A program made the position numbers and the translations under genes. DNA of 61,867 nucleotides, counting the filler, from Fonticula-like sp. SCN 57-25 (Eukaryota): assembly GCA_001724245.1 (NCBI GenBank). It is 11 parts of 11 records of this genome, joined end to end, with 100 filler letters (N's around TTAATTAATTAA, not from the genome) between each part and the next. Parts side by side here need not be neighbours in the genome. Positions count along the whole stretch, not along the records: positions 1 to 5,567 come from MEDX01000551.1; positions 5,668 to 11,226 come from MEDX01000552.1; positions 11,327 to 16,869 come from MEDX01000553.1; positions 16,970 to 22,503 come from MEDX01000554.1; positions 22,604 to 28,134 come from MEDX01000555.1; positions 28,235 to 33,764 come from MEDX01000556.1; positions 33,865 to 39,390 come from MEDX01000557.1; positions 39,491 to 45,013 come from MEDX01000558.1; 3 more parts are not named here. One strand, written 5' to 3'. The notes under the pieces were generated by a model. The model had not been told where the DNA came from and made no database searches. It worked only from the letters and a program-made list of their open reading frames with translations. Each line of letters begins with the position of its first letter. The stretch's first letter is position 1. Shown in pieces: positions 1-61,867 of this stretch.

Positions 1-945
1 TCTGATTCACCTGCGCGCTGCCGCCCTGCGCCCTCACTGCCATTGACTGCGGGCTGAACGTGCGCGACATGAGCGTCGTCGCCGTCGCCACTGGCCTCCC
101 CTGGAGCGGCGGCGACTGAGTCCGCTGCTTGCTGTCGGCCGCCAACGTCGGCGGTGACATGCCGGCGCCGCGCCTAGATCAGATCGGATCTGCGTCAGGA
201 TCACCAAAAAAAAAAAGATGATGTGCACGGACCGGTTGCCGTGTCGGGCAGACTGGAGCACGTCGGGGCGGCCGGCGAGCGGCGAGTTGGCGCGCACGCG
301 AATGCCCTGGTAGTAGTAGCGCGAGTGGCCGCGCTCGCCGAGGCGGCGCGTGCGGATGAAGGGGAAGACTTGGTGGATGACCTTGCCAAAGAGGGCAGAG
401 TTGAGGGGATCGAGATGGCGTTCGGCGCAGAATTCAGTGTAGTGGTCGTAGAGGAGCTGGCGGGGGAGGCTCACAGAGTCGTCGCACTCGTAGGTGGCGC
501 GGAGCCTGGGGGAGGGAAGGGATCAGCAGAGTGGCAAGATGAGGAGGCAAGACATCAAGTAACAAGGATCAGGATGGAAAGGGAGAAAGAGGTAAAAGGA
601 TGGAAGAGATGTTGCAAAGTGATGCAAAATGATACAAAATGGTGTAAAATTGGTATCAAAGAGGCCGAAAAGCGAGGCAAAAGATGCCACGAAAGCGACC
701 GAAGTGACCAGAAAAGGAGGGAAAAGGTGATGACCAATGACCACTGACAAATGCAAGCCACAATCCACAACCCACAAATGGCAAAAAACAAAAGAAAGCG
801 CGTACCATGGAGCGAGTACCGACTGCTGCGCCGTCGCGTTCTCGCTGAGCACTCTCGTCGTCGGCCCCGGCTCCTCTGGGCTACTGCTCATCTCGTCCTT
901 ATCACCACCACCCATCGCCGGCGGCGACATGGACGATGCCGACAT
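1..945 (-). CDS. RFX-family winged-helix transcription factor (3' partial, spliced)
   Basis: Spliced translation W|LRATYECDDSVSLPRQLLYDHYTEFCAERHLDPLNSALFGKVIHQVFPFIRTRRLGERGHSRYYYQGIRVR is an RFX DNA-binding domain. Intron 506-805 (GTACGC..CAG); second intron near 174-232. Runs off the contig end. Confidence 0.9.
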
Positions 946-1963
946 TCGGCCGCGCCGCTGTCCTTGCGCCTGCACAACACGTGCGCGAAGCGTTCAAATA
1001 AGGTGCGCGCCTGCTCGCTCTGCGTGGATGCGGCGTGGGAATTGCGGGCTTCGCGCGCGCCTCGTCACCGTCAACCGACGTGTCCACCCCCAAGCAGCGG
1101 CACGTGACTCGAATCGAGATGGCCATAAATAAACAATAGTCGAATAAAACCCACATAAAACCCGGTTTGAACATGGGACAGACGTGCAATACGAGCCAAT
1201 ATGGACATGACTAGGGGCAATTTCGTCCATAATAGTATCCATAGCGAATCCGTGTTGTCGCCGGTGAACGTGCAGCCAATGGCGGAGGGGGAAAGAGAAT
1301 GCTGAGGTGGGAATTCCGGGTGGGTAACTACGGGTGCCGTCGGGAGGGATAATTGTACAGGAATGTGTGGCAAAGGCGACTGACCAGGTTGGAATTCCAA
1401 GGCAGGTCCACGTGCGCCATGCGGGCAAAGTGATAGCGGCCATTAGTAAACCTGTTTCAACCATGACTTAATATGGCACAAAGGACACAGTTACGAAGAA
1501 AATAAATGTGGACTATTGTGTCCATTCAATACCTTTTAATATGGCCAACATCCTTTTTGTGCCTTTTTGTGCCTTTTTTTGACTTTTTGGCGCCTTTTTT
1601 GACCTTTTGGCGCTCTTTTTGAATTTCAAGCACAATATTTGCCCATAATACCCCCAATTTTCCATCTACTCTCACCAAGAATAACCTCTGAACTGAACTG
1701 TATTATTGATTAAAAGCAGCATCGAGCGGCCTCCGCTCTCCAGGGCGGGCAGGCAAAATCAAATCAAATATTCCATGTATGAAAGGCAGAGCGGCGCGGA
1801 TCAAACGCAGAGAGAAAGAAATCGTGATAAACAAAATAAAGGGGCATCGAAAAGCCGACGAGCGCGACGGTGTAGTCTAGCAGAGAATTGTGTCGAGGAA
1901 GCCTTTGATGTGTATCATACAGACGCTAAAGCGGCGAAGGCGGCGGCGGCGGCGGCGGCGGCA

Positions 1964-4900
1964 TTACGCCTTTGGCAGGCGGCACACCTGCGCGAGCTTG
2001 CCGCCGTTCTCAAAGACCATCGCCTGCGCGGCCGGGTCCTCTTGTACAGAAATCTTGACCGGGTTCGGGTTCTTGCCGGCCACGTACTCGACCGTCGGAG
2101 CGACAGACACCTTGATCGTGGCGCCAGTGGCCTGCTGAACAGTGCGGTACAGGCGCGTCACAAACTCAATCTAGTAAAAAAAATGTCAGTTTACATCCAA
2201 AAACATCCAAAAAAGGCACGTACGACGTCGTTTCCGTTGGAAGCAATGAGGATAAAATCGCCCTTCTTCTCACCCGTCACGTGCAGCACAATGATGCCAT
2301 CCGACCCGCTCGTCACCGACACACCGGTAATATTGGCGATCGGCACACGCGCGCTCGGCTTGAACTGCTTCTCGGCGGGCAGCGTATTGTAAAACGCCTG
2401 CGTCGTGAACGCCACGGCGCGCGGGACATACTTTAGGTTGGAGCGGTGGCGCTTGGCCGCGGCGAACGACACGACGGCGGCGGTCTCGGACGCGTCGGCG
2501 CCCGTCTTTGCCCACGACGCGCTCTGCGTAATGCTGAGCTGGTCGCCCTTGAACTTTACGCCGACCGACGCGGCATAGTCGTCGCGCTTGCCCTTGAAGA
2601 GCTCGCTGGCGCACAGCTTCTCCTCGAGCATGAGCTTGCGCTCGGGGGTGAGCGCGCGGCGGTACTTGTACGCCATGAGCAGCTGGTACATCTTGCCGAG
2701 GCGCTTGGCGGCGTCGCGCATGGGCGGCAGCACGTCGCGGTCCGTCGGCCACTTTACGCCGCGCCAGTTGCTGCCGGCCTGGCGCGCAATGGTCGCGAGG
2801 CGGCGGAGGAACTTGCGGCGCAAAAAGACGCGCGCGGCGCGCTGCAGGTACGGCACGGCGTGCTTGGGCAGCTTGCGCTTCATGACGCGGTAGCGCAGGC
2901 GGGCGATAAAGCCGCGGACGACGGCGGCGATAAAGATGGCCGACTTGCGCATCTTGACGTACTCTTGGCGCTGGTGGTGGCCGCGGAAGGTCGCCGAGAT
3001 GAGCGTGACCGACTCGCGCATCTTTTGGTAGCGGCGCGAGTAGACGTGCGCGAGGTAGCGCGCCTTGATCTTGGTGGCGAGGCGGTGCTTGGCAACGTTG
3101 CGGTCGCTCTCAAGCTGGAAGAGCGTCAGCGGGTTGCGGATAAACACCTTGGTGCGGCCGAGCTGGTACTCTTGCTCGCCCAGGCCCTGCGCCTTGACAA
3201 TGGCGAGCGCAGCGTCGCGCAGGTCGGTAAACGACGACGACGGCCACGTCTCGCGGCACAGCATCTTGTAGCGCTCAACAAACTTTTCATACTTTTGGCG
3301 GAAGCAAAAGCCGGCGCGCTTGACGCGCACGTTCTCGAGCAGACCGAGGTAGCGGACCTGGTGCAGGCACATGTCGTCCTGGAAGACGCTCGCCGCCTTG
3401 CGGTCATTCGGCTTGATGCAGCGCACATAGTGCGGGTTCTTGGCCAGCAGGTTCTTCATCAGCTGGTCCATCGAGTTGCGGAACTGGGTGCCGGCAGAGT
3501 CGGGGCGCTTCAGGTCAGACTGGCTCGCCGACTCGGGGAAGAGGTCGAGCACAACCTTGTTGGTCGAAGAGTTCATCGTGTACATCAGGTCCCTGAAGAG
3601 CAGGTCCTTGTTCTTGTCGATGAAGCCGTCGGCGGCGTACTGCACATCGCCGGCATAGTGCTTGAGGCGGAAGTCGAGCGGGCCGAGCGTCTTGTCCGAG
3701 CGGGCCGTCTCGCGCGACACATAGTGGCGGTGGTTCTGGTAGGCAGCGTTGAACTTGTCCATGAGCGTCTCGGTGGTCGCCTCGCCGGGGCGCAGGCACT
3801 CCTCGTCAAGGCGGTCAATGATGCCGACCTTGCGGTCCTCAATCAGCTTGCAGATGACAGCATTGTCAAAGTAGTCAATGGGGGTCCACACAATGCCCTC
3901 GCGCTGGTACTCCTCCTGCTCGAGCTTGAGCGTGAGCTCGATAAAGATCTGCTGGAGCTTTTCATTACAATAGTTGATGCAAAACTGTTCAAAGCTATTT
4001 TTCTGTTGGGGAAAAAAGTGTCAGAATCAAACTTTTTGACCTCAAAAAAAAAGAACAAAAATGTACGTACGGCGAGAATCTCAAAACCGTAAATGTCGAG
4101 CACACCAATGACGGCGCGGCGCGACGCATTCTTCGAGTGAATGTTGTCGTTGATCTTGCGCACGACCCACGAAAAGAGGCGGTCATAGGTCGACTTGGCG
4201 AGCGCGTCGCGCGAGTACAGCGCCTGGTCATAGTTGAGCGGCGTGGTCATGTCGCGGCCGTGCTTGGACGTGTCCTTGACGGTACGCGAGGTAAGCGCAG
4301 CGCGCAGCGACGCGACAGGCACGTGGAAGAGCGCGGCGGCCTTTTCAAGCGCTATCATTCGTCAAACATTAGCCAAAAGATATATCTAAACCAATCGCAG
4401 CGCACCATCCTCGTTCTGCACGGCGCACGACTCGTCGGTCAGCTTGGAGAAGCTGACGTTGCCGAGGTGCAGAATACCAGCGACGACCTCAAAGATGCCG
4501 TTGATCGCATCGGCCTCAAAGCCAATGGTCTGCATGGCGCTGCGCACAATGTCAAACTCGACGCGGTCGTCAACGTCCTTGATGCTGTCGGCGCCGCTCT
4601 GGTTGGTGTACTGGTAGTCGGCGGCGTTGCCGGTCAGCTGCAGCGCGCCGGCGTTCGAGCCACGCAGCACCTGGTAAAAGATGTGAAAGTTGCGCTCGTT
4701 CTGGCCCTGGTAGACGACGCGCGACTTTTCGAGGAGGTAGTTTGTGACGATGCCGCCGATCGGGTCGCCCTTAAAGTCAAACTGCAGGTCCATGTACTTG
4801 CCAAAGCGCGACGAGTTGTCGTTACGCGTAGTCTTGGCGTTACCAAAGGCCTCGAGCACGGGGTTGGAGTTGAGGAGCTGGTCCTTGACGCGGTCAACCT

Positions 4901-5399
4901 CGGTGCTGCTGCCGCTGACGGCCGCAATGTACTTCATGATGATCTTGGACGCCTCAGTCTTGCCGGCACCGCTCTCGCCAGTGATGAGAATGCACTGGTC
5001 GACGTTGCGGTCGCGCATGTTGCGGTACGCATCATCGGCCACCGAGAAGCTGCACGCGATGTCATGAGCCATGGCGGGACGCGGGGGGAAAAATGGGCGG
5101 GAACGTACATGTGCGGCGGCAGCTCATACATGTTGGCGCTGCGGTACTTTTCAATCAGCTCGGGCGTGTAAATGTTCATCTTCTTGTAGGGGTTGACGGA
5201 CACGACGACATTACCGATAAAGGTCTACATGGCGCGCATGCCATTGGTGAGCCACAATACCAAAAAAAAAGGCCCGGAATGCCCCGCGTACGTAGATGCG
5301 GTCGTTGACGAAGCGCTGCCGCAGGTTATCCATAAAGGCCTCCTCCGTGATCTGCCCCAGCAGGACAAAGTCCCCGAGACCCGGCTCACTCAGATCCAT
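1964..5399 (-). CDS. MYO1: Class I myosin, short-tailed (motor, ~4 IQ-like motifs, TH1 tail, no SH3)
   Basis: Motor motifs GESGAGKTEASK, NDNSSRFGKY, RDALAK, GVLDIYGFE, PHYVRCIKPND, QVRYLGLLENVRVKRAGF; IQ-like repeats; TH1 tail (KKGDFIL). Exons joined by short GT-AG introns. Confidence 0.95.
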
Positions 5400-5499
5400 G
5401 GCGCGATGCTTCCGTCCGGCGGGCTTTTGCTTGGGCGGGCAAAGAAAGAGGTCTGGGCCGTGTGGCTTGAAAGGAAAACAATTTGAACTGTGGCATGCG

Positions 5500-5546
5500 A
5501 TCTGACCAATCAGCATCGAGCATTGTTGACTTCCTGATAAGGAAGT
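5500..5546. promoter_or_regulatory. CCAAT box plus CArG-like inverted repeat upstream of myosin I
   Basis: GACCAATCAG near 5504-5513; ACTTCC-TGATAA-GGAAGT at 5529-5546. Confidence 0.35.
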
Positions 5547-5567
5547 AATATGGAGGGCTGGACAATA

Positions 5568-5667
5568 NNNNNNNNNNNNNNNNNNNNNNNNNNNNNNNNN
5601 NNNNNNNNNNNTTAATTAATTAANNNNNNNNNNNNNNNNNNNNNNNNNNNNNNNNNNNNNNNNNNNN
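5568..5667. other. Artificial contig spacer. Others at 11227-11326, 16870-16969, 22504-22603, 28135-28234, 33765-33864, 39391-39490, 45014-45113, 50637-50736, 56251-56350
   Basis: Ten identical 100-nt blocks of N with TTAATTAATTAA (stops in all six frames) separate contigs of 5.51-5.57 kb. Confidence 0.99.
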
Positions 5668-6456
5668 GTGCTGATCGAGCGCGCCACCAAGAATGTCCTC
5701 ATGGTCGCCGTGTTTGACCCGGTCGTGAGCGAGTACGTCATCTCGCGCAACGTGACAAACCCCACGCGCCACGGGCCCGACTACGTCGGCGGCATCAAGT
5801 ACGAATTGGCTCTCTTTGCTGGCGTGGCTGACGCGCGCTTGCCGCAGGTATAACTTGACTGGTACCGCGTTCACCGTGTTTGACAATGGAGCACGCGTTG
5901 ATTGGACGCCGCAGCTGGCGCCGCGCCGTCGCGAGCTCGGCATCATTGCGTACTCGCTCAACTTTTGGGGCCTCGAGCCGCGCGCCTTCCACGTCTTTAC
6001 GCCAAACAATGTCGACGAGACGCAGGGCACCGACTTGGAATCCCGCGTCAACGCCGGGCAGTTTACCGACCTCAAGCTCATGCACAACCGGCCGCCAAAG
6101 TGGAACGAGGGTGCGCTTTTTTGAGGTGATTTATCAATTTTTGCTCATATTTTGGTGGCAGAGCGCGGCACGTACACACTGGATTTCCGCAACAATGTAC
6201 GGAAGGCCAGCAAGAAGAACTTTATTTTGGACGTAGATGCAAAGCAGCCCGGCGGTCCTTCCGTAGCCGGTACGTTTCCTATTGGCTCGATTATTATTTT
6301 TGGTCACCTGACTAACGCGCATTATTAGCTGAGGCAATGATGATGGGCAAGATTGAGCAGAATCATTTTTATATCCACTTTTCCGACCCGCTGTCGGCCG
6401 TCGTCGCGTTCGGCATCGCTGTCAGCAGTTTCCACCGCAAGCTCATGGTCAAGTAA
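5668..6456 (+). CDS. Tubby C-terminal domain protein (5' partial, spliced)
   Basis: NLTGTAFTVFDNG, LMHNRPPKWNE, YTLDFRNNVRKASKKNF and DPLSAVVAFGIAVSSFHRKLMVK* match the tubby domain. Confidence 0.85.
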
Positions 6457-6772
6457 ACCCATTTCGTCCCCAGTGGTTTCTTTCTCTTTCTTGTCGCCCC
6501 ATTCCCGCCCTCGTGTGATCGTGCGCTACCCTTAGACGCCGCACTTTCGCTGGTGATACTCGTTTCAATGGTTGTTTTGTTGTTTCCCTTTTTCTTTCTG
6601 GGTTCCTTGCAAGGTGGCGCCATTTGGCGGCCCCCCTCCTCCCTCACTCAATAGACTTTAATCACTTGATTTCTCGGAATTGTATGGCACTTTTACAACG
6701 TTGCACTGCGGCGACTGATACGAATGACTCAAAATTACGCACTGAAAAGCAATTAAAAACGGCAGGCAAAGG

Positions 6773-8988
6773 TCAGCGCCGCGACCTCTTTGACTCGAAA
6801 TGCGCCGCTGTCTTTTCGCGCGCCGCCTCGCTTGCCGCGCGAACGGGTCGCCGAGGCTGCACTGCCTCCATCTGGTCGGCTGCGAGAGGTGTAAGACACA
6901 GCAGCTTCAACGAGCGGCCGTACCTTTGCGCTTAGCCGCCGGTGCAGCAGCAGCAGCAGCAGCGGCGGGTGGCGGCGGCCGACGTGGCGCGCTGATTGGC
7001 TGGGCCACCTGCGGCCTGGCGATGTGAACCGGATTTAGCGCCGTTTCCTCTCGCGTCAAAGGGCGCCTTCCAGTTGTCTGTGTCGCTACCGTCGCCGGCA
7101 CTCTTGCCCCGCCACGCGCGACCCACGGGTGGCTGAGCGCCCCCTCGACGGTGATCCGCGCGGCGGGGTCCACCTGCAGCATCCGCTTGACGAGGTCGAT
7201 GGCGGCGGGGTCGACGGCGTCCCACCAGGGCGATGGAAAGTTGTAGTCGCCCTTGCGAATCTGCTCGACGAGCGGCAGGTGCTTGCGGTCGTCGGAGAAC
7301 GGCGGGAAGCCGCAGAGACTGCGCAGATCAGCAACATGCGCAAACGGGTATTTGATGCATACAGAATGTATAGAATGACGCCGAGGGACCAGATGTCGAC
7401 GGCCTTGCCGTACCCCGCCGTGCGCTTGGAGAGCACGTCGGGCGCGAGATAGTACGGCGTGCCGCACACGGTGCTCATAAACGAGTTTTCGCCAACGATG
7501 CGCGCAAAACCAAAGTCGGATATTTTAATGTCAAGGCCGGTCTTGTCCACAAGCAGAATGTTTTCGGGCTAACGGGAAGGCGTGAGCGTGATGAGTACTA
7601 AAGGACAAGCGCACCTTGAGGTCGCGGTGAGCGATGCCGTTCGAGTGGAGATACTAAAAAAATGTGTTAATGTAATGCAATGCGCATGTCGCATCGCACC
7701 TTGACGCCTTCCAGCAGCTGCACTGCGAGGTGGCGGGCCTCGCCGTCGTCAAACTTGCCACGCTCGATGATGCGGTCAAAAAGCTCGCCGCCGTGAAGCA
7801 ACTCGAGCACAAGGTACAGCGTGTCGGGCTCGTCGTAAAAGTCAATAATGCGCACAAGATTCGGCTACACGTCGCTCTTTAGTATTATATTTCCTTACTT
7901 TTCCTGTCGTACGTGGTCAAGCTGCATCATGATGCGCGTCTCGCGCTCTAGGTTGAGCATAAACTTGGAGTTGGTCGAGCACTTGCGCTTGTCAATCTGC
8001 TTGATAGCAACGTGGCGGCCCGTCTCCTTGTCGACGGCGAGAAAGACGTGCGCAAAGGTGCCGCTGGGCGTGTGTCAGGTTGGAAAGGTATCGAGAAAAA
8101 TCGTACCTGCCGAGCTCCTTGAGGATCTCGTAGTGGTCGCGGATCGCCTTGTGAGGGTTAGTGAAAGAAGCGATAGACAAGGCGCGTACGCGGCCGACAG
8201 TGGCAGGGGTTGAGGCCGAGACGGGCGCAGGTACGAGCTGGAAGAGGTAGTCTAGCACGCATGTCAGAATGGATACTACCTGCGGGCGCCGATCGTACGC
8301 TTGTCGTCGTGGCTCGATGAAGGCACGGCGAATTGAATCTCTGTATTGTGGTGCAGAGTGATAAACTCGAGGCGCCCGACGCGCCGCCCGTTCACAAAAG
8401 TGCCGTTCTTGCTATGGGCATCGGCATTAATATTATGAACAGATCCCTGCCAGGGGCGCACCTTGTGTCCTGCAGGCGGCAGACGACGTCTCCTTTGGGG
8501 TCCGTCTCTGTAAAGATACGACAGTGGCGGCTGCTGATGGTGCGAAAGTCGGGGCGAATGCTGCACGCAGGGTCGCGGCCGACGAGGTACTCTGGCTCCA
8601 CGAGCACTGTGCGACGTGAATGAGAAGAGGGTAAAACAGCCCCTGGCACACGCACTGATATCTTCAAACAGCTTGGGATTGAGCGACAGGAGCATGCCCC
8701 ACGGCTTCTTCTCCTATCAACGGTGTAAGACAGGTGCTCTCGCGCCGAGAATACGTACATTGATGTCGGGTTCGGCGGTGCTCGACATGTGGATGCGCCG
8801 GAGCGTTGATGGCATGCGCTCGAGATCGGATCCCTCCATGATGCCGCTGGAGGAAGGCGCGGGCGGCGGCTGCGTCGGCGGATCTTCCAAGCTGCTCCTA
8901 ATGGGTCCATGCGCGTTAAAAAGGTCACGATAAACGTGATATAGACGGACCCGCTACTGCTCCCTACCGATCGCCATTTTTGAGCCAT
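6773..8988 (-). CDS. FHA-domain Ser/Thr kinase, Chk2/Cds1/Dun1-like (many small introns)
   Basis: FHA motifs [18 protein letters not shown] and SKNGTFVNG; kinase motifs [47 protein letters not shown]. Confidence 0.88.
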
Positions 8989-9300
8989 CGTTGTTGTAGT
9001 AAACCGAGTGGCGGCCAAGTTGCGATCAACATGTCACCATATCACGCTGCAAACTGACATGCAAAGTGACCATGGAGAGCGCTCGTTAACCATTTTCTGA
9101 CCATTTTGCCGCTTTTATGTGCGCAATTGCTCGCATATTAACGCAGGTGTACGCCATATATATGAGCATTCCTTTCTCCCTATTTAAGTATCCTCTGAGC
9201 GCGGGCGCCGTGAGGGCAAGTGTCCCGCGATGCATTACCCTCGCCTCTTACCATAAAAAATGAAATACTTTATCTCGAAAATGTACAATGAGGAAAGTGT

Positions 9301-10047
9301 TTAAGCACGCTGCCGACCCTTGACAGAGAAGAACGAGCGAACGACAAACACCTGGAGCGCCGCCATGCCGACGATCAGGGCGCACTCAATCACCGTCGTC
9401 CAGAACACACGGGACTCGGTCTGGTAGACAGTGTCAAAGTTGCGCTACAAAAGAGAAATAAATTAGCAAGCAGCCCAAAGAGCCAATACTTCCCGCCCGC
9501 AATACGAACCCTCTCGCGCGTGCGGTAAAAGCTTAACGTGCGGTCGATCTTGATCAAACCCTCCTTGATCGAGTCGGTCGAGACCTGAATCGGCTCAACC
9601 TCCTTGCGAGCAATTTCGTCGGAAGAGGTCTTGGTGACGGTCTTGCTCTCGCCCGAAACGTCAATGTCAAAGGTCACGACCTTTTGCGCAAACGTCGACA
9701 TGGCGTTGGAGAAGCAGAAGCCGTACTCGCCGATCTGCTGAACGGTGAAAATGAACTCGCCATCCTTTTCGGCGGAGCCAGAGTTCAGCACTTGGCCCTG
9801 GGGATCCTTCACCTCAAAGTCAATGTCGAAAGAGCCGCCAGATTGAACCTACAGTGGCAGCGGTTAAAAGAGATGCGCGGAAAAAAGGGGGCCGTACGGC
9901 GAACGAAAAGTGCATCCTCTGGCCGACCTTGGTGGCGTCCTGGAAAAAGCACGAGGACTCGTGCGGCTGAATCTCCACAGTCAGTGCAGAGACGCTCGCC
10001 ATGAGGGCGGCGAGCGCGACCACCGAAAGCACGCTGAGCCTCGACAT
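9301..10047 (-). CDS. p24/emp24/TMED GOLD-domain cargo receptor
   Basis: Signal peptide, LTVEIQPHESSCFF, YGFCFSNAMSTF, coiled coil, TM segment, short FF-containing tail; two introns. Confidence 0.92.
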
Positions 10048-10172
10048 CCCTGCTGCTGTGATCGGCGACGAAACAACGCTTCTTTCGCGTCGGTTACGTC
10101 GGATTGGTTGGTTATCGTCGGTTTCGAGTCGGTTACTGGTCGGTTATTGGTCGGTTAAAACGGTGCGCTGGC

Positions 10173-11087
10173 ATGGAGGTGGCGGCGGCTATCGGCGCGC
10201 AGCTTGCTGCGAGCTGTCCGGGCTACAATGATCCTGAATTCGAGGCCCTTTTGGCGAGGTACACAACTATTGCTTTGTAAACGTTATATGTTGCTGATCG
10301 CCCGATGACCCAGATATGTCGACTTCAAGGCCAACTACAACAAGGTGTCGCAGCTGGTGCGCGGCGCTGGCCTGCAGGCGCAGGCGCCCGAGTACGCCCG
10401 GCAATGGATTCGGAGGACAATGCTGGTTTCATTCCAGGCGATGCTATTAGAGTTGCACTTTAACGCGCCTCGCCGCGTATGGACGCTACTTCGATCGTGC
10501 GTTTCATGCGCCCCTGCCGGCCGCCGCTCACACGTAGATGCTCAGAAATACCCGCCGCCTATTCGGCGTTCTCTATATGCGCACGGCCGACTTTTACTTG
10601 GAGATTTTAATGCGTATCGGTGAAGGTACGGCTTGTACTTGGCCCAGGGGGTTAATTTAGGCTCATATATGTCTATCAGCCCGCCACATTGTACCGCCAG
10701 TGACGGACTTTTCCGACCCAAAGACCCTCCATTCACTAGGCGAGCCCGATGCCATGGGTGACATGTACGAGAGCTATGTAGTCCTCTTGGAAGTGCTCTT
10801 TGAGCAGCGCGACGTAGAGTACGAATCAATCATGCACAGCACATATTGATATTGACTCTTGACGTTCTAGGTTGGAAAATGACGCAGCGTGGCGGCCAAC
10901 AACAGCACACTTGGAAGAAGTAATGAATGAGTATGCCTCGCGGATACTCGAACTACGCGAGGAGGGCGCCGGGAATGCCGCCGCCACTTCTGACGACGCG
11001 TCGCAATCCTGGTGGATGTGGTTCATTCCGGTGGGCGTTGTGGTGGGGCTCATAGCCTATCGCCTCTTTACCTCCGCCCGCCCATAG
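10173..11087 (+). CDS. Hypothetical tail-anchored membrane protein (~5 tiny introns)
   Basis: A consistent GT-AG spliced frame ends in WWMWFIPVGVVVGLIAYRLFTSARP*. No family recognised. Confidence 0.55.
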
Positions 11088-11344
11088 TCTCATTTCAGCA
11101 ATAAATTTCCCTCTATTCCATGTTGCACTCTTACAATTCCTTGCACCCCACTTATGCAGCAGCAGCATTCTTCCGTTTGTTTGTCACTCTGACCACGTGG
11201 ATTTGCTTTTCCACCATAGTTGCGCGNNNNNNNNNNNNNNNNNNNNNNNNNNNNNNNNNNNNNNNNNNNNTTAATTAATTAANNNNNNNNNNNNNNNNNN
11301 NNNNNNNNNNNNNNNNNNNNNNNNNNCTGTTTGCAGTTTGCACG

Positions 11345-12732
11345 ATGGCGGCGATGAAGGAGTTGCTCGACAAGGTGGCGGCCATCTGTGCGTGATCGCG
11401 TTCACAGCGCCGTCGCTGACCTTTTTCATAGCGCTCCAGGACCGCTCTGACCAGTGGCAACACTTTGTTGATCTTGTCACTGCCGTTAATGAGCTTGATG
11501 CCGCGCAGGGAGCGTCCCAGCTCCCCTCTTTCAAGCGCGGCGAGCCGCAGCGGGTGGTGGCGTGGCTCGCCGAGCGCGGCGTCAAGCTCTCCAACGCGGC
11601 CGTTGCTCCCGCGACGGGCCTTCCCGAAGGCGACGGCCTTGTTGCCAAGCGCAACCTGAAGCGCGGCGAGGAAGTTTTGCGCATCCCCCGCTCGGCCATG
11701 CTCGTGTCGGATCACTTGACCGGAACGCCGTTTGGCAAGGACTTTTTGATGTCCGAGGCGCCGTCGCTGGCGCTGACGCTGGCGCTCATTGTCGAGAGCC
11801 AGAACCCAAAGTCGTCGTTCCGCCCGTACATCGAGTCTCTTCCTCCGTCTTTTTCGACGATGCTGTACTTTACCCTTGCCGACTGCGCCGAGCTGAGCGG
11901 CTCTCCCGCACTGAGCGTGGCAATGCGCGGGTTCTTTGACGCAGTGAGGCACTTTTTCGTGCTTCAAAAAATCATTGCCGATGCGAAAGCCGCCGGCGCG
12001 GCGATCGAGCCCCTGTCTTGGTCGCTCTACCGCTGGGCGTCGAGCGCGGTCCACTCTCGTCAAAACAACGTTCCCTTGGCGAGCGGCAGGCCCGGCCGCG
12101 CGCTGATCCCGCTTTTCGACCTGGCGAACCACTCGGACAGCGCGGCTGAGGTGAGCACCGAGTACGACGCCGAGGCCGGCGCGTGCGTGTGCCGCGCGCC
12201 CAAGGACACGGCCGCCGGCCAGCAGTTCTACATTTACTATGGCGCGCGGCCGCAGAGCGACCTGCTGCTCTTTAGCGGGTTTGCGCTGAGCGAGCCGGCC
12301 AACCCGTCGCTCGACATTTTCCTCTTTCTCAACGCGAAGGAGGGCCCCGAGTACCCGATGCGCGTCGAGCTGCTCAACAAGCGGCTCGGCATGCCCGTCC
12401 CGGCCGAGCTGCCGCTCAGGGAGCCGCTCGAGCGGAGCACCGAGCTGCTTCGTTACGTGCGCGTCATGACAATGTTCATGCCCGAGCTCAAAAAGTGCAT
12501 CGCCGACAAAAAGTTTAACGGCGCGGCGATCACCCCGATGCAGGATAGGCGCGCGCACGCGTTCCTTGTCAAGAGGCTGCAGCTCTTGCTCGAGAATTAC
12601 CCGACCAGCGTGGAAGAGGACGACAAGCTTCTCAAGCAGGGGGCGTTCCCGACGCCCGCCAGGCAGGGGATCATTCGGCTCAGAAGAGCGGAAAAGGCGC
12701 TCCTGGAGCGCATCATCGCGGACAGCAAGTAG
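11345..12732 (+). CDS. SETD3: SETD3-like SET + Rubisco-LSMT substrate-binding domain methyltransferase
   Basis: YRWASSAVHSRQNNVP, ALIPLFDLANH, FYIYYGARPQSDLLLFSGF and IRLRRAEKALLE parallel SETD3 motifs; one short 5' intron. Confidence 0.75.
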
Positions 12733-12854
12733 GCCGACGAAAAGGGAGGCATTTTTGACATTATACATTGGTTCAATTGCGTTTCAGGGACACTTTGACT
12801 ATGTATTTCCCTCATTAAAATACATTCATTCTTTCATTACAACAAAAATGGTGC

Positions 12855-13226
12855 CTAGTACTGGATGAGATCCGGCCGCGTGTCGCCAAACCGCCTCGAC
12901 CATCCCTTGAACCCGTTGGCCAGGACGCGCACCTCCACGCTGTGGCCCTCTACCTTTTTCAGCTGGGTCACAAAGCGCGCGGCGCAGCTCGGCCCGCGAA
13001 CCTGCGAGAGCATGCAGTGGAACACGACCATGTCGTGGTTACGCAGCTCATCGACCAGCGACACGACCCGATCGTCAAATGACTCTGACGGGACATTCAC
13101 AGCCCCGGGAATGCAGCCACCCTCAAAGTCCTCGTCGCGCACATCAATAATGGCGACGCGCGACGACCAGCCCGGCGTCCCAAGCACCTCGGCTAGCTCG
13201 TCCGCGCCGATCCGCACTATCGACAT
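12855..13226 (-). CDS. Cdc25-like small rhodanese phosphatase / arsenate reductase (Ibp1/Ych1/ACR2 type)
   Basis: IIDVRDEDFEGGCIPGAVNVPS; active site FHCMLSQVRGPSCA. Confidence 0.9.
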   Translation of the reverse strand: MSIVRIGADELAEVLGTPGWSSRVAIIDVRDEDFEGGCIPGAVNVPSESFDDRVVSLVDELRNHDMVVFHCMLSQVRGPSCAARFVTQLKKVEGHSVEVRVLANGFKGWSRRFGDTRPDLIQY

Positions 13227-13483
13227 GGCCACGTGGTGAGTGATGACTGACAACAAACACAGAGCAATGTGAGTGCAATGGTGTCGGCAAACGGATGGAT
13301 TATGCAGGCCAATGCGCGGCCAAGTGCTGTAGCAACTTGCGGCCTTTGCTTTACAAGGACTTTAGTTTCTCTGGCCAGGTCGTGCGCGAGGTGCATCCTA
13401 TATGACCATACACAAAATATGATGGGCGGTGCATGTTTTACGTCAAGGGGACGAGCGCATTTGATTATATTACACACGCGGGC

Positions 13484-14429
13484 TTAAATGATTTGCTCGA
13501 GCTCCTTGGCGTATGTGAGCGAAAAGCCGATAAGCTGAGTGGCGGGGATGTCGGCGCGCGAGCGCGTCTGCGTGAGGTTCTGCAGCGTGATCCGCTTGCT
13601 CGTCTCGTCCACTGTCCAGTTGCGCTGCGCGGTCAACGTAGTTAGCTATCAATTACTGAGCCGCAAAGTACGCACCTCCTGAATAAAGAGCAAAAGCTCC
13701 TGCTCGCTGGCAATGTTGAGCAGCTTGGCGGCATCGGCCATCGACAGGGAGCTGTAGGCGCGCTCGCTGCACGAGGCGATGGCGTGGCGCGCGGTCGTAA
13801 CAAGCGTGTCCAAAAGGACACCGTACTCGGGCGCCGGAAGAGCATCGCGGTTCTTAAAGATTTTGTTGTACGCGCCCTCCATGAACCACTGCTCCATCGC
13901 GACAGGGTAGCGGATGAAGGGGTCCGACAGCATGAGCTCGGGGCTCACCAGCTCGAGCGCCGAGTGGAACGCGGCAATCTGGTTCTGGGCAATAAGCCGC
14001 AATAGGTTGAGGCCAACAACCATATTCTCCCGCGGGGAAGCGGGCAGCAGGGAGCTGCGCAGCGCAGGGTCAGCCAAGGGGCAGGAGAGGCCGGTGTTAA
14101 CCGACGAAAAGGCGTACCGCAAGTCATAGTAGAAAGGCTTCAAAAGGGCCATGTTGCGCTCAAACGCGTCAAGGTCGAGCGCGCGCACATTGAGAACAAT
14201 CGCGCACTCCAAAATGCCGCCTACCCACACCGCGCGTCAGTTTCCGGAAATCAAGAGCGGGCATCGTACGCGCTGGGAGGAGAATGGCAGGATCGCGGCA
14301 CGTTCCGTCCAAGGCGCCCGAGCGCACGACCAGCAGCTTGGCACGGGTCAACGCTGGCTCAAACGTCACCGAGTTGCCACCCTTGGCAACTGCAGCCTGC
14401 AGCTCGTCATGCGATGCCTGCAACGACAT
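13484..14429 (-). CDS. RPN12: 26S proteasome lid subunit Rpn12/PSMD8
   Basis: GLNLLRLIAQNQIAAFHSALE, EQWFMEGAYNKI, C-terminal YAKELEQII*. Confidence 0.95.
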
Positions 14430-14570
14430 GGCGGAGGTATACGCTTCAAGCTGCGGATGACGCAAAGTGGAATCAAAATTTGCAAATTTGTATGATCCAA
14501 TCGGATGGGGGATACGGTTCAAAGAGCCAATGAGGAACGGCCACTAATATGTATTAAAAGGAACAGAGAT

Positions 14571-15757
14571 CTAGCCTCGAACAATGTCGAGCATCCACCG
14601 GTGGAGGTCCTTCTCCTCACCCAGCTGGATTGCGCGGAGAGCATCGGCAAGCTCCACGAGCCTGCCTCCGTCCCTCGGGACCGGGATCGAAAACTCCTTG
14701 TCGTTGTAGTAAATCTTGGTGACGAGGGTGCACATTGCGGCCGTGCCCGTGGCGGCCACCTCGGAAAAGTTGCCGACCTCCTTGAGGAATTCGATGGGGC
14801 GCTTGGCAACGTCCAGCCCAAAATCCTGCGCGAGGGAAATGAGCGAGTCGTTTGTGATGCTGGGGAGGACGTTTGGCGAGTGCGGCGTCACGTAGGTGCC
14901 GTCCTTGAGCACGGCAATAAAGTTGGAAGAGTTGAACTCTTCAATAAACTTGTGCTCCTTCGGGTCCAAGTAGAGCGACAGGTGGCCGCCCTTGGAGGCC
15001 GCGATGTTGTTGGGCATGATCGTCGGGGCATAGTTGCCGGCCACCTTGTAGGCGCCCATGCCGAGCGGCGCCGAGCGGTCAAACTCGGTCACCACATACG
15101 CCGCCACGGGCTCTGAGCCATAGTAGCTGCCATTCACCGGCGTCACCAAAATGTAAAACAGAAACTCGTCCGCTGACCTGAGCCCGAGCTGGGCGCCAGA
15201 GCCCATCAGCACAGGGCGGATGTAGAGCGCGCCTTCGCCATACGCAGGCACAAACTCCTTATTCTCCTTGATCACCATCGAAAGCTACACACAGCGTCAG
15301 CACGAAAAGAAAAGAAAGGAGAGTACGGTACGTACAGAGTCCATAAAGAGCCAGTTGGGGACGGCGGGCATGTGCATGCGAGCCGCAGCGTCGGCCATGC
15401 GCAGAAAGTTGGATTGCGGCCGGAAGGCGCGAATCTGGCTGACGTCAGCAGCCGAGCAAGCACGAGCAGGTAAAGTGACATACCACACCGTCCTTTCCGC
15501 GGAAAGCCTTGAGTCCCTCAATGATGCTCTGGCCATAGTTGATCGCGGTGGCTCCGGCGTGAATCGGGATGTGCGGGTCCTTTTGAAACACAGGCTTCGA
15601 CCATTGGCCCGAGCTCCACTTTGCACTAGGATATACGGTAAGCAGCGGAACGCCAAACGATAACCAATTGCACGAACATTACGATGCCAGCGGTGGGCAC
15701 GTAGCCAAAGCTTGCCTTACTCTCCGCCCCTGCCTTGTTGTCCGTTGCCTCCGCCAT
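14571..15757 (-). CDS. ilvE: Branched-chain amino acid aminotransferase (PLP class IV)
   Basis: NYGQSIIEGLKAF, LYIRPVL, AYKVAGNYA (PLP lysine), YLDPKEHKFIEE, VLPSITNDS, GTAA. Confidence 0.93.
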
Positions 15758-15969
15758 GTCGACGCTGTCAGTTCATGGAATTTAATCGTCTCAATTTGTC
15801 CCATATAAATCATCATGGATGGGCCTGATTGTGAGACAATTTCAGCTGCATGACGAGTGATGTAGATATCATACATTGGGGAAGCTAGCAGGAGCTACAA
15901 AACCATTCATGCTGTGGAGATACCTTTGGAGATATGCTTTGTGCTCGTTCAATGAACGTGATAATATGA

Positions 15970-16848
15970 TTATGATGAAAGGCCCTGCGTGCCGCGGTTG
16001 GCAAGATCCTTGTTGAGATTCGCGTCCAGCTCAGCCTTGGTCTTGGCCTCGATCTCGCGAATTTCCTCCATGGTAAGGCCGAACCACCGGTCAAGCCAAC
16101 AGAAAAGCTACAAACAAAAAGAGCGTCAGCAGGGTGCTCGGCAGTTGCCGCATGGGAAAGGGCCAGCAAAGTGGAGGCATACCTGGCGGTGGAAGCGGTT
16201 GAGAAGGTACGCGTTGGTTCGCTGAATAAAGGCTTCAACGCGGCTTTGTAGTCCAAACCATTTGAACTCGGCAGAGACAACTTTGTACGCACACATGACG
16301 GGCTCTGATGTCGAGATCCACCCCGGCGCGAGAGGGCCGCGGCCGGTCTTCTCCGACTTTACCAGCGTAGGATCCTCGTCCGCCTTGTAGTCCTTCGGGT
16401 GCACCGGGTCAACGGCAATGTCAACAATGGATACCTCTCGCTTCGCAAGTGCCGATCCCTCAAGGTTAAGCGCATTCTCGGTCGTGCCGGCATCGGCAAG
16501 GTGCATCGTCTCGAGGACAATGCTAAACTTGTCCTTCATGTACTCGTTCGTCATCACCGTCTTGCAGTACGGGTACGCGTTCCATGCCTTTTCATGAAGC
16601 TCAAGCGCGCCCGCAGGCGCTAGCAAACGAATGAAGGCGGGCACCTTTTGCGACAAATGCCAGACCTTGTGCGTGTACTGCCCTTTGCGTCCGGTCGCCT
16701 CATCCTCGAACGGCTCGTTCACGAGAACCTCGATTCCTTCACCTCCTCCAGTTTCGAGCTTGCTCGCCTCTGCGACGCTATACAGCTGCCCGACCTGGTA
16801 CTCGTCGACGGTGAGCGGAAGGACGATGCGGTACTCCCGGATCAGCAT
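15970..16848 (-). CDS. PITPN: Class I phosphatidylinositol transfer protein (PITP alpha/beta type)
   Basis: [73 protein letters not shown]. Confidence 0.96.
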
Positions 16849-16969
16849 TGCCTACCTCCTACGCGCTCGNNNNNNNNNNNNNNNNNNNNNNNNNNNNNNN
16901 NNNNNNNNNNNNNTTAATTAATTAANNNNNNNNNNNNNNNNNNNNNNNNNNNNNNNNNNNNNNNNNNNN

Positions 16970-18975
16970 CCAGGCTGGCCAGTACGCGCCTTTTTTCATT
17001 ACTTTTCGATACTTTTTGTTGCTAACGGCTGCTGAAAATCAGCACGGCGGGCTGCGAAGTGCTGTTGCGTGCTGGCGCGCACCACACGCTGTGCGACAAG
17101 GAGAACCAATGGACCCCCCTCTTCTTTGCCGCGAACGAAGGCCACCTTGGCTGCGCGCGCCTTCTTCTTTCCGCCGGCGCGCAGGTTGACGCCGTCGACG
17201 ACAGCGGCTGGACGCCCTTTTTGCACGCGCTCTACGCCGGCCACATGGAGGCGGCCGCGCTCATGCGGTGCTCCCCCGAGCTCGCCGCCGCGCGCGCCGT
17301 GCGCACATCTCCGCCGTCGCCGCTCGTCGGGTCGCTCAAGCCCGCCGACGCGCCGCCCGCGCAGCCGACGCAGCAGCACGCCGCGATGGACGTGCTCGAC
17401 CTGGACGGCATCCCGTCGCTCGCGCTGCCGCCGCCGATCCTGCCCACAAAGGTGTACGGCCACCAGTCGCTCAAGGAGAACGCGCAGCTGCACATCCGAC
17501 TGGGCGGCGCAGGCCAGCCGCCACTCACCCTCGTGTACGCTCTTGACACGATTTTTTGATATGATAATGTGGATATATGTGCTTATTTTTCGTGCGCAGC
17601 CCCGAGCGCCGTCTCGCCTCGATGAAACTGATTATGCGCACGATGACTGGCATTGTCGAGAGCGTTGTTCTCCCCATGGAAGACGACACTGAAACCTTTG
17701 TACTGTCCCTCCCCTCTCTCGACAACTTTTCGCTCCAATTCGACCTCCTCCCCACCTTTGGCTCGCAGCTCATTGGCCGCGCCGCCGCCCTGCCCGCCGC
17801 CTTTGCCTTTGCCGCCTCGAGCGCGTCGCGCGGCACGATCGTCTGCCCCGTCTTTGACACGTACCTGCAAGTGATTGGCGAGCTCTGCTTTGACTTTGTC
17901 TTGATATCGCCGTACTCGCAGGTCGGCCGCACGCCGCCCAACCCGCACGCGCCGACGTACTGGAAGTCGACGGTGGCGCCGCCGACGCCGCCAGAGCGCG
18001 GCGGCCCCGCCGGCGCGGCGTCGCTCGTCCTTTCTTCGTCGCTCGCGCAAGAGTACGTCGTGCTGCCGGTCCAGATGACGCGCGACGCGCACGTGGTCGT
18101 GCACGACGTGCGCGGCATGCTCGACCTGCCGTTTCAGCTGTCCGTCGGCGACCTCGCGTTCGCGGAAGTGATGCGGTTGAGGCCGCCGACTGTGTACGAG
18201 GCAATGTTTGGGAAAGTTGGCGGTGTCGCGGCGCAGCGCACAGTGTCGCTTCACGAGGCGCTCAGCGTACGAAAACTGACATAAATCCATATTTAAAACA
18301 CGTTTTGTACTGATTTTGTCGCATTTTAGCTGCTGCCGGCGGGTGTTGGCGCGTGCGTGGAGCTTCTTTCGCCGCCGTCGTCGGCCGCGTTTGACCCGAA
18401 TGCGGTTATTGACACGCTGCTGGATGTGACGTACGCGGCGGCGGGGACGAGGTCGCTAATGTTTTGCGCGGATGAGCCGCATCTCTGCTTGACGCTCAAT
18501 CTCAAGCAGGCAAACTACCCAGTGTTTTTCAGGTGCGTAATAATGACATTTTAGTGGGAAATTGAAATGTTGTGGCGTGAATTGTCATTTTTTGGTTCTT
18601 TTGTGCTGTATTGAACACATTTTTGTTGTTTTCCGATGTATTTTCAACCGTTTCGCTCCATTTTTGCTCCATTTTCGCCCCTTTTGCTCACCCCCAATTA
18701 GGACGCGCGCCGGAATGGAACGTCGTTCGACCGACGCCCGTTGCAACTCTCTCCACCAAGCCGTCCGCTTTGCCAAATCCGCCAACCTTCTCGGCATTTT
18801 CTGCGACGCCACGCCGCTCGGGTGGGCGCCCGCGCTCGCGGCGGTCGTCAAGGAGGCCGGCGTCGTGCTGGGCACATTTGGCGCGGCCAACGACGACGCG
18901 GCGACAGTGCAGGTGCAGGAGAGGGCGGGTGTCGATGTGGTGCAGATTGGCGCAAAGCTGCATGTAAGGCGGTGA
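16970..18975 (+). CDS. Ankyrin + degenerate GDPD protein, Pho81/NUC-2-like (5' partial)
   Basis: Ankyrin repeats (WTPLFFAANEGHLGC), LALPPPILPTKVYGH, TYWKST, SSLAQEYVVLPVQMTRD (no HRG motif), AVRFAKSANLLGI. Confidence 0.75.
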
Positions 18976-19228
18976 TTGGCCGCAGTGTATTTACATAATT
19001 GTACTGTTGAGTGATACAAATATATAGACAGAGAACGTTATTGTACGCAGAGATGATGTAAATGCTGCCAATATGGGCTTTTTGCTGTGGTTTTTGTGCT
19101 TAGAAATGATTGCGGATGACCACAAATGTGTGTAGTTGATGGTACTCTACAGTACCTTCTGTGCATATTCGTCAGATATACAACTCATTAACCACTATAT
19201 TATGCAAAAAATATGACACATGATCTTC

Positions 19229-20866
19229 CTAGTCGACCGCGATCCCCTCGTAGACTGATCTCGATCGCGCATCGATTGGTATCCTCTTTGCCCTCAACAC
19301 GAGCACACCCGCGACGCCCGCCGCGAGCCCGCCGAGCAGCACCGGCATCCACACGTTCATATTGGGACACGTCTCGAGCGCGCACGATCGCGATGCCCCC
19401 GTCGTGACATCCGAGATGAAGAAAAGGATGCCCGTCGCCAGCGACTGGAACAGTTTGAAATTTGCAAACGCCGACGCGCTGCTGTCGCGGAAGAGAAAGC
19501 CAAGAATTCCCGAAATTTGGGTGTTAAAGGCGGCGTCGCCAAAGCCGAGAAGGCACGCAACGGGCATGAGCACGGCGAGGTTGTTGAGCGAGTCAAAGAT
19601 GAAGAGCACAATGTAGGCGGCGGTTTGGCAAAGGGCGCCGAGAAGGAGAAGGGGGAGGCGGCCGACACGGTCGCTCACGCGGCCAAACACAATCGAGCCG
19701 GCGGCGTCCGTCACGCCGAGCGTCGCAAGCATGTACTACAAGCAAAAGTGTTGCAATTTGAGCTTGAAATGCGCGGCAAAAGTAAGAAAAAACGCACGAG
19801 CTTGACGGAAAGGTCGCTCATGCCGCCGTCGGGGGCGAACCCGTTGATGAAAAGCGGCAAATTGCCGCTGAAAAACGTCTGTGTGATGCCAGTGTAGGCG
19901 ATGAAAAAGGAGAGGCAGAGCATGCGAAAGTCGAGCATGACGTGCACGACGTTGAGGACGAGCGCGCGGACGGACGTCGGGTCGTCGGCGCCGCCATTAT
20001 TCACAGACTCGCTGGCGGAGCGGCCGACGGGGCGAAGAAAGAGGAATAAAAGGACGCCGCCAAAGCCGACGGCGGCCAAAATGGTAAACAAAAGTATCTA
20101 TTTGTTCATTAGAACACGAATCATATCGTAAAAGACGCACAGTGTCAACGTCGGCGTTAAGGAGCGTGGCCGCGCCAATGTTGCCGAGGATCAAATTGGA
20201 GATGAAAATAAAGAAAAATGTTCCAGAAAACGTTCCAAGCGTCGACTCGTCGGCGCATAATGTAACATAAGAGCTGTACGGCTGTTAGCGCGCTGCACGT
20301 GGCGCATGCGATCGCGCGTACCCCTGCGCCGTCCAGATGGTTGATGCGCCCAGGCCGAGGACTGCCGCCGACGGGATCATGACGCCAAACTGAATCGACG
20401 GCTCGCCCTCGTACTTGAGCGCAAGCACATTGGCAATAACGTACCAGACGTATGATACTCCACCCACAAACAACGCGAATCGAAGGCCGATCCGATGCAC
20501 GATCAGGGGCGAGACAAACGTCGCTAGAGCAAAGACAATATAGAGCGTCCCGAGGCTCCAAAAGCCCAATTGGCCGACGAAAACGGACGAGGAAAGGTTC
20601 TAAACCGCATAGCTCAGCCAGCATTGCTAGGGGACGGTGGACGTACCGAGACGACGGTAAAGGCAGAGAACAACAGGAGAAAACCAATGCCGAGGATGAT
20701 GACATCGCGGATCCGACCGTGCTCCTACCCCGATTAGCACAATATCAAGACCATATATCGCCACGCCGCATACCTTTCCGTGTGGCAGGCCGTCGTAAAG
20801 CGCGCTCTCCACCAGCGGCGACGTCGCGCTGCCCTTTGTGTCGTCCTCGTCGTCTGACTGCGACAT
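19229..20866 (-). CDS. UNC-93-like/MFSD11 MFS membrane protein
   Basis: GFWSLGTLYIVF, LGLGASTIWTAQG, LLGFGDAAFNTQI, SAFANFKLFQS. Confidence 0.88.
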
Positions 20867-20905
20867 GGCGGGCAACGATTTGCGCAGTCAGCGTTTCGGA
20901 CGATC

Positions 20906-22013
20906 ATGGAGGCCGCGGAGGTCACGGACGGCATGTTGATGCGATCGGGCCGGCTATACACGAGCTCTAACCGACTCGCTATGGGCGAGGGTCATGCGCC
21001 ACCGTCTGACGAACTGGACGAAAAGTACGACGACGCGCCGGGCGACGCCGTGCTTGTTCGATCGAATCAGGTGCCGCGGTACCTCCGGGAACCGTATGTC
21101 GAGCGCGGGTACCGCCGCGAGTCGCGGTCGTTTGCCACGAGCGCTCTCTCGCTGTTTCACGTACACAACCAGACGGTCGAGGTTGTCTCGCACGTAGTGG
21201 CGCTTGTGGTGTACGCGTGGCTCGCTCTGCTCACCGCCGACATGCTGCGCCATGACCCTCGGGTACGCCGATCCCACCTTCACATGATGACACTGACACG
21301 CAGTGATCAGGCGCTGCCCGCCGACTATCTTCTCTTTGGCGTTTACTACGTGTGTGTGTGGTTGTGTTTTGCGAGCAGCGCCGCGTACCATCTTTTGGGG
21401 AACCACTCGCGCGCCGTGCACGATCTCGTGTACCGCATCGACCGCGCTGGCATCGTCGCGCCGTGCTTTGGATCGCTCCTCCTCCTCAGCTCCTACGTCA
21501 CGCAATGTCACGACAGTGCACGCGCGTACCACCTCTCTGCCAGTACGCGCACTACCTCCCTCTCGCGCCTCGCTTACCCGCCGCCGCAGCCCTCGTGACG
21601 TGCGCCGTTGTCCTCTCGTCGGTCCTGCGCGAGCAGCAAGGCCGCAATAGGGCCATGAGTATCGCCATATCAATTGGCATGTTTGCCGTCGGACTCGCAT
21701 GCGTTTTTCATATGATTGCACTTATTGGCGACGAGGGCGCTTTCATGGCGCGCCGTTTCCTGACAACGTACGCGTTCTACGGGGCAGGCGTCGTGTTCTA
21801 CGTGTGGCACATTCCCGAGCGGTGGTCGCCGGGTTCTTTCGACTTTATGGTACGTGGTGGAAGTAAATAGGGTTGCTGTGGCTGCATGCTGACGCACAGG
21901 TGCAGTTTAAAAGCCACCAGTTATGGCACATTTTGGTGTTTATCGGTGCTACCAATTTCTACTTTCTCGTCATTGAGACATACGAGTGGTCCAAGCGCAC
22001 CACATGCACATAA
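20906..22013 (+). CDS. PAQR/AdipoR (hemolysin-III) 7TM protein (start 20906 or 20981)
   Basis: EPYVERGYR, SLFHVHNQTVEVVSH, SSAAYHLLGNHS, IDRAGI, IPERWSPGSFD, SHQLWHILV. Confidence 0.9.
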
Positions 22014-22194
22014 TTTTGCATAATATTCAACAATACATTCCTTTGCTTGTTTATGTACACTATTTTATATGTGAAACGTGTTTCCGGCCGTGTCCGGCAC
22101 TGAAGCTGCTGCATCGAGCCCCATCGGGGTGTACACCCCAAATCATGTCATCGTGACTTGAAATCAGCACACCCCAGTCTAAACTTGAACAACA

Positions 22195-22503
22195 ATGCGT
22201 CGGGCAGGAGTCGCCGCCGGGCGCCTCGCCCTGGCATCCCTCGCCCCCGCCGCCTCGCGCTCTTACCTGACGCGCGCCGTGCCCTCTTCCCAGTCTAACT
22301 CTCGGCATGGCGCTGCCGCTGCGCGCGGCGTCCTTGCGGCCGCTGCAGCCATGGCGGCGGCATCGTTCACGGTCGCCCACTGCGAGCAGAAGCCCATCAC
22401 CGTACGTGACGCGCACCATCCCTATCTAAACCGCCGTACTTACCGCTTTGCTCTCTCTTTCGCAGAAGGAGCCGATGAGCGAGGCGTCGTGGGTTCGCCG
22501 CCT
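22195..22503 (+). CDS. Probable mitochondrial protein, N-terminus only
   Basis: Arg/Ala/Ser-rich presequence, Ala-rich hydrophobic stretch, AHCE motif, GTACGT intron; cut by contig end. Confidence 0.5.
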
Positions 22504-22670
22504 NNNNNNNNNNNNNNNNNNNNNNNNNNNNNNNNNNNNNNNNNNNNTTAATTAATTAANNNNNNNNNNNNNNNNNNNNNNNNNNNNNNNNNNNNNNNNN
22601 NNNATTGTCTCCTGTCGCATTGTTCTTTCCTTCTTCGCGGCTCTCCGCACCCGCGCGCACCCCGGACACG

Positions 22671-25600
22671 ATGAGGGGCGGCACCAAGGGCGCGCGCACT
22701 GGCGTGCTCTTGCTGCTTGCCGTATTGCTGCTGGGAACTTGTACGCTACCTTTGTAAAGATCTTGTCGATTGCGTGCTCACCCGGCTGAAACAGTGGCAC
22801 AAAACAACAAACTGACCACGTCGGACAACTATCAGACGGGAACGTATCATGCGGATTCGCCAATGCGCGCCGGTTACGAATTTACATACTGGGAGTCTGG
22901 CATAGCTTATACGTCAATGGTGTATACTGTTGGCGTCTGGGGATCAGGAACAGAACCGCAAGCCGCCGCGTACCATGTATTTGACTTTAGGGGGGTTGCC
23001 GTACGGCTATTTTGTGTGAAAGCTTTCTCGTTTAGCTGATCAATCGTCATCTCTTGTAGCCCAACCCGTCCAGATTTTGCGCAACGGGTCAACCCAAGAT
23101 TTTTGTCCATTTTTCCGGCGGTGGTTATGCAGACTGGGTAAGGAACATCAACTTTGATGTTCCATCCACGTTGCCGTACGTGAGACGCGCCCGATAGCGG
23201 CTCTTTCTAAACATGTCGGAACTTATTATTAGCGACTTCCCGACGCTTACGTGGAACACCCAACCATCGTTGTCGTCCTATATCAGCCGAGCTACTGCCA
23301 TTGAATACCCTTATTCACATCAGTACGGATACGTTCCGCGTGCGCCGCGTTCTTACGACAATCGAAGGGGCTTTTACAGAATTGCTTTATCCGCAACCTT
23401 TCTCAATGCAGCTGTTCACCAAAGATACGACAAGGTTCGATTAATTATTTGGCACTGACTGAAAGTGGGCATTGTTCTTACTACTTGCCTTTATTTACCA
23501 GGCGACAATTCGACACAGCCATGCCTCGGATATTGTGACAAATTGGAGTACACACATGCTAAGCGAAGGAACCCTCAAGCCCTACCTCCTATTTGACTAT
23601 ACGACTTGCCACACAAATGCGCAATGCGTTAATGATCAGTGCGTGTGCAACCAACACTACAGTGGATCCGGAGCTACTTGCACCTGTACGATCGTCACCC
23701 CGCGCGCCCGCCGCCTGCCGTCTTGTCACCTCTCACCAGGAATGCCTCTTTAGATACCTCATGCGACCCGACGACTGTGGGCAACGCCAATTTCCCTCTC
23801 ACTCTCACTGGCGTCGTTGCGTACGGTACCTGCGCTACGGGATACCAACTTGGCGAAGGTACTCCTGCGGCCCTGTGTTCCGAGTCTGTCTGGAGCAGTA
23901 TTTTCAACCCTTGCGTTCGTACGTGGATAACCTGCCCTGTCAGCTTTTAAGCTTACGCATCTTCAAGCGACAACGTGCAGCGCGGACAATTCGGGCTCTG
24001 TTGGCTTTGCCCGGTATCCTCTCACCAACGCCGGCAACACCGCCACGGGCTCGTGCATCAGCGGATATACTGGATCCGCTTCCCGCCTCTGCCAGTCCAA
24101 CGGGCAGTGGGCCGCAACCGCTACCGTGTCGTGCAGTCGTATCAAGTGCCCGGCCGCCTCCATGGGCAATGCCAACTTCCCGGCCACTGACAGCATGACG
24201 ACCGGGAGCGGCGTGTGCATCGGCGGCTACTCGGGGACGCCCACGAGCGCGTGCTCGGATTCCGGCACATGGGGCACTGTCGTCAACGCCTGCACCCGTA
24301 CGAACGCGGCGTTAATTACATTCCATTGCTAATTATGGCGATAGGCACCCGCTGCGCTGAGCTCGATGACACTGTCAACAACGCAAATTGGCCTGCTACC
24401 GATGCTCTGCTGGAAGCCACGGGAACGTGCTTTGTTGGATTTGAAGGATCTCCCAAGCGCATGTGCCAGGCGGACGGAGCGTGGGCTGCCGGCATTACGG
24501 GATCGTGTGTTCAAATCACGTGCTCTGTGCAGCAGGCGTTCAAGAACGCCGACTGGCCGTCCACGGCGGCGGGAACTACCGCGACCGGCACCTGCGTGTC
24601 TGGCTACGGCGGCACTACCCAGCGCCAGTGCAAGCTGGACGGCACCTGGTCCGACGACGTGTCGCCTACTTGCGCCAGGAACGTCTGCGCCGCTGACACG
24701 TTTGGTAACGCGACCTGGCCCGCCAACACCCTGTCGATGACGTCCGCGGTCGGCACGTGCGTCGCTGGGTTCACCGGCACCCCTTCGCGCGCCTGCAACG
24801 CCGATGGCTCGTGGGCGTCGTCGATCACGAATCCGTGTGTGCAGCTTTTCTGCTCGTCGGCTCAGCAGAATGACGCCAACTGGCCGCACACTGCCGCCGG
24901 CACTGCGAATGTTACCGGCGAGTGCGTCTCTGGCTACAGCGGCTCGCCCGTGCGCGGCTGCGATCTGAACGGCAACTGGTTGTCTGTGACTGTCCCGTGC
25001 ACGCGCAACCGCTGCGAGGCTGTGACCGAGGGCTTTGCCAACTGGACCGCGACCGATTCACTCACGTCGGTTTCCGCGACGTGCCAGGCCGGCTACCACG
25101 GCAGCCCGAGCCGCACCTGCGGCGCCGACGGCACCTTTGGCGAGATCATCAACCCTTGCCAGCGTATCGTGTGCAGCGCTCACAACCAGGACAATGCGCA
25201 GTGGCCCGACACGGACTCTGGGTACACTGCAAATGGCGTTTGCGACCTTGGCTCGGTTGGATCGCCGACCAGGAACTGCAGCATGACCGGATTGTGGGGC
25301 GCCATTGTGTCGCCGTGCGTGCGGATCACCTGCGCGGCCACCAATGACTCGTCCGCGTACGCGCTGTTCCCCGTGGCCAACGCCGGTGACTCGAATGTGG
25401 CCGGATCGTGCTATGATGGCATGTCTGGGTTCCCTGCGCGCGACTGCTTTTACAACGGCACGTGGTCGGAATCGAGGAACCCGTGCAGCACAACACCGTG
25501 CCCCGCTCTTCGCAACAACGGAAACGCGGACTGGGAGAGCCCCGATGACGTCAACCAGCTCGTGAATGGCACGTGCGTGGCCGGCTACAACACGAGCCTT

Positions 25601-28134
25601 CCTGCGCCCCAGCGCATGTGCAACCTCAATGGTCAGTGGGCCACCGAGATCACCAACCCGTGCCAGCCGCTCTTCTGCACCAAGACGTCGCCCAGCTACT
25701 CTCCGTTCAACGCCGAGTGGCCCGAGTCCGTGCAGGCCGGCTTCTCGGCGTCGGGCACCTGCGTCGCAGGCTACTCGGGCATGACCTCGCGCATGTGCTT
25801 GCTCACTGGCGAATGGGGCACCCCGTCGCCGGCTTGCCAGCCGATCCAGTGCGCCGCCATCGGCAACGACGGCGCGCATAGCTCGTGGCCGCAGACGCAG
25901 GCCGGCCAGAGCGCCTCGGGCACGTGCCTCGCGGGCTACGAGGGCGCCCCGACGCGCCTCTGCAGCATAACCGGCCAGTGGGAGGAGGTCTCGTCGCCCT
26001 GCGCGCAGAAGAAGTGCCCGGCCGGCACCATCTCCAACAGCATGTGGAATGAGACGCTCGGCGGTCTTTCGGCCACGGGCATCTGCGTCCCTGGAACCAC
26101 CGGAACGGTCACGCGCTCGTGCTCGACGGACGGCATTTGGGGCCCGGTCATCGGGTCGTGCGTCGGTTTACTTTGCCCAGCCGAGACCGTGGACAACGCA
26201 GAGTGGCTCGAGACCCCCCAGGGCAACGTTGCCACAGGCTCCTGCGTGAACGGCTACGGCTCTGTTTCGACCCCCAGCCGTCCTTGCCTCGAGAACGGCG
26301 TTTGGGGTGCCATCACCGGCGACTGCGTTCGCCTCCAGTGCAATGCCGAGACCTTTGACAATGCCGAGTGGCCGCAGGTGGACTCGATGACGGACGGCAT
26401 CCGCGGAACTTGCGTTGCCGGTTGGCAGGGCGTCCCGCTGCGCAACTGCTCGGCGGCCGGGCTGTACTCTGCCGTGTCGAACCCGTGCGTCCGCATGACG
26501 TGCCCGCCGCTCGAGAACGAGTCTGGCGTTTGGCCGTCGGTCAACGCGGGCACGAGCGACGTCCAGGGCACCTGTATGGCCGGCTATGACGGGACGCCTG
26601 TGCGTAACTGTGCAATCAACGGCACGTGGAGCGCCATCGTCAGCGGCGAATGCGTTGCTCGCTCCTGCCAGGCCGAGACCGCGGGCCAGGTTAGTTGGCC
26701 GACGACCCCGGCCGGCGGCGTGGCCGGCGGCTCGTGCAGCGCGGGCTACTCTGGCAGCCCGTCGCGTTCCTGCTCATCGGTTGGCGAGTGGGAGGCCATT
26801 GTGAACCCCTGCGTTCAGAACATTTGCCCCGCCGTCACCGACGGCCATGTGGAGTGGCCCTCGACCCCCGCGCTGTCGCTCCCTGTGGAAGGTGTGTGCG
26901 AGCTTGGCTATTATGGCAACCCCACCCGCAGCTGCGATGCCGATGGCAACTGGGGCGCTATCTCGAACCCGTGCGCGCAGCTTCTTTGCCCCTCTGTCTA
27001 TGACGGCAACGCCAATTGGTCCCCCACGCCGGCAGGACAGAACGGCGTTGGCAACTGCACCGCCGGTTACGAGGGCACTCCAACGCGCGCTTGCCTCGCC
27101 GATGGCTCGTGGAACATGACGATTGTGAACCCCTGCCGGATCGCCTATGATGATTGCCCCAGCTCCACGGTTGGTGTGATTTTCTTCCCGCGCGCTGAAC
27201 CCGGCGAGACCGTCAACGGCACCTGCCCGACCGACTTTAAGAACTCGGAGAACGGCCCGCCGTACCGCCAATGCTACGCGAACGGAACGTGGGAGGCCGA
27301 GTATAGCAACCCGTGCGTGCTCATTCCCATTGACGCGTCGGGCACCCTGTCAAACTTGAAGTGGGTGAGCAAGACGTCCACCGAAGTGTCGCTCGCGTGG
27401 ACCGCTATCAACATGACCGAGAACACCGCCTTCCGTGTCGAGATCGCAGTGGGCACCAGTGCCTTTGCGATTGCAAACAGCGGCAACGCCGTCGGGCTCA
27501 CCACGCCCAGCGCCGTCGTCAAGAACCTGTTCCCGAACACCGACTACCTCTTCCGCGTGGCCGTTGGTGACAACACTGGCTACGACGAGGTCAACCACCT
27601 GACGCTCGCGGTCAAGACGTACATTACGCCCGCCACTAGCCTGACGCTCGACGCGGCAGAGAACGACGCCTTGACGTTCTCCTGGACGCCCTCGCCGCAG
27701 GCAGAGTACTACGAGTCGTACTACCGCGCTGTTGGCGTTGGCGCCCGCGCGGCCACAGATGGCTTCACGTTCTCTGAGCGCGTGGATGCCAGCGTTGGTA
27801 CCATGACGGTGAGCTCGCTTGAGCCCGGTCGCACCTATGAGGTTCTCCTTCTCTCTGGCCTCAACAACGAGACGGAGCAGGTTGGCGCTCGCTTGACGGT
27901 GAGCACCAAGTCGTTGACCGACAATATTATTGAGGACCCCGGTCTCGGCGCCAGCGGCACAATCATTGTGGCCGCCAGCGTGAGTGCTGTTGTCGTTCTC
28001 CTTGTGATTGTGGTCATCGTCGTGGTGGTCACGAGACGCCGCCAGACGCGCTCGGAAAAGATCTTTGAAAAGTACGGCGGCGTTGAATCGCTAGAGTCGC
28101 TCCAGATGTACAACAAGGCCCTCGTGCAGTCTCG
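22671..28134 (+). CDS. Large type I membrane protein: signal peptide, unknown N-domain, EGF-like, ~21 four-Cys HRM/sushi-like repeats, 2 FN3, TM; cytoplasmic part truncated
   Basis: Repeat consensus C-x7-9-WP-x-T-x6-G-x-C-x2-GY-x-G-x-P-x-R-x-C-x3-G-x-W-x5-PC, 18 copies in the long exon and 3 in upstream exons. FN3 motifs (LAWT..NLFPNTDY; FSWT..LEPGRTY); TM IIVAASVSAVVVLLVIVVIVVVV followed by RRR. Confidence 0.88.
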
Positions 28135-28234
28135 NNNNNNNNNNNNNNNNNNNNNNNNNNNNNNNNNNNNNNNNNNNNTTAATTAATTAANNNNNNNNNN
28201 NNNNNNNNNNNNNNNNNNNNNNNNNNNNNNNNNN

Positions 28235-29474
28235 CACAAACGCCTTTGCATCCTGCGCATCCACCGCCACGATCTGCTGCAAAAACCCACACTCTGTCCC
28301 CGCCACAATCTCAAATTCAACGCCGCCGAGCTGCAGCAAAAGTCGCCCGCTTTTTTTGACGACGAGCTTGCCGACGGTGCCTTCCTTGACGGCGCCGAAC
28401 GAGCTCTCAAAGGGCGCGTCGGTGCCGGGCGGCGGCGCGGACGGCGAGGGGCGCGCGGCGTCAACGTCGACGGCGTCGGCGGCAGAGTCGCCTTGCTGCT
28501 GCTGCTGCTGCTGCTGAGGCTGCTGAGGAGGAGGCTGGATGCCGGGGATGCTCGTGGGCAGCTGCAGGAAGAGGAGGGCGTCCTCGGCGAGGCGCAGGCC
28601 GTCGTCTTCCTCGACAAAGAGGTCCGCGGCGGGGCGGGGGAGGGTCGCAAGCACACTAGAGGGGGTGCGGCGCATGTAGGGGAGGACGAGGGGGCGGTCG
28701 GGGGCGTTCTGGGAGGCGCGGGGTCAGGGATCAGCAGGAAAAAAGCAGGAAAAAGAGCGTACGGCGGCGCCCATCGTGCCATTCTCATCGGCATCGTCGA
28801 GGAGATCGTCGTCGCTGTCGGAGCCCGCGACGTCGCCGACTGCGCCCGTGTCGGCCTTGGCGGTTGAGCGGGCGCGGTGGACAGTCTCGCCGCCGCCGAT
28901 GCCGCTGCCGGCGCTGCCGCCGCCGACGGATCGCCGCGAGGCGCTCTTTTCGTCATCGCGGCGGCTGCCGATGAAGGCGACATCGCCGTGCTGCGCGTGG
29001 TGCTGCTGGGACTGGTGGGAGCGGCCGCGGCCGTGGGTTTGGGAGGAGGCGGCGGCGGTGGCGGAGAGGGCGGCGCGGCCGCTCAGCGCGGACGGCGTCG
29101 GCTCCTGCTTGACCGATGCGGCAGGTTCACTAGAATAGATGTCAGTAATGGAATAGTGGAAGAAACAAGACGGACGGCTGCTTGACGCGGCGCGCAGAGG
29201 GAATGCTCGGCGTAAACTTTGTCTATTTGTGATGCGGTTAGATGACAGCGCAGCATGGGATCAGCGTGCCTTTTGAACACCGCCGAGGGTCACATCCGCA
29301 CGTGGCGGCGTCGATGATGACGACGCTTCAGGTTCGCTGCTTGCCTATTGCCACAAAAACAATACCAAATACGTATGAGAAAGACATGCTACAAACATAA
29401 TGAGAACACAATGTGAGGCGCACAGGCGCGGCCGCCCGCACGACCGGCGTGAACTTGCGCTTGGGCGCCGACAT
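28235..29474 (-). CDS. POLR3D: RNA polymerase III subunit RPC4/Rpc53 (3' end clipped)
   Basis: N-terminal KRKFTP; LFLQLPTSIP; EGTVGKLVVKKSGRLLLQLGGVEFEIVAGTECGFLQQIV. Confidence 0.9.
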
Positions 29475-29529
29475 GCTCACACGATGCAATGGTCTGGGGT
29501 GGAATCGTGCCTCTGTATTTGGGGTGGAT

Positions 29530-31105
29530 TCAGGCTGAGAATAAGAAATCTGGGGCAGAGTTTGGGGTGGAAGGGTTGCATTGCATTGTACAGGTCAAAT
29601 GGTGGCGGCGATGGTGGCGAGGCCGAGGATGGCGCATGAGAATGATCGAAAGAGCGGATCTAGTGGTACACGCATTTGGCTTAATGGCGCCGACACTGCT
29701 GTCCTTGCTAATACTTTTGTTAGCACATTTGTATCTGATCATCAGATTCGTACCGATGGGTATTGATTCGTCGAGGGCATCGCCAGAGATGATCCGCGCC
29801 ATGCAGCTGATGACAACACTGCTGCGATCCTGAATGTCCAACCGCTCAGCAATCCCTTTTATTGTCTCTTGAAGCTCGCCGCTCAAGCGCGCCAACTCTT
29901 GAACGAGTCTTGTCGCCAGAAATGATCTTGCTTTTCGCAGCGGCAGCCGCGCGTACGCCATGCACAGCGCCTCTGCGTCGGCCTGCGGCACTTGCTGAGG
30001 GTTTTTGTTGAATAAAATAGACACAATTGATGTCGCCATTGACGTTGCGTGCATTGTCGTGACGGTGCTTTCATCGTCCTCATGCGCTGACGACCGCAGT
30101 CCATCTAAAATATGTTAGATAAATAACATCATATTCAATGTCGTACTGCCGAGCTGCTCAAGGATGAGAATGCATGTGCGCACACAGTCGCCTGGCTGAG
30201 CATGTGACGCGTCACAGAGCGATGCGAGCGTGACGAGCACGTGGTGAAGGGCGACGCGTGGCAGGTGGGCGCGCGACCGTTCTTTGTATGGTGGCCGCTC
30301 AACACCAAAGGAGGGCGCGCTATTGACAATGTGCATGTCGAGGCGGCCGACCGACTGCGCAAGAAGAACTACAAAAGGGTTAGATTGTGATAATGATAAT
30401 AAAGGACGCACAGCAGTAGAGCAGAGCGGGGTCAGTGATGACTCCTAGTTGAAGCGGCGGGTCCGGCGGCTGCGGCGCTAGAGGTACAGTCGAGCTAGAA
30501 TTTGACGGAGTTTCATTGCTTGTATTGGGTTGTTCAGCAGCAGTTGACGCTTGTACATTTCTCGTGTCATTTGAGCGCGGTTGAGCGGGTACACTTGATG
30601 ATTTACTTGCTGCTGTGCTCGCTGCATTGACGGCCGTCGTCGCTTGTTTTGCTGTTGTTTCACGCGGCACAATATTCGTTTCTGCTTCGGCAGTGTTTGA
30701 TGTCGCCTGCGTCGCTGCCGTTTCGGCGGTATTTGTCGGGCCACTCGCCGATAAATGAGCTTGTTCCCGCGCGGCAGGCTCATGCGCTACAGGCAGCTGC
30801 GTGACGGCATTGTACTGAGTCCACGGCGGTGGCGTTAATACCCCGCGCGCCAACGTCGGTGTAGGTGCAGCCCGCTTCTCGCCGCCGCGGAGCGCGGTGC
30901 TCAGCGCCGCCAGATGATCACGCACAGTCGCCGTCGGCGGCTTGCTTCGAAGCACCGCAACCGCCTGCAACACTGTTAGCACCGCACGCGCGTTCAAATA
31001 ATACGCACGAGTCCGACCCACGCCACCGAAGAGTACATGTCGGCACTTGGCGCCATCATCGGCCGCGACACCAAGCAGAAAGCAGAATTCATATTGGGCG
31101 CTCAA
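29530..31105 (-). CDS. Hypothetical multi-exon protein with Thr/Ala/Ser-rich linker
   Basis: Successive minus-strand ORFs 30380-31105, 30115-30411 and 29530-30054, separated by short intron-like gaps. No family recognised. Confidence 0.5.
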
Positions 31106-31139
31106 TGCATATCAGGCAGTTTGCAGTTTGCAATGTATG

Positions 31140-31160
31140 ATTCCCGCCAACTTTCAAAAA
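31140..31160. promoter_or_regulatory. E2F-like site (TTCCCGCC) plus CHR-like TTTGAA (reverse strand) in a bidirectional promoter
   Basis: ATTCCCGCCAACTTTCAAAAA lies in the 78-bp gap between two divergent ATGs. Confidence 0.45.
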
Positions 31161-31183
31161 ATCATTGACGGTTATTCGCGGCG

Positions 31184-33764
31184 ATGGACGAGCTGAATGA
31201 GCAGCAGCGTCTCGCTGTGACGTACGAGCCGCACGGGGCGCTCGTGGTGGTGGCGGGACCCGGGAGCGGCAAGACAAAGGTGGTTGTGCATCGGATCGCG
31301 CACATGATTGACGTGCTTCATGCCGCGCCATCATCAATCGTGCTCGTGACGTTTACCAACAAAGGTGCGCCACCCCCGTCTGTCATTGGACTGCGCGCTA
31401 AATGTCGTTTAGCCGCACGCGAAATGAAGCGCCGCGTGCGCGTGCTTGTCGGCGATGAGCGCGCGACACAGATCATTATGGGCACCTTTCATTCCGTTTG
31501 CGCGCGGTATCTCCGCAAGCATGGCGCCGCCGTCGGCATCCGCCCCTCCTTTTCCGTGCTCGATTCCTCCGAGAGCCGCGCCGTCATCAAGCGCATTCTC
31601 GACCGCCTCAAAATGACGGACATCCCCGTCGACCAGATGGCGCATTTCATCTCTTCCGCCAAGAATCGCAGCAAGACTGTCGACACTTCCGGCAAGGACG
31701 CCGCCTCGCACGATCGCATGCGCGTCTTTGCCGCGTACAATGATCAGCTGCGCGACGACAACTCGCTCGACTTTGACGACCTTCTCCACTTTGGCCAGCT
31801 TTTATTTTCCGAGCGCCCCGACGTGCTTTCCGCCATCCGCCACGTGCTCGTCGACGAGTTCCAGGACACGAACGAGCTCCAATACGACCTCGCGCGGTCG
31901 CTGTGCCGCACGACGGCGTCGCTCACCGTCGTCGGCGACCCCGACCAGTCCATCTACGGCTGGCGCCACGCGACGGCGTCCAACCTCACGCGGCGGCTGC
32001 GCGTCGACTATGAGCAGTGCGAGACAATCACGCTCGACACAAATTACCGCTCGACAAGCAGCATCGTACGCGGCAGCCAGCTCGTCATCGAGAGCGGTAC
32101 GAAAGACATTTTTTCGCTATTTTTGCGCACATTTTTAACCTCATTTTAAATAGAACCCGGTCGAAATAAACGTCTTTTCTGCACAGAAAACACGACCGGC
32201 GAGCCAATCAGCATGCTCAAATTCGATGACGGCGCGAGCGAAGCCTCCTTCATCGCCGGCGAAATCGCCCGCCTCTTCCGCGCCTCCCAAGGCCTATTCG
32301 ACTACAGCGACTTTAGCGTCCTTTTGCGCACAAATTCAATGTCACGTGGCTTTGAAGAAGCCCTTTCCCAGCGCGGCATTAAATACCGCGTCGTCGGCGG
32401 GCTCCGCTTCTTTGACCGCGCCGACATTAAAAACTGCATTGCCTACCTGCGCGTCGCCGCCAACGCCCACGACGCCGCGTCATGTGACCGCGTCATCAAC
32501 TTGCCGCCACGTGGGATTGGTGACGTCACGCTCGAGGCGATGCGCAGGGCGGCGCGCGAGCGGGGGTGTTCCTTGTATGAGGTGGCAAAGATGTGCGCCA
32601 ATGGGGGGGCGGCGGCGCTCAATATAAAGAGGGCGGGCGAAGTAAAGTCATTTGTTGATACGATTGAAATGTTACAACGAATGGTCGCAGAGGTACGAAA
32701 GAGGAAAAATGGGCTTATTATAAAGCTAATATGTGGTGAGTAGAAGGCGAGGCTGCAGGATATGTTGCGTGCGCTGGTGGAAAAGACAAAGTATGAGGCG
32801 TTTCTGGTTCAGAGGCACAAGGAAGACGCAGACACGCGATGGGAAAACGTTCAAGGTGCGATACAATATATGGATTGTGCTGTTTTTTCTATTTAGATTT
32901 TGATCATTTTTGTGTCATTTCGGTCAATTTCAGTCATTTTGACCACTGTTTGTGCACATTTTTTTTCGTTTCGCCCTCTTTTTTCGCACTTTTTTCGCAC
33001 TTTACCAACATTTTACTTACCTTTTCCCTCAGAATTGATCAGTTATGCGGGCGATTTCGAAACAGAACACTCTTCCGACCCCGATCTCCTCACCCGCTTC
33101 CTCGACAGCGCCGTCATGGAAAGCGACGGCGGCGACAAAAAATCCCAAGAAGCCGCCGCCGCCTCGCTCGGCTTCGTCACCCTGAGCACGATGCACGCGG
33201 CCAAAGGCCTCGAGTGGCCCGTCGTGTTCGTCCCCGGCCTCGAGTCCGGCGTCATCCCGCACCAGCGCAGCGCCGAGACGCCCGGCGGCCTCGACGAGGA
33301 GCGCCGCCTGCTCTACGTGGCCATGACGCGCGCGCAGGCGCTGCTGTACATGTCGTATGTGGGGCGCCGCACGGTGAATGGCGACAGCAGCGCGAGGAGA
33401 TTTAGCCCTTTTTTGTACCCGCTCGTGCGCGCTGGTGAGCCGATGCAGTTGGGGTGCAAGTTTGTGGGGAGCTGCCGAATGGGGCCGCCGACAATTGGCG
33501 CGGAATTTCTGGTTGAAACGGACGCGCTGCTGCACAAAAGTGTGTTTTCAAGTAAAAAACCGCTTGAAAACTGCATTGATTATGTGCCGGCGGCGGTCGT
33601 TGAACGCGTAAATACGTTTCAATTTGCGCGCGAACAGGAAAATCAAGAGTGGAAAAGCAGCGAAAAAGGCGGCGCAAAGCGATTTCTCCTCTTTGAAAAC
33701 GACATTGACTTGTACGACGGCGACGAAGCAAGCCTACCAATGACGTCACCGATGACGTCATATT
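31184..33764 (+). CDS. UvrD/PcrA/Srs2-like SF1A DNA helicase (3' partial)
   Basis: AGPGSGKT, GTFHS, VDEFQDTN, VVGDPDQSIYGWR, NYRST, STMHAAKGLEWPVVF, EERRLLYVAMTRA; introns include 32856-33032. Confidence 0.95.
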
Positions 33765-33869
33765 NNNNNNNNNNNNNNNNNNNNNNNNNNNNNNNNNNNN
33801 NNNNNNNNTTAATTAATTAANNNNNNNNNNNNNNNNNNNNNNNNNNNNNNNNNNNNNNNNNNNNATGTC

Positions 33870-34967
33870 ATGACAAAAATTCAATATGCAATCAAGAAGA
33901 TACTGGTCAATAACGAGTACGTTCATGAATACTCAAGGAAGATAACTTGTTTTTACAAATGCAATAATAGTTTTCTCCTCCCACGTGCTACTGCACTCCA
34001 TATTTATGAGCATTTTGATCTTGTGCGTAATTGCGTAGCTTCCAGTAATTGTATCAATCTCGTTGAATATTTGGATTCATTTGTCGAGGAGAAGGGACCA
34101 GATCAGTACGAATTTTACATTGTTATGGAATTATGCGAAAATGGTTCAGTCAAAGAACTTTGCAAGTCCAAGATGCATCAGATACATACAAGTAAGGCGA
34201 ATGTTCTTTCGCCAATCACTTTATTCACTACTTTCCACAAACCGAGTAACAAGCATCAAGAAACTACACCTGGAGATGCAGAAGCGCTTCGCTATGCGAT
34301 CCAAATTGCAAAGGGGGTCAAGGAACTCCACGATAGACGACTGGTGCATTGTGACTTAAAGATGGATAACGTGTTGGCAACTCAACTTGGATCTGTGCTC
34401 AAAGTTGGTGACTTTGGACGAATACAGCAGCTTGATAATTTGATATATAAGGGACCCATAGGTTCCATTGGCTATATGGCACCAGAATTAATGGCCTCAG
34501 ATGGCCTCGTAACCACAGCATCAGATATCTTTTCGTTGGGGGTTATTCTGTTTGAACTCATGACTGGTTCTATCACCACAGTGGACACACAAGAAAACTG
34601 GATTATGAGTCGTGAGATTGCTAAGAATGAGTCACAAGCACACAAGAAACTTCGAGCAGAGTTGAAAAAGTTTGGTTACTGTTTAGAGTTGACCAAGCTC
34701 ACTATTTCCATGCTCTCGCTACAGGCGAAGAAACGACCAACCATTCCACAGGTCTTAGCAGAACTTCAAACCATAAAGGACTCCAAATTTGCACATGATG
34801 TACAGCTCTTGGAGTGGCAGGACCGCTTCTTGTTGTTGGAGAAGGAGCTGGAGAAGGAGCGATCCGTACGAATGACACTGTCCACTCTATTGGAGAAGGA
34901 GAGATTGAAGGCTCGGAGGGCACAATTGGAGCTTGACAGTTTGAAGAAGAAATTGCCCGCCCAGTAA
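33870..34967 (+). CDS. Ser/Thr protein kinase with C-terminal coiled coil (intronless, probably 5' partial)
   Basis: YAIKKI, HCDLKMDN, DFG, YMAPE, SDIFSLG. The Gly-rich loop is absent, consistent with truncation at the contig start. Confidence 0.88.
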   Translation: MTKIQYAIKKILVNNEYVHEYSRKITCFYKCNNSFLLPRATALHIYEHFDLVRNCVASSNCINLVEYLDSFVEEKGPDQYEFYIVMELCENGSVKELCKSKMHQIHTSKANVLSPITLFTTFHKPSNKHQETTPGDAEALRYAIQIAKGVKELHDRRLVHCDLKMDNVLATQLGSVLKVGDFGRIQQLDNLIYKGPIGSIGYMAPELMASDGLVTTASDIFSLGVILFELMTGSITTVDTQENWIMSREIAKNESQAHKKLRAELKKFGYCLELTKLTISMLSLQAKKRPTIPQVLAELQTIKDSKFAHDVQLLEWQDRFLLLEKELEKERSVRMTLSTLLEKERLKARRAQLELDSLKKKLPAQ

Positions 34968-35256
34968 CCCAATGAGAAGAGGTGTACTGGTTGATTGTAA
35001 TTCAAGAGGGAATAGCTCTTCAATCCCTTGATACCAACCTTTATTCGAACAAGAAAGTTTATCAATTTTTCCAAGTTACCAATGCAAGGAGGGATGTCTT
35101 CAGGAAGTCAAAAAACCTCTATTATGGCTGTTGAATCAGAATAAATGCTGCATTTTTAAATGAACCACAGAATTTCAATCGTTTCCCCCGCTTTTTACCC
35201 TTGACAGGATCGTAAGGTGTTGTAATTCTCGTACCCAGTCAACCGAGTGTGTATCA

Positions 35257-36167
35257 ATGGCCGAGGAAGCAAAGAGAAAAGCCGCGTACCAAGCTGTAGA
35301 GGAGAACGTTACCAAGGACACCCGAATTGTTGGAATAGGAAGTGGCTCTACAGGTTTGTGAACAATTTGATTTTGAAAACTAAACATTGAAACATACAAA
35401 ATATTCAAAACAAACAAACACTGTATTCAAAACAAATGATGCATTCAAAACACTTAAAACCAACACATTCAACACAAACAAAACACCCAACACAAACATA
35501 TTCAAAACATCATGTGAACGCATTCCAAAACCTTGCAGTGGTTTACCTTGTTGAACGATTGGCTTCGTTTGTGAGCGAGCATAAGCTGAAGCCAATTCGT
35601 TGCGTGCCGACAAGCTACCAAGCAAAGGAGTTGATCCTGCAGAATCCCCAGGCCCTAATCCTCTCCTCGCTGGATGTCGATCCAGAGTTGCAGGTCGCAT
35701 TCGACGGTGCAGATGAGCTGGACCGCCATTTCAATTGCATCAAGGGCGGCGGCGGAGCGCTCTTCCAGGAGAAGGTGGTCGCCAGTTGCGCGAAGCGATT
35801 CGTAATTGTCGCAGATTACCGGAAGGACAGCGACTCCCTCGGCGAGCAGTACAAGCGCGGCGTACCCGTTGAAGTGCTGCCACTCGCAACGGTGCCCGTG
35901 CTCAAGAGGCTGCACGCGCAGTTCCCGCAGTACAGACCCGTTGTGAGACAGGCTGGCGCATCAAAAATTGGGCCTCTCGTGACGGACAATGGCAACTTCA
36001 TCATTGATCTGCAGTTGCAGGGAGAGGTGATCAAGAATCCACCAGCGTTGCACAGCGAATTGAAGCAAATCGCAGGGGTAATTGAGACTGGCTTGTTCTG
36101 CAACATGGTACACTCCGTCTATTTTGGCATGGAAGATGGCAGTGTCGTGAAAAAGTGCAACCCATGA
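35257..36167 (+). CDS. RPIA: Ribose-5-phosphate isomerase A
   Basis: VGIGSGST|V, DGADE, IKGGGGALFQEKVVA, VTDNGNFIID, GVIETGLF; intron 35354-35538. Confidence 0.97.
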
Positions 36168-36559
36168 GATAGTATTTCCAGAGGGTGGGAGAAATGTAGA
36201 GGAAAGAGAGAGAAACAGAGGGAAGGTGAGAGAGAAATATAGAGAAAAACAGAGGAAAGGGAGAGAAGTACACTGAAATACAGTGAAAAACAGAGAAATA
36301 CAGGATGTAAAAAGAAGATGATAAAATGCAGAGAATATGTGATGAAAAACGTATCAATTGGTTTGCAGCAGGAACATTTTTATTGGAAACCACGCAGATT
36401 TGCCCCCAACAGCGAGGAACCCAGTGAAAACGAGAGAGGAAGTGAGGAGAGAGGAAGTGAGGAGAGGAGAGAGGAGTGAAGAGAGGGAGTAAGAGATTAA
36501 AGAGAGGAGTGAGGAGATTGAAGAGAGATTTGACACACAGAGGAACGCAGTGCTTCTTA

Positions 36560-37783
36560 TTAGAGACAGGAACGCAGATAGACTACTGTCTTGCTGCCAA
36601 TTGCAAACAATGCCACCCAAAAACTGAGAATCGCTAGTTGTATCATTTTGAGCCTCATCGGATCCACATTCAACTTCATGTGCTGCTGCTGCATATTCTG
36701 GTCCTGCTTACTGTGCTTCCCATTCTGTTGCTTCACTCCACTTTGTTCCTGTTGCACTCCATTCTGTTGCTTCACCCCACTTTGTTCCTGTTGCACTCCA
36801 TTCTGTTGCACCCCATTCTGTTCCTGTTGCTTCACCCCATTCTGTTCCTGGTGAACGTCTGGAACGAGACCATTATGATTGCGCTTGAGATTGCTGATCA
36901 TCTTCTCCTTCTCCTTGAACCTCTCGTAGCACCAGTCCGCGAGTGCGCGCTTATCATGGGTCGGTGGGAGTTCCGAGATTGCAAATCTCTTCACATGCAC
37001 ATACACTTTGAACCCAGTGAACGCGCGCGGGTTCGTGAAAATCTGGATGATATTCGGCGCCACATGGTGCTCCCCATAGCCAATTGTGAAATCATAGATG
37101 TGGGTGATGTGCCGGTTCGGCAGCGCGCACATTTGTCCAACCGTCGCCAGGAACCCCTTTGTGCGCGGGATCAGCACGTGCTCGAATTTCAGATCCTCGC
37201 GCTGCAGCACCCGCTCTGCGAACGCGTGGCTCTCGCGCATGTGGCGCTCCGTGAACCGCGTGCCCTCCAGAAAACAGACGAGCCACAATGGCGCGCGCTG
37301 CTGCACCCTCAGATGCGCAAATGTGCGCGCGATGCTTCGCTCGTCCTGCTCCCAGTTCCGCTTCAGCATGATCATCCCCGATTGCTGGATCCCGAAACCG
37401 ATCAGTGGGATCCACTTGAGCTCCTCCTTTGCAAAGTACTTGACCCCGTTGATCACACCCTTGCGCAGGGCGACGGAGTGGAGCGCGAGAAAATCCGTGT
37501 AGCTCAGATGATTGCTGAGCACCAGTGCGTTCTCCCCCTGCTGGACACCGGGAAGGTCGTCACCCGTGAGCACGCATTCGATACCGGCTACTCGCTCGAA
37601 CACATCTTGGAACATTTGCTGCACTAATCCGAAGAGCCACCCGTTGATCGCCACCGCCTGGCCTGGTGACACGTAGGAGAGCACAAATGTGGCGCATTGC
37701 ACAAGGTTCATGAAACCGAGTGTGCCCACTATTGGCCCAAAGTAGAGGAGTCCGTTCAATGCTCGCCAAAAAAGTGCGCTCAT
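36560..37783 (-). CDS. PlsC-family lysophospholipid acyltransferase (LPAAT/LCLAT-like)
   Basis: NHLSYTD (NHxxxxD), FAKEELKWIP, FLEGTR, VLIPRTKGF, YDFTIGY; Gln-rich insertion near the C-terminus. Confidence 0.93.
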   Translation of the reverse strand: MSALFWRALNGLLYFGPIVGTLGFMNLVQCATFVLSYVSPGQAVAINGWLFGLVQQMFQDVFERVAGIECVLTGDDLPGVQQGENALVLSNHLSYTDFLALHSVALRKGVINGVKYFAKEELKWIPLIGFGIQQSGMIMLKRNWEQDERSIARTFAHLRVQQRAPLWLVCFLEGTRFTERHMRESHAFAERVLQREDLKFEHVLIPRTKGFLATVGQMCALPNRHITHIYDFTIGYGEHHVAPNIIQIFTNPRAFTGFKVYVHVKRFAISELPPTHDKRALADWCYERFKEKEKMISNLKRNHNGLVPDVHQEQNGVKQQEQNGVQQNGVQQEQSGVKQQNGVQQEQSGVKQQNGKHSKQDQNMQQQHMKLNVDPMRLKMIQLAILSFWVALFAIGSKTVVYLRSCL

Positions 37784-37856
37784 TTACTCTCAGTTGTGTG
37801 ACGTGGCAAACTGGGTGTTCAAGTGTGTTTGTTTTTTTTTTTGTTTAAAAAAATTC

Positions 37857-38008
37857 AAATGAGAGCATCAATTATGAAAAATGGGAGTGTCAATTATGAA
37901 AAATGAGAGTGTCAATTGTGTAAATGATAGAATCAACAAGGCAAATGAGAGCATCCACTATGAAAAATTATCGTATCACAAATGATAGAATCAACAAGGC
38001 AAATGAGT
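37857..38008. repeat. Degenerate ~21-bp tandem repeat plus a duplicated 28-mer
   Basis: AAATGAGAGCATCAATTATGA-like units; AAATGATAGAATCAACAAGGCAAATGAG occurs twice (~37922 and ~37980). Confidence 0.7.
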
Positions 38009-38347
38009 TTTGTGGAATTACCACTCATATTGTCATTGGAGACTCAGAATAATTCATAATATTCTCCAATGCATTGACCCAATCACAACAACAACAACAC
38101 CTGGGATCTTTATGGGAAATGATTTGTGCACAACAATTTCCAGTTACTGTTTTCTTTCCCTCCCAAAATTCTCTATTGACCAAATTGATTATTTGCGATT
38201 GGCACTAACATGTAGCTGTGAGATGGTGGACATGGGTATTATGTTAAACAATTTTTTTTTTCAATTGTGACAGCTCAATGAATAACATTCTGTAAATTGA
38301 AAAAATTTTCCTGCCCAATGGTGAACGTGCAACAGAAAATTCACATG

Positions 38348-39390
38348 CTAGTCATCTTCGTCTTTTCCAATTGTGATGTGCCCTTGGCCAAAAATAAGCC
38401 AAAAAATACCACCAATTGTGTAGAGGACAATCATTACAACAAAGACAATAGTCCAACTCTTTGTCAAATCTAATATCAATCCAGTTACAATCGGTCCAAC
38501 AATACCAGTGATATTGGAAAAAGTGTTTCCAATACTATACACAAGTGCTGCATACTTGGGTGCACAAATATCCTGTTACAGTGTTACGATAGGGAAATTA
38601 TAAAGATATCTCCAACTCCTCTCATGACGTACCAGATGATTCACAGAAACTGATGCATTGGTAAAACTTGCAAGACCTAAGCACAGACAAATATACACCA
38701 GGGCAAAGTAAATATTCGGCGCTGCAAATGCACACAGGATAAGCATGCAAGCGGGACCAAACATGCCGATTGAATTCATGATGCAACGAGTGCTCCGTAC
38801 AGAGATTGACAATTTGGCAATCATCAAATCAGCCATCAATCCACAGGCAATGCAAACAACACCCTGAATAGCAAACGGGAGCATTGCAAACCAACCCAAA
38901 TTGTCAATAGAGACTTGGAATTTGGATGAATAAAACTGGAAATCTAAGCATCTATCATTACCATCATTCAATTGACGTACAGTTGGAAGCCATGTGAGCA
39001 TAAAGTAAAACCCATAGCTGTTACAGAATTGTCCAATGAAAATGGACCAAGCAGCAGGAGAGAGGAAAATATCCTTCAAAACAACAAGCTTTGAAACGAC
39101 AACACTCATTGTCTGCCTACCACTTGTGTGTCCATCTCTTTCTGAATAAAGTTGCCTAGACTTGGTTGACTGTTGTTTACAATGTAAAATCCTAATAGAG
39201 TAGAAGATGAGTAGATGAGTAGATGATGAGTAGAAGAAGAGTAGAAGACGAATAGAAGATGAGCAGTGATAGTATTAAACACAACAACAAACCGCCACAC
39301 AATCACATAGGGGCCCCACACAACTGCAATGAACACAAGCCCTGCCAGTCCAAAGCTGTAAAAAATTGTTGGCCATCCGTAGGCGCTGAT
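38348..39390 (-). CDS. SLC17/ACS-family MFS anion transporter (5' partial)
   Basis: YGWPTIF, FCNSYGFYFMLTWLPT, VNHL|DICAPKYAALVYSIGNTFSNITGIVGP. Confidence 0.9.
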
Positions 39391-39490
39391 NNNNNNNNNN
39401 NNNNNNNNNNNNNNNNNNNNNNNNNNNNNNNNNNTTAATTAATTAANNNNNNNNNNNNNNNNNNNNNNNNNNNNNNNNNNNNNNNNNNNN

Positions 39491-42400
39491 TATGTTGCCG
39501 ATGGCCAGTGCCGCGAGTGCAGCGCCACGTGTACGTCATGCAGCGGCGCCGGCGACTCGGCGTGCACTTCCTGCCCCACCGGCAAGGTGATGGAGGAGGG
39601 CGCGTGCGTGTCGTCGTGCAACTCTACGAGCACGGCCAATCTTGCCGGCACGTGTACGCAGTGCACTTCGCCGTGCGCGTCTTGCTCGGCGCTCACGAGC
39701 ACGTCTTGCCTTTCGTGCGGCGCTGGAATGCTTCTTCACGGCTCCGAGTGCGTCGCTTCGTGCCCCGCTGGCACGTACAATGCCGGCGACGGGACGTGCG
39801 CCACATGCCACTCTTCGTGCGGCACGTGCAGCGCTGGCGGCGCCTCGGCGTGCACGTCGTGCTCCAATGTGCTGAACGTGCTGTCGGCTGGCACGTGCGT
39901 TGCTTCGTGCCCGTCGGGTATGTTTGCCGACGTCAACTATGAGTGCAAGCCGTGCACTGCGCCGTGCACCACGTGCGTCAACTCTGCTTCTTTCTGCACG
40001 GCGTGCGCGGGCGGCACGGCCCTTCCGGTGCCGTTCATGGGCAGCTGCGACGCGTGCCCCACTGGCGCCTTTTTCGACGGCACCACCTGCGACGAATGCG
40101 GTAGCTCGTGCGCCACGTGCGAAGATGACTCGACGTGCGAGACGTGCAGCGACGGCAATTTTATGCGCGCCGCAACGAGCGAGTGCGTTTCTGATGATAT
40201 TTGCTCGAGCTTGCCCGGCGTTGTGATTGGCGACGACTGCGTTGACTGCGACTCGTCGTGCAACTCGTGCGATGGCCCGTTGTCGACCGACTGCAAGACA
40301 TGCTCGCTGCCCAATTATTGGAACGCGGCGAACGGCACCTGCACGCCGACGTGCCCCGACGGCTACTATGGCGACCCCGACGCGCTGCAGTGCCTGCAGT
40401 GCACGTCGCCGTGCGGAAAGTGCACATCGTCGTCGCCGAGCAGCTGCACGGCGTGCGAACCGGGCCTTGTCCTGAACGGAAATGTGTGCCGCGCCAACTG
40501 CGACGCGGGCGAGTACGCTGACGCGAACGGCGTGTGCACTGCCTGCGATGCTTCGTGCGCCACGTGCTCGAGCGGCGCGGCCGACGCGTGCCTTTCGTGC
40601 GCCGACGGCAACATGCGCCTCACTGCCGGCACGTGCACCACTGTCTGCAACAATGACGAGTTTGTCAACTTTGACGATGACTGCGCGTCGTGCAAGCCGC
40701 AGTGCACAACGTGCTCTGGCTCTGCCGGTTACTGCACTTCATGCACGGACGGCTCGCTTGTCGCCATGCTCGGCGTGTGCCAGGCCACGTGCGACGACGG
40801 CTTTGTTGCCAACGGCGCCCTCTGCGTCGCCTGCGACGAGTCCTGCGCCACGTGCTCAGCCACCGCCAACAATGCTTGCCTCACGTGCCCGCCCGGCTTT
40901 TTCATGCGCTCTGGCGAGTGCGTCACCGAGGCGCAGTGCGTCGGCAACCGCGGCATGATTGTCGGCGACGCGTGCGAGCCGTGCGCGTCCGAGTGCCGCA
41001 CGTGCACCAACACAACCTCGAGCGGCTGCCTCACGTGCGCGACGCGCGGCTATATCATGACGGGCGGCGTGTGCTCGCCCTTCTGCCCCGACGGCTACTA
41101 CGCGTCCGACGATGGCGTGTGCACGCTCTGCACGTCGCCGTGCGAGAAATGCACCGGCGCGGGCATTTGCGAGACGTGCGTGTCCGGCTCGTACCTTTCC
41201 GGCACGACCTGCATGACCTCGTGCCCGCCGCGGACGTACATGTCGGGCGACCGCTGCGAGCCGTGCGCGTCGTCAGACTGCCTCGCATGCGACGACGGGT
41301 CCGCCGACTCGTGCTCGGTGTGCGCGCCGCCGTCGTACCTGACGGAAGGCCGCTGCTTTGCGTCGTGCATGGAGAGCTCGTACCCCGTGGCCGCCGGCGT
41401 TCTTCGACTTTGCCTTGACTGCCCGCTCGAGTGCGGCGCGTGCACGCTGCCGTCGCAGTGCACCAACTGCCGCAACGACTCTTATGTTTTGCTTGACGAC
41501 CGCTGCGTCGCAGCGTGCCCCGGCGGCAACTACATTGCTTCCGACGGTCAGTGCCTGCCGTGCCACAGCGGCTGCTCGCGCTGCTTTGGCGGCGCCGCCG
41601 ATGAGTGCATGGCGTGCTCGTCCGTCTCGTCTGCCCTCTTTGAAAACGAGTGCATTGCCTCGCTGGACTGTGCCATGGCCGGCGGCTCGCCGCACTATGC
41701 CTCTGGCGGCGCATGCCTCCGCTGCGACCCTTCCTGCGCGAGCTGCACCGGCAGCGACCACGAAAGCTGCACCGCCTGCCCCCCCGGCCACGTTCTTCAA
41801 GCCGGCATGTGCCTTGACGAGTGCGACGCGCGCTGGTTCGAGTCGTCGCCCGGCATTTGCAGCGAGTGCTCGCTCGTGTGCGACTCGTGCGCCGACACGT
41901 CCGACCACTGCACTGCCTGCCCGCCCGGCCTTTTCCTGCACGGCAGCACGTGCATTGCCAACTGCCCCGTCGGCACATTCGCCACGGCCGAATTCGAGTG
42001 CGCGCCGTGCTACTCTTCGTGCCTTCGCTGCGACGGCCCGAGCCCCTCCGACTGCCTTCAGTGCAACACGACGACCACCGTGCTCGACTTTGGCTACTGC
42101 AACCCGCAGTGTCTTCCCGGCACGTACGCCGCGCTCGGCGTCTGCGAAGCGTGCGACCCGATGTGCCTCGCCTGCAATGGCACAGCGGCAGTTTGCTCGT
42201 ACTGCGCCGTTCCGACCGACAACCTTTACGCTGGCGGCTGCGTCACGACGTGCCCCGACGGCTACTACGCCGAGGAGCAGATCTGCTACAAGTGCGACCC
42301 GACCTGCCGCACGTGCACTTCGGGCGGCGCCGACGCGTGTCTCATCTGCGCCGACGTGCGAACCTTTAACGAGAATGTGGGCAATAGCACGACTGGCTCG

Positions 42401-43477
42401 TGCACGTGCCCCGTTGGTCTGTTTGACGCGCCCGACACGCCGACGTACCTGTCGGCGTACAATCAGGGACTGTGTCTGGACTGCACGCTCATGCCGGGCG
42501 GGTGCAGCGGGCTGCTCGCGGTCAGCTCGCCGGCCGAGCTCGCCGTCGCGCTCGCAATTCCGGTTGTCAGCATTCTTGTGCTGCTGCTGATTGCGTACCT
42601 GCTAAAGAGAAAGTACCCGCATTCGAATGCCTATGTGCTGCTCGGGTTGGCCATGGGTGTCTACACGGTGGCGACCAATATTATTTTCCTGATTTATCTG
42701 CAGGAGATTCCGGGGCTGCAGATTGAGTATTACGTCATGATTGTGACGCTCAGTGCGACGGCGGCATTCAATATTGCGTCTATTCTCTACGCCTATATCG
42801 CCACCATCAAGAGCTCTCTCTACGTACGTGCAAACTTCATGTTGTTGAAGATGGTTTGCTAACAATATTGAAACTCTTTTGATGTTTTTTGATGTTTTTT
42901 TATGGTAATTTTTTCATTTTTGATGCATTTCTGGATGTTTTTCCATGTTTTTCTATCATTTTTCCATGTTTTCCTTTCATTTTCCTTTACTTTTCCTTTA
43001 CTTTTCCTCACTCAGGGCATTGAGTTCTTCCGCCGCCACTGGGTCACTGTCTCCCTCGTCGGCTTTGTCGGCATCCCCTCCAACGAAGCCGTCCCCCTCC
43101 TCAGCTCGCGCCTCTTCAACCGCCCCGAGCTCTCTCTCACGTGGCCCGAAGGCCTCGAAAACCGCGTCGGCGCCATCGGCGTCGCCACGACGCTCCTCGG
43201 TGATTTGCCGCGCTTTGTCATCCAAATCTTTGTCGCGACCCAAATCGGCCTTTCAATTGTGCTGTTCCTGACACTGCTTGGCTCGGGCGCCGGCATGCTC
43301 GTCGGCCTTTTGCGGCGCATTGTGCTCATTGTCATTTCGCGGCACCAGAGCCGCCACAGCGCGTTCCTGTCGCCAGAGGATAAGCAGTTTGGTATTGAAA
43401 TGTCGGGCAAGACGATTCATAACTCGCTCAGTACAATGCCAAAGAAGGCGACTGGGCTTGTCGTGCTGTCAGAGTAG
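39491..43477 (+). CDS. Furin-like Cys-rich repeat surface protein with ~6-TM C-terminal module (5' partial)
   Basis: About 20 CxxCxxxCxxC..CxxC..C..CPxGxY repeats, then hydrophobic helices; intron 42824-43015; LLSSRLF..LLGDLPRFVIQIF. Confidence 0.88.
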
Positions 43478-43700
43478 CCAATGTGGCATGCTATATTTAG
43501 TTTTGTTATGGATGTGAGATGGGAGAAGCGAGAGATGCTTTGCTTGAAGGCGTTTGTCCCCTTTTTAGTCTGATTTTCATCTATTATTTTGTGATTCTTG
43601 CGTTATTATCGCGGCGCGCGCCGTCCGTGTACAATTCATCGAATGAGTTTCAATATTAAAAGTACAATTAAAATGCATATTTTCTGTTCAGTTTTCGTGT

Positions 43701-45013
43701 TTAATCGACCGATGGCATGCGCTCCCATATGAGCACCAGATTGTCGTCCGTTACGGCAACGATAAACAGGCCAGAAGGCGAAATTCGGACCCTTCTTATT
43801 GGCGCGCACGTCAGGTCATTCGTCAATGTCTGCCAATAACAGCGATGTGTTAGTCGTATTTAACCAATTAAAAAAGCGTTATTTAGTGACGTACACGTGC
43901 CGGCTGTGTCTTTTTAACTTGCTTTTCCTTTTCCGGCGATCCTTCCGCGAGCTCCGCCGCCGGCACTTCATATAACAAAACCCTCCCCATATGATCGCCC
44001 GCCGCGACCACCAATGCCGGCTCGCGCGCCGACCCCGACTCTGGCACGTGCTGGTGCGCGTGAAACCGCAAAAAAAACAGGTTTGTGTGCGGAAAGCTCA
44101 GCCTTGCCGCCACATGGCCCAACTGACCCGTCCCATTGTGCCGCCTAACCACAATTTCTTCGTCGCACGCCGCCTTGTAGGCAAAGTGCGTGTCGCCAAT
44201 GGCCTCTACGCAGTCAATGACGCTCGTGCCGACGTCCAAAAACTGCGCAGCAGCAAGTTCTTCGCGCACTTCCTGGCTCGGGTTGTCCAGCTCGTCTTCA
44301 GGCACAACGTCGGCGAGGTCCAGTGTCCACATGTGGCCGCGCGCGCCGCCGGCGATCCCGAGGATCCCGTCGACATCGGCGATGCAGACGGCCATAATGT
44401 CGGCGGAGGTGCTCAGGCGAAAGAGGCGCAAGAGCTGGACGTCGAGGGCGGCGTCGCTGTCGCCAATGTTCCAGAGCGCGACGAGGCCGTCGGCGTGCGC
44501 GCTCAAGAGGCGGGTGGAATCGCTGCGGTGGAAGGAAAGAGCGTGCGCGGGGCGATCGACGCCGCGGGCGACAACGTAGCAGGCGGAGCGGACGGGGCTG
44601 AGAAGCTTGATCGTGCCTTGCTTGCCGGCGGCGGCGAGCACGGGGTACTCATCGCCAAAGTCGGTCCAGGCGAGGCAGTAAAAGTCGTCCTGATGGGGAT
44701 CGCGGTAGCGGGCCTTGACGACGCCGCTCGTGGCGGCGGTGAAGTTGACAGTGTCGCCGCCACACGTAGCTAGCCAGCAGTCTGAAAAGAGAAAGGATGA
44801 GGCGGGGATTTAAGGGGCGAGATGGTGGCGCACCGCCATCGGCGATCTGAGCAAAGGCGGCATCCCATACTGGCGACAGGTCCATGGGGTCATCATTGAG
44901 ACTATGGCAGCGAAGCGCATGTCGTAACGTAAACACTAGAAAAAGAGTATGAAAATGAGAAAAGAGAAGCAGAGCTGTGATGAAAGGAGCGCACCCGACC
45001 CGACGAACGACAT
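43701..45013 (-). CDS. LRWD1: LRWD1/ORCA-like WD40 protein
   Basis: LRCHSLNDDPMD..VWDAAF, ATCGGDTV, FYCLAWT, VLAAAGKQGTIKLL, LWNIG and IVAVTDDNLVLIW resemble the LRWD1 WD40 region. The ATG is at the contig edge. Confidence 0.7.
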
Positions 45014-45113
45014 NNNNNNNNNNNNNNNNNNNNNNNNNNNNNNNNNNNNNNNNNNNNTTAATTAATTAANNNNNNNNNNNNNNNNNNNNNNNNNNNNNNN
45101 NNNNNNNNNNNNN

Positions 45114-45786
45114 TTTTACCTGAACCGCCCATGCATGGGCGTCGTGTACATCTTCACCTTTGGTCTCTTCACCATCGGCTTCTGGATCGACCTCTGCCTC
45201 ATTCCCGGGTACGTTTCCCCTTTTGCGCACCCGCGCGCTCATCGTGTTGCTCTTTAGATACGTTGAGGAGGTACGAATAGGGCGTCGCCGCCACGTGTCG
45301 CGCCGCTCGCGAGGTCATGATGTGTTAACACCTTTTTTGTAGGCGAATCGCGGCGCTGGCGGCGTGACCAACGTCACTGTCGTCACGACCGCCCATCACC
45401 CGGCCCAGGGCTACCCGCCGCAGGGCTACCCGCCGCAGGGCTACCCGCCGCAGGGTTACCAGCCGCAGGGCTACCCGCCGCAGGGCTACCCGCCGCAGGG
45501 ACAGCCGCCGCAGGGATATGGAGGCTACCAGGGCTACAACCCGCAGTCGCCGGCCGGCTCGTCCTCCAACACTGCGCTTCCGCAGGGCTATCCTGGCGCG
45601 CCTGTCGGCTCGTCCTCCAACACCGCCCTTCCGCAGGGCTATGCTGGCGCTCCTCCGGCTGCCTCGGGTTCCAACCCCGCGCTCCCGCAGGGCTATGCGC
45701 CGTACCCCGGCCAGTCGGCCAGCGGTACCGTGACCCCCACCTCGCCTATGGCGCCGCCGACCTACGATTCGAAGCCGCCTATGTAA
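45114..45786 (+). CDS. TM2-domain protein with GYPPQ-repeat tail (5' partial)
   Basis: YLNRPCMGVVYIFTFGLFTIGFWIDLCLIP; 15-bp tandem CAGGGCTACCCGCCG at ~45406-45510. Confidence 0.8.
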
Positions 45787-46011
45787 ATCTCGTGTCGTCA
45801 AGGGCGGTCAGTATATTTCGACCGCGGCCAATATATTCAAAAGTTAATACAACCTCCAGCTAGTATAGATGTATGTTTTGTTCCCGTCAATATATCTCGA
45901 ACGTCTCTTCAATTCTGCTGTGGACTTCCCCGCAACACAACGCAGTCGTTCGTTGACCGCCCACGTTCAGGGGCTGCCCCTCCACCAAACATGCTAAACT
46001 TGGTGGGTCTG

Positions 46012-46061
46012 CCACATATGGAAGGAGCTGCCAAATATGGAAGAATTACCAAATATGGAAG
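46012..46061 (+). promoter_or_regulatory. Three tandem CArG (SRF/Mcm1) boxes
   Basis: CCACATATGG 46012, CCAAATATGG 46031, CCAAATATGG 46049, each followed by AAG; CCAAT box near 46087. Confidence 0.6.
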
Positions 46062-46165
46062 TGGAAGGTCAGCTGCGCGCGCGCGCCAATCACGCGCTCG
46101 TGTTGCTTCGATAAGGCTTGAGGGTCTCCCCGGTTCTCCGCGTTTTGTTTCTCACCCCGCCCAAC

Positions 46166-47150
46166 ATGTGGGTGTCGAGATTGGCGTTCCTCGCCGTCCT
46201 TGTGGTCGCGGCCACGGCGGCTCGCATGCCCCCGCAGATGACCCGCGACGAGCTCCTCAGCTTGCCCCCGGCCGTCCTTTCCCACGTTATTGAGCGGTAC
46301 GCCATGCGCTTTTTTTGCGCGCCATCTGCTTACGCATCGTTCCTTTTCTGCTTTGCGCTCTCAGCTACCAGTCCTCCGTCTACGGCGAGGGCCCTTCGAC
46401 CCGCATGATTGTCGGCGGCGAGGAGGTTGACCCCGCTTTCAAGTACCCCTTCATGACCGCCCTCCTCCGCTCGTCGGGCTCGCTCTTCTGCGGCGGCTCG
46501 CTCGTCAACGAGTCGTGGGTTCTCACCGCTGCCCGTGCGTCCTCGGACTGGATGACGTAATCGTATCTAACTATGTGTGCTTAGACTGCTCGACTGGCAC
46601 TGACCCGGCCACCGTCAGCGTGTCCGTTCGCCGCCACGATCTTGGCCGCTCCGCTGCTGTCGAGGGTGGCTTTGACCGCGACGTTGCCGAGATCATCATC
46701 CACCCCGACTACCAGCGCCTGACCTACAACCGCGATGTGGCCCTCTGGAAGCTCTCCGAGCCCATCACCGATGTTGAGGTTATCCCGCTTGACACCACGG
46801 GCCGCTTTGACGCTGCCGGCAACGTTGCTACCGTCATCGGCTGGGGCACCACCTCGGAGGGCGGCTCCGTCACCGACGTGCTTCGCGAGGTCGAGGTCCC
46901 GCTTATGACCAACGAGGACTGCGACGACGACTACCCCGGCGAGATCTACGACGAGATGCTTTGCGCTGGCTACCCGCTCGGCGGCAAGGACGCCTGCCAG
47001 GGTGACTCTGGAGGCCCGCTCTTCTACGAGGGTGTCCAGGTCGGTGTTGTGTCCTGGGGCTACGGCTGTGCCCGCCCCGGCTCCGCTGGTGTCTACGCTC
47101 GCGTTTCGGCCCTCGCCGACTGGATCGTCGAGACCATCAACAGCAACTAG
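46166..47150 (+). CDS. Secreted trypsin-like serine protease (S1A)
   Basis: Signal and propeptide, IVGG, LTAA|HC (His codon split by an intron), DVAL, GKDACQGDSGGP. Confidence 0.96.
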
Positions 47151-47349
47151 ACTGTTTCCCATTTCGTGTAGTTGAACAACTATTACCATACAAAATCATT
47201 ATTTATTCATCAAATGTCCAGCTTAGAATAACCATATATAACAAACATTCCAATTCCCACTTGAACAAAGAGCTACAACATAAACCACCACTGCAACATT
47301 GAACACCCCGAGTAGAGGGGCGGCTTGATGCTGTCAAACGATGGTTGAT

Positions 47350-47658
47350 TTACAGAATCTCACGCCCGTCACGAAACGCAACCCCGCGCTATAGAAAAAA
47401 GGACAACTTCGTGAGCTCGCCATTTCAAAATGTGCGCAAAAATACGAACCCGAAAAAGAGTCTGCCGTCTCGCGGGGTCGGTCTCTTCCCTGTGCCGTTC
47501 AAACTCCTTTGGGACAGTCAGTAGTGCGAAAAGGCAAACCGAGCACCACGCACCTGCCGCAATCTCGTCCTGTACCATACGCTATCTGTGAAACGAAACG
47601 TATTCGACTTGCGCAGAATGCTCCTGTAGAGCGCTAGGACTTCCGCCGTTCCGGCCAT
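47350..47658 (-). CDS. LYR-motif microprotein, AltMIEF1 (L0R8F8)-like; 3 exons
   Basis: Spliced MAGTAEVLALYRSILRKSNTFRFTDSVWYRTRLRQ|EFERHREETDPARRQTLFR|RGVAFRDGREIL*. Confidence 0.8.
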
Positions 47659-47704
47659 GACGCACGATGGATGGGCGATACGCAAGTACACGTGACTAAC
47701 AAGA

Positions 47705-47724
47705 TTTTGCGCGGGAAATTGAAA
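47705..47724. promoter_or_regulatory. E2F-like site plus CHR-like element upstream of PCH2
   Basis: TTTTGCGCGGGAAATTGAAA ends ~24 bp before the ATG. Confidence 0.45.
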
Positions 47725-47747
47725 TTTGATCACTTTTGTTTTGTGCC

Positions 47748-49229
47748 ATGGCGCTGCACGGTACGCGCCAACCATGAGGAGAGGCAAGGAGACTGACGCT
47801 GGCGTGTTGCTTTGCAGTGGAGTGTTGCTTGGATGAGCGCAGCACGGCGGACTTTGCGCAGGTGGCGGAACACTTGAAGAATGTGCTGCTGGCCGGCGGA
47901 CCATTGCTTCCGAACAGTGCCATCGCGCCGCCGGACGATTTTCTGCGGCAGCATGCCGAGTTCATGTATGTGCGAGGCCACGAGGATGAAAACTCGCCTG
48001 TTGCCGTCACCAATGAAAACCTAGTGGTCCACGTCTACCAGCTTTCTAATGAACCTCCTTTTGCCGACTCGGAGGGATCCGCGAGCGATTCCGTCGCCCT
48101 GTCACACCAGTTGATCTTGCCGTCGCGCAGTCTCCACGGCCTATGGGATAGGTAAAGCGATTGTGAAATTGGGACCTTTGTGTTTAATGCGTGTGTGCTT
48201 AGTTTGATCTTTGAGCCTGGAGTGAAAAGCAAGCTCTTTGACTACGTCCGTACGACACTTCTCTTCTCCGACCGCAGCATCGACAGCAACATCATTTCGT
48301 GGAACCGGGTGATGTTGCTGCACGGCCCGCCGGGTACAGGCAAGACAAGCATGTGTCGTGCATTGGCGCAGCAGCTTGCCATTACGAGCGCCTCCCGGTA
48401 CGTTTGTTTCTTCTCGTTTGCCCAGGCTCATTCGCGCGGTAGGTATTCGTCGCACTATCTCGTCGAAATCAACAGCCACAGCCTCTTTTCAAAGTGGTTT
48501 TCGGAGAGCGGAAAGCTTGTTCAAAAGATGTTTGGTCGCCTCAACGATATGCTGGATGATCCCTCGGCATTCCTCTTTGTTTTGATTGATGAGGTTGAGA
48601 GCCTGACGGCTGCTCGTCGCGGCGCGATCTCGGGGTCGGAGCCATCCGACGCCGTTCGCGTGGTCAACGCAGTGCTCACGCAATTGGACCTCATTAAGCA
48701 GCGCCCCAACGTACTTATCATGACCACCTCCAACCTGACCGACGCCATCGGTGCGCTCGACTCGCTGGCCCGAGCTTGACTGCTAACGCGCGGTAACAGA
48801 CGATGCTTTCATCGACCGTGCTGATATCAAACAATACATTGGCTTGCCTGGTCGGGACGCGGTTTACCAGATTCTTCGCTCGTGTGTGCAAGAACTCATG
48901 CGCGGCGGAATTATTGAACCTCAGGTATGCGATGCGTGGGATCCAAGCATCACCTTCCTAACATACTCTAGGTGCTCCTCCTTGAAACAAACATCGTCAA
49001 GCATATGCTGCACATGGCCAATGACATGACGCAGTGGAGCTGCAAGCTGTATGCCATTGCCGGCAAGGCCGTGGGCCTCAGCGGCCGCGCCCTGCGAAAG
49101 CTCCCGTTCCTTGCGCATGCGCTCTTTGTTCAAGTCGCGAGCACATCCGTCGAGAGCTACCTCGTCGCGCTCGACAAGGCAATTGACCACGAGATAGCGG
49201 CGCGCTCAATGATGACCGTTAAATCGTAA
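47748..49229 (+). CDS. PCH2: Pch2/TRIP13 AAA+ ATPase
   Basis: [78 protein letters not shown]. Confidence 0.96.
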
Positions 49230-49285
49230 TAATTGTATCCATACATTGTCAAAAATTATAGTCATACAAGAGTTGTGGTCTTTGG

Positions 49286-50189
49286 TCACTCTGCGTCGCC
49301 AAAAAGGCACGCCCGCGTGCTGCGATAAACGCGCAACAGCGGATCCAGCCTCGGGAGCGTCTCCTAAACACATTGTGAGCCTTATGATAAACACAAATGT
49401 TTGCCGTACGGAAAAGGCCACAATCATATTGGTCTCCCCTGTCACCACGATGGCCAGGTAGTAGACAACCTGCAGATGCCGGATGCCCTCGTTGATGATT
49501 ACGTCGGCGATGCGACCGCGATCGATAAACTGAGAGTTATTAAGGCCACAGCGGTATCGCGTGCTCACCTGTATGCCAAGGTCGCGGACCACAAGCATCC
49601 TCTCTAATAGCGATATGGTCAGTACCGCGGCCGCTGCCGACACGGAAACCTGCGCACCTTCCTGGACCGTCGCCCCGATCCAAAGCAATACCACGGCCGG
49701 GAGTAAAAGCCATAGTATCGATACCAGCGTCAATTCTAATACAAAAAACTACACCAAATTGTCAGTAAATACGATAGAAGCAGCTAAACGAGCACGAACC
49801 AATACTGCCCAAACGGCGAGCGCAATGGCAAAAAAGATCGCTTCCGCAAAGGAAAGCCGCAACGGCCCCCTCTCCGTGTAAAAAATAAACTCCCTCGCAT
49901 TGTCCGTATGACGCAAGACTTGAAACCTGCGCATGCCAGCTAATACGGTGTCCGCTTGGGGCTTCCAGGGCAGCTGCGCCCCTGCAGTTGCCATCGGCGA
50001 TGCCATTCCGGCCACGGCGGGCGGCGTGGTAACTGTCGGCGCCTGCGCCGGCAGCGTCAGCGTCGGCGCCTGAAAGCCATTAAGCCGAAGGGAGCTCGAC
50101 GAAAAGGTCTTTGAAAGTGGTACGTGCGGCGGAGACGGCGCAACGCCCGACAGCGTCGGCGACGATGCCGACAGTTCGATCGAGGACAT
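49286..50189 (-). CDS. PIGH: GPI-GlcNAc transferase subunit PIG-H/Gpi15
   Basis: ERMLVVRDLGIQV, FIDRGRIADVIINEGI, YYLAIVV, TLPRLDPLLRVY; Ser/Pro-rich N-terminal extension. Confidence 0.85.
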
Positions 50190-50236
50190 GAACCACCGGC
50201 CGGGGGCAAGATTGCATGTCAGTTTGCATCAAGACG

Positions 50237-50636
50237 ATGGCGCGCTACCAAGGCATCGAGCGCGCGCTCGGCGCTGCGCTCTATGAACGCGTGCGCTCCG
50301 CGCGCGTTCTCGTGGTGGGCGCTGGAGGAATTGGATGCGAGCTCTTGAAGAACCTGGTCATGACGTCGTTCCTCAACCACATAGAAGTCATCGACCTTGA
50401 CACCATCGATGTGTCCAACCTAAACCGCCAGTTTCTGTTCCAGCGCCAGCATGTGTCAAAGTCAAAGGCACACGTTGCGCGCGAGACGGCCCTCCAGTTT
50501 GAGCCCAATGCTAATATAGTGTCTCACCATGCCTCCATCTTTGAGTCTCGCTTTGACGTGGAGTTTTTCAAGAGCTTTGACGTTGTTATTGGTGCGCCAA
50601 GCCGATGCTTGCAGCTCGCTCGTTTGCTCACCGCGA
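50237..50636 (+). CDS. UBA2: SUMO-activating enzyme subunit 2 (3' partial)
   Basis: [46 protein letters not shown]. Confidence 0.93.
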
Positions 50637-50736
50637 NNNNNNNNNNNNNNNNNNNNNNNNNNNNNNNNNNNNNNNNNNNNTTAATTAATTAANNNNNNNN
50701 NNNNNNNNNNNNNNNNNNNNNNNNNNNNNNNNNNNN

Positions 50737-53043
50737 TGTCGACATCGGATAGGAGAATGTTGTAGCCTTTTTGGAGGGATTTGTAGATGAATTCGGTGCG
50801 TGCGTTCATGACGGATTGGTAGGCGACGGAGCCGTAGGTGTAGGCGGGTTCACTTGAGCTAGGGAGGGGAAAGGGGTTAGTATAAGGGAAGAAAGAAATA
50901 GATCATGTGATCATCATGTTTGTATACACATCATGACTACATACACACAAGGTAGACATGTTCATACATACATACATCATCATGTTAAGATACTTACATA
51001 CACATGGGCATCATGTTCACATTATCATATCACGCACATCATAACCATACATCATCATCATCATACAGATCATACTCACAGTCATCATCATCATACTCAC
51101 ATACACATCATGAGCATGTTGACATATACATATACATACACATACACATACACATACATCATCATCATGTTCACATGTACATCATCATGATCATCATATC
51201 ATCATCATATCATCATCATGTTCTCATACATACACATACATCATCATACATACAAACACAATCATCATCATCATACATCATCATGTTCACATACATGATC
51301 ATGATCATGTTGACATACATACATACATATATACATCATAATGTTCACATGTACATTATCATCATCATATCATCATGTTCACATACATCATATTCATCAT
51401 CATATTCATCATATATACTTTTCTTTTCTCCCCTTCTTTCCCTTTCCTTTCCCTTCTTTCCCTCTTTCGTACCCCACTTTCCCCTTCTTCGCCTTGAACT
51501 CTTCCGCCATCGCCGACTCATAATACACCACCGGCAACCCCATGCCATGCAGCGTCTCATATATATCCATATCAATTGCATGAAACAAAAAGTTGTCCAT
51601 GCCAATGCGCTGAAGCGAGCACATCCAGTTGAGGGCAAAGTCAAGGTAGCCGGAATTGACAGAGGCAATGATGATGTTGCGGGTGACGTAATCAGCTTGT
51701 TGGTGGAGGGAGACGTCGAGGGATTGCTGGACGCGTTCGAACGTGCAGTGGGGGCAGGAAGAACCGGTTTTTGATGGGGAAAATTGGTCATTTTCCATGT
51801 AAAAAGTGTCTTTTTTGACGTAATTTGTGTCTTTTTCAAAAGTTTTGCCTGAAATTTCGTCTTTTCCCACACTTTTTCCCACACTTTTCCCGCCATTTTT
51901 CAAGCCGACGAGGCGCACGTCGCATGACGAAATGTCGCCAATCTTTTTCGGGTCCACTGGCTCGCCCGCCACGAGCTGGATATTATAGTCTGTACCGACA
52001 CGTCTATGGCTGCCGCCAGCGGCCATGTGGTTCAAATGGACTGCCAATATGACGTCGGTGCAGTCGACGGCGACGCTTGTCTTGTTGCGAATGTACTCTG
52101 CGAGCAGCCAGTTGTCCCATCGGATGCGGCCGACGACGAAAGGCGGGAGCGCGCGCACGTGGGCGGTGCGCTGGATAAAGTAGTCGATGCCAAAGCGGCC
52201 GTGAAGGGGCGCGTACTTGAGGGCGGTGAGGCGCAGATCGGCGCGCCAGGCGGGATCGTCAAAGTCGATGAGGCGCGGATGCGAGAGATCGCGGCGCTGG
52301 CCCACCATCACGAAATCGGAGTGATGATGCGCGACATGGCGGAGGGCGAGGAGGAGATCGTCAAAGTAGACCATGTCAGAGTTGCTGTACATGAGGAAGG
52401 GGGTGAGGGTGCGATGCGCGGCATCGGCGAAGAGGCAATCGTAGCGGGGGATGCCGAGTTCTTCGTGGATGCAGGGGATCGCGTGGCACTCAAAGCTCGA
52501 TCCGCTCGCGCGAGCCTGTGCGAAAAAAGAGCGTATTGTTAGACAAAAGAGGCAAAAAAGAGGCTAAAAAAGTATGAATGTGCGTACAGATTCGGCAAAT
52601 GCGCATGATGTGGCATCGCCGTACGCGATGACGTGCACAAAGGGAAGTTCGGTCCAGCTGCGAATCGCGTTGTACGTATGCAGCGCGCCTAGCCACTCTT
52701 CCTGCCCGTCCACACTGCATCAGCGCTCATGTGTTCATGTACTGAGCCAAATGATTCGTACCTGGCTGCCGAATGCGCCCTGCGACAGCGACGTGATGCC
52801 ATCACGCAATATGGTGAAAATAGTAAGTACGGCATCGTCGCCGTCAAACATGTCGGGCCGGCCATCCAGCCCGGCGACTTTTTGCCGCAGCAGCTCACGC
52901 GGCGGCGTCACGGCGTCGCTGTCTCTCCGGGCGCCGGACCCGTACAGCAGCAGCGACATGAGCTGGAAGGCGATGAGGGCGCCGATGACAAGCGCCACAA
53001 CGCGCATGCGGCGATTCAGCCGCGGCATTGATATCGTCACCAT
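50737..53043 (-). CDS. Type II membrane two-domain glycosyltransferase (GT-A-like domain + nucleotide-diphospho-sugar transferase/GT77-like), 3' partial
   Basis: N-terminal TM; YSNSD, GIDYF, VGRIRWDNWL; then VNSGYLDFALNW..AID..GYNILLSDVD; intron 50859-51472. Confidence 0.78.
50859..51472 (-). repeat. 614-nt intron made of CAT/ACAT microsatellite with recurring CATGTT(C/G)ACAT
   Basis: GTACG donor and TAG acceptor restore the frame (KVG|SSEPAY); low-complexity content is directly visible. Confidence 0.85.
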
Positions 53044-53661
53044 TGTAACTTACAGTACGAGGGAAAGCAAAAAAGAAAATGAAAAAGTGTTGCTTTTTAG
53101 CAATGCTTACTTGAGGAAAAGAAGAAAAGTCGGCTCAAGCAGCCTCGAAATCCACTCGGTGTTCCTGTCCCCCGCAGGAGGAAATGGCGCGGCGCACGAT
53201 CAACGATGTTGCTCGCCGTGCTCAAATTCAAAAGCAGACTTTTCCTGCAGCCAAAAAAGCGTTGGCGCGGATCTTTGGCGTGTCGCCGCGATCTGCTGAC
53301 TTGCGATGCCCCGCGTACGATCAGAATGCACGGAGCAACGAGACGTCCCGTAGAAAGGAGCAGAGAGACTTGCCACTGGAAGGAATCGAGCGCTCCTCGC
53401 AAACAACGGCCTCCTTGGCAGTTAAAGGGATCTGCCGCTGCTGCACGCCCCTTTCTGCGCGTTCGCGTGCCGCTGCACGCACGTCCGCAAGCAACTGCCA
53501 ATTGACAACCTGTCAACTCGGACAGGTCACCCCAGACTCTGCCCCTGCTTTAGTTGACCGGAATGCTGTTTTGATTGGCTGGCATTCCGTCAGCTCAGGC
53601 CCAAATCCGCCCCGGACTTTCCGCACCCGACTCAGCCCCAGACTTTACCCGCAAGCGCACG

Positions 53662-54072
53662 ATGGCATCGGCGATCCGGTCGGCTGCGTCGGCCGCTGCT
53701 GCGGCTTCCTCGACGACGGCGTCCCTCGCCGTGCGGCGCGTCCTGCTCGAGCACGGCGCGCTGAACGCGCGTCAGATCGCCAAGCTTCTTCCTCTTGAGC
53801 ATTTTAAGAGCCTCACGCATCTCAAGAACAATGTTCTTGGCGAGCTCGAGCGGCGGCATGGCGTGCGCAAGCTCTGCCTCAAGAGCGAGACGGGGAAGCG
53901 CGTGTGGGCGTGGGAGCTGCGCAAGCAGTACGCCGACCCGGACGTGCCCGGTCAGCTCGCGGGGCCGGGAACGGCTTTTCCGCCCAAGAAGCCGCTCCAC
54001 GCGGACGTGATCGCCTCGGAAAAGGCAAAGTTCAAGAGGGAGCTCAAGGCCGACATTGCGTCGCCGCAGTAA
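53662..54072 (+). CDS. Small hypothetical protein, possibly mitochondrial, winged-helix-like
   Basis: Presequence-like N-terminus, host-like codon usage, KSLTHLKNNVL..KRVWAWEL; CCAAT box near 53574. Confidence 0.55.
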   Translation: MASAIRSAASAAAAASSTTASLAVRRVLLEHGALNARQIAKLLPLEHFKSLTHLKNNVLGELERRHGVRKLCLKSETGKRVWAWELRKQYADPDVPGQLAGPGTAFPPKKPLHADVIASEKAKFKRELKADIASPQ

Positions 54073-54329
54073 GTGAAAAATGTGCCGCTGGTGGAGAAAA
54101 CGAATGTGAAACGGCGGGAAGGGACACCTAATTTAGGATGGAGGCGGGCGAGAATCGATGTTTCATCGTGACACTATGCGCTGCCATTCTGTTCTCTGTA
54201 GATAATAAGCCAATAAAAATTCAATGCTGGACGCAGATGAAAGACAAATTAAGCACTTTTTCAATAGAATAAAAGGAAAACACATTTAATAGTAAATTAT
54301 TGACAGTTTATTAAAGACATTATCCACTT

Positions 54330-55561
54330 CTACTTGCTGACCATCTTTTTGCTCTCTGTGATCTCGCCTCGCAGATCCGTCTCCATGAGGCGCCTCACCT
54401 CTGCGACGTCGATGCCGAGGCCAAGCAGGTACGACAGCTTTGTCACGGTCGCCTCGGTCGTCATGTCGAGCGCCGACAGGCAGCCGATCTTTTCGAGCTG
54501 CTTGCCGGTCTCGTAGGCGCCGAGGTTGACCGAGCCCGACTGGCACTGCGAGCCGATCACGACCACGATGCCGCGCTCGATCGCGCTGGAGACGAGGGAA
54601 ATGAACTCGGTCTTGCGGACGGACACGTTGCCGGTGCCGTACGTCTCGAGAACGACGCCCTTGATGGACGACTCAAACACCGTGCGCTAGAGAAGGGGTG
54701 AGTGGTACGGACTTCAGGCAGAAGGCAAAAAAAGTGGCGCAAAAACACACAAAAAGTCTCAAAAACACACCAAAAACACACCAAAAACACACCAAATTCA
54801 CACAATAATGACACAAAAACCAATATTGTTTTACGTACGAGAACATCGTCTGTGAACCCTGGTGTGAGCCGCATGACGACCACCTTTGTGTCGAATGATG
54901 ACGACACGCGGAACCTCCCCCTCGGCTGCTCCCTAACGTTCGAGTTCGACACTTGAATTGTGATGCCGAGGGTCGCCAGCGGCGGGAAATTTGGCGACTC
55001 GAATGCGTGCAGATCCCACGAGTCTGTCTTGATGGCGCGGTTGCCGCGAATGAGCTGATCATTGAAAAAGATGCACACCTCGGGGATCTCAAACTTTGAC
55101 GCGCAGTAGCACGCGACAATGACGTTCCGCCGCGCGTCGCTGTAAACGCTCCCGAAAGGCAGCTGCGATCCGGTAAAGATGACGGGTTTGCCGAGATTCT
55201 GAAGGCCAAAGCTGACCGCCGATGCCGTGTACGCCATCGTGTCCGTGCCGTGGATCACCACAAAGCCATCATAGTCGTAGTAGTTCTTTTCAACCAGATG
55301 GATGATCTGCTTCCATTCCTCGGGCGTCATCGACGAGCTGTCGACAAGCGGCTCGAACTCTATAATCTCGTACGTCGGCATCTCGGAGCGCTCGAGCTCG
55401 CTCAGGACGGCGAGCTGCTCGGCGAGAAAGCCCTTGATCGGGCGAAGAGCGCCGCCGTTCTTTTCGTCCTCCTTCATCACCATCGTTCCGCCAGTGTTGA
55501 GGATGAGGACGCGGCGGCGCGCGGGGCGAACCTCTGGAAGAACTGAAGCATCCCGATCCAT
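54330..55561 (-). CDS. ansA: Type I L-asparaginase (AnsA/ASPG type, no ankyrin tail)
   Basis: NTGGT, VDSS, HGTDTMAYTAS, TGSQ, RGNR, ETYGTGN, DMTTEATVTKL; intron 54687-54838. Confidence 0.95.
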
Positions 55562-55900
55562 CTCGGCAGCGGTCTCGGGCGCGGGAAAATCGTGACGTCA
55601 GCAAAAATTGACCAATCAATGTGGTTCAAAATCACCGCCGCGCGTGGAATGGTGTATGTAATGTAAGTGAAGCAAGGGTATTGAATGGTACAAAAAGTGA
55701 TGAATAAAAATGGCTATTATACAGACAAACAACACAGATATGCTACAATTGAATGCGACTCGACAATGATATAAAAGTTGTACCAATTTGATATGGGGGT
55801 AATCGAACATCGCTCGATCAAGTCGGTTTGAAGCCGACCAATTGTCAGTTTTTGCAGGGTCATTTGTGACTGCGGTTGCGGAGCGGGCCCTGGCGGCTGC

Positions 55901-56250
55901 ATGGATGGTGCGTTTCCCCTACTGAAGTTACTGTGTTAACCCTCATTTCCCTTTACAGAAGCGGAATTTGACGCGCTCATAAGAGAGTACGTCATTCTAC
56001 TACTACTAGTCTTGATATCCACGCTTCTGTCGTACGCATGCCTGCGTCAATCATTTCTGCGGCGCCTCGTCAGGCGACGAATCGCCTCTGCGGCATCTCA
56101 CTCTACCCCGCCGCTCTCTCTCCCTCTCTTTCTCTGTTGCGCGTCCCTCGGGATAGCCGGGCTTCTCCTGAGTCTGCCCCTGAGCAGCCTCGCGGCGGGA
56201 TCCCTGCTCGTGATGCCGCCATCCCCTGCTGCGTCAGCATCCCCGGCGGA
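55901..56250 (+). CDS. Hypothetical protein, N-terminus only
   Basis: ATG GAT G|GTGCG..CAG|AA GCG and a second GTACGT intron give MDEAEFDALIRE. Confidence 0.4.
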
Positions 56251-56350
56251 NNNNNNNNNNNNNNNNNNNNNNNNNNNNNNNNNNNNNNNNNNNNTTAATT
56301 AATTAANNNNNNNNNNNNNNNNNNNNNNNNNNNNNNNNNNNNNNNNNNNN

Positions 56351-57088
56351 GAGACGCTTCCTCTGTTTGCGCGCGCGAGCGCCGACCAAGGCGGGCTTGG
56401 TTTCCTTCCAACAGACATTGGCATTATTCTGAGCGCGATGGGCTGTGTAATTTTGATTTACACGGTAGTGGCGTATCGGCCGCTGTCGGCGCGCGTCGGC
56501 CTCATGCCGCTGTTCCGCTGGTGCACGCTCATTTGCGTGCCGTGCTCGCTCGCGTGGATTGGCGTCCAACAGGCCGCCGGCAATGTTACTGACTCAGGGC
56601 TTTGGGCGCTTGTCCTCAGCAACCTTGTCCTGAGAGGTCTTTGCGGCGTCACAATATTCACGAGCGTCATGACGTTTGTCAACAATTCGGTGCCGCGCGA
56701 CAGAATGGGGCGCGCCAACGGTCTTGGCCAGACGTGGGCTGCGCTCGCGCGTGCTATTGGGCCGACCGTGGCGGGTGCATTCTGGTCGTTCACCGAGAAC
56801 AGCACTTTTCCTCTGCACGAGACGCTCTCGTTCATCCTCATGGCGCTCATGTTTGTCGGCCTCTACGCGGCAACCTTCACTTACCCCGAGTTTATCACAA
56901 GACCGTTCGCCGAGCGGTACACTGCCGAGGGCGGCGAAGAGACTGAGGAAGACGAGGCGGGCGAGGCGCAGGAGGAGCAGGAGGAGCAGCAGGGCTACGA
57001 TGTGGACGCGTGGATGGCGGCCGATCAGGACGACGACGACTTTGATGACGTCGTTCCGCTTCAAATGGCGCATACTTCTAAAGTGTAA
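56351..57088 (+). CDS. MFS transporter (ZIFL/DHA1-like), 5' partial, acidic tail
   Basis: GGLGF, NNSVPRDRMGRANGLGQT..RAIGP. Confidence 0.85.
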   Translation, partial: ETLPLFARASADQGGLGFLPTDIGIILSAMGCVILIYTVVAYRPLSARVGLMPLFRWCTLICVPCSLAWIGVQQAAGNVTDSGLWALVLSNLVLRGLCGVTIFTSVMTFVNNSVPRDRMGRANGLGQTWAALARAIGPTVAGAFWSFTENSTFPLHETLSFILMALMFVGLYAATFTYPEFITRPFAERYTAEGGEETEEDEAGEAQEEQEEQQGYDVDAWMAADQDDDDFDDVVPLQMAHTSKV

Positions 57089-57507
57089 ATGATGCTTTTT
57101 GTCGACTTTTTGATACCCGTGAATTGTGTATTATACATTTATTGATAATGTACTCTGTGAATGACATCCTTCTGGACCCGCGGCATGGTGTTATACTAGC
57201 GCGAGGCGATCAGCGTCAAGTGGGTGTAAACGAAATGTATGGATGGTGCACACACATTGGCACTCGTATATAGGTGTGTACAGTGTCGAGCACGCATGGC
57301 TAGCTTGGTGGGATCACAAAAACTTTGCCCTTCTCAGTGCCATCATCATCGGCCGCCTTTGCACTTTGATCAAAATCCGCCCCCGACTGATACCCTTGAC
57401 CCCGAGCCCCCTGGAGCGGGAGACGTCCGCAAGTTGCATCATGTTTAACTGGCTGTCGTCTCCTTTGGCGCCCCCTCCTTGGCCGTGTTACGACTACGAC
57501 ACGCTGA

Positions 57508-58935
57508 ATGCGGCCTTTTGGGCGTGACGACGGGGCGCCTTTGGCCGACGTGATGTTTGAGAAGCGGCGGCTATGGCGCAAGGAGATCCTTGGCGCGAGC
57601 ATCTGCATCATACTCATGTGCGTCGCGTGGATGCGCCCGCGGGCCTTTATCGCCTGCCCAGCGACAGTGTCGGAAAGCGCTCGCTTGACGCCGCCTGCTC
57701 TGTACGATATACTGCCTGATTTTGCGTTTCACGTCTACCCGCTGCCGCCGTCGCTGCTGGACGACCTCGTTAACAGCAGCAACCCGGAGGGGCTGCCCGT
57801 ACACCCGCTCCTCAACTGGCGCGATGACAACATGCAGGTCATGACGCCATACTTTATTACAAAGTTCCTCCCGCTGCATCCCCGCCACACGAAGGACCCT
57901 GAAAAGGCCGACATTTTTATCATCCCGCACGTCAGCCCGATGGCCATGTACGACCACGGAATTCGTAGTTGCTTTTACTGACGGCCGCGCTGAAGGCTTG
58001 TTGAAAACCCACACCATGCCGAGTATCGCGAGCGGTTAAAAACGTACCTTGCGACAAACTATAACCACTACATCCGGCGCCGCCGCGGCTCTGACCACTA
58101 TGTGTTTGATTTCACGGTTGGCTCCCAGTATGGCAGCATCTTTCCCGACATCCACAAGATGACGTACGAGCTACTACCTCACACTCTGCCGGTTCGCGAG
58201 TGGAGCCGTTCCTCCGACACGATCATCATGCCCTTTGTTGAAATGACGCCGCGCCTGGAGCAGCGGCAGCAAGCAGCCATTCGCCTCGGCGACGACGATG
58301 CGTTCCTCGCCTCGGAGCCGCCGCGCACCCTCTTTGCCTTTTACTCTGGCTCGAGCACGGGCCCCTCTGGGCGTCTCCGCGCGCGCATCATTGAGAGCAT
58401 GAGCGTGTACAATGACACGGTGCCGTACTACCTGAGCAACCGCCACAGCGCCGACAAGTACGACGTCATCTCGGACATGATGATGCGCAGCGTGTTCTGC
58501 CCCGCGCCGTCGGGCGATTCGCCGTCTGCACGCCGCCAGATCACCGCCGTCATGGCCGGCTGCATCCCTGTCATCATGAGCGACTTTATCTTGCACCCTT
58601 TTGGCGGCATCGTTGACTGGACGCGATTCAGTATCCAGCTGCCGACGCGCATCCTCGCGTACGAAAACTTTATCGACCGGCTCAGGCTTGTGCCGCAGGA
58701 GCGCATCAGGGAAATGCAAAAGGCGCTGCTGGCTGCGGCGAGGCGCTTTACGTATCACTTTGGCGCACCGAAAAAGGGCGACGTGCTCGACACACTCGTC
58801 GAGCGGCTCGCGCTGCACGCGTACAAGATCCGCGCCATGGACAACTGGATGATCTTTAGTAATGGTACAGAGTTCCACGAGCTCAAGGAGACTGGCGGGA
58901 AAGCGATCAATTTCTATCCCAACAATGTTGTATAG
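57508..58935 (+). CDS. Exostosin-like GT47 glycosyltransferase
   Basis: N-terminal TM, TKDPEKADIFIIP, RRGSDH, SVFCPAPSGDSPSARR, AGCIPVIMSD, LHPF; 48-nt intron 57948-57995. Confidence 0.9.
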
Positions 58936-59131
58936 ACGCTTCTTTGAATAGATGGTATGCGCACAAGCGCAGGCGCGAGCTACTTTTTGCACGAGCTTGT
59001 GTTCTTTGGCCATATATCTTTCCCAGTTTACATTACAATTGTATGTCAATAGTATTAATAAATCTACAGCAGAAATTGAAATAAAAAACAAAATAGCGCG
59101 CTCGTGCGCGGGCGAACAGGCCATCAGTGTA

Positions 59132-60364
59132 CTATGGGTTGGCGAGGCCATAGTAGCCGAACGGGTAGTAGAGGCCATACTGCTCTTTCTTGTACGCAAT
59201 GTACGCGTCCTTGGTCAGGTCAAGCCAGCGGTCCCACGTGTTTGTCTCAAGAGTGCGCTTTTGCCCGAGAGCGGCGAGGCGCAAGCGGCGGGGCTCGTCG
59301 CGCAGCAGCGCTTTTATCGTCTTGATAATGTGCTCGTCGGAATCCCACTCATTAATTTCAGTGACGAATTCGCGGTAAAATTCGGGCCTGTCGCGTGGAA
59401 TATTTCCGACAAGCGCGCATCCCGCAATGGCCGCCTCGGCGTACTTTTGCAGAGCGTAGCGGTAGACGCTCGTCGTCACGAGGCACACGCGCGCCGTCTT
59501 GTACTGCTCGGCAAAGACCGCCACTTGCGCATCGAGCGGGTGCACGCCCGGTTCGTCAGGCTCTGGCAGAAAAGTAATGTTCTTTCCCGGAGCGTCAAGC
59601 ATGTAGCCAGGGTGCTTGTACCACACGCCGCCCTCGATGCGGCCGCTCCGCACTAGCTCGACCAGGCGGGCGCGCAGCGGGTACACCTCGGCGCCAGCCG
59701 ATCCAGCAACCAGAACTGCGATCGGACGGTTGCGCGCGCTCAGCTCGCTCCGGAAAAAAATGGTGGGCTCGGCGGACTGCGGCGAGTGCTGGAACACGCG
59801 GCGCGCTGCCGTGTTGCTGTAAAGCTCCATCTCTTGCGAGTACGAAAACTGGACGATGCCGCACCCAAACTCGGTGATGTAGCGATCGCATCGCCGGCCC
59901 CAGCATTCATTCTCGCGAATCATAACAACAGCTTCACTGGATAGAGAATGCACCTCGTCGCTTGGGACGATGCCAAACTTGTAGATGATGTCAAAGTGCA
60001 CGGCGCCGTAGCGAGACATCAGATTCTCCCGGATCGTCGCCGAGTTGTTATAGCCGCGAAAGAAAGGACCCCACATAACAGCCTCCACACCGCTATGACG
60101 CTTGGCTGCGCGGTACATATTGGCAAAGTAGCGGTCCATAAAGGCGTCGTAGGATCCTGTCTTGTTCGACAGAAACAGGATCTTTAACGGGGACGGCAAA
60201 TTCCGATCGCCCCATTCCCATGTCGTTCTCGAATAATATGGAAATGTGACAGACGTAGTATCGCTTGGCCCACCAAACCAAAGTAAAAAAAATATTAGAA
60301 AAAGTGTACCGACGGCTGCGCCAACAGCGATGAGAACTCGCCGCGGCAGCCGCCACATCAACAT
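59132..60364 (-). CDS. Type II membrane GT-B (GT4/Glyco_trans_1_2-like) glycosyltransferase, intronless
   Basis: N-terminal TM, MDRYF, WGPFFRGY, YPLRARL, HPGY, YALQKYAEAAIAGCALVGNIP. Confidence 0.72.
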   Translation of the reverse strand: MLMWRLPRRVLIAVGAAVGTLFLIFFLLWFGGPSDTTSVTFPYYSRTTWEWGDRNLPSPLKILFLSNKTGSYDAFMDRYFANMYRAAKRHSGVEAVMWGPFFRGYNNSATIRENLMSRYGAVHFDIIYKFGIVPSDEVHSLSSEAVVMIRENECWGRRCDRYITEFGCGIVQFSYSQEMELYSNTAARRVFQHSPQSAEPTIFFRSELSARNRPIAVLVAGSAGAEVYPLRARLVELVRSGRIEGGVWYKHPGYMLDAPGKNITFLPEPDEPGVHPLDAQVAVFAEQYKTARVCLVTTSVYRYALQKYAEAAIAGCALVGNIPRDRPEFYREFVTEINEWDSDEHIIKTIKALLRDEPRRLRLAALGQKRTLETNTWDRWLDLTKDAYIAYKKEQYGLYYPFGYYGLANP

Positions 60365-60607
60365 GATGGTTGACGCCAGATGACACAATGACATTCAAGG
60401 TCGGTTTGAAACGTACTAGATTTCGACGCGCAGCCGACGCTCGCCGCCGCGGCGCGAGCCAAAGTGGACCGCTAGACATGGCGCGTACTCGACACGTTGA
60501 CACTGGTTGGACTGCCCCGTTTCTATCGCGGTATTGACGAAAGGAGGAATTGACGTCGGATGTGGCATCCATACCAGACAATGCCTTCAGATCCCGGTTC
60601 CCACACT

Positions 60608-61829
60608 ATGCTGACACGCACGCTAATAACTGGCCCAACTGGGGCAACTCTTTTCGTCGCTATTTGTCGTTTTCCCAACTGTCGTCGCGACGAGCTTCTG
60701 CTGCAAGTTGTCAGAGGCCAGTAGACGCGACATCAATCTGTTGCGCTCAGCATCACGTCCCTTGAACCTGCGCTTTCACTTGCGGTCGGGCGACCGTCGG
60801 CGACACTCGACAGACCTCGTGTTGTTATTTTCGTAGGCGAGTAGTCGCCCCTCCATTGATTGCCGCCTATTTCAGCAATTGCTGCGAGTTCTTTCAACGT
60901 TGACGTTAGCGATCTCTTTTCGTCAGTTAGTGGCGAGGTCAGGAGATTGCTCACCTCCATCGGGGGTTCGAGCCATGACACACTGCGCAATTTGAACGGC
61001 AAATCAGTGATTCTGATCGGCGAGTCTGGCGCCGGCAAGACCTCTTTTATTGAACTTTTTCTTAACTATGTGGAGTTTGCGTTTGACTACACTAAATATC
61101 GAACCAGGATCGACATTGATGTGGAGAAAAACAGATGCACGACTGTCGCGGCGTCGGATGATGTCACAAGCCAGGAGTCGGCAACTATGCGGCCGAACAT
61201 TTATACCGTGAAGATCCCATCCGGCGGCTCTTTCCAAGTCATTGACACTCCTGGCCTCAATGACTCGGCTGGCGGACTACGCGACGAAGAGCATCTCGAT
61301 AGTATCTATCGCTGTCTCAAATCCGTCGTGAATGACACCGAAGTAACATGCGCGTTGTTCTTTTACGAAGCCAAGAATGCTCGTAACCTCTATGTTCGTG
61401 ACTACGTTTATGAGTCGTTCAAGAACTTCTTTGCTTCATCCGATTCGCTGTACTTTATCGGAACCAAGATGACCGTCAGGACCCTGCGGGCGAACTCGGA
61501 TGCTTGCATTTTTCCAGTACAATCGAGTTTCTACTTTGACAACCCTTATGTGGCATACGTTTCGCTACAGAACCTCCGCATAATGATTTGTGACAAGCCT
61601 AACGTGGAGGACCCTGAAGAGGACGCACTAATGTTATCGCAATTACAAGTATCCCTCACGCTCGGTGAACGCAGCGCGAAACAAACGATATTACTGATGC
61701 TCAGCTCATCGCGGAAGATTGTCAATTTATCCGAAATGGTGAACAACTACGAATTCTATATGAAGATGCGGACTAAAGTCCGTGAGTTCATCAAGCTGTC
61801 GGACATGAACTTGGTTTTGCTGGATATGC
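60608..61829 (+). CDS. AIG1/septin-like P-loop GTPase with no stop codon; runs into the telomere (not in ORF track)
   Basis: The frame from 60876 is stop-free: SVILIGESGAGKTSF (G1), ESAT (G2), VIDTPGLNDSAG (G3), IGTK (G4), FYFDN. Upstream exons 60608-60720 and 60751-60836 are inferred. Confidence 0.85.
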
Positions 61830-61867
61830 TTAGGGTTAGGGTTAGGGTTAGGGTTAGGGTTAGGGTT
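61830..61867 (+). repeat. Telomeric repeat (TTAGGG)6+TT
   Basis: Perfect hexamer repeats at the contig end, G-rich strand pointing outward. Confidence 0.93.

Follow-up and report, generated by a model that had tools for sequence, protein, structure and literature searches.

Phased A-tracts bend DNA. To our knowledge, PATC-type DNA has been well studied only in nematodes. The introner elements of Micromonas and Aureococcus form a second, longer intron class in small-intron genomes. The PATC arrays of C. elegans are of kilobase scale, make up ~10% of the genome (by a score different from ours) and accompany intron expansion on chromosome arms (PMC4947018). Worm PATC introns are described as nucleosome-depleted and supercoil-associated, and a 2026 model derives nematode PATCs from Helitron repeats and assigns them a germline anti-silencing role (excerpts of bioRxiv 10.64898/2026.08.08.743475). 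A literature search limited to titles and abstracts returned nothing on point for such arrays in protists or in this lineage, nor for the flank skew described below.

The genome analysed here belongs to a single-celled opisthokont (57% GC, 9.5 Mb) that seems to be uncultured. It holds hundreds of phased arrays (44 in a 756-kb sample), forming a graded series that starts with 3-4 tracts in 50-nt introns and ends with long rows. We find the phasing to be real and to extend across the genome, and we regard the islands as a PATC-like variant of curved DNA whose function we infer.

Sequence sample and intron prediction

The window, i.e. the whole stretch of 61,867 nucleotides that was analysed, consists of 11 separate contigs (5,514-5,567 bp each) joined by linkers in near-descending order of size. 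Because these contigs are unlinked, neither adjacency across the N gaps nor distance from the telomere repeat, which occurs on 2 contigs only, carries meaning. Intron boundaries are predictions from our own gene finder and a rule, include visible errors and lack transcript confirmation. Several long introns (e.g. 32856-33032 and 35354-35538) escaped the gene finder or received wrong boundaries, and island introns were therefore re-bounded by a nearest-donor rule. This rule errs too, having taken the intergenic array at 1554 as a 341-nt intron. Besides the 44 arrays in 756 kb, a set of 117 arrays was used, 7 of which gave no usable boundary and were left out of the island-intron length set. Curvature was measured as the in-phase tract count only.

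Phased islands in the window

All six long introns named in the initial annotation lay where it placed them, had GT..AG ends and joined open frames. Their flanking exons matched the Pfam RFX, UvrD, RpiA, asparaginase and furin-like families; the exon 3' of 18701 matched no Pfam family, and the gene there is probably ankyrin/GDPD-like, judging from its ORFs. AA/TT spectra were tested against 500 dinucleotide shuffles and 500 run-preserving shuffles. Of the eight islands originally listed as phased, six gave the anticipated helical peak, at about 10.2-10.9, above both controls (Table 1). For the RFX intron, 3 of 500 and 11 of 500 shuffles reached the observed value. The array 3' of the RpiA stop passed the first control only (35 of 500 run-preserving shuffles reached its value), and its place in the class is doubtful. 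The RpiA intron failed both controls, with A-run spacing peaking near 8, and was removed from the class. Both weak islands sit on contig 33865-39390, a compositional outlier whose tetranucleotide distance exceeds that of all 128 reference blocks. This composition makes the contig a suspected contaminant; its RpiA is the sole RpiA copy found.

Table 1. Features of the window, with AA/TT spectral peaks and z scores (dinucleotide/run-preserving shuffles)
Position	Strand	Feature	Properties	AA/TT peak	z
506..805	-	300-nt RFX-gene intron	T-tracts on sense strand, array 616-682, moderate phasing	10.6	3.5/2.4
1554..1620	+	Intergenic T-tract array, 7 tracts	G-rich left, C-rich right	10.2 (1550-1625)	8.2/4.4 (1550-1625)
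18533..18701	+	169-nt last intron, putative ankyrin/GDPD-like gene	Phased T-tracts, G-rich 5' to C-rich 3'	10.3	8.5/8.3
32097..32153	+	57-nt minimal intron, UvrD/Srs2-like gene	Four phased T-tracts		
32556..32855	+	G-rich, C-poor flank 5' of long intron	GC skew +0.44, +0.42		
32856..33032	+	177-nt intron, UvrD/Srs2-like gene	Phased T-tracts	10.6	7.7/6.5
33033..33182	+	C-rich exon flank 3' of long intron	GC skew -0.24		
35354..35538	+	185-nt RpiA intron	A-rich sense strand, atypical donor GTTTGT, no phasing		0.8/0.6
36180..36350	+	Purine-rich 10-11-mer array just 3' of RpiA stop	Weakly phased		4.6/1.7
42824..43015	+	192-nt last intron, furin-like-repeat membrane protein	12 phased T-tracts at 42877-43005	10.5	7.2/5.0
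50859..51472	-	614-nt long intron, GAT/ATGT microsatellite-filled	Unphased sister class		
51727..51918	-	Probable 192-nt intron	Phased A-tracts on sense strand, period 10.5		
54687..54838	-	152-nt last intron of asparaginase	Phased T-tracts 54741-54796, 11-mer units	10.9	8.0/4.1

The intergenic array carries T on the strand opposite to both flanking genes (myosin I 3' end and RFX 5' end, both on the minus strand). Along the furin-like array, spacers drift from GATG to CCTTTAC. The microsatellite-filled intron has the same purine-5'/pyrimidine-3' polarity as phased long introns. Two introns, 32097..32153 and 51727..51918, were absent from the initial list; the latter is in frame and stop-free in one frame, and could be coding. 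Sense-strand bias, G-to-C polarity and phasing in minimal introns had also been overlooked. Four public runs were compared with 28215-33764 for strain indels, a diverged strain being too fragmentary to read. One public-run contig spans the 177-nt intron with no gaps and 4 differing letters over 1,168 nt; gaps at 32906-32931 in the public runs may belong to another array.

Helical phasing across the genome

Four T-tracts matched 1,419 times genome-wide at a spacing of 10-11 bp, compared with 31 times at 13-14 bp. Helical An/Tn clusters of the PATC kind stood far above shuffled DNA, with an array period of 10.62 bp (95% 10.57-10.65). Tract chains numbered 45 at a period of 10.6, 0-2 at 7-8.5 and 0-1 at 13-18, and the period fell within 10.25-11.0 in 80 of 87 introns. 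Location, too, was PATC-like, i.e. non-coding and mainly intronic (36 of 44 arrays; 7 were called intergenic and 1 exonic). The phasing signal in exons was weak.

Spacers yielded length to tracts. In unselected long introns the modal spacer was 8 nt where the two tracts together measured 6, and 5 nt where they measured 12. A-tracts shared the T-tract register (best period 10.55) in 65 of 98 long introns (p 4e-4) and 65 of 93 short introns, and therefore fit a double-stranded geometry. Short introns of 40-60 nt were phased as well, containing 72 and 58 T3 pairs at 11 and 12 nt (37 and 37 expected), and their adjacent spacers had a similarity of 0.303 against 0.286 at random (45 pairs), i.e. units were not duplicated. 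The common A/T register and the phasing of short introns without duplicated units therefore indicate that the signal is DNA-helical. With its constant period and tract-dependent spacers, the pattern bears out the PATC-like character first ascribed to it.

All 36 intronic arrays had their T-tracts on the sense strand, and sense-strand T4 outnumbered A4 by 1,308 to 98 in long introns and 672 to 72 in short ones. Spacing variance rose linearly by about 0.47 per step; arrays therefore have no long-range phase lock. Cross-intron phase between neighbouring introns was ~0 at 120-260 bp (cos -0.05, 0.09; noise 0.06), and array register bore no or a marginal relation to exon A/T runs (upstream 0.04, downstream 0.09; noise 0.04-0.05). 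Tract phase was tied to the branch point (R 0.35, p 0.003). Phased and isolated tracts had similar flanks, with a modest rise in A before the T-run (0.36 vs 0.27), and kinetoplast-type tract flanks were set aside on this likeness.

Intron length and the nucleosome scale

Most introns had first been placed at ~30-60 nt. A short class exists, peaking at 45-55 nt, and the lower limit was set too low (33 of 1,581 predicted introns were <40 nt). Above it, the length histogram showed a tail and no second mode near 150-200 nt or multiples. Island introns had a median of 242 nt (IQR 168-329), with 22 of 103 falling within 140-200 nt, and their lengths were unphased modulo 10-11 (Rayleigh p>0.5). Coherence faded gradually, with no break near 147 bp. 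Given no mode, broad lengths, no such break and a register lost between introns, the nucleosome-length unit proposed in the initial annotation finds no support.

The 117 arrays had a median length of 78 bp, short of the hundreds of bases to kilobases expected of PATCs; 90% were <=152 bp and the longest was 375. Arrays covered about 0.54% of the sample. Arrays were over-represented close to contig ends (20 of 43 at a distance of 6 kb or less; 16% expected), and some longer ones may thus be cut off by contig breaks. A weaker link to the nucleosome scale survives, in that 90% of arrays are <=152 bp and the flank skew sets in at ~100-170 nt and reaches ~200 nt. The islands may have a structural role in chromatin.

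Growth of long introns

The claim that islands share no primary sequence held at the level of families. In an all-vs-all comparison, 1 of 4,560 pairs aligned at >=60% cover and >=80% identity, and no near-identical intron families of the introner kind were found across unrelated genes. Islands had no monomer in common beyond a modest vocabulary (1,035 island BLAST pairs, against 810 and 816 after spacer-letter shuffling), and 596 of the 862 spacers were distinct. Spacings of 10-11 made up 585 of 862, without positive serial correlation and with a similar period across loci. Ordinary minisatellites, with a locus-specific inherited unit length, were rejected on this constant period and on the mixture of 10s and 11s within arrays, in line with the initial view that the islands are more than decayed minisatellites.

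Spacer identity in long introns was 0.50 at lag 1 and had dropped by lag 8 to 0.33, the level found between introns; this decay shows that local copying within arrays is real. A 251-nt phased intron of the asparaginyl-tRNA synthetase gene occupies the same codon boundary as introns of 40-56 nt in 5 of 5 loci from other eukaryotes. By its position, this island intron is evidently an old intron that grew. In this gene, the only one compared, a second long intron misses the position found in 3 other loci by a single base. Long introns end in the genome's normal GTRCG, branch point and YAG.

Arrays cluster in long-intron-rich regions (variance/mean 2.1; rho +0.52), tens of kilobases elsewhere being empty, and 0 of 32 phased long introns lay in the first fifth of the CDS. 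They showed no link with convergent gene pairs (p 0.85) or regional GC3 (rho -0.11). The 80 metagenome loci included no close relatives (best 62% over the whole protein), and 0 of 80 carried arrays, many being transcripts or having short introns only.

Mirror skew around long introns

Among long introns, 88 of the 96 with phasing and 49 of the 51 without it had G-to-C polarity. Both kinds sit in a mirror G|C skew that reaches ~200 nt into the flanking exons and sets in only once intron length passes about 100-130 nt. The jump in flank skew was ~0 for introns <100 nt, 0.24 at 100-130, 0.51 at 130-170 and 0.55-0.81 above. Because non-phased long introns show the same polarity and flank skew, phasing is not the cause of the skew. 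C was lost on the 5' side and G on the 3' side in 45 of 52 introns, and two-fold sites agreed. Lost G was replaced by C rather than A at four-fold sites and by A at two-fold sites, which resembles selection more than one mutation type. Upstream four-fold sites showed no increase in T (0.10 vs 0.12), and exons beside ordinary intergenic regions had almost no skew. Short introns <=250 nt upstream of long introns were skewed (+0.19 vs -0.09; 26 introns).

Proposed explanation and its alternatives

As an explanation of the whole, we tentatively favor, at somewhat under an even chance, PATC-like, intrinsically curved patches that accumulate inside ordinary spliceosomal introns. Non-coding DNA keeps short A/T tracts on one helix face (10.5-10.6 bp), even in introns of 40-60 nt and where units are not duplicated. 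Some existing introns, chiefly those in the 3' half of a gene and within particular gene clusters, grow to 100-500 nt. The decay of similarity and the one ancient position show that they do so by local copying of units of about one turn, whose sequence drifts while the spacing stays fixed. The sense-strand position of T would follow from the general T-richness of introns here, itself due to splicing constraints or to mutation linked with transcription. Rows of tracts should bend DNA almost in plane, as is established for A-tracts. By analogy with C. elegans PATCs, an intron expanded beyond about a nucleosome length might become a nucleosome-poor, easily deformed gene-body spot, which could absorb transcriptional supercoiling and set the flanking nucleosomes that carry the mirror skew; weak selection might maintain register. 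Several observations count against this explanation. Curvature by itself would give no strand bias, whereas T4 far exceeds A4. Spacing shows no long-range phase lock, non-phased long introns share the polarity and flank skew, arrays are short and sparse in the sample, and the second asparaginyl-tRNA synthetase intron is offset by a base.

A functionless footprint is somewhat unlikely. The rotational setting of nucleosomes would bias substitutions to A/T once per turn, transcription would make the sense strand T-rich, and slippage would inflate introns under weak length selection. Phase-dependent mutation is described inside worm PATCs (part of PMC4947018) and in Drosophila nucleosomes (part of the review PMC8228248), and random-walk spacing, phasing of short introns without duplication and non-phased microsatellite introns of the same polarity in the same regions all agree with it. 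However, a fixed nucleosome lattice should carry register between introns, slippage alone fails to explain units held at 10-11 without serial correlation, and the replacements of G resemble selection. Nucleosomes also figure in the initial annotation's version, in which every long intron, at 150-200 nt, would serve as a module positioning one nucleosome. The array lengths, the threshold and reach of the skew and the 10.5-bp dinucleotide period, a classic nucleosome signal (PMC8228248), speak for it, but we consider it highly improbable given the island-intron lengths, the unbroken coherence near 147 bp, the long homopolymeric tracts on one strand and the nucleosome depletion reported for worm PATCs (excerpts of bioRxiv 10.64898/2026.08.08.743475). 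The skew raises another reading, which is quite unlikely: expanded introns would be initiation sites or places of repeated breakage, either meiotic (Spo11) or fragile, where single strands exposed by resection are depleted of C to the left and of G to the right, slippage during repair makes the intron longer, and phasing marks bent, accessible DNA. The order of the skew is the 5'C-3'G single switch of bidirectional resection (as given in part of PMC6786661), the genome contains a Spo11/TP6A_N match, and nearby upstream short introns are skewed too. Against this, T is flat upstream, exons adjoining intergenic regions, the usual break locations, are almost unskewed, and sites are clustered with long stretches empty.

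An RNA device for splicing long introns in a 50-nt-intron genome, with U-tracts as spacers, is very unlikely. Either G-rich 5' and C-rich 3' ends would pair to bridge the splice sites, or G-only and C-only flanks would keep them unpaired. The polarity, the sense-strand bias, the link to the branch point and the precedent of bridging introns (fish; GGG/CCC in human; part of PMC4691745) fit, as do a weak excess of pairing between an intron's own 5' and 3' parts (p 0.016-0.065; 42 of 74) and one striking rod of 6-bp stems. Folding z was -1.0 against dinucleotide shuffles, but 0.02 and 0.05 against tract-preserving shuffles in 34 introns, and RNA fold-back was rejected once this initial signal had vanished. 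Own exon flanks paired no better than foreign ones (p 0.53, 70 introns), A-tracts lie in the T register, an intergenic array exists (1554-1620), and the 10.6 bp is left without a reason. It is barely credible that introner or transposon insertions (e.g. Helitron minisatellites) created or filled the introns. About 80% of worm PATCs are reported to derive from Helitron minisatellites (excerpts of bioRxiv 10.64898/2026.08.08.743475), and our islands share some vocabulary; yet family-level alignment is rare, most spacers are distinct, one long intron is at an ancient position, and intron ends are normal for the genome. The Helitron_like_N profile gave no match, its positive control being likewise silent.

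A broader reading, which we rate as unlikely, takes expanded introns above about one nucleosome length as a distinct gene-internal chromosomal element. A nucleosome-free, curved or low-complexity core with ~200 nt mirror-skew flanks that rewrite synonymous codons would mark recurrent break or replication-initiation sites, having grown from 50-nt introns without a transposon. If so, PATC-like DNA arose independently in a unicellular opisthokont from a minimal-intron helical bias. 

Of the two features, the length-gated mirror skew is the less usual one and could reflect chemistry at breaks, in replication or at nucleosome boundaries. The graded intron series is a clean natural setting in which to ask whether chromatin-dependent mutation writes the helical phasing or selection maintains it.

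Comparison with known systems

Like the introners of Micromonas and Aureococcus, the islands accompany a longer second class of introns in a small-intron genome, but they have no family-level identity, broad lengths and one ancient position. Bridging introns, (AC)m-(GT)n in fish and (GGG)m-(CCC)n in human (part of PMC4691745), similarly have complementary end compositions; here folding gains nothing over tract-preserving shuffles, the skew enters exons, and bridging leaves the helical period unexplained. Nucleosomal WW periodicity and nucleosome-inhibiting barriers (part of PMC8228248) share the 10-10.5 bp A/T period, AT-rich barriers and compositional oscillation in flanks, whereas here homopolymeric tracts are visible in single sequences, register does not pass from one intron to its neighbour, and the flank signal is strand skew rather than GC content. 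Bent kinetoplast minicircles and prokaryotic A-tract periodicity (PMC1474062 and PMC3431218) also show in-phase A4-6 over 100-200 bp and a period near the free helical repeat; the present arrays are nuclear, intronic and transcription-oriented, with differing spacers at hundreds of independent loci.

The closest likeness is to Caenorhabditis PATCs as described in PMC4947018, PMC1474062 and bioRxiv 10.64898/2026.08.08.743475: A/T tracts once per turn, intronic as well as intergenic, the lack of one consensus, tandem-type units and clustering where introns are longer. An Argonaute-type Piwi domain is present in our genome. The Pre-SET (H3K9-type methylase) profile gave no match, but its control was silent as well, and neither this search nor the one that found no eukaryote-type DNA methylase can prove absence; the sole DNA methylase match lay in an intronless phage-like gene cluster. 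No Helitron link was found with the silent-control profile. The period here is 10.6 rather than about 10, and arrays are mostly 50-150 bp rather than hundreds to thousands. In contrast to the worm, nearly all tracts are T on the sense strand, with G-to-C polarity and exon-flank skew, and the host is single-celled, small-genomed and GC-rich, with phasing in 50-nt introns too. Arrays in such a compact unicellular opisthokont suggest a second route to PATCs without a germline or a transposon.

Sample and host

The source assembly comprises 9.5 Mb in 749 contigs. The window draws on 11 separate contigs of 5,514-5,567 bp in near-descending size order, joined by N-linkers (the first at 5568-5667) of the stop-codon type. 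As these contigs are unlinked, gene neighbourhoods seeming to cross the gaps are artefacts. The host, a eukaryote, has spliceosomal introns. For an exon of a class I myosin, the named sequences that match best come from a chytrid and from vertebrates (58-59% identity). This suggests a single-celled opisthokont without any close named relative among those matches. Both RNA silencing and meiosis are plausible in this host, given a single encoded Piwi-domain (Argonaute-type) protein and a match to Spo11/TP6A_N (fetched stretches L205 and L206). The TTAGGG telomere repeat is found on only two contigs of the whole assembly, and at 61830-61867 it directly abuts an ORF with a GTPase-like P-loop motif.

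The unbiased sample consisted of 756 kb of genome fetched blind to the feature. Forty extra stretches were fetched, 38 of them picked around matches to a strict T-tract pattern. Annotation used a self-trained gene finder with a strand-symmetric non-coding model and a long-intron prior without a mode. Islands were compared with 500 dinucleotide and 500 run-preserving shuffles. By rule, 103 island-bearing introns were bounded; this set contains some rule errors and leans to strong arrays, and 7 of 117 arrays, having no boundary, were left out of it.

Further features of the window
Feature	Position	Description
Two large cysteine-rich membrane proteins	22630-28134 and 39491-43477	Sushi-like repeats and FN3-like domains (seen on inspection); Pfam matches to furin-like repeats
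39-bp coding tandem repeat	36719-36846	Encodes QQNGV-type C-terminal tail of acyltransferase-like ORF
614-nt non-phased intron	50859-51472	Filled with GAT/ATGT microsatellite

Helical phasing of T-tracts

The phased-tract pattern is real. All six long introns named by the initial annotation (starting at 506, 18533, 32856, 35354, 42824 and 54687) carry GT..AG at their ends and join open frames. Their flanking exons gave RFX, UvrD, RpiA, asparaginase and furin-like family matches, with one exon unmatched. One contig from a public run covers the 177-nt intron (32856-33032) gap-free; because the run could be the source sample itself, the match verifies nothing beyond the assembly. The proposed phasing of these introns and two further islands (1550-1625 and 36180-36350) held against both controls in six of eight cases, moderately so for 506-805. 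Island 36180-36350 passed one control only, and the RpiA intron (35354-35538) failed, its A-run spacing peaking near 8 nt. Both weak islands lie on one contig (33865-39390), whose tetranucleotide profile is more distant from the genome's than all 128 reference blocks and whose CpG o/e is 0.72, versus 1.15-1.38 in the rest of the window. A GC of 0.45, A/T-ending codons, mostly intronless genes and an atypical donor were also observed there. This contig may be foreign, possibly another organism's, yet it carries the sole RpiA copy found.

Four T-tracts spaced by 10-11 nt gave 760 + 659 matches genome-wide, and spacing of 13-14 nt gave 22 + 9 (overlapping matches in both cases). A chain search returned 45 arrays at a period of 10.6, 0-2 at 7-8.5 and 0-1 at 13-18. 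Autocorrelation peaks extended as far as 120 bp, with signal in introns and intergenic DNA and hardly any in exons. The period was 10.62 bp (block bootstrap 10.57-10.65), the per-intron median 10.56 (10.25-11.0 in 80 of 87), and directly measured tract spacing averaged 10.50.

Outside the window, 44 merged arrays comprised 36 in predicted introns, one in an exon and 7 called intergenic, several of which look like missed introns. The sense strand carried T in all 36 intronic arrays. Of 117 arrays, 48 were followed by a branch point and YAG on the strand carrying T, against 4 on the opposite strand. Arrays were clustered, with 18 on one 83-kb contig and none on another of 65 kb (variance/mean 2.1 across 83 bins), and their density followed the share of long introns (rho +0.52, partly true by definition). 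Array length had a median of 78 bp (90% at most 152 bp, maximum 375 bp). Twenty of 43 arrays lay no more than 6 kb from a contig end (16% expected), so the assembly probably breaks inside arrays, leaving long ones underestimated in number.

The register is DNA-helical and predates intron expansion. The modal spacer of unselected long introns shrank from 8 to 5 nt while the summed flanking tracts rose from 6 to 12 nt. Rare sense-strand A-tracts shared the T-tract phase (best period 10.55), with positive agreement in 65 of 98 long introns and 65 of 93 short ones, a result to be expected if tracts of both kinds curve the double helix in the same direction. Within 40-60 nt introns, T3 pairs were in excess at 11-12 nt (72 and 58; expected 37 and 37) and deficient at 17-18 nt (12 and 16; expected 29 and 28), and neighbouring spacers were not duplicates (identity 0.303 versus 0.286, 45 pairs). 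Within long introns, spacer identity was 0.50 at lag 1 and had dropped by lag 8 to 0.33, the level seen between introns; this decay indicates local copying with drift. Steps of 10 or 11 nt (585 of 862) were mixed without positive serial correlation, and tract-distance variance grew linearly by ~0.47 per step; spacing obeys a local rule, not a rigid lattice.

Polarity of long introns and their flanks

From 5' to 3', long AT-rich introns fell in G (0.29 to 0.11) and rose in C (0.12 to 0.32). Skew fell in this direction in 88 of 96 long introns with phasing and in 49 of 51 without it; the latter are often GAT/ATGT microsatellites. Those 51 introns are low in CpG (o/e 0.48) and high in TpG/CpA (1.5), although no eukaryote-type DNA methylase was found in the genome. 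A C5 DNA-methylase match was found once only, in a phage-like cluster free of introns (fetched stretch L204:1-2281) whose ORFs look HNH-like and terminase-small-subunit-like on inspection; the cluster is probably a contaminant or an inserted element.

The flanking exons are skewed as well. Four-fold sites no farther than 100 nt from 83 phased introns had C 0.28 and G 0.49 upstream and C 0.64 and G 0.18 downstream, compared with C/G of 0.45/0.35 and 0.42/0.38 at 664 short introns. The direction agreed in 45 of 52 testable introns, and non-phased long introns had the same flank skew. At two-fold sites C was down upstream (0.61 versus 0.72) and G downstream (0.66 versus 0.86). The skew jump depended on intron length, being ~0 below 100 nt, 0.24 at 100-130, 0.51 at 130-170 and 0.55-0.81 above. 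It was maximal 30-120 nt from the intron edge and had faded by about 200-250 nt. Short introns just upstream of long ones were skewed too (+0.19 versus -0.09; 26 introns). Exons adjoining ordinary intergenic regions had almost no skew, and genes without long introns had little at their ends. A neutral-site GC skew wave with a quasi-period of ~750 bp was confined to long-intron-rich regions (stretches L004-L083; contigs C2, C4, C5, C9 and C52 of the source assembly, G000). Long introns lay late in genes (median position 0.66 versus 0.43; 30 of 39 genes have them farther along than short ones), with no phased example of 32 in the first fifth, and tended to adjoin one another at gaps of 150-450 nt, a spacing that produces the ~750-bp wave in regions rich in them.

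Intron length

The 1,581 predicted introns peaked at 45-55 nt. The second mode expected at 150-200 nt was absent, the tail being flat between 100 and 280 nt, with 10-28 introns in each 20-nt bin. Nor do island introns form a nucleosome-sized class, with a median of 242 nt (IQR 168-329) and only 22 of 103 at 140-200 nt. Their lengths showed no phasing modulo 10-11 (103 introns), and register was not carried across between neighbouring introns. The nucleosome-length reading of these introns is not supported.

Possible mechanisms

Our analysis establishes helical register, sense-strand T bias, local copying and regional clustering, together with 3' bias, polarity and length-gated flank skew. A-tracts in phase bend DNA. 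We tentatively favour a reading by analogy, in which the arrays would be curved, nucleosome-poor patches within gene bodies that take up supercoiling from transcription and set the position of flanking nucleosomes. Hyperperiodic worm DNA is bent, as reported from gel and AFM work in PMC1474062, and a preprint describes worm PATC introns (periodic An/Tn clusters) as nucleosome-poor and supercoil-absorbing (bioRxiv 10.64898/2026.08.08.743475). A neutral footprint of phase-dependent mutation and slippage seems unlikely, if a serious contender; phase-dependent mutation is described in PMC4947018 and PMC8228248. Break and resection sites might underlie the flank skew, whose direction matches the 5'C-3'G order left by bidirectional resection as described in PMC6786661, and a Spo11-type domain is present; upstream four-fold sites, however, show no rise in T, and we regard this origin as improbable. 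A module built on a single nucleosome is more improbable still, given the broad intron lengths and the coherence of 48 long introns, which faded gradually to 200 bp with no step near 147.

Bridging of intron ends through RNA, for which PMC4691745 describes a precedent in bridging introns, ranks just below break sites in probability. Pairing between an intron's own 5' and 3' ends was slightly stronger than with foreign ends (42 of 74; p 0.016-0.065 across three window sizes), and predicted folds were more stable than those of dinucleotide shuffles (mean z -1.0). This gain vanished when tracts were kept and spacers shuffled (z 0.02 and 0.05; 34 introns), and exon flanks had no preference for their own partner (p 0.53; 70 introns). 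Composition alone might still have a splicing role. In one 233-nt intron (L038:90-322; C2:60090-60322), the 5' GTGGGG spacers are exact complements of 3' CCCCAC spacers and a rod of 6-bp stems with U-U loops is predicted, a single case atypical of the class. Least probable, and very much so, is that transposon or introner insertions created or filled the introns. Local BLAST matches linked 1,032 of 4,560 island pairs, and 810-816 of 1,035 matches survived shuffling of spacer letters; only one pair aligned at family level (at least 60% coverage at at least 80% identity), bearing out the initial view that the islands are not one repeat family. In the asparaginyl-tRNA synthetase gene, moreover, a 251-nt phased intron occupies the codon boundary at which all five other-eukaryote metagenome loci checked have introns of 40-56 nt, and the 233-nt intron next door is one base off an intron in three other loci. 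A Helitron domain search of the genome found none, its control being likewise silent.

Comparison with known periodic clusters

Literature searched by title and abstract contained nothing on point about skew beside long introns or about phased arrays in this lineage or in protists; most subscription papers lay outside this scope. The 2016 survey (PMC4947018) gives PATC scores of 9.8% for C. elegans and 0.05-0.30% for protists whose GC exceeds 50%; among its entries compared here, S. pombe and Neurospora were the only unicellular opisthokonts. Arrays make up about 0.54% of our sample, a figure from a different method and not comparable with those scores. Because the arrays differ from C. elegans PATCs in the length feature, and PATC function would apply here by analogy only, we do not class them as PATC members; in pattern, the two are alike.

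Follow-up and report, generated by a model that had tools for sequence, protein, structure and literature searches.

MoTeRs are retroelements of the CRE type with a restriction-like endonuclease. In Magnaporthe (Pyricularia) oryzae, MoTeR1, MoTeR2, and their relics have 3' ends set on unique DNA via short variable telomere tracts, an arrangement also present in the genome studied here, and the relics are described as being without target-site duplications (PMC7367193, PMC8381367). De novo telomeres of the same fungus cut the sequence at seeds of 1–4 nt, and those which heal breaks within genes (e.g., rDNA truncations) place an abrupt perfect array immediately on coding sequence (PMC7367193). 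In addition, several LINEs with an AP endonuclease (APE) target telomere repeats, such as Tx1-1_ACar of the anole and TRAS/SART of Bombyx (R1 clade) (PMC10088271, PMC4640811).

Here, we analyzed a GTPase gene which had been predicted to run directly into a telomere. It lies in a window of 61,867 nt (the whole stretch of DNA analyzed), which is composed of 11 contigs of 5514–5567 nt in nearly descending length, joined by identical 100-nt N-padded spacers; the first piece is contig C551 and the last is C561 of assembly G000 (9.5 Mb, 749 contigs). The 11 contigs are unrelated, and gene neighborhoods across spacers mean nothing. C561 (positions 56351..61867, 5517 nt, no strand assigned) comes from a metagenome bin, and a bioreactor metagenome was the best-matching source of its sequence in the run listing. 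The junction between the GTPase and the TTAGGG repeats is at the end of this 5.5-kb contig, and the missing subtelomeric buffer, to which the original prediction had drawn attention, is therefore uninformative about the chromosome arm.

Unlike MoTeRs, whose intact copies are found solely in telomeres, the LINEs of this genome have RVT_1 and zf-RVT domains and relatives with the endonuclease domain PF03372, and element junctions favor C/TTAGG (the slash marks the start of the repeat) rather than the G/TTAGG of an existing telomere. They share with Tx1-1_ACar and TRAS/SART a non-LTR organization with AP endonuclease, telomere repeats, and the polarity of an inward-facing 3' end; however, Tx1-1_ACar and TRAS/SART enter telomere arrays, whereas the tails here are short (at most 31 perfect nt) and situated in unique DNA or stacked. 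In comparison with de novo healing, the window has the same abrupt perfect array, but only 6.3 units of it, in a genome with interstitial look-alikes. By analogy, the case in the window resembles MoTeR relics and de novo telomeres in the way it works, but its elements are, on this comparison, not MoTeRs; the LINEs appear to be nearer to APE-type telomere-associated LINEs (Tx1-1_ACar, TRAS/SART).

The GTPase Frame and Its Truncation

The GTPase frame is indeed free of stop codons up to and through the repeat, as had been noted: it is open over positions 60860–61867 (336 residues) and has LVLLDM-LRVRVRVRVRVRV as its end, LVLLDM being followed by CTT AGG GTT. The tract itself (61830..61867, + strand) consists of 38 nt of TTAGGG, or 6.3 units, perfect from the first unit as originally claimed (TRF 100%), and ends in GGGTT at the contig end, with its G-rich strand running 5' to 3' toward that end.

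The TTAGGG repeat is stop-free in two of three frames, and thus any break in the phase found in the window leaves an open frame. This bears on two proposals of the original prediction, namely a developmentally fragmented end and a non-stop or poly-RV product. Programmed chromosome fragmentation, or a functional product of that kind, is in our opinion scarcely credible. The open frame through the repeat is the one point in its favor; on the other hand, ciliate-type fragmentation is characterized by many capped fragments, and listing the TTAGGG-ended contigs, as had been suggested, yielded C561 alone (1/749). None of the other 748 contigs ended in a TTAGG-, TTAGGG-, or TTTAGGG-type array (16 matches in the search, 35 in the control), the segment is present on a minority of molecules, and the RV tail (residues 325–336) was unstructured in the model (pLDDT < 50).

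Based on profile, alignment, and structural model, the exon (60876..61829, + strand) encodes a septin/AIG1/GIMAP-like GTPase truncated inside its last helix. The G1 motif GESGAGKT (61019–61042, +) and the G3 motif DTPG (61244–61255, +), the latter followed by three helices, are common to this protein and the AIG1/GIMAP/Toc34/septin-like TRAFAC GTPases. The canonical G4 motif [NT]KxD is absent, with GTKM in the window GTPase and ATH/ASH/STH in its relatives. Pfam analysis gave a weak match to MMR_HSR1 (E 4.4e-6) and 19.4 bits for AIG1, which is under the cut-off of 27, with Septin not reaching its cut-off either; a PDB sequence search returned P-loop matches only. Atlas neighbors were eukaryotic AIG1/septin-like clusters, and the top fold matches of the model (pLDDT 66) were GIMAP7 (E 1.5e-6) and Toc34 (E 9e-6) with TM scores of 0.30–0.35. 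These similarities suggest that the protein works like an AIG1/GIMAP/septin-like GTPase and sits in a subfamily without a name.

A plausible acceptor AG was found at 60874–60875, and the sequence suggests that 60841..60875 (+) is probably a 35-nt GT..AG intron ahead of the GTPase exon, possibly preceded by a 4-nt micro-exon. The sole upstream ATG candidates (60478, 60560, 60581, and 60608, within 60478..60610, +) all lie 5' of the haplotype branch described below. A sequence scan of 60609–60974 detected no ATG, and the first in-frame ATG of the GTPase frame is at 61187, after the P-loop. The frame is less GC-rich than its neighbors, in agreement with the original observation: 47.6% GC and GC3 of 0.60, versus 57–60% and 0.70–0.79 in four neighboring frames. 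The accompanying idea of a fast-evolving subtelomeric family found no counterpart in G000, where three protein searches for a paralog or full-length copy (with a coarse first-look filter) each returned only the GTPase itself.

Using phmmer, we identified 217 proteins related to the GTPase at E ≤ 0.001, 12 of them at E ≤ 1e-10, with 27–38% identity for the best relatives. Eight relatives were aligned. Seven continue for 110–381 residues beyond the junction column and have, without exception, a CxxC motif there, whereas the eighth (P0004) ends 6 residues past it. The window GTPase is therefore truncated relative to these proteins: the C-terminal CxxC and helical domain, which is present in 7/8 relatives and distinguishes them from named AIG1-type families, is missing. 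The exon, which had been called intact, is so with respect to the G domain and the three helices, but not to its Cys-containing, helical C-terminal half. The last helix of the model (residues 290–327) runs into the junction. Taken together, the alignment and the model indicate that the gene is cut at the TTAGGG junction and that its helical C-terminus is lost.

The missing half was not found in G000 (a low-sensitivity search in an incomplete bin). Among 1869 candidate proteins of 177–566 aa no near-identical full-length protein was detected, and among 5351 longer candidates P0002 was the only near relative found. None of 201 pattern matches in metagenome contigs, a set from which records of this genome were perhaps excluded, represented a relative locus. 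Seven eukaryote-type proteins (P0002, P0003, P0005, P0006, P0008, P0009, and P0011) form an unnamed GTPase subfamily whose members combine a G domain and helices with a CxxC region and a helical block that is conserved; P0006 additionally ends in a GT4-conflict domain.

A canonical donor hexamer, GTGAGT, is present at 61782 and is the best donor candidate in the GTPase exon. Splicing from this site to a normal terminal exon would place the tract in an intron, and an upstream donor of this kind had been named in advance as evidence against a cut gene. However, the similarity to P0003 and P0005 reaches query residues 321–322 of 323 and hence implies that 61782–61829 is coding, and there is no GT within 61820–61829, which makes the intron reading highly improbable. 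At the junction, SDMNLVL in the window corresponds to SDCNLAL in P0003, and the match to P0005 covers the CTT codon at the junction, which is compatible with a 2-nt seed.

Retroelements with Telomere-Repeat Tails

The 12-mer of two TTAGGG units occurs at five loci in the 9.5 Mb assembly versus one for the control, which is not due to chance. Besides the window, loci with at least two perfect units are located on C608, C26, C32, and C699. All four are interstitial, with an element 3' end downstream of the tract on the G-strand, and these tracts are interstitial 3' tails of retroelements, including L1-like LINEs. The original observation is thus confirmed only in part: the repeat in the window is real and perfect, but a telomere is unproven, as only 38 nt of the repeat are assembled and the other four multi-unit loci are interstitial. 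A few TTAGGG units at a contig end should accordingly not be taken for a telomere where retroelements have tails of this repeat.

This genome contains L1-group LINEs and a noncoding family of related appearance, with (CCCTAA)n-like 3' tails. Family A is represented by L040 (another assembly of the C608 locus), in which a 991-aa ORF with RVT_1 (E 9.7e-29) and zf-RVT domains lies directly upstream of the family A 3' UTR and tail. L040 starts inside the endonuclease; the AP endonuclease domain PF03372 is found in its relatives P0159 and P0160 (62% and 51% identity). At the C608 locus, three of three assemblies contain the same interstitial tail of 39 nt. LINE subfamily B has three copies. Family D, an element of about 2 kb without a long ORF, is present in 12 copies that share their 3' end and vary in 5' extent, e.g., at G000:C320 822–2766 (L073) and G000:C482 4064–5851 (L074). 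As no ORF was found, its retroposed nature is inferred, and family D is perhaps a nonautonomous partner of the LINEs. On C699 (L025, L031), four element 3' ends of different families are stacked head to tail.

G000 contains no assembled LINE body. A search of G000 for RVT_1 revealed five loci, of which C500 has a Ty3/gypsy-type pol, while C710, C702, C466, and C118 were of LTR type by eye; none of the five is TERT-like. The TERT domains PF12009 and PF21399 had no match in G000 in an exon-by-exon search run without positive control. No LINE relative was found in the viral contigs. A 16-mer gave 31 matches in those contigs, one of which had a tail-like word, and all were treated as chance.

To characterize the junctions between elements and host DNA, 22 junction rows were listed; the internal row of C26 is a chance motif and was dropped, leaving 21. 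C191 has no junction in its contig, and the C/TTAGGG word of C50, which lies in a low-complexity satellite, was left out of all counts. CTTAGG is found on the G-strand at the host side in 8 of the 21 junctions, and the other 13 differ. For clean tails that start with TTAG, the preceding base is C in 8/9 and G in one (8/12 if three degenerate tails are included), compared with a background of 39/319 (12%, or 16% with G excluded). The binomial P-values are 4e-7 (8/9) and 1.5e-5 (8/12), for copies that are not fully independent. Family D contributes seven of the eight signature junctions, with one D-like end counted. Given the partial dependence of copies and the 13/21 junctions that differ, C/TTAGG is a several-fold rather than a decisive argument.

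By template logic, telomerase is expected to favor G before TTAG or to be indifferent. The C/TTAGG preference predicts either the endonuclease target or the RNA 3' end, and as such is a reusable result. No CTTAGG junction preference of an L1-group LINE was found in the literature searched, which included few subscription journals.

The perfect stretches of the 21 element tails measure 31, 20, 14, and 12 nt, with the rest at 8 nt or less, and whole tails of about 40–48 nt exist. No target-site duplication was evident by eye at two short copies. Folding of element 3' ends, which was not used as evidence, gave z-scores of −2.3 and −2.1 for two and 0.1 and 0.5 for two others. An extra pattern search produced 14 matches versus 10 for the control and no new junction, seven new matches being without element similarity; a single weak Rfam match (E 0.36) in seven loci was rejected.

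Several other features were observed at these loci. C608 (L024, L040) and C699 contain short unique cassettes between two inward-facing LINE 3' ends, and the cassette on C699 (L025 4668–5507) encodes a GIY-YIG domain protein (PF19239, E 1.3e-7). At the end of C502 (L030), the tail of the same family A 3' end consists of about 48 nt of (CAA)n, (GTT)n on the other strand, instead of (CCCTAA)n. A short repeat with a small palindrome is present about 50–350 nt from element tails (L024 865–937, L063 338–398, L073 5–167, and L076 728–796). A contig with LINE relics (G000:C745) has a weak OrsD/DUF3505 match (L029 568–1029, − strand, E 4e-4, under the cut-off), a domain of fungal telomere-linked helicases.

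Origin of the Repeat Tract

The junction in the window (61829..61834, +) reads C/TTAGG, within TGC/TTAGGG, which is the signature of the retroelement 3' junctions of this genome; the favored junction CTTAGG matches it in form and polarity, and about 40% of molecules carry the segment. We consider it somewhat better than even that the tract is the 3' tail of a telomere-repeat-tailed retroelement lying antisense in the GTPase exon of one haplotype or strain. This reading is consistent with the other multi-unit loci (4/4), the C/TTAGG junction, the stop at GGGTT, the lack of other array-ended contigs, and, weakly, the lack of a TERT match. GGGTT is the commonest exit point for tails in families A, B, and D, a point that would be hit by chance in one case of six. 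An interstitial repeat, which the original prediction had listed as an outcome that would speak against it, is thus better supported than a telomere by the four interstitial tails and the C/TTAGG signature.

On the other hand, no element sequence was found beyond the tract, either in the window or in the four runs compared. Other contigs reach about 99 nt into shared elements, which C561, at less than half the depth, does not. The 38 perfect bases are longer than the longest perfect stretch (31 nt) in any of the 21 element tails, the C-terminal half was not found in G000, 13/21 junctions lack CTTAGG, and no ORF was found for family D, the source of seven of the eight signature junctions. Moreover, a seed of 1–4 nt followed by perfect repeats also results from telomerase healing (PMC7367193).

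If the tract is an element tail, the exon may have been nicked by the element endonuclease at a CTTAG-like site or immediately beside one, or an existing break may have been used. The exposed 3' end would then anneal to the CCCUAA repeats in which the element RNA ends and prime reverse transcription, during which several repeat units would be copied. The element body would lie just past the point at which the contig, assembled at low depth, breaks off, and beyond the element would follow either the remaining chromosome, including the C-terminal half, or, if the element capped a break, a loss. The result would be a broken allele of a single-copy accessory gene, whose transcript would contain a few RV codons and then antisense element. 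On this most likely reading, one copy of an accessory GTPase is broken by a disruption of the kind that retroelement insertions or healed breaks are known to cause, which matters little.

A different origin is plain telomerase healing, in which the exon broke, a TT or TTA seed was extended, and the distal part was lost. The polarity is correct, the perfect repeats exceed any element tail and continue to the contig end, the segment is haplotype-specific, and searches of G000 did not recover the C-terminal half. Furthermore, seeds of 1–4 nt were used in 19 of the 24 de novo events in Magnaporthe (PMC7367193). However, healing leaves unexplained why the junction matches C/TTAGG, for which the background is 12% (16% if G is excluded), none of the 748 other contigs is telomere-ended, and no TERT match was obtained in an uncontrolled search; we judge it unlikely.

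The two processes might also have acted together: a LINE cut and laid down its tail at CTTAGG, the insertion was aborted or the interstitial tract broke later, and telomerase extended the tail. Such an element-seeded telomere would account together for the signature of the junction, a perfect tract longer than any element tail, and the absence of both the element and the C-terminus; in Magnaporthe, interstitial tracts were concluded to promote breakage from three units upward (PMC7367193). It requires two events, however, and TERT was not found (no positive control), and we regard it as about as unlikely as plain healing. The claim that a healed break removed the helical C-terminus therefore stands insofar as the C-terminus is lost at the junction, whereas healing as the cause is unlikely in its plain form and about as unlikely in its element-seeded form.

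The most far-reaching interpretation, which is quite doubtful, is that an L1-group LINE family with CCCUAA-ended RNA breaks chromosomes and seeds telomeres, cutting unique DNA at CTTAGG and laying down TTAGGG units, which would either prime the insertion of the LINE or be extended into a telomere, with the locus as a fresh, still heterozygous chromosome end inside a gene. In its boldest form, the elements themselves may supply the terminal repeats, no TERT having been found. A true end at this locus, if shown by reads, would be direct evidence of a LINE seeding a new telomere inside a gene.

Depth and the Assembly-Graph Branch

Run X1 is the probable source run, from which contigs were used. 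Of the 16 runs listed for this sequence, small word shares in 10 were not used, and no RNA source was among those listed. Positions 56352–60628 correspond to a single X1 record with a depth of 16.6. At 60628..60629 (no strand), the assembly graph branches into the window path (depth 6.5, then 6.3) and another, deeper path (10.3), which ends in 26 nt of different sequence and is absent from G000. The two path depths sum to about 16.6, which suggests two haplotypes or strains at about 40:60. The window segment has about 40% of the depth, a value which does not exclude 50:50 and which is no share of cells.

No rejoining of the alternative path was seen among the X1 records listed, and its 26-nt end had no match in G000, the viral contigs, or 60 loci. 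This path may be a repeat or a replacement which removes the GTPase. All upstream ATG candidates precede the branch, so that the GTPase is probably native to this locus, and it may be absent from the other path as well.

An assembly or library artefact, i.e., a chimeric join of the exon and telomeric DNA, would agree with the low depth, the one probable source run, and the fact that, among the records listed, none from other runs spans the junction (parts of the GTPase are present in X2, X3, and X5, with X2 stopping at 61812). In contrast, an independently built X1 contig (590 nt, depth 6.3) has 41 letters past 61818, i.e., about 30 nt of repeat as inferred from record coordinates, which makes a single chimeric read unlikely, and the junction carries a biological signature. 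Such an artefact is, in our estimate, very unlikely.

The divergent neighbor of the GTPase, a glycosyltransferase-like frame (PF13524, 59132..60394, − strand), has full depth and is unaffected. On the same contig it is convergent with an Exostosin GT47 gene (57508–58935), which has a probable intron of about 31 nt. Minor variation was also present in other runs: one 151-nt record of X2 lacks 3 nt, in frame, where the P-loop motif begins (window position 61018), and a piece from X5 has 10 differences at 60856–60981.
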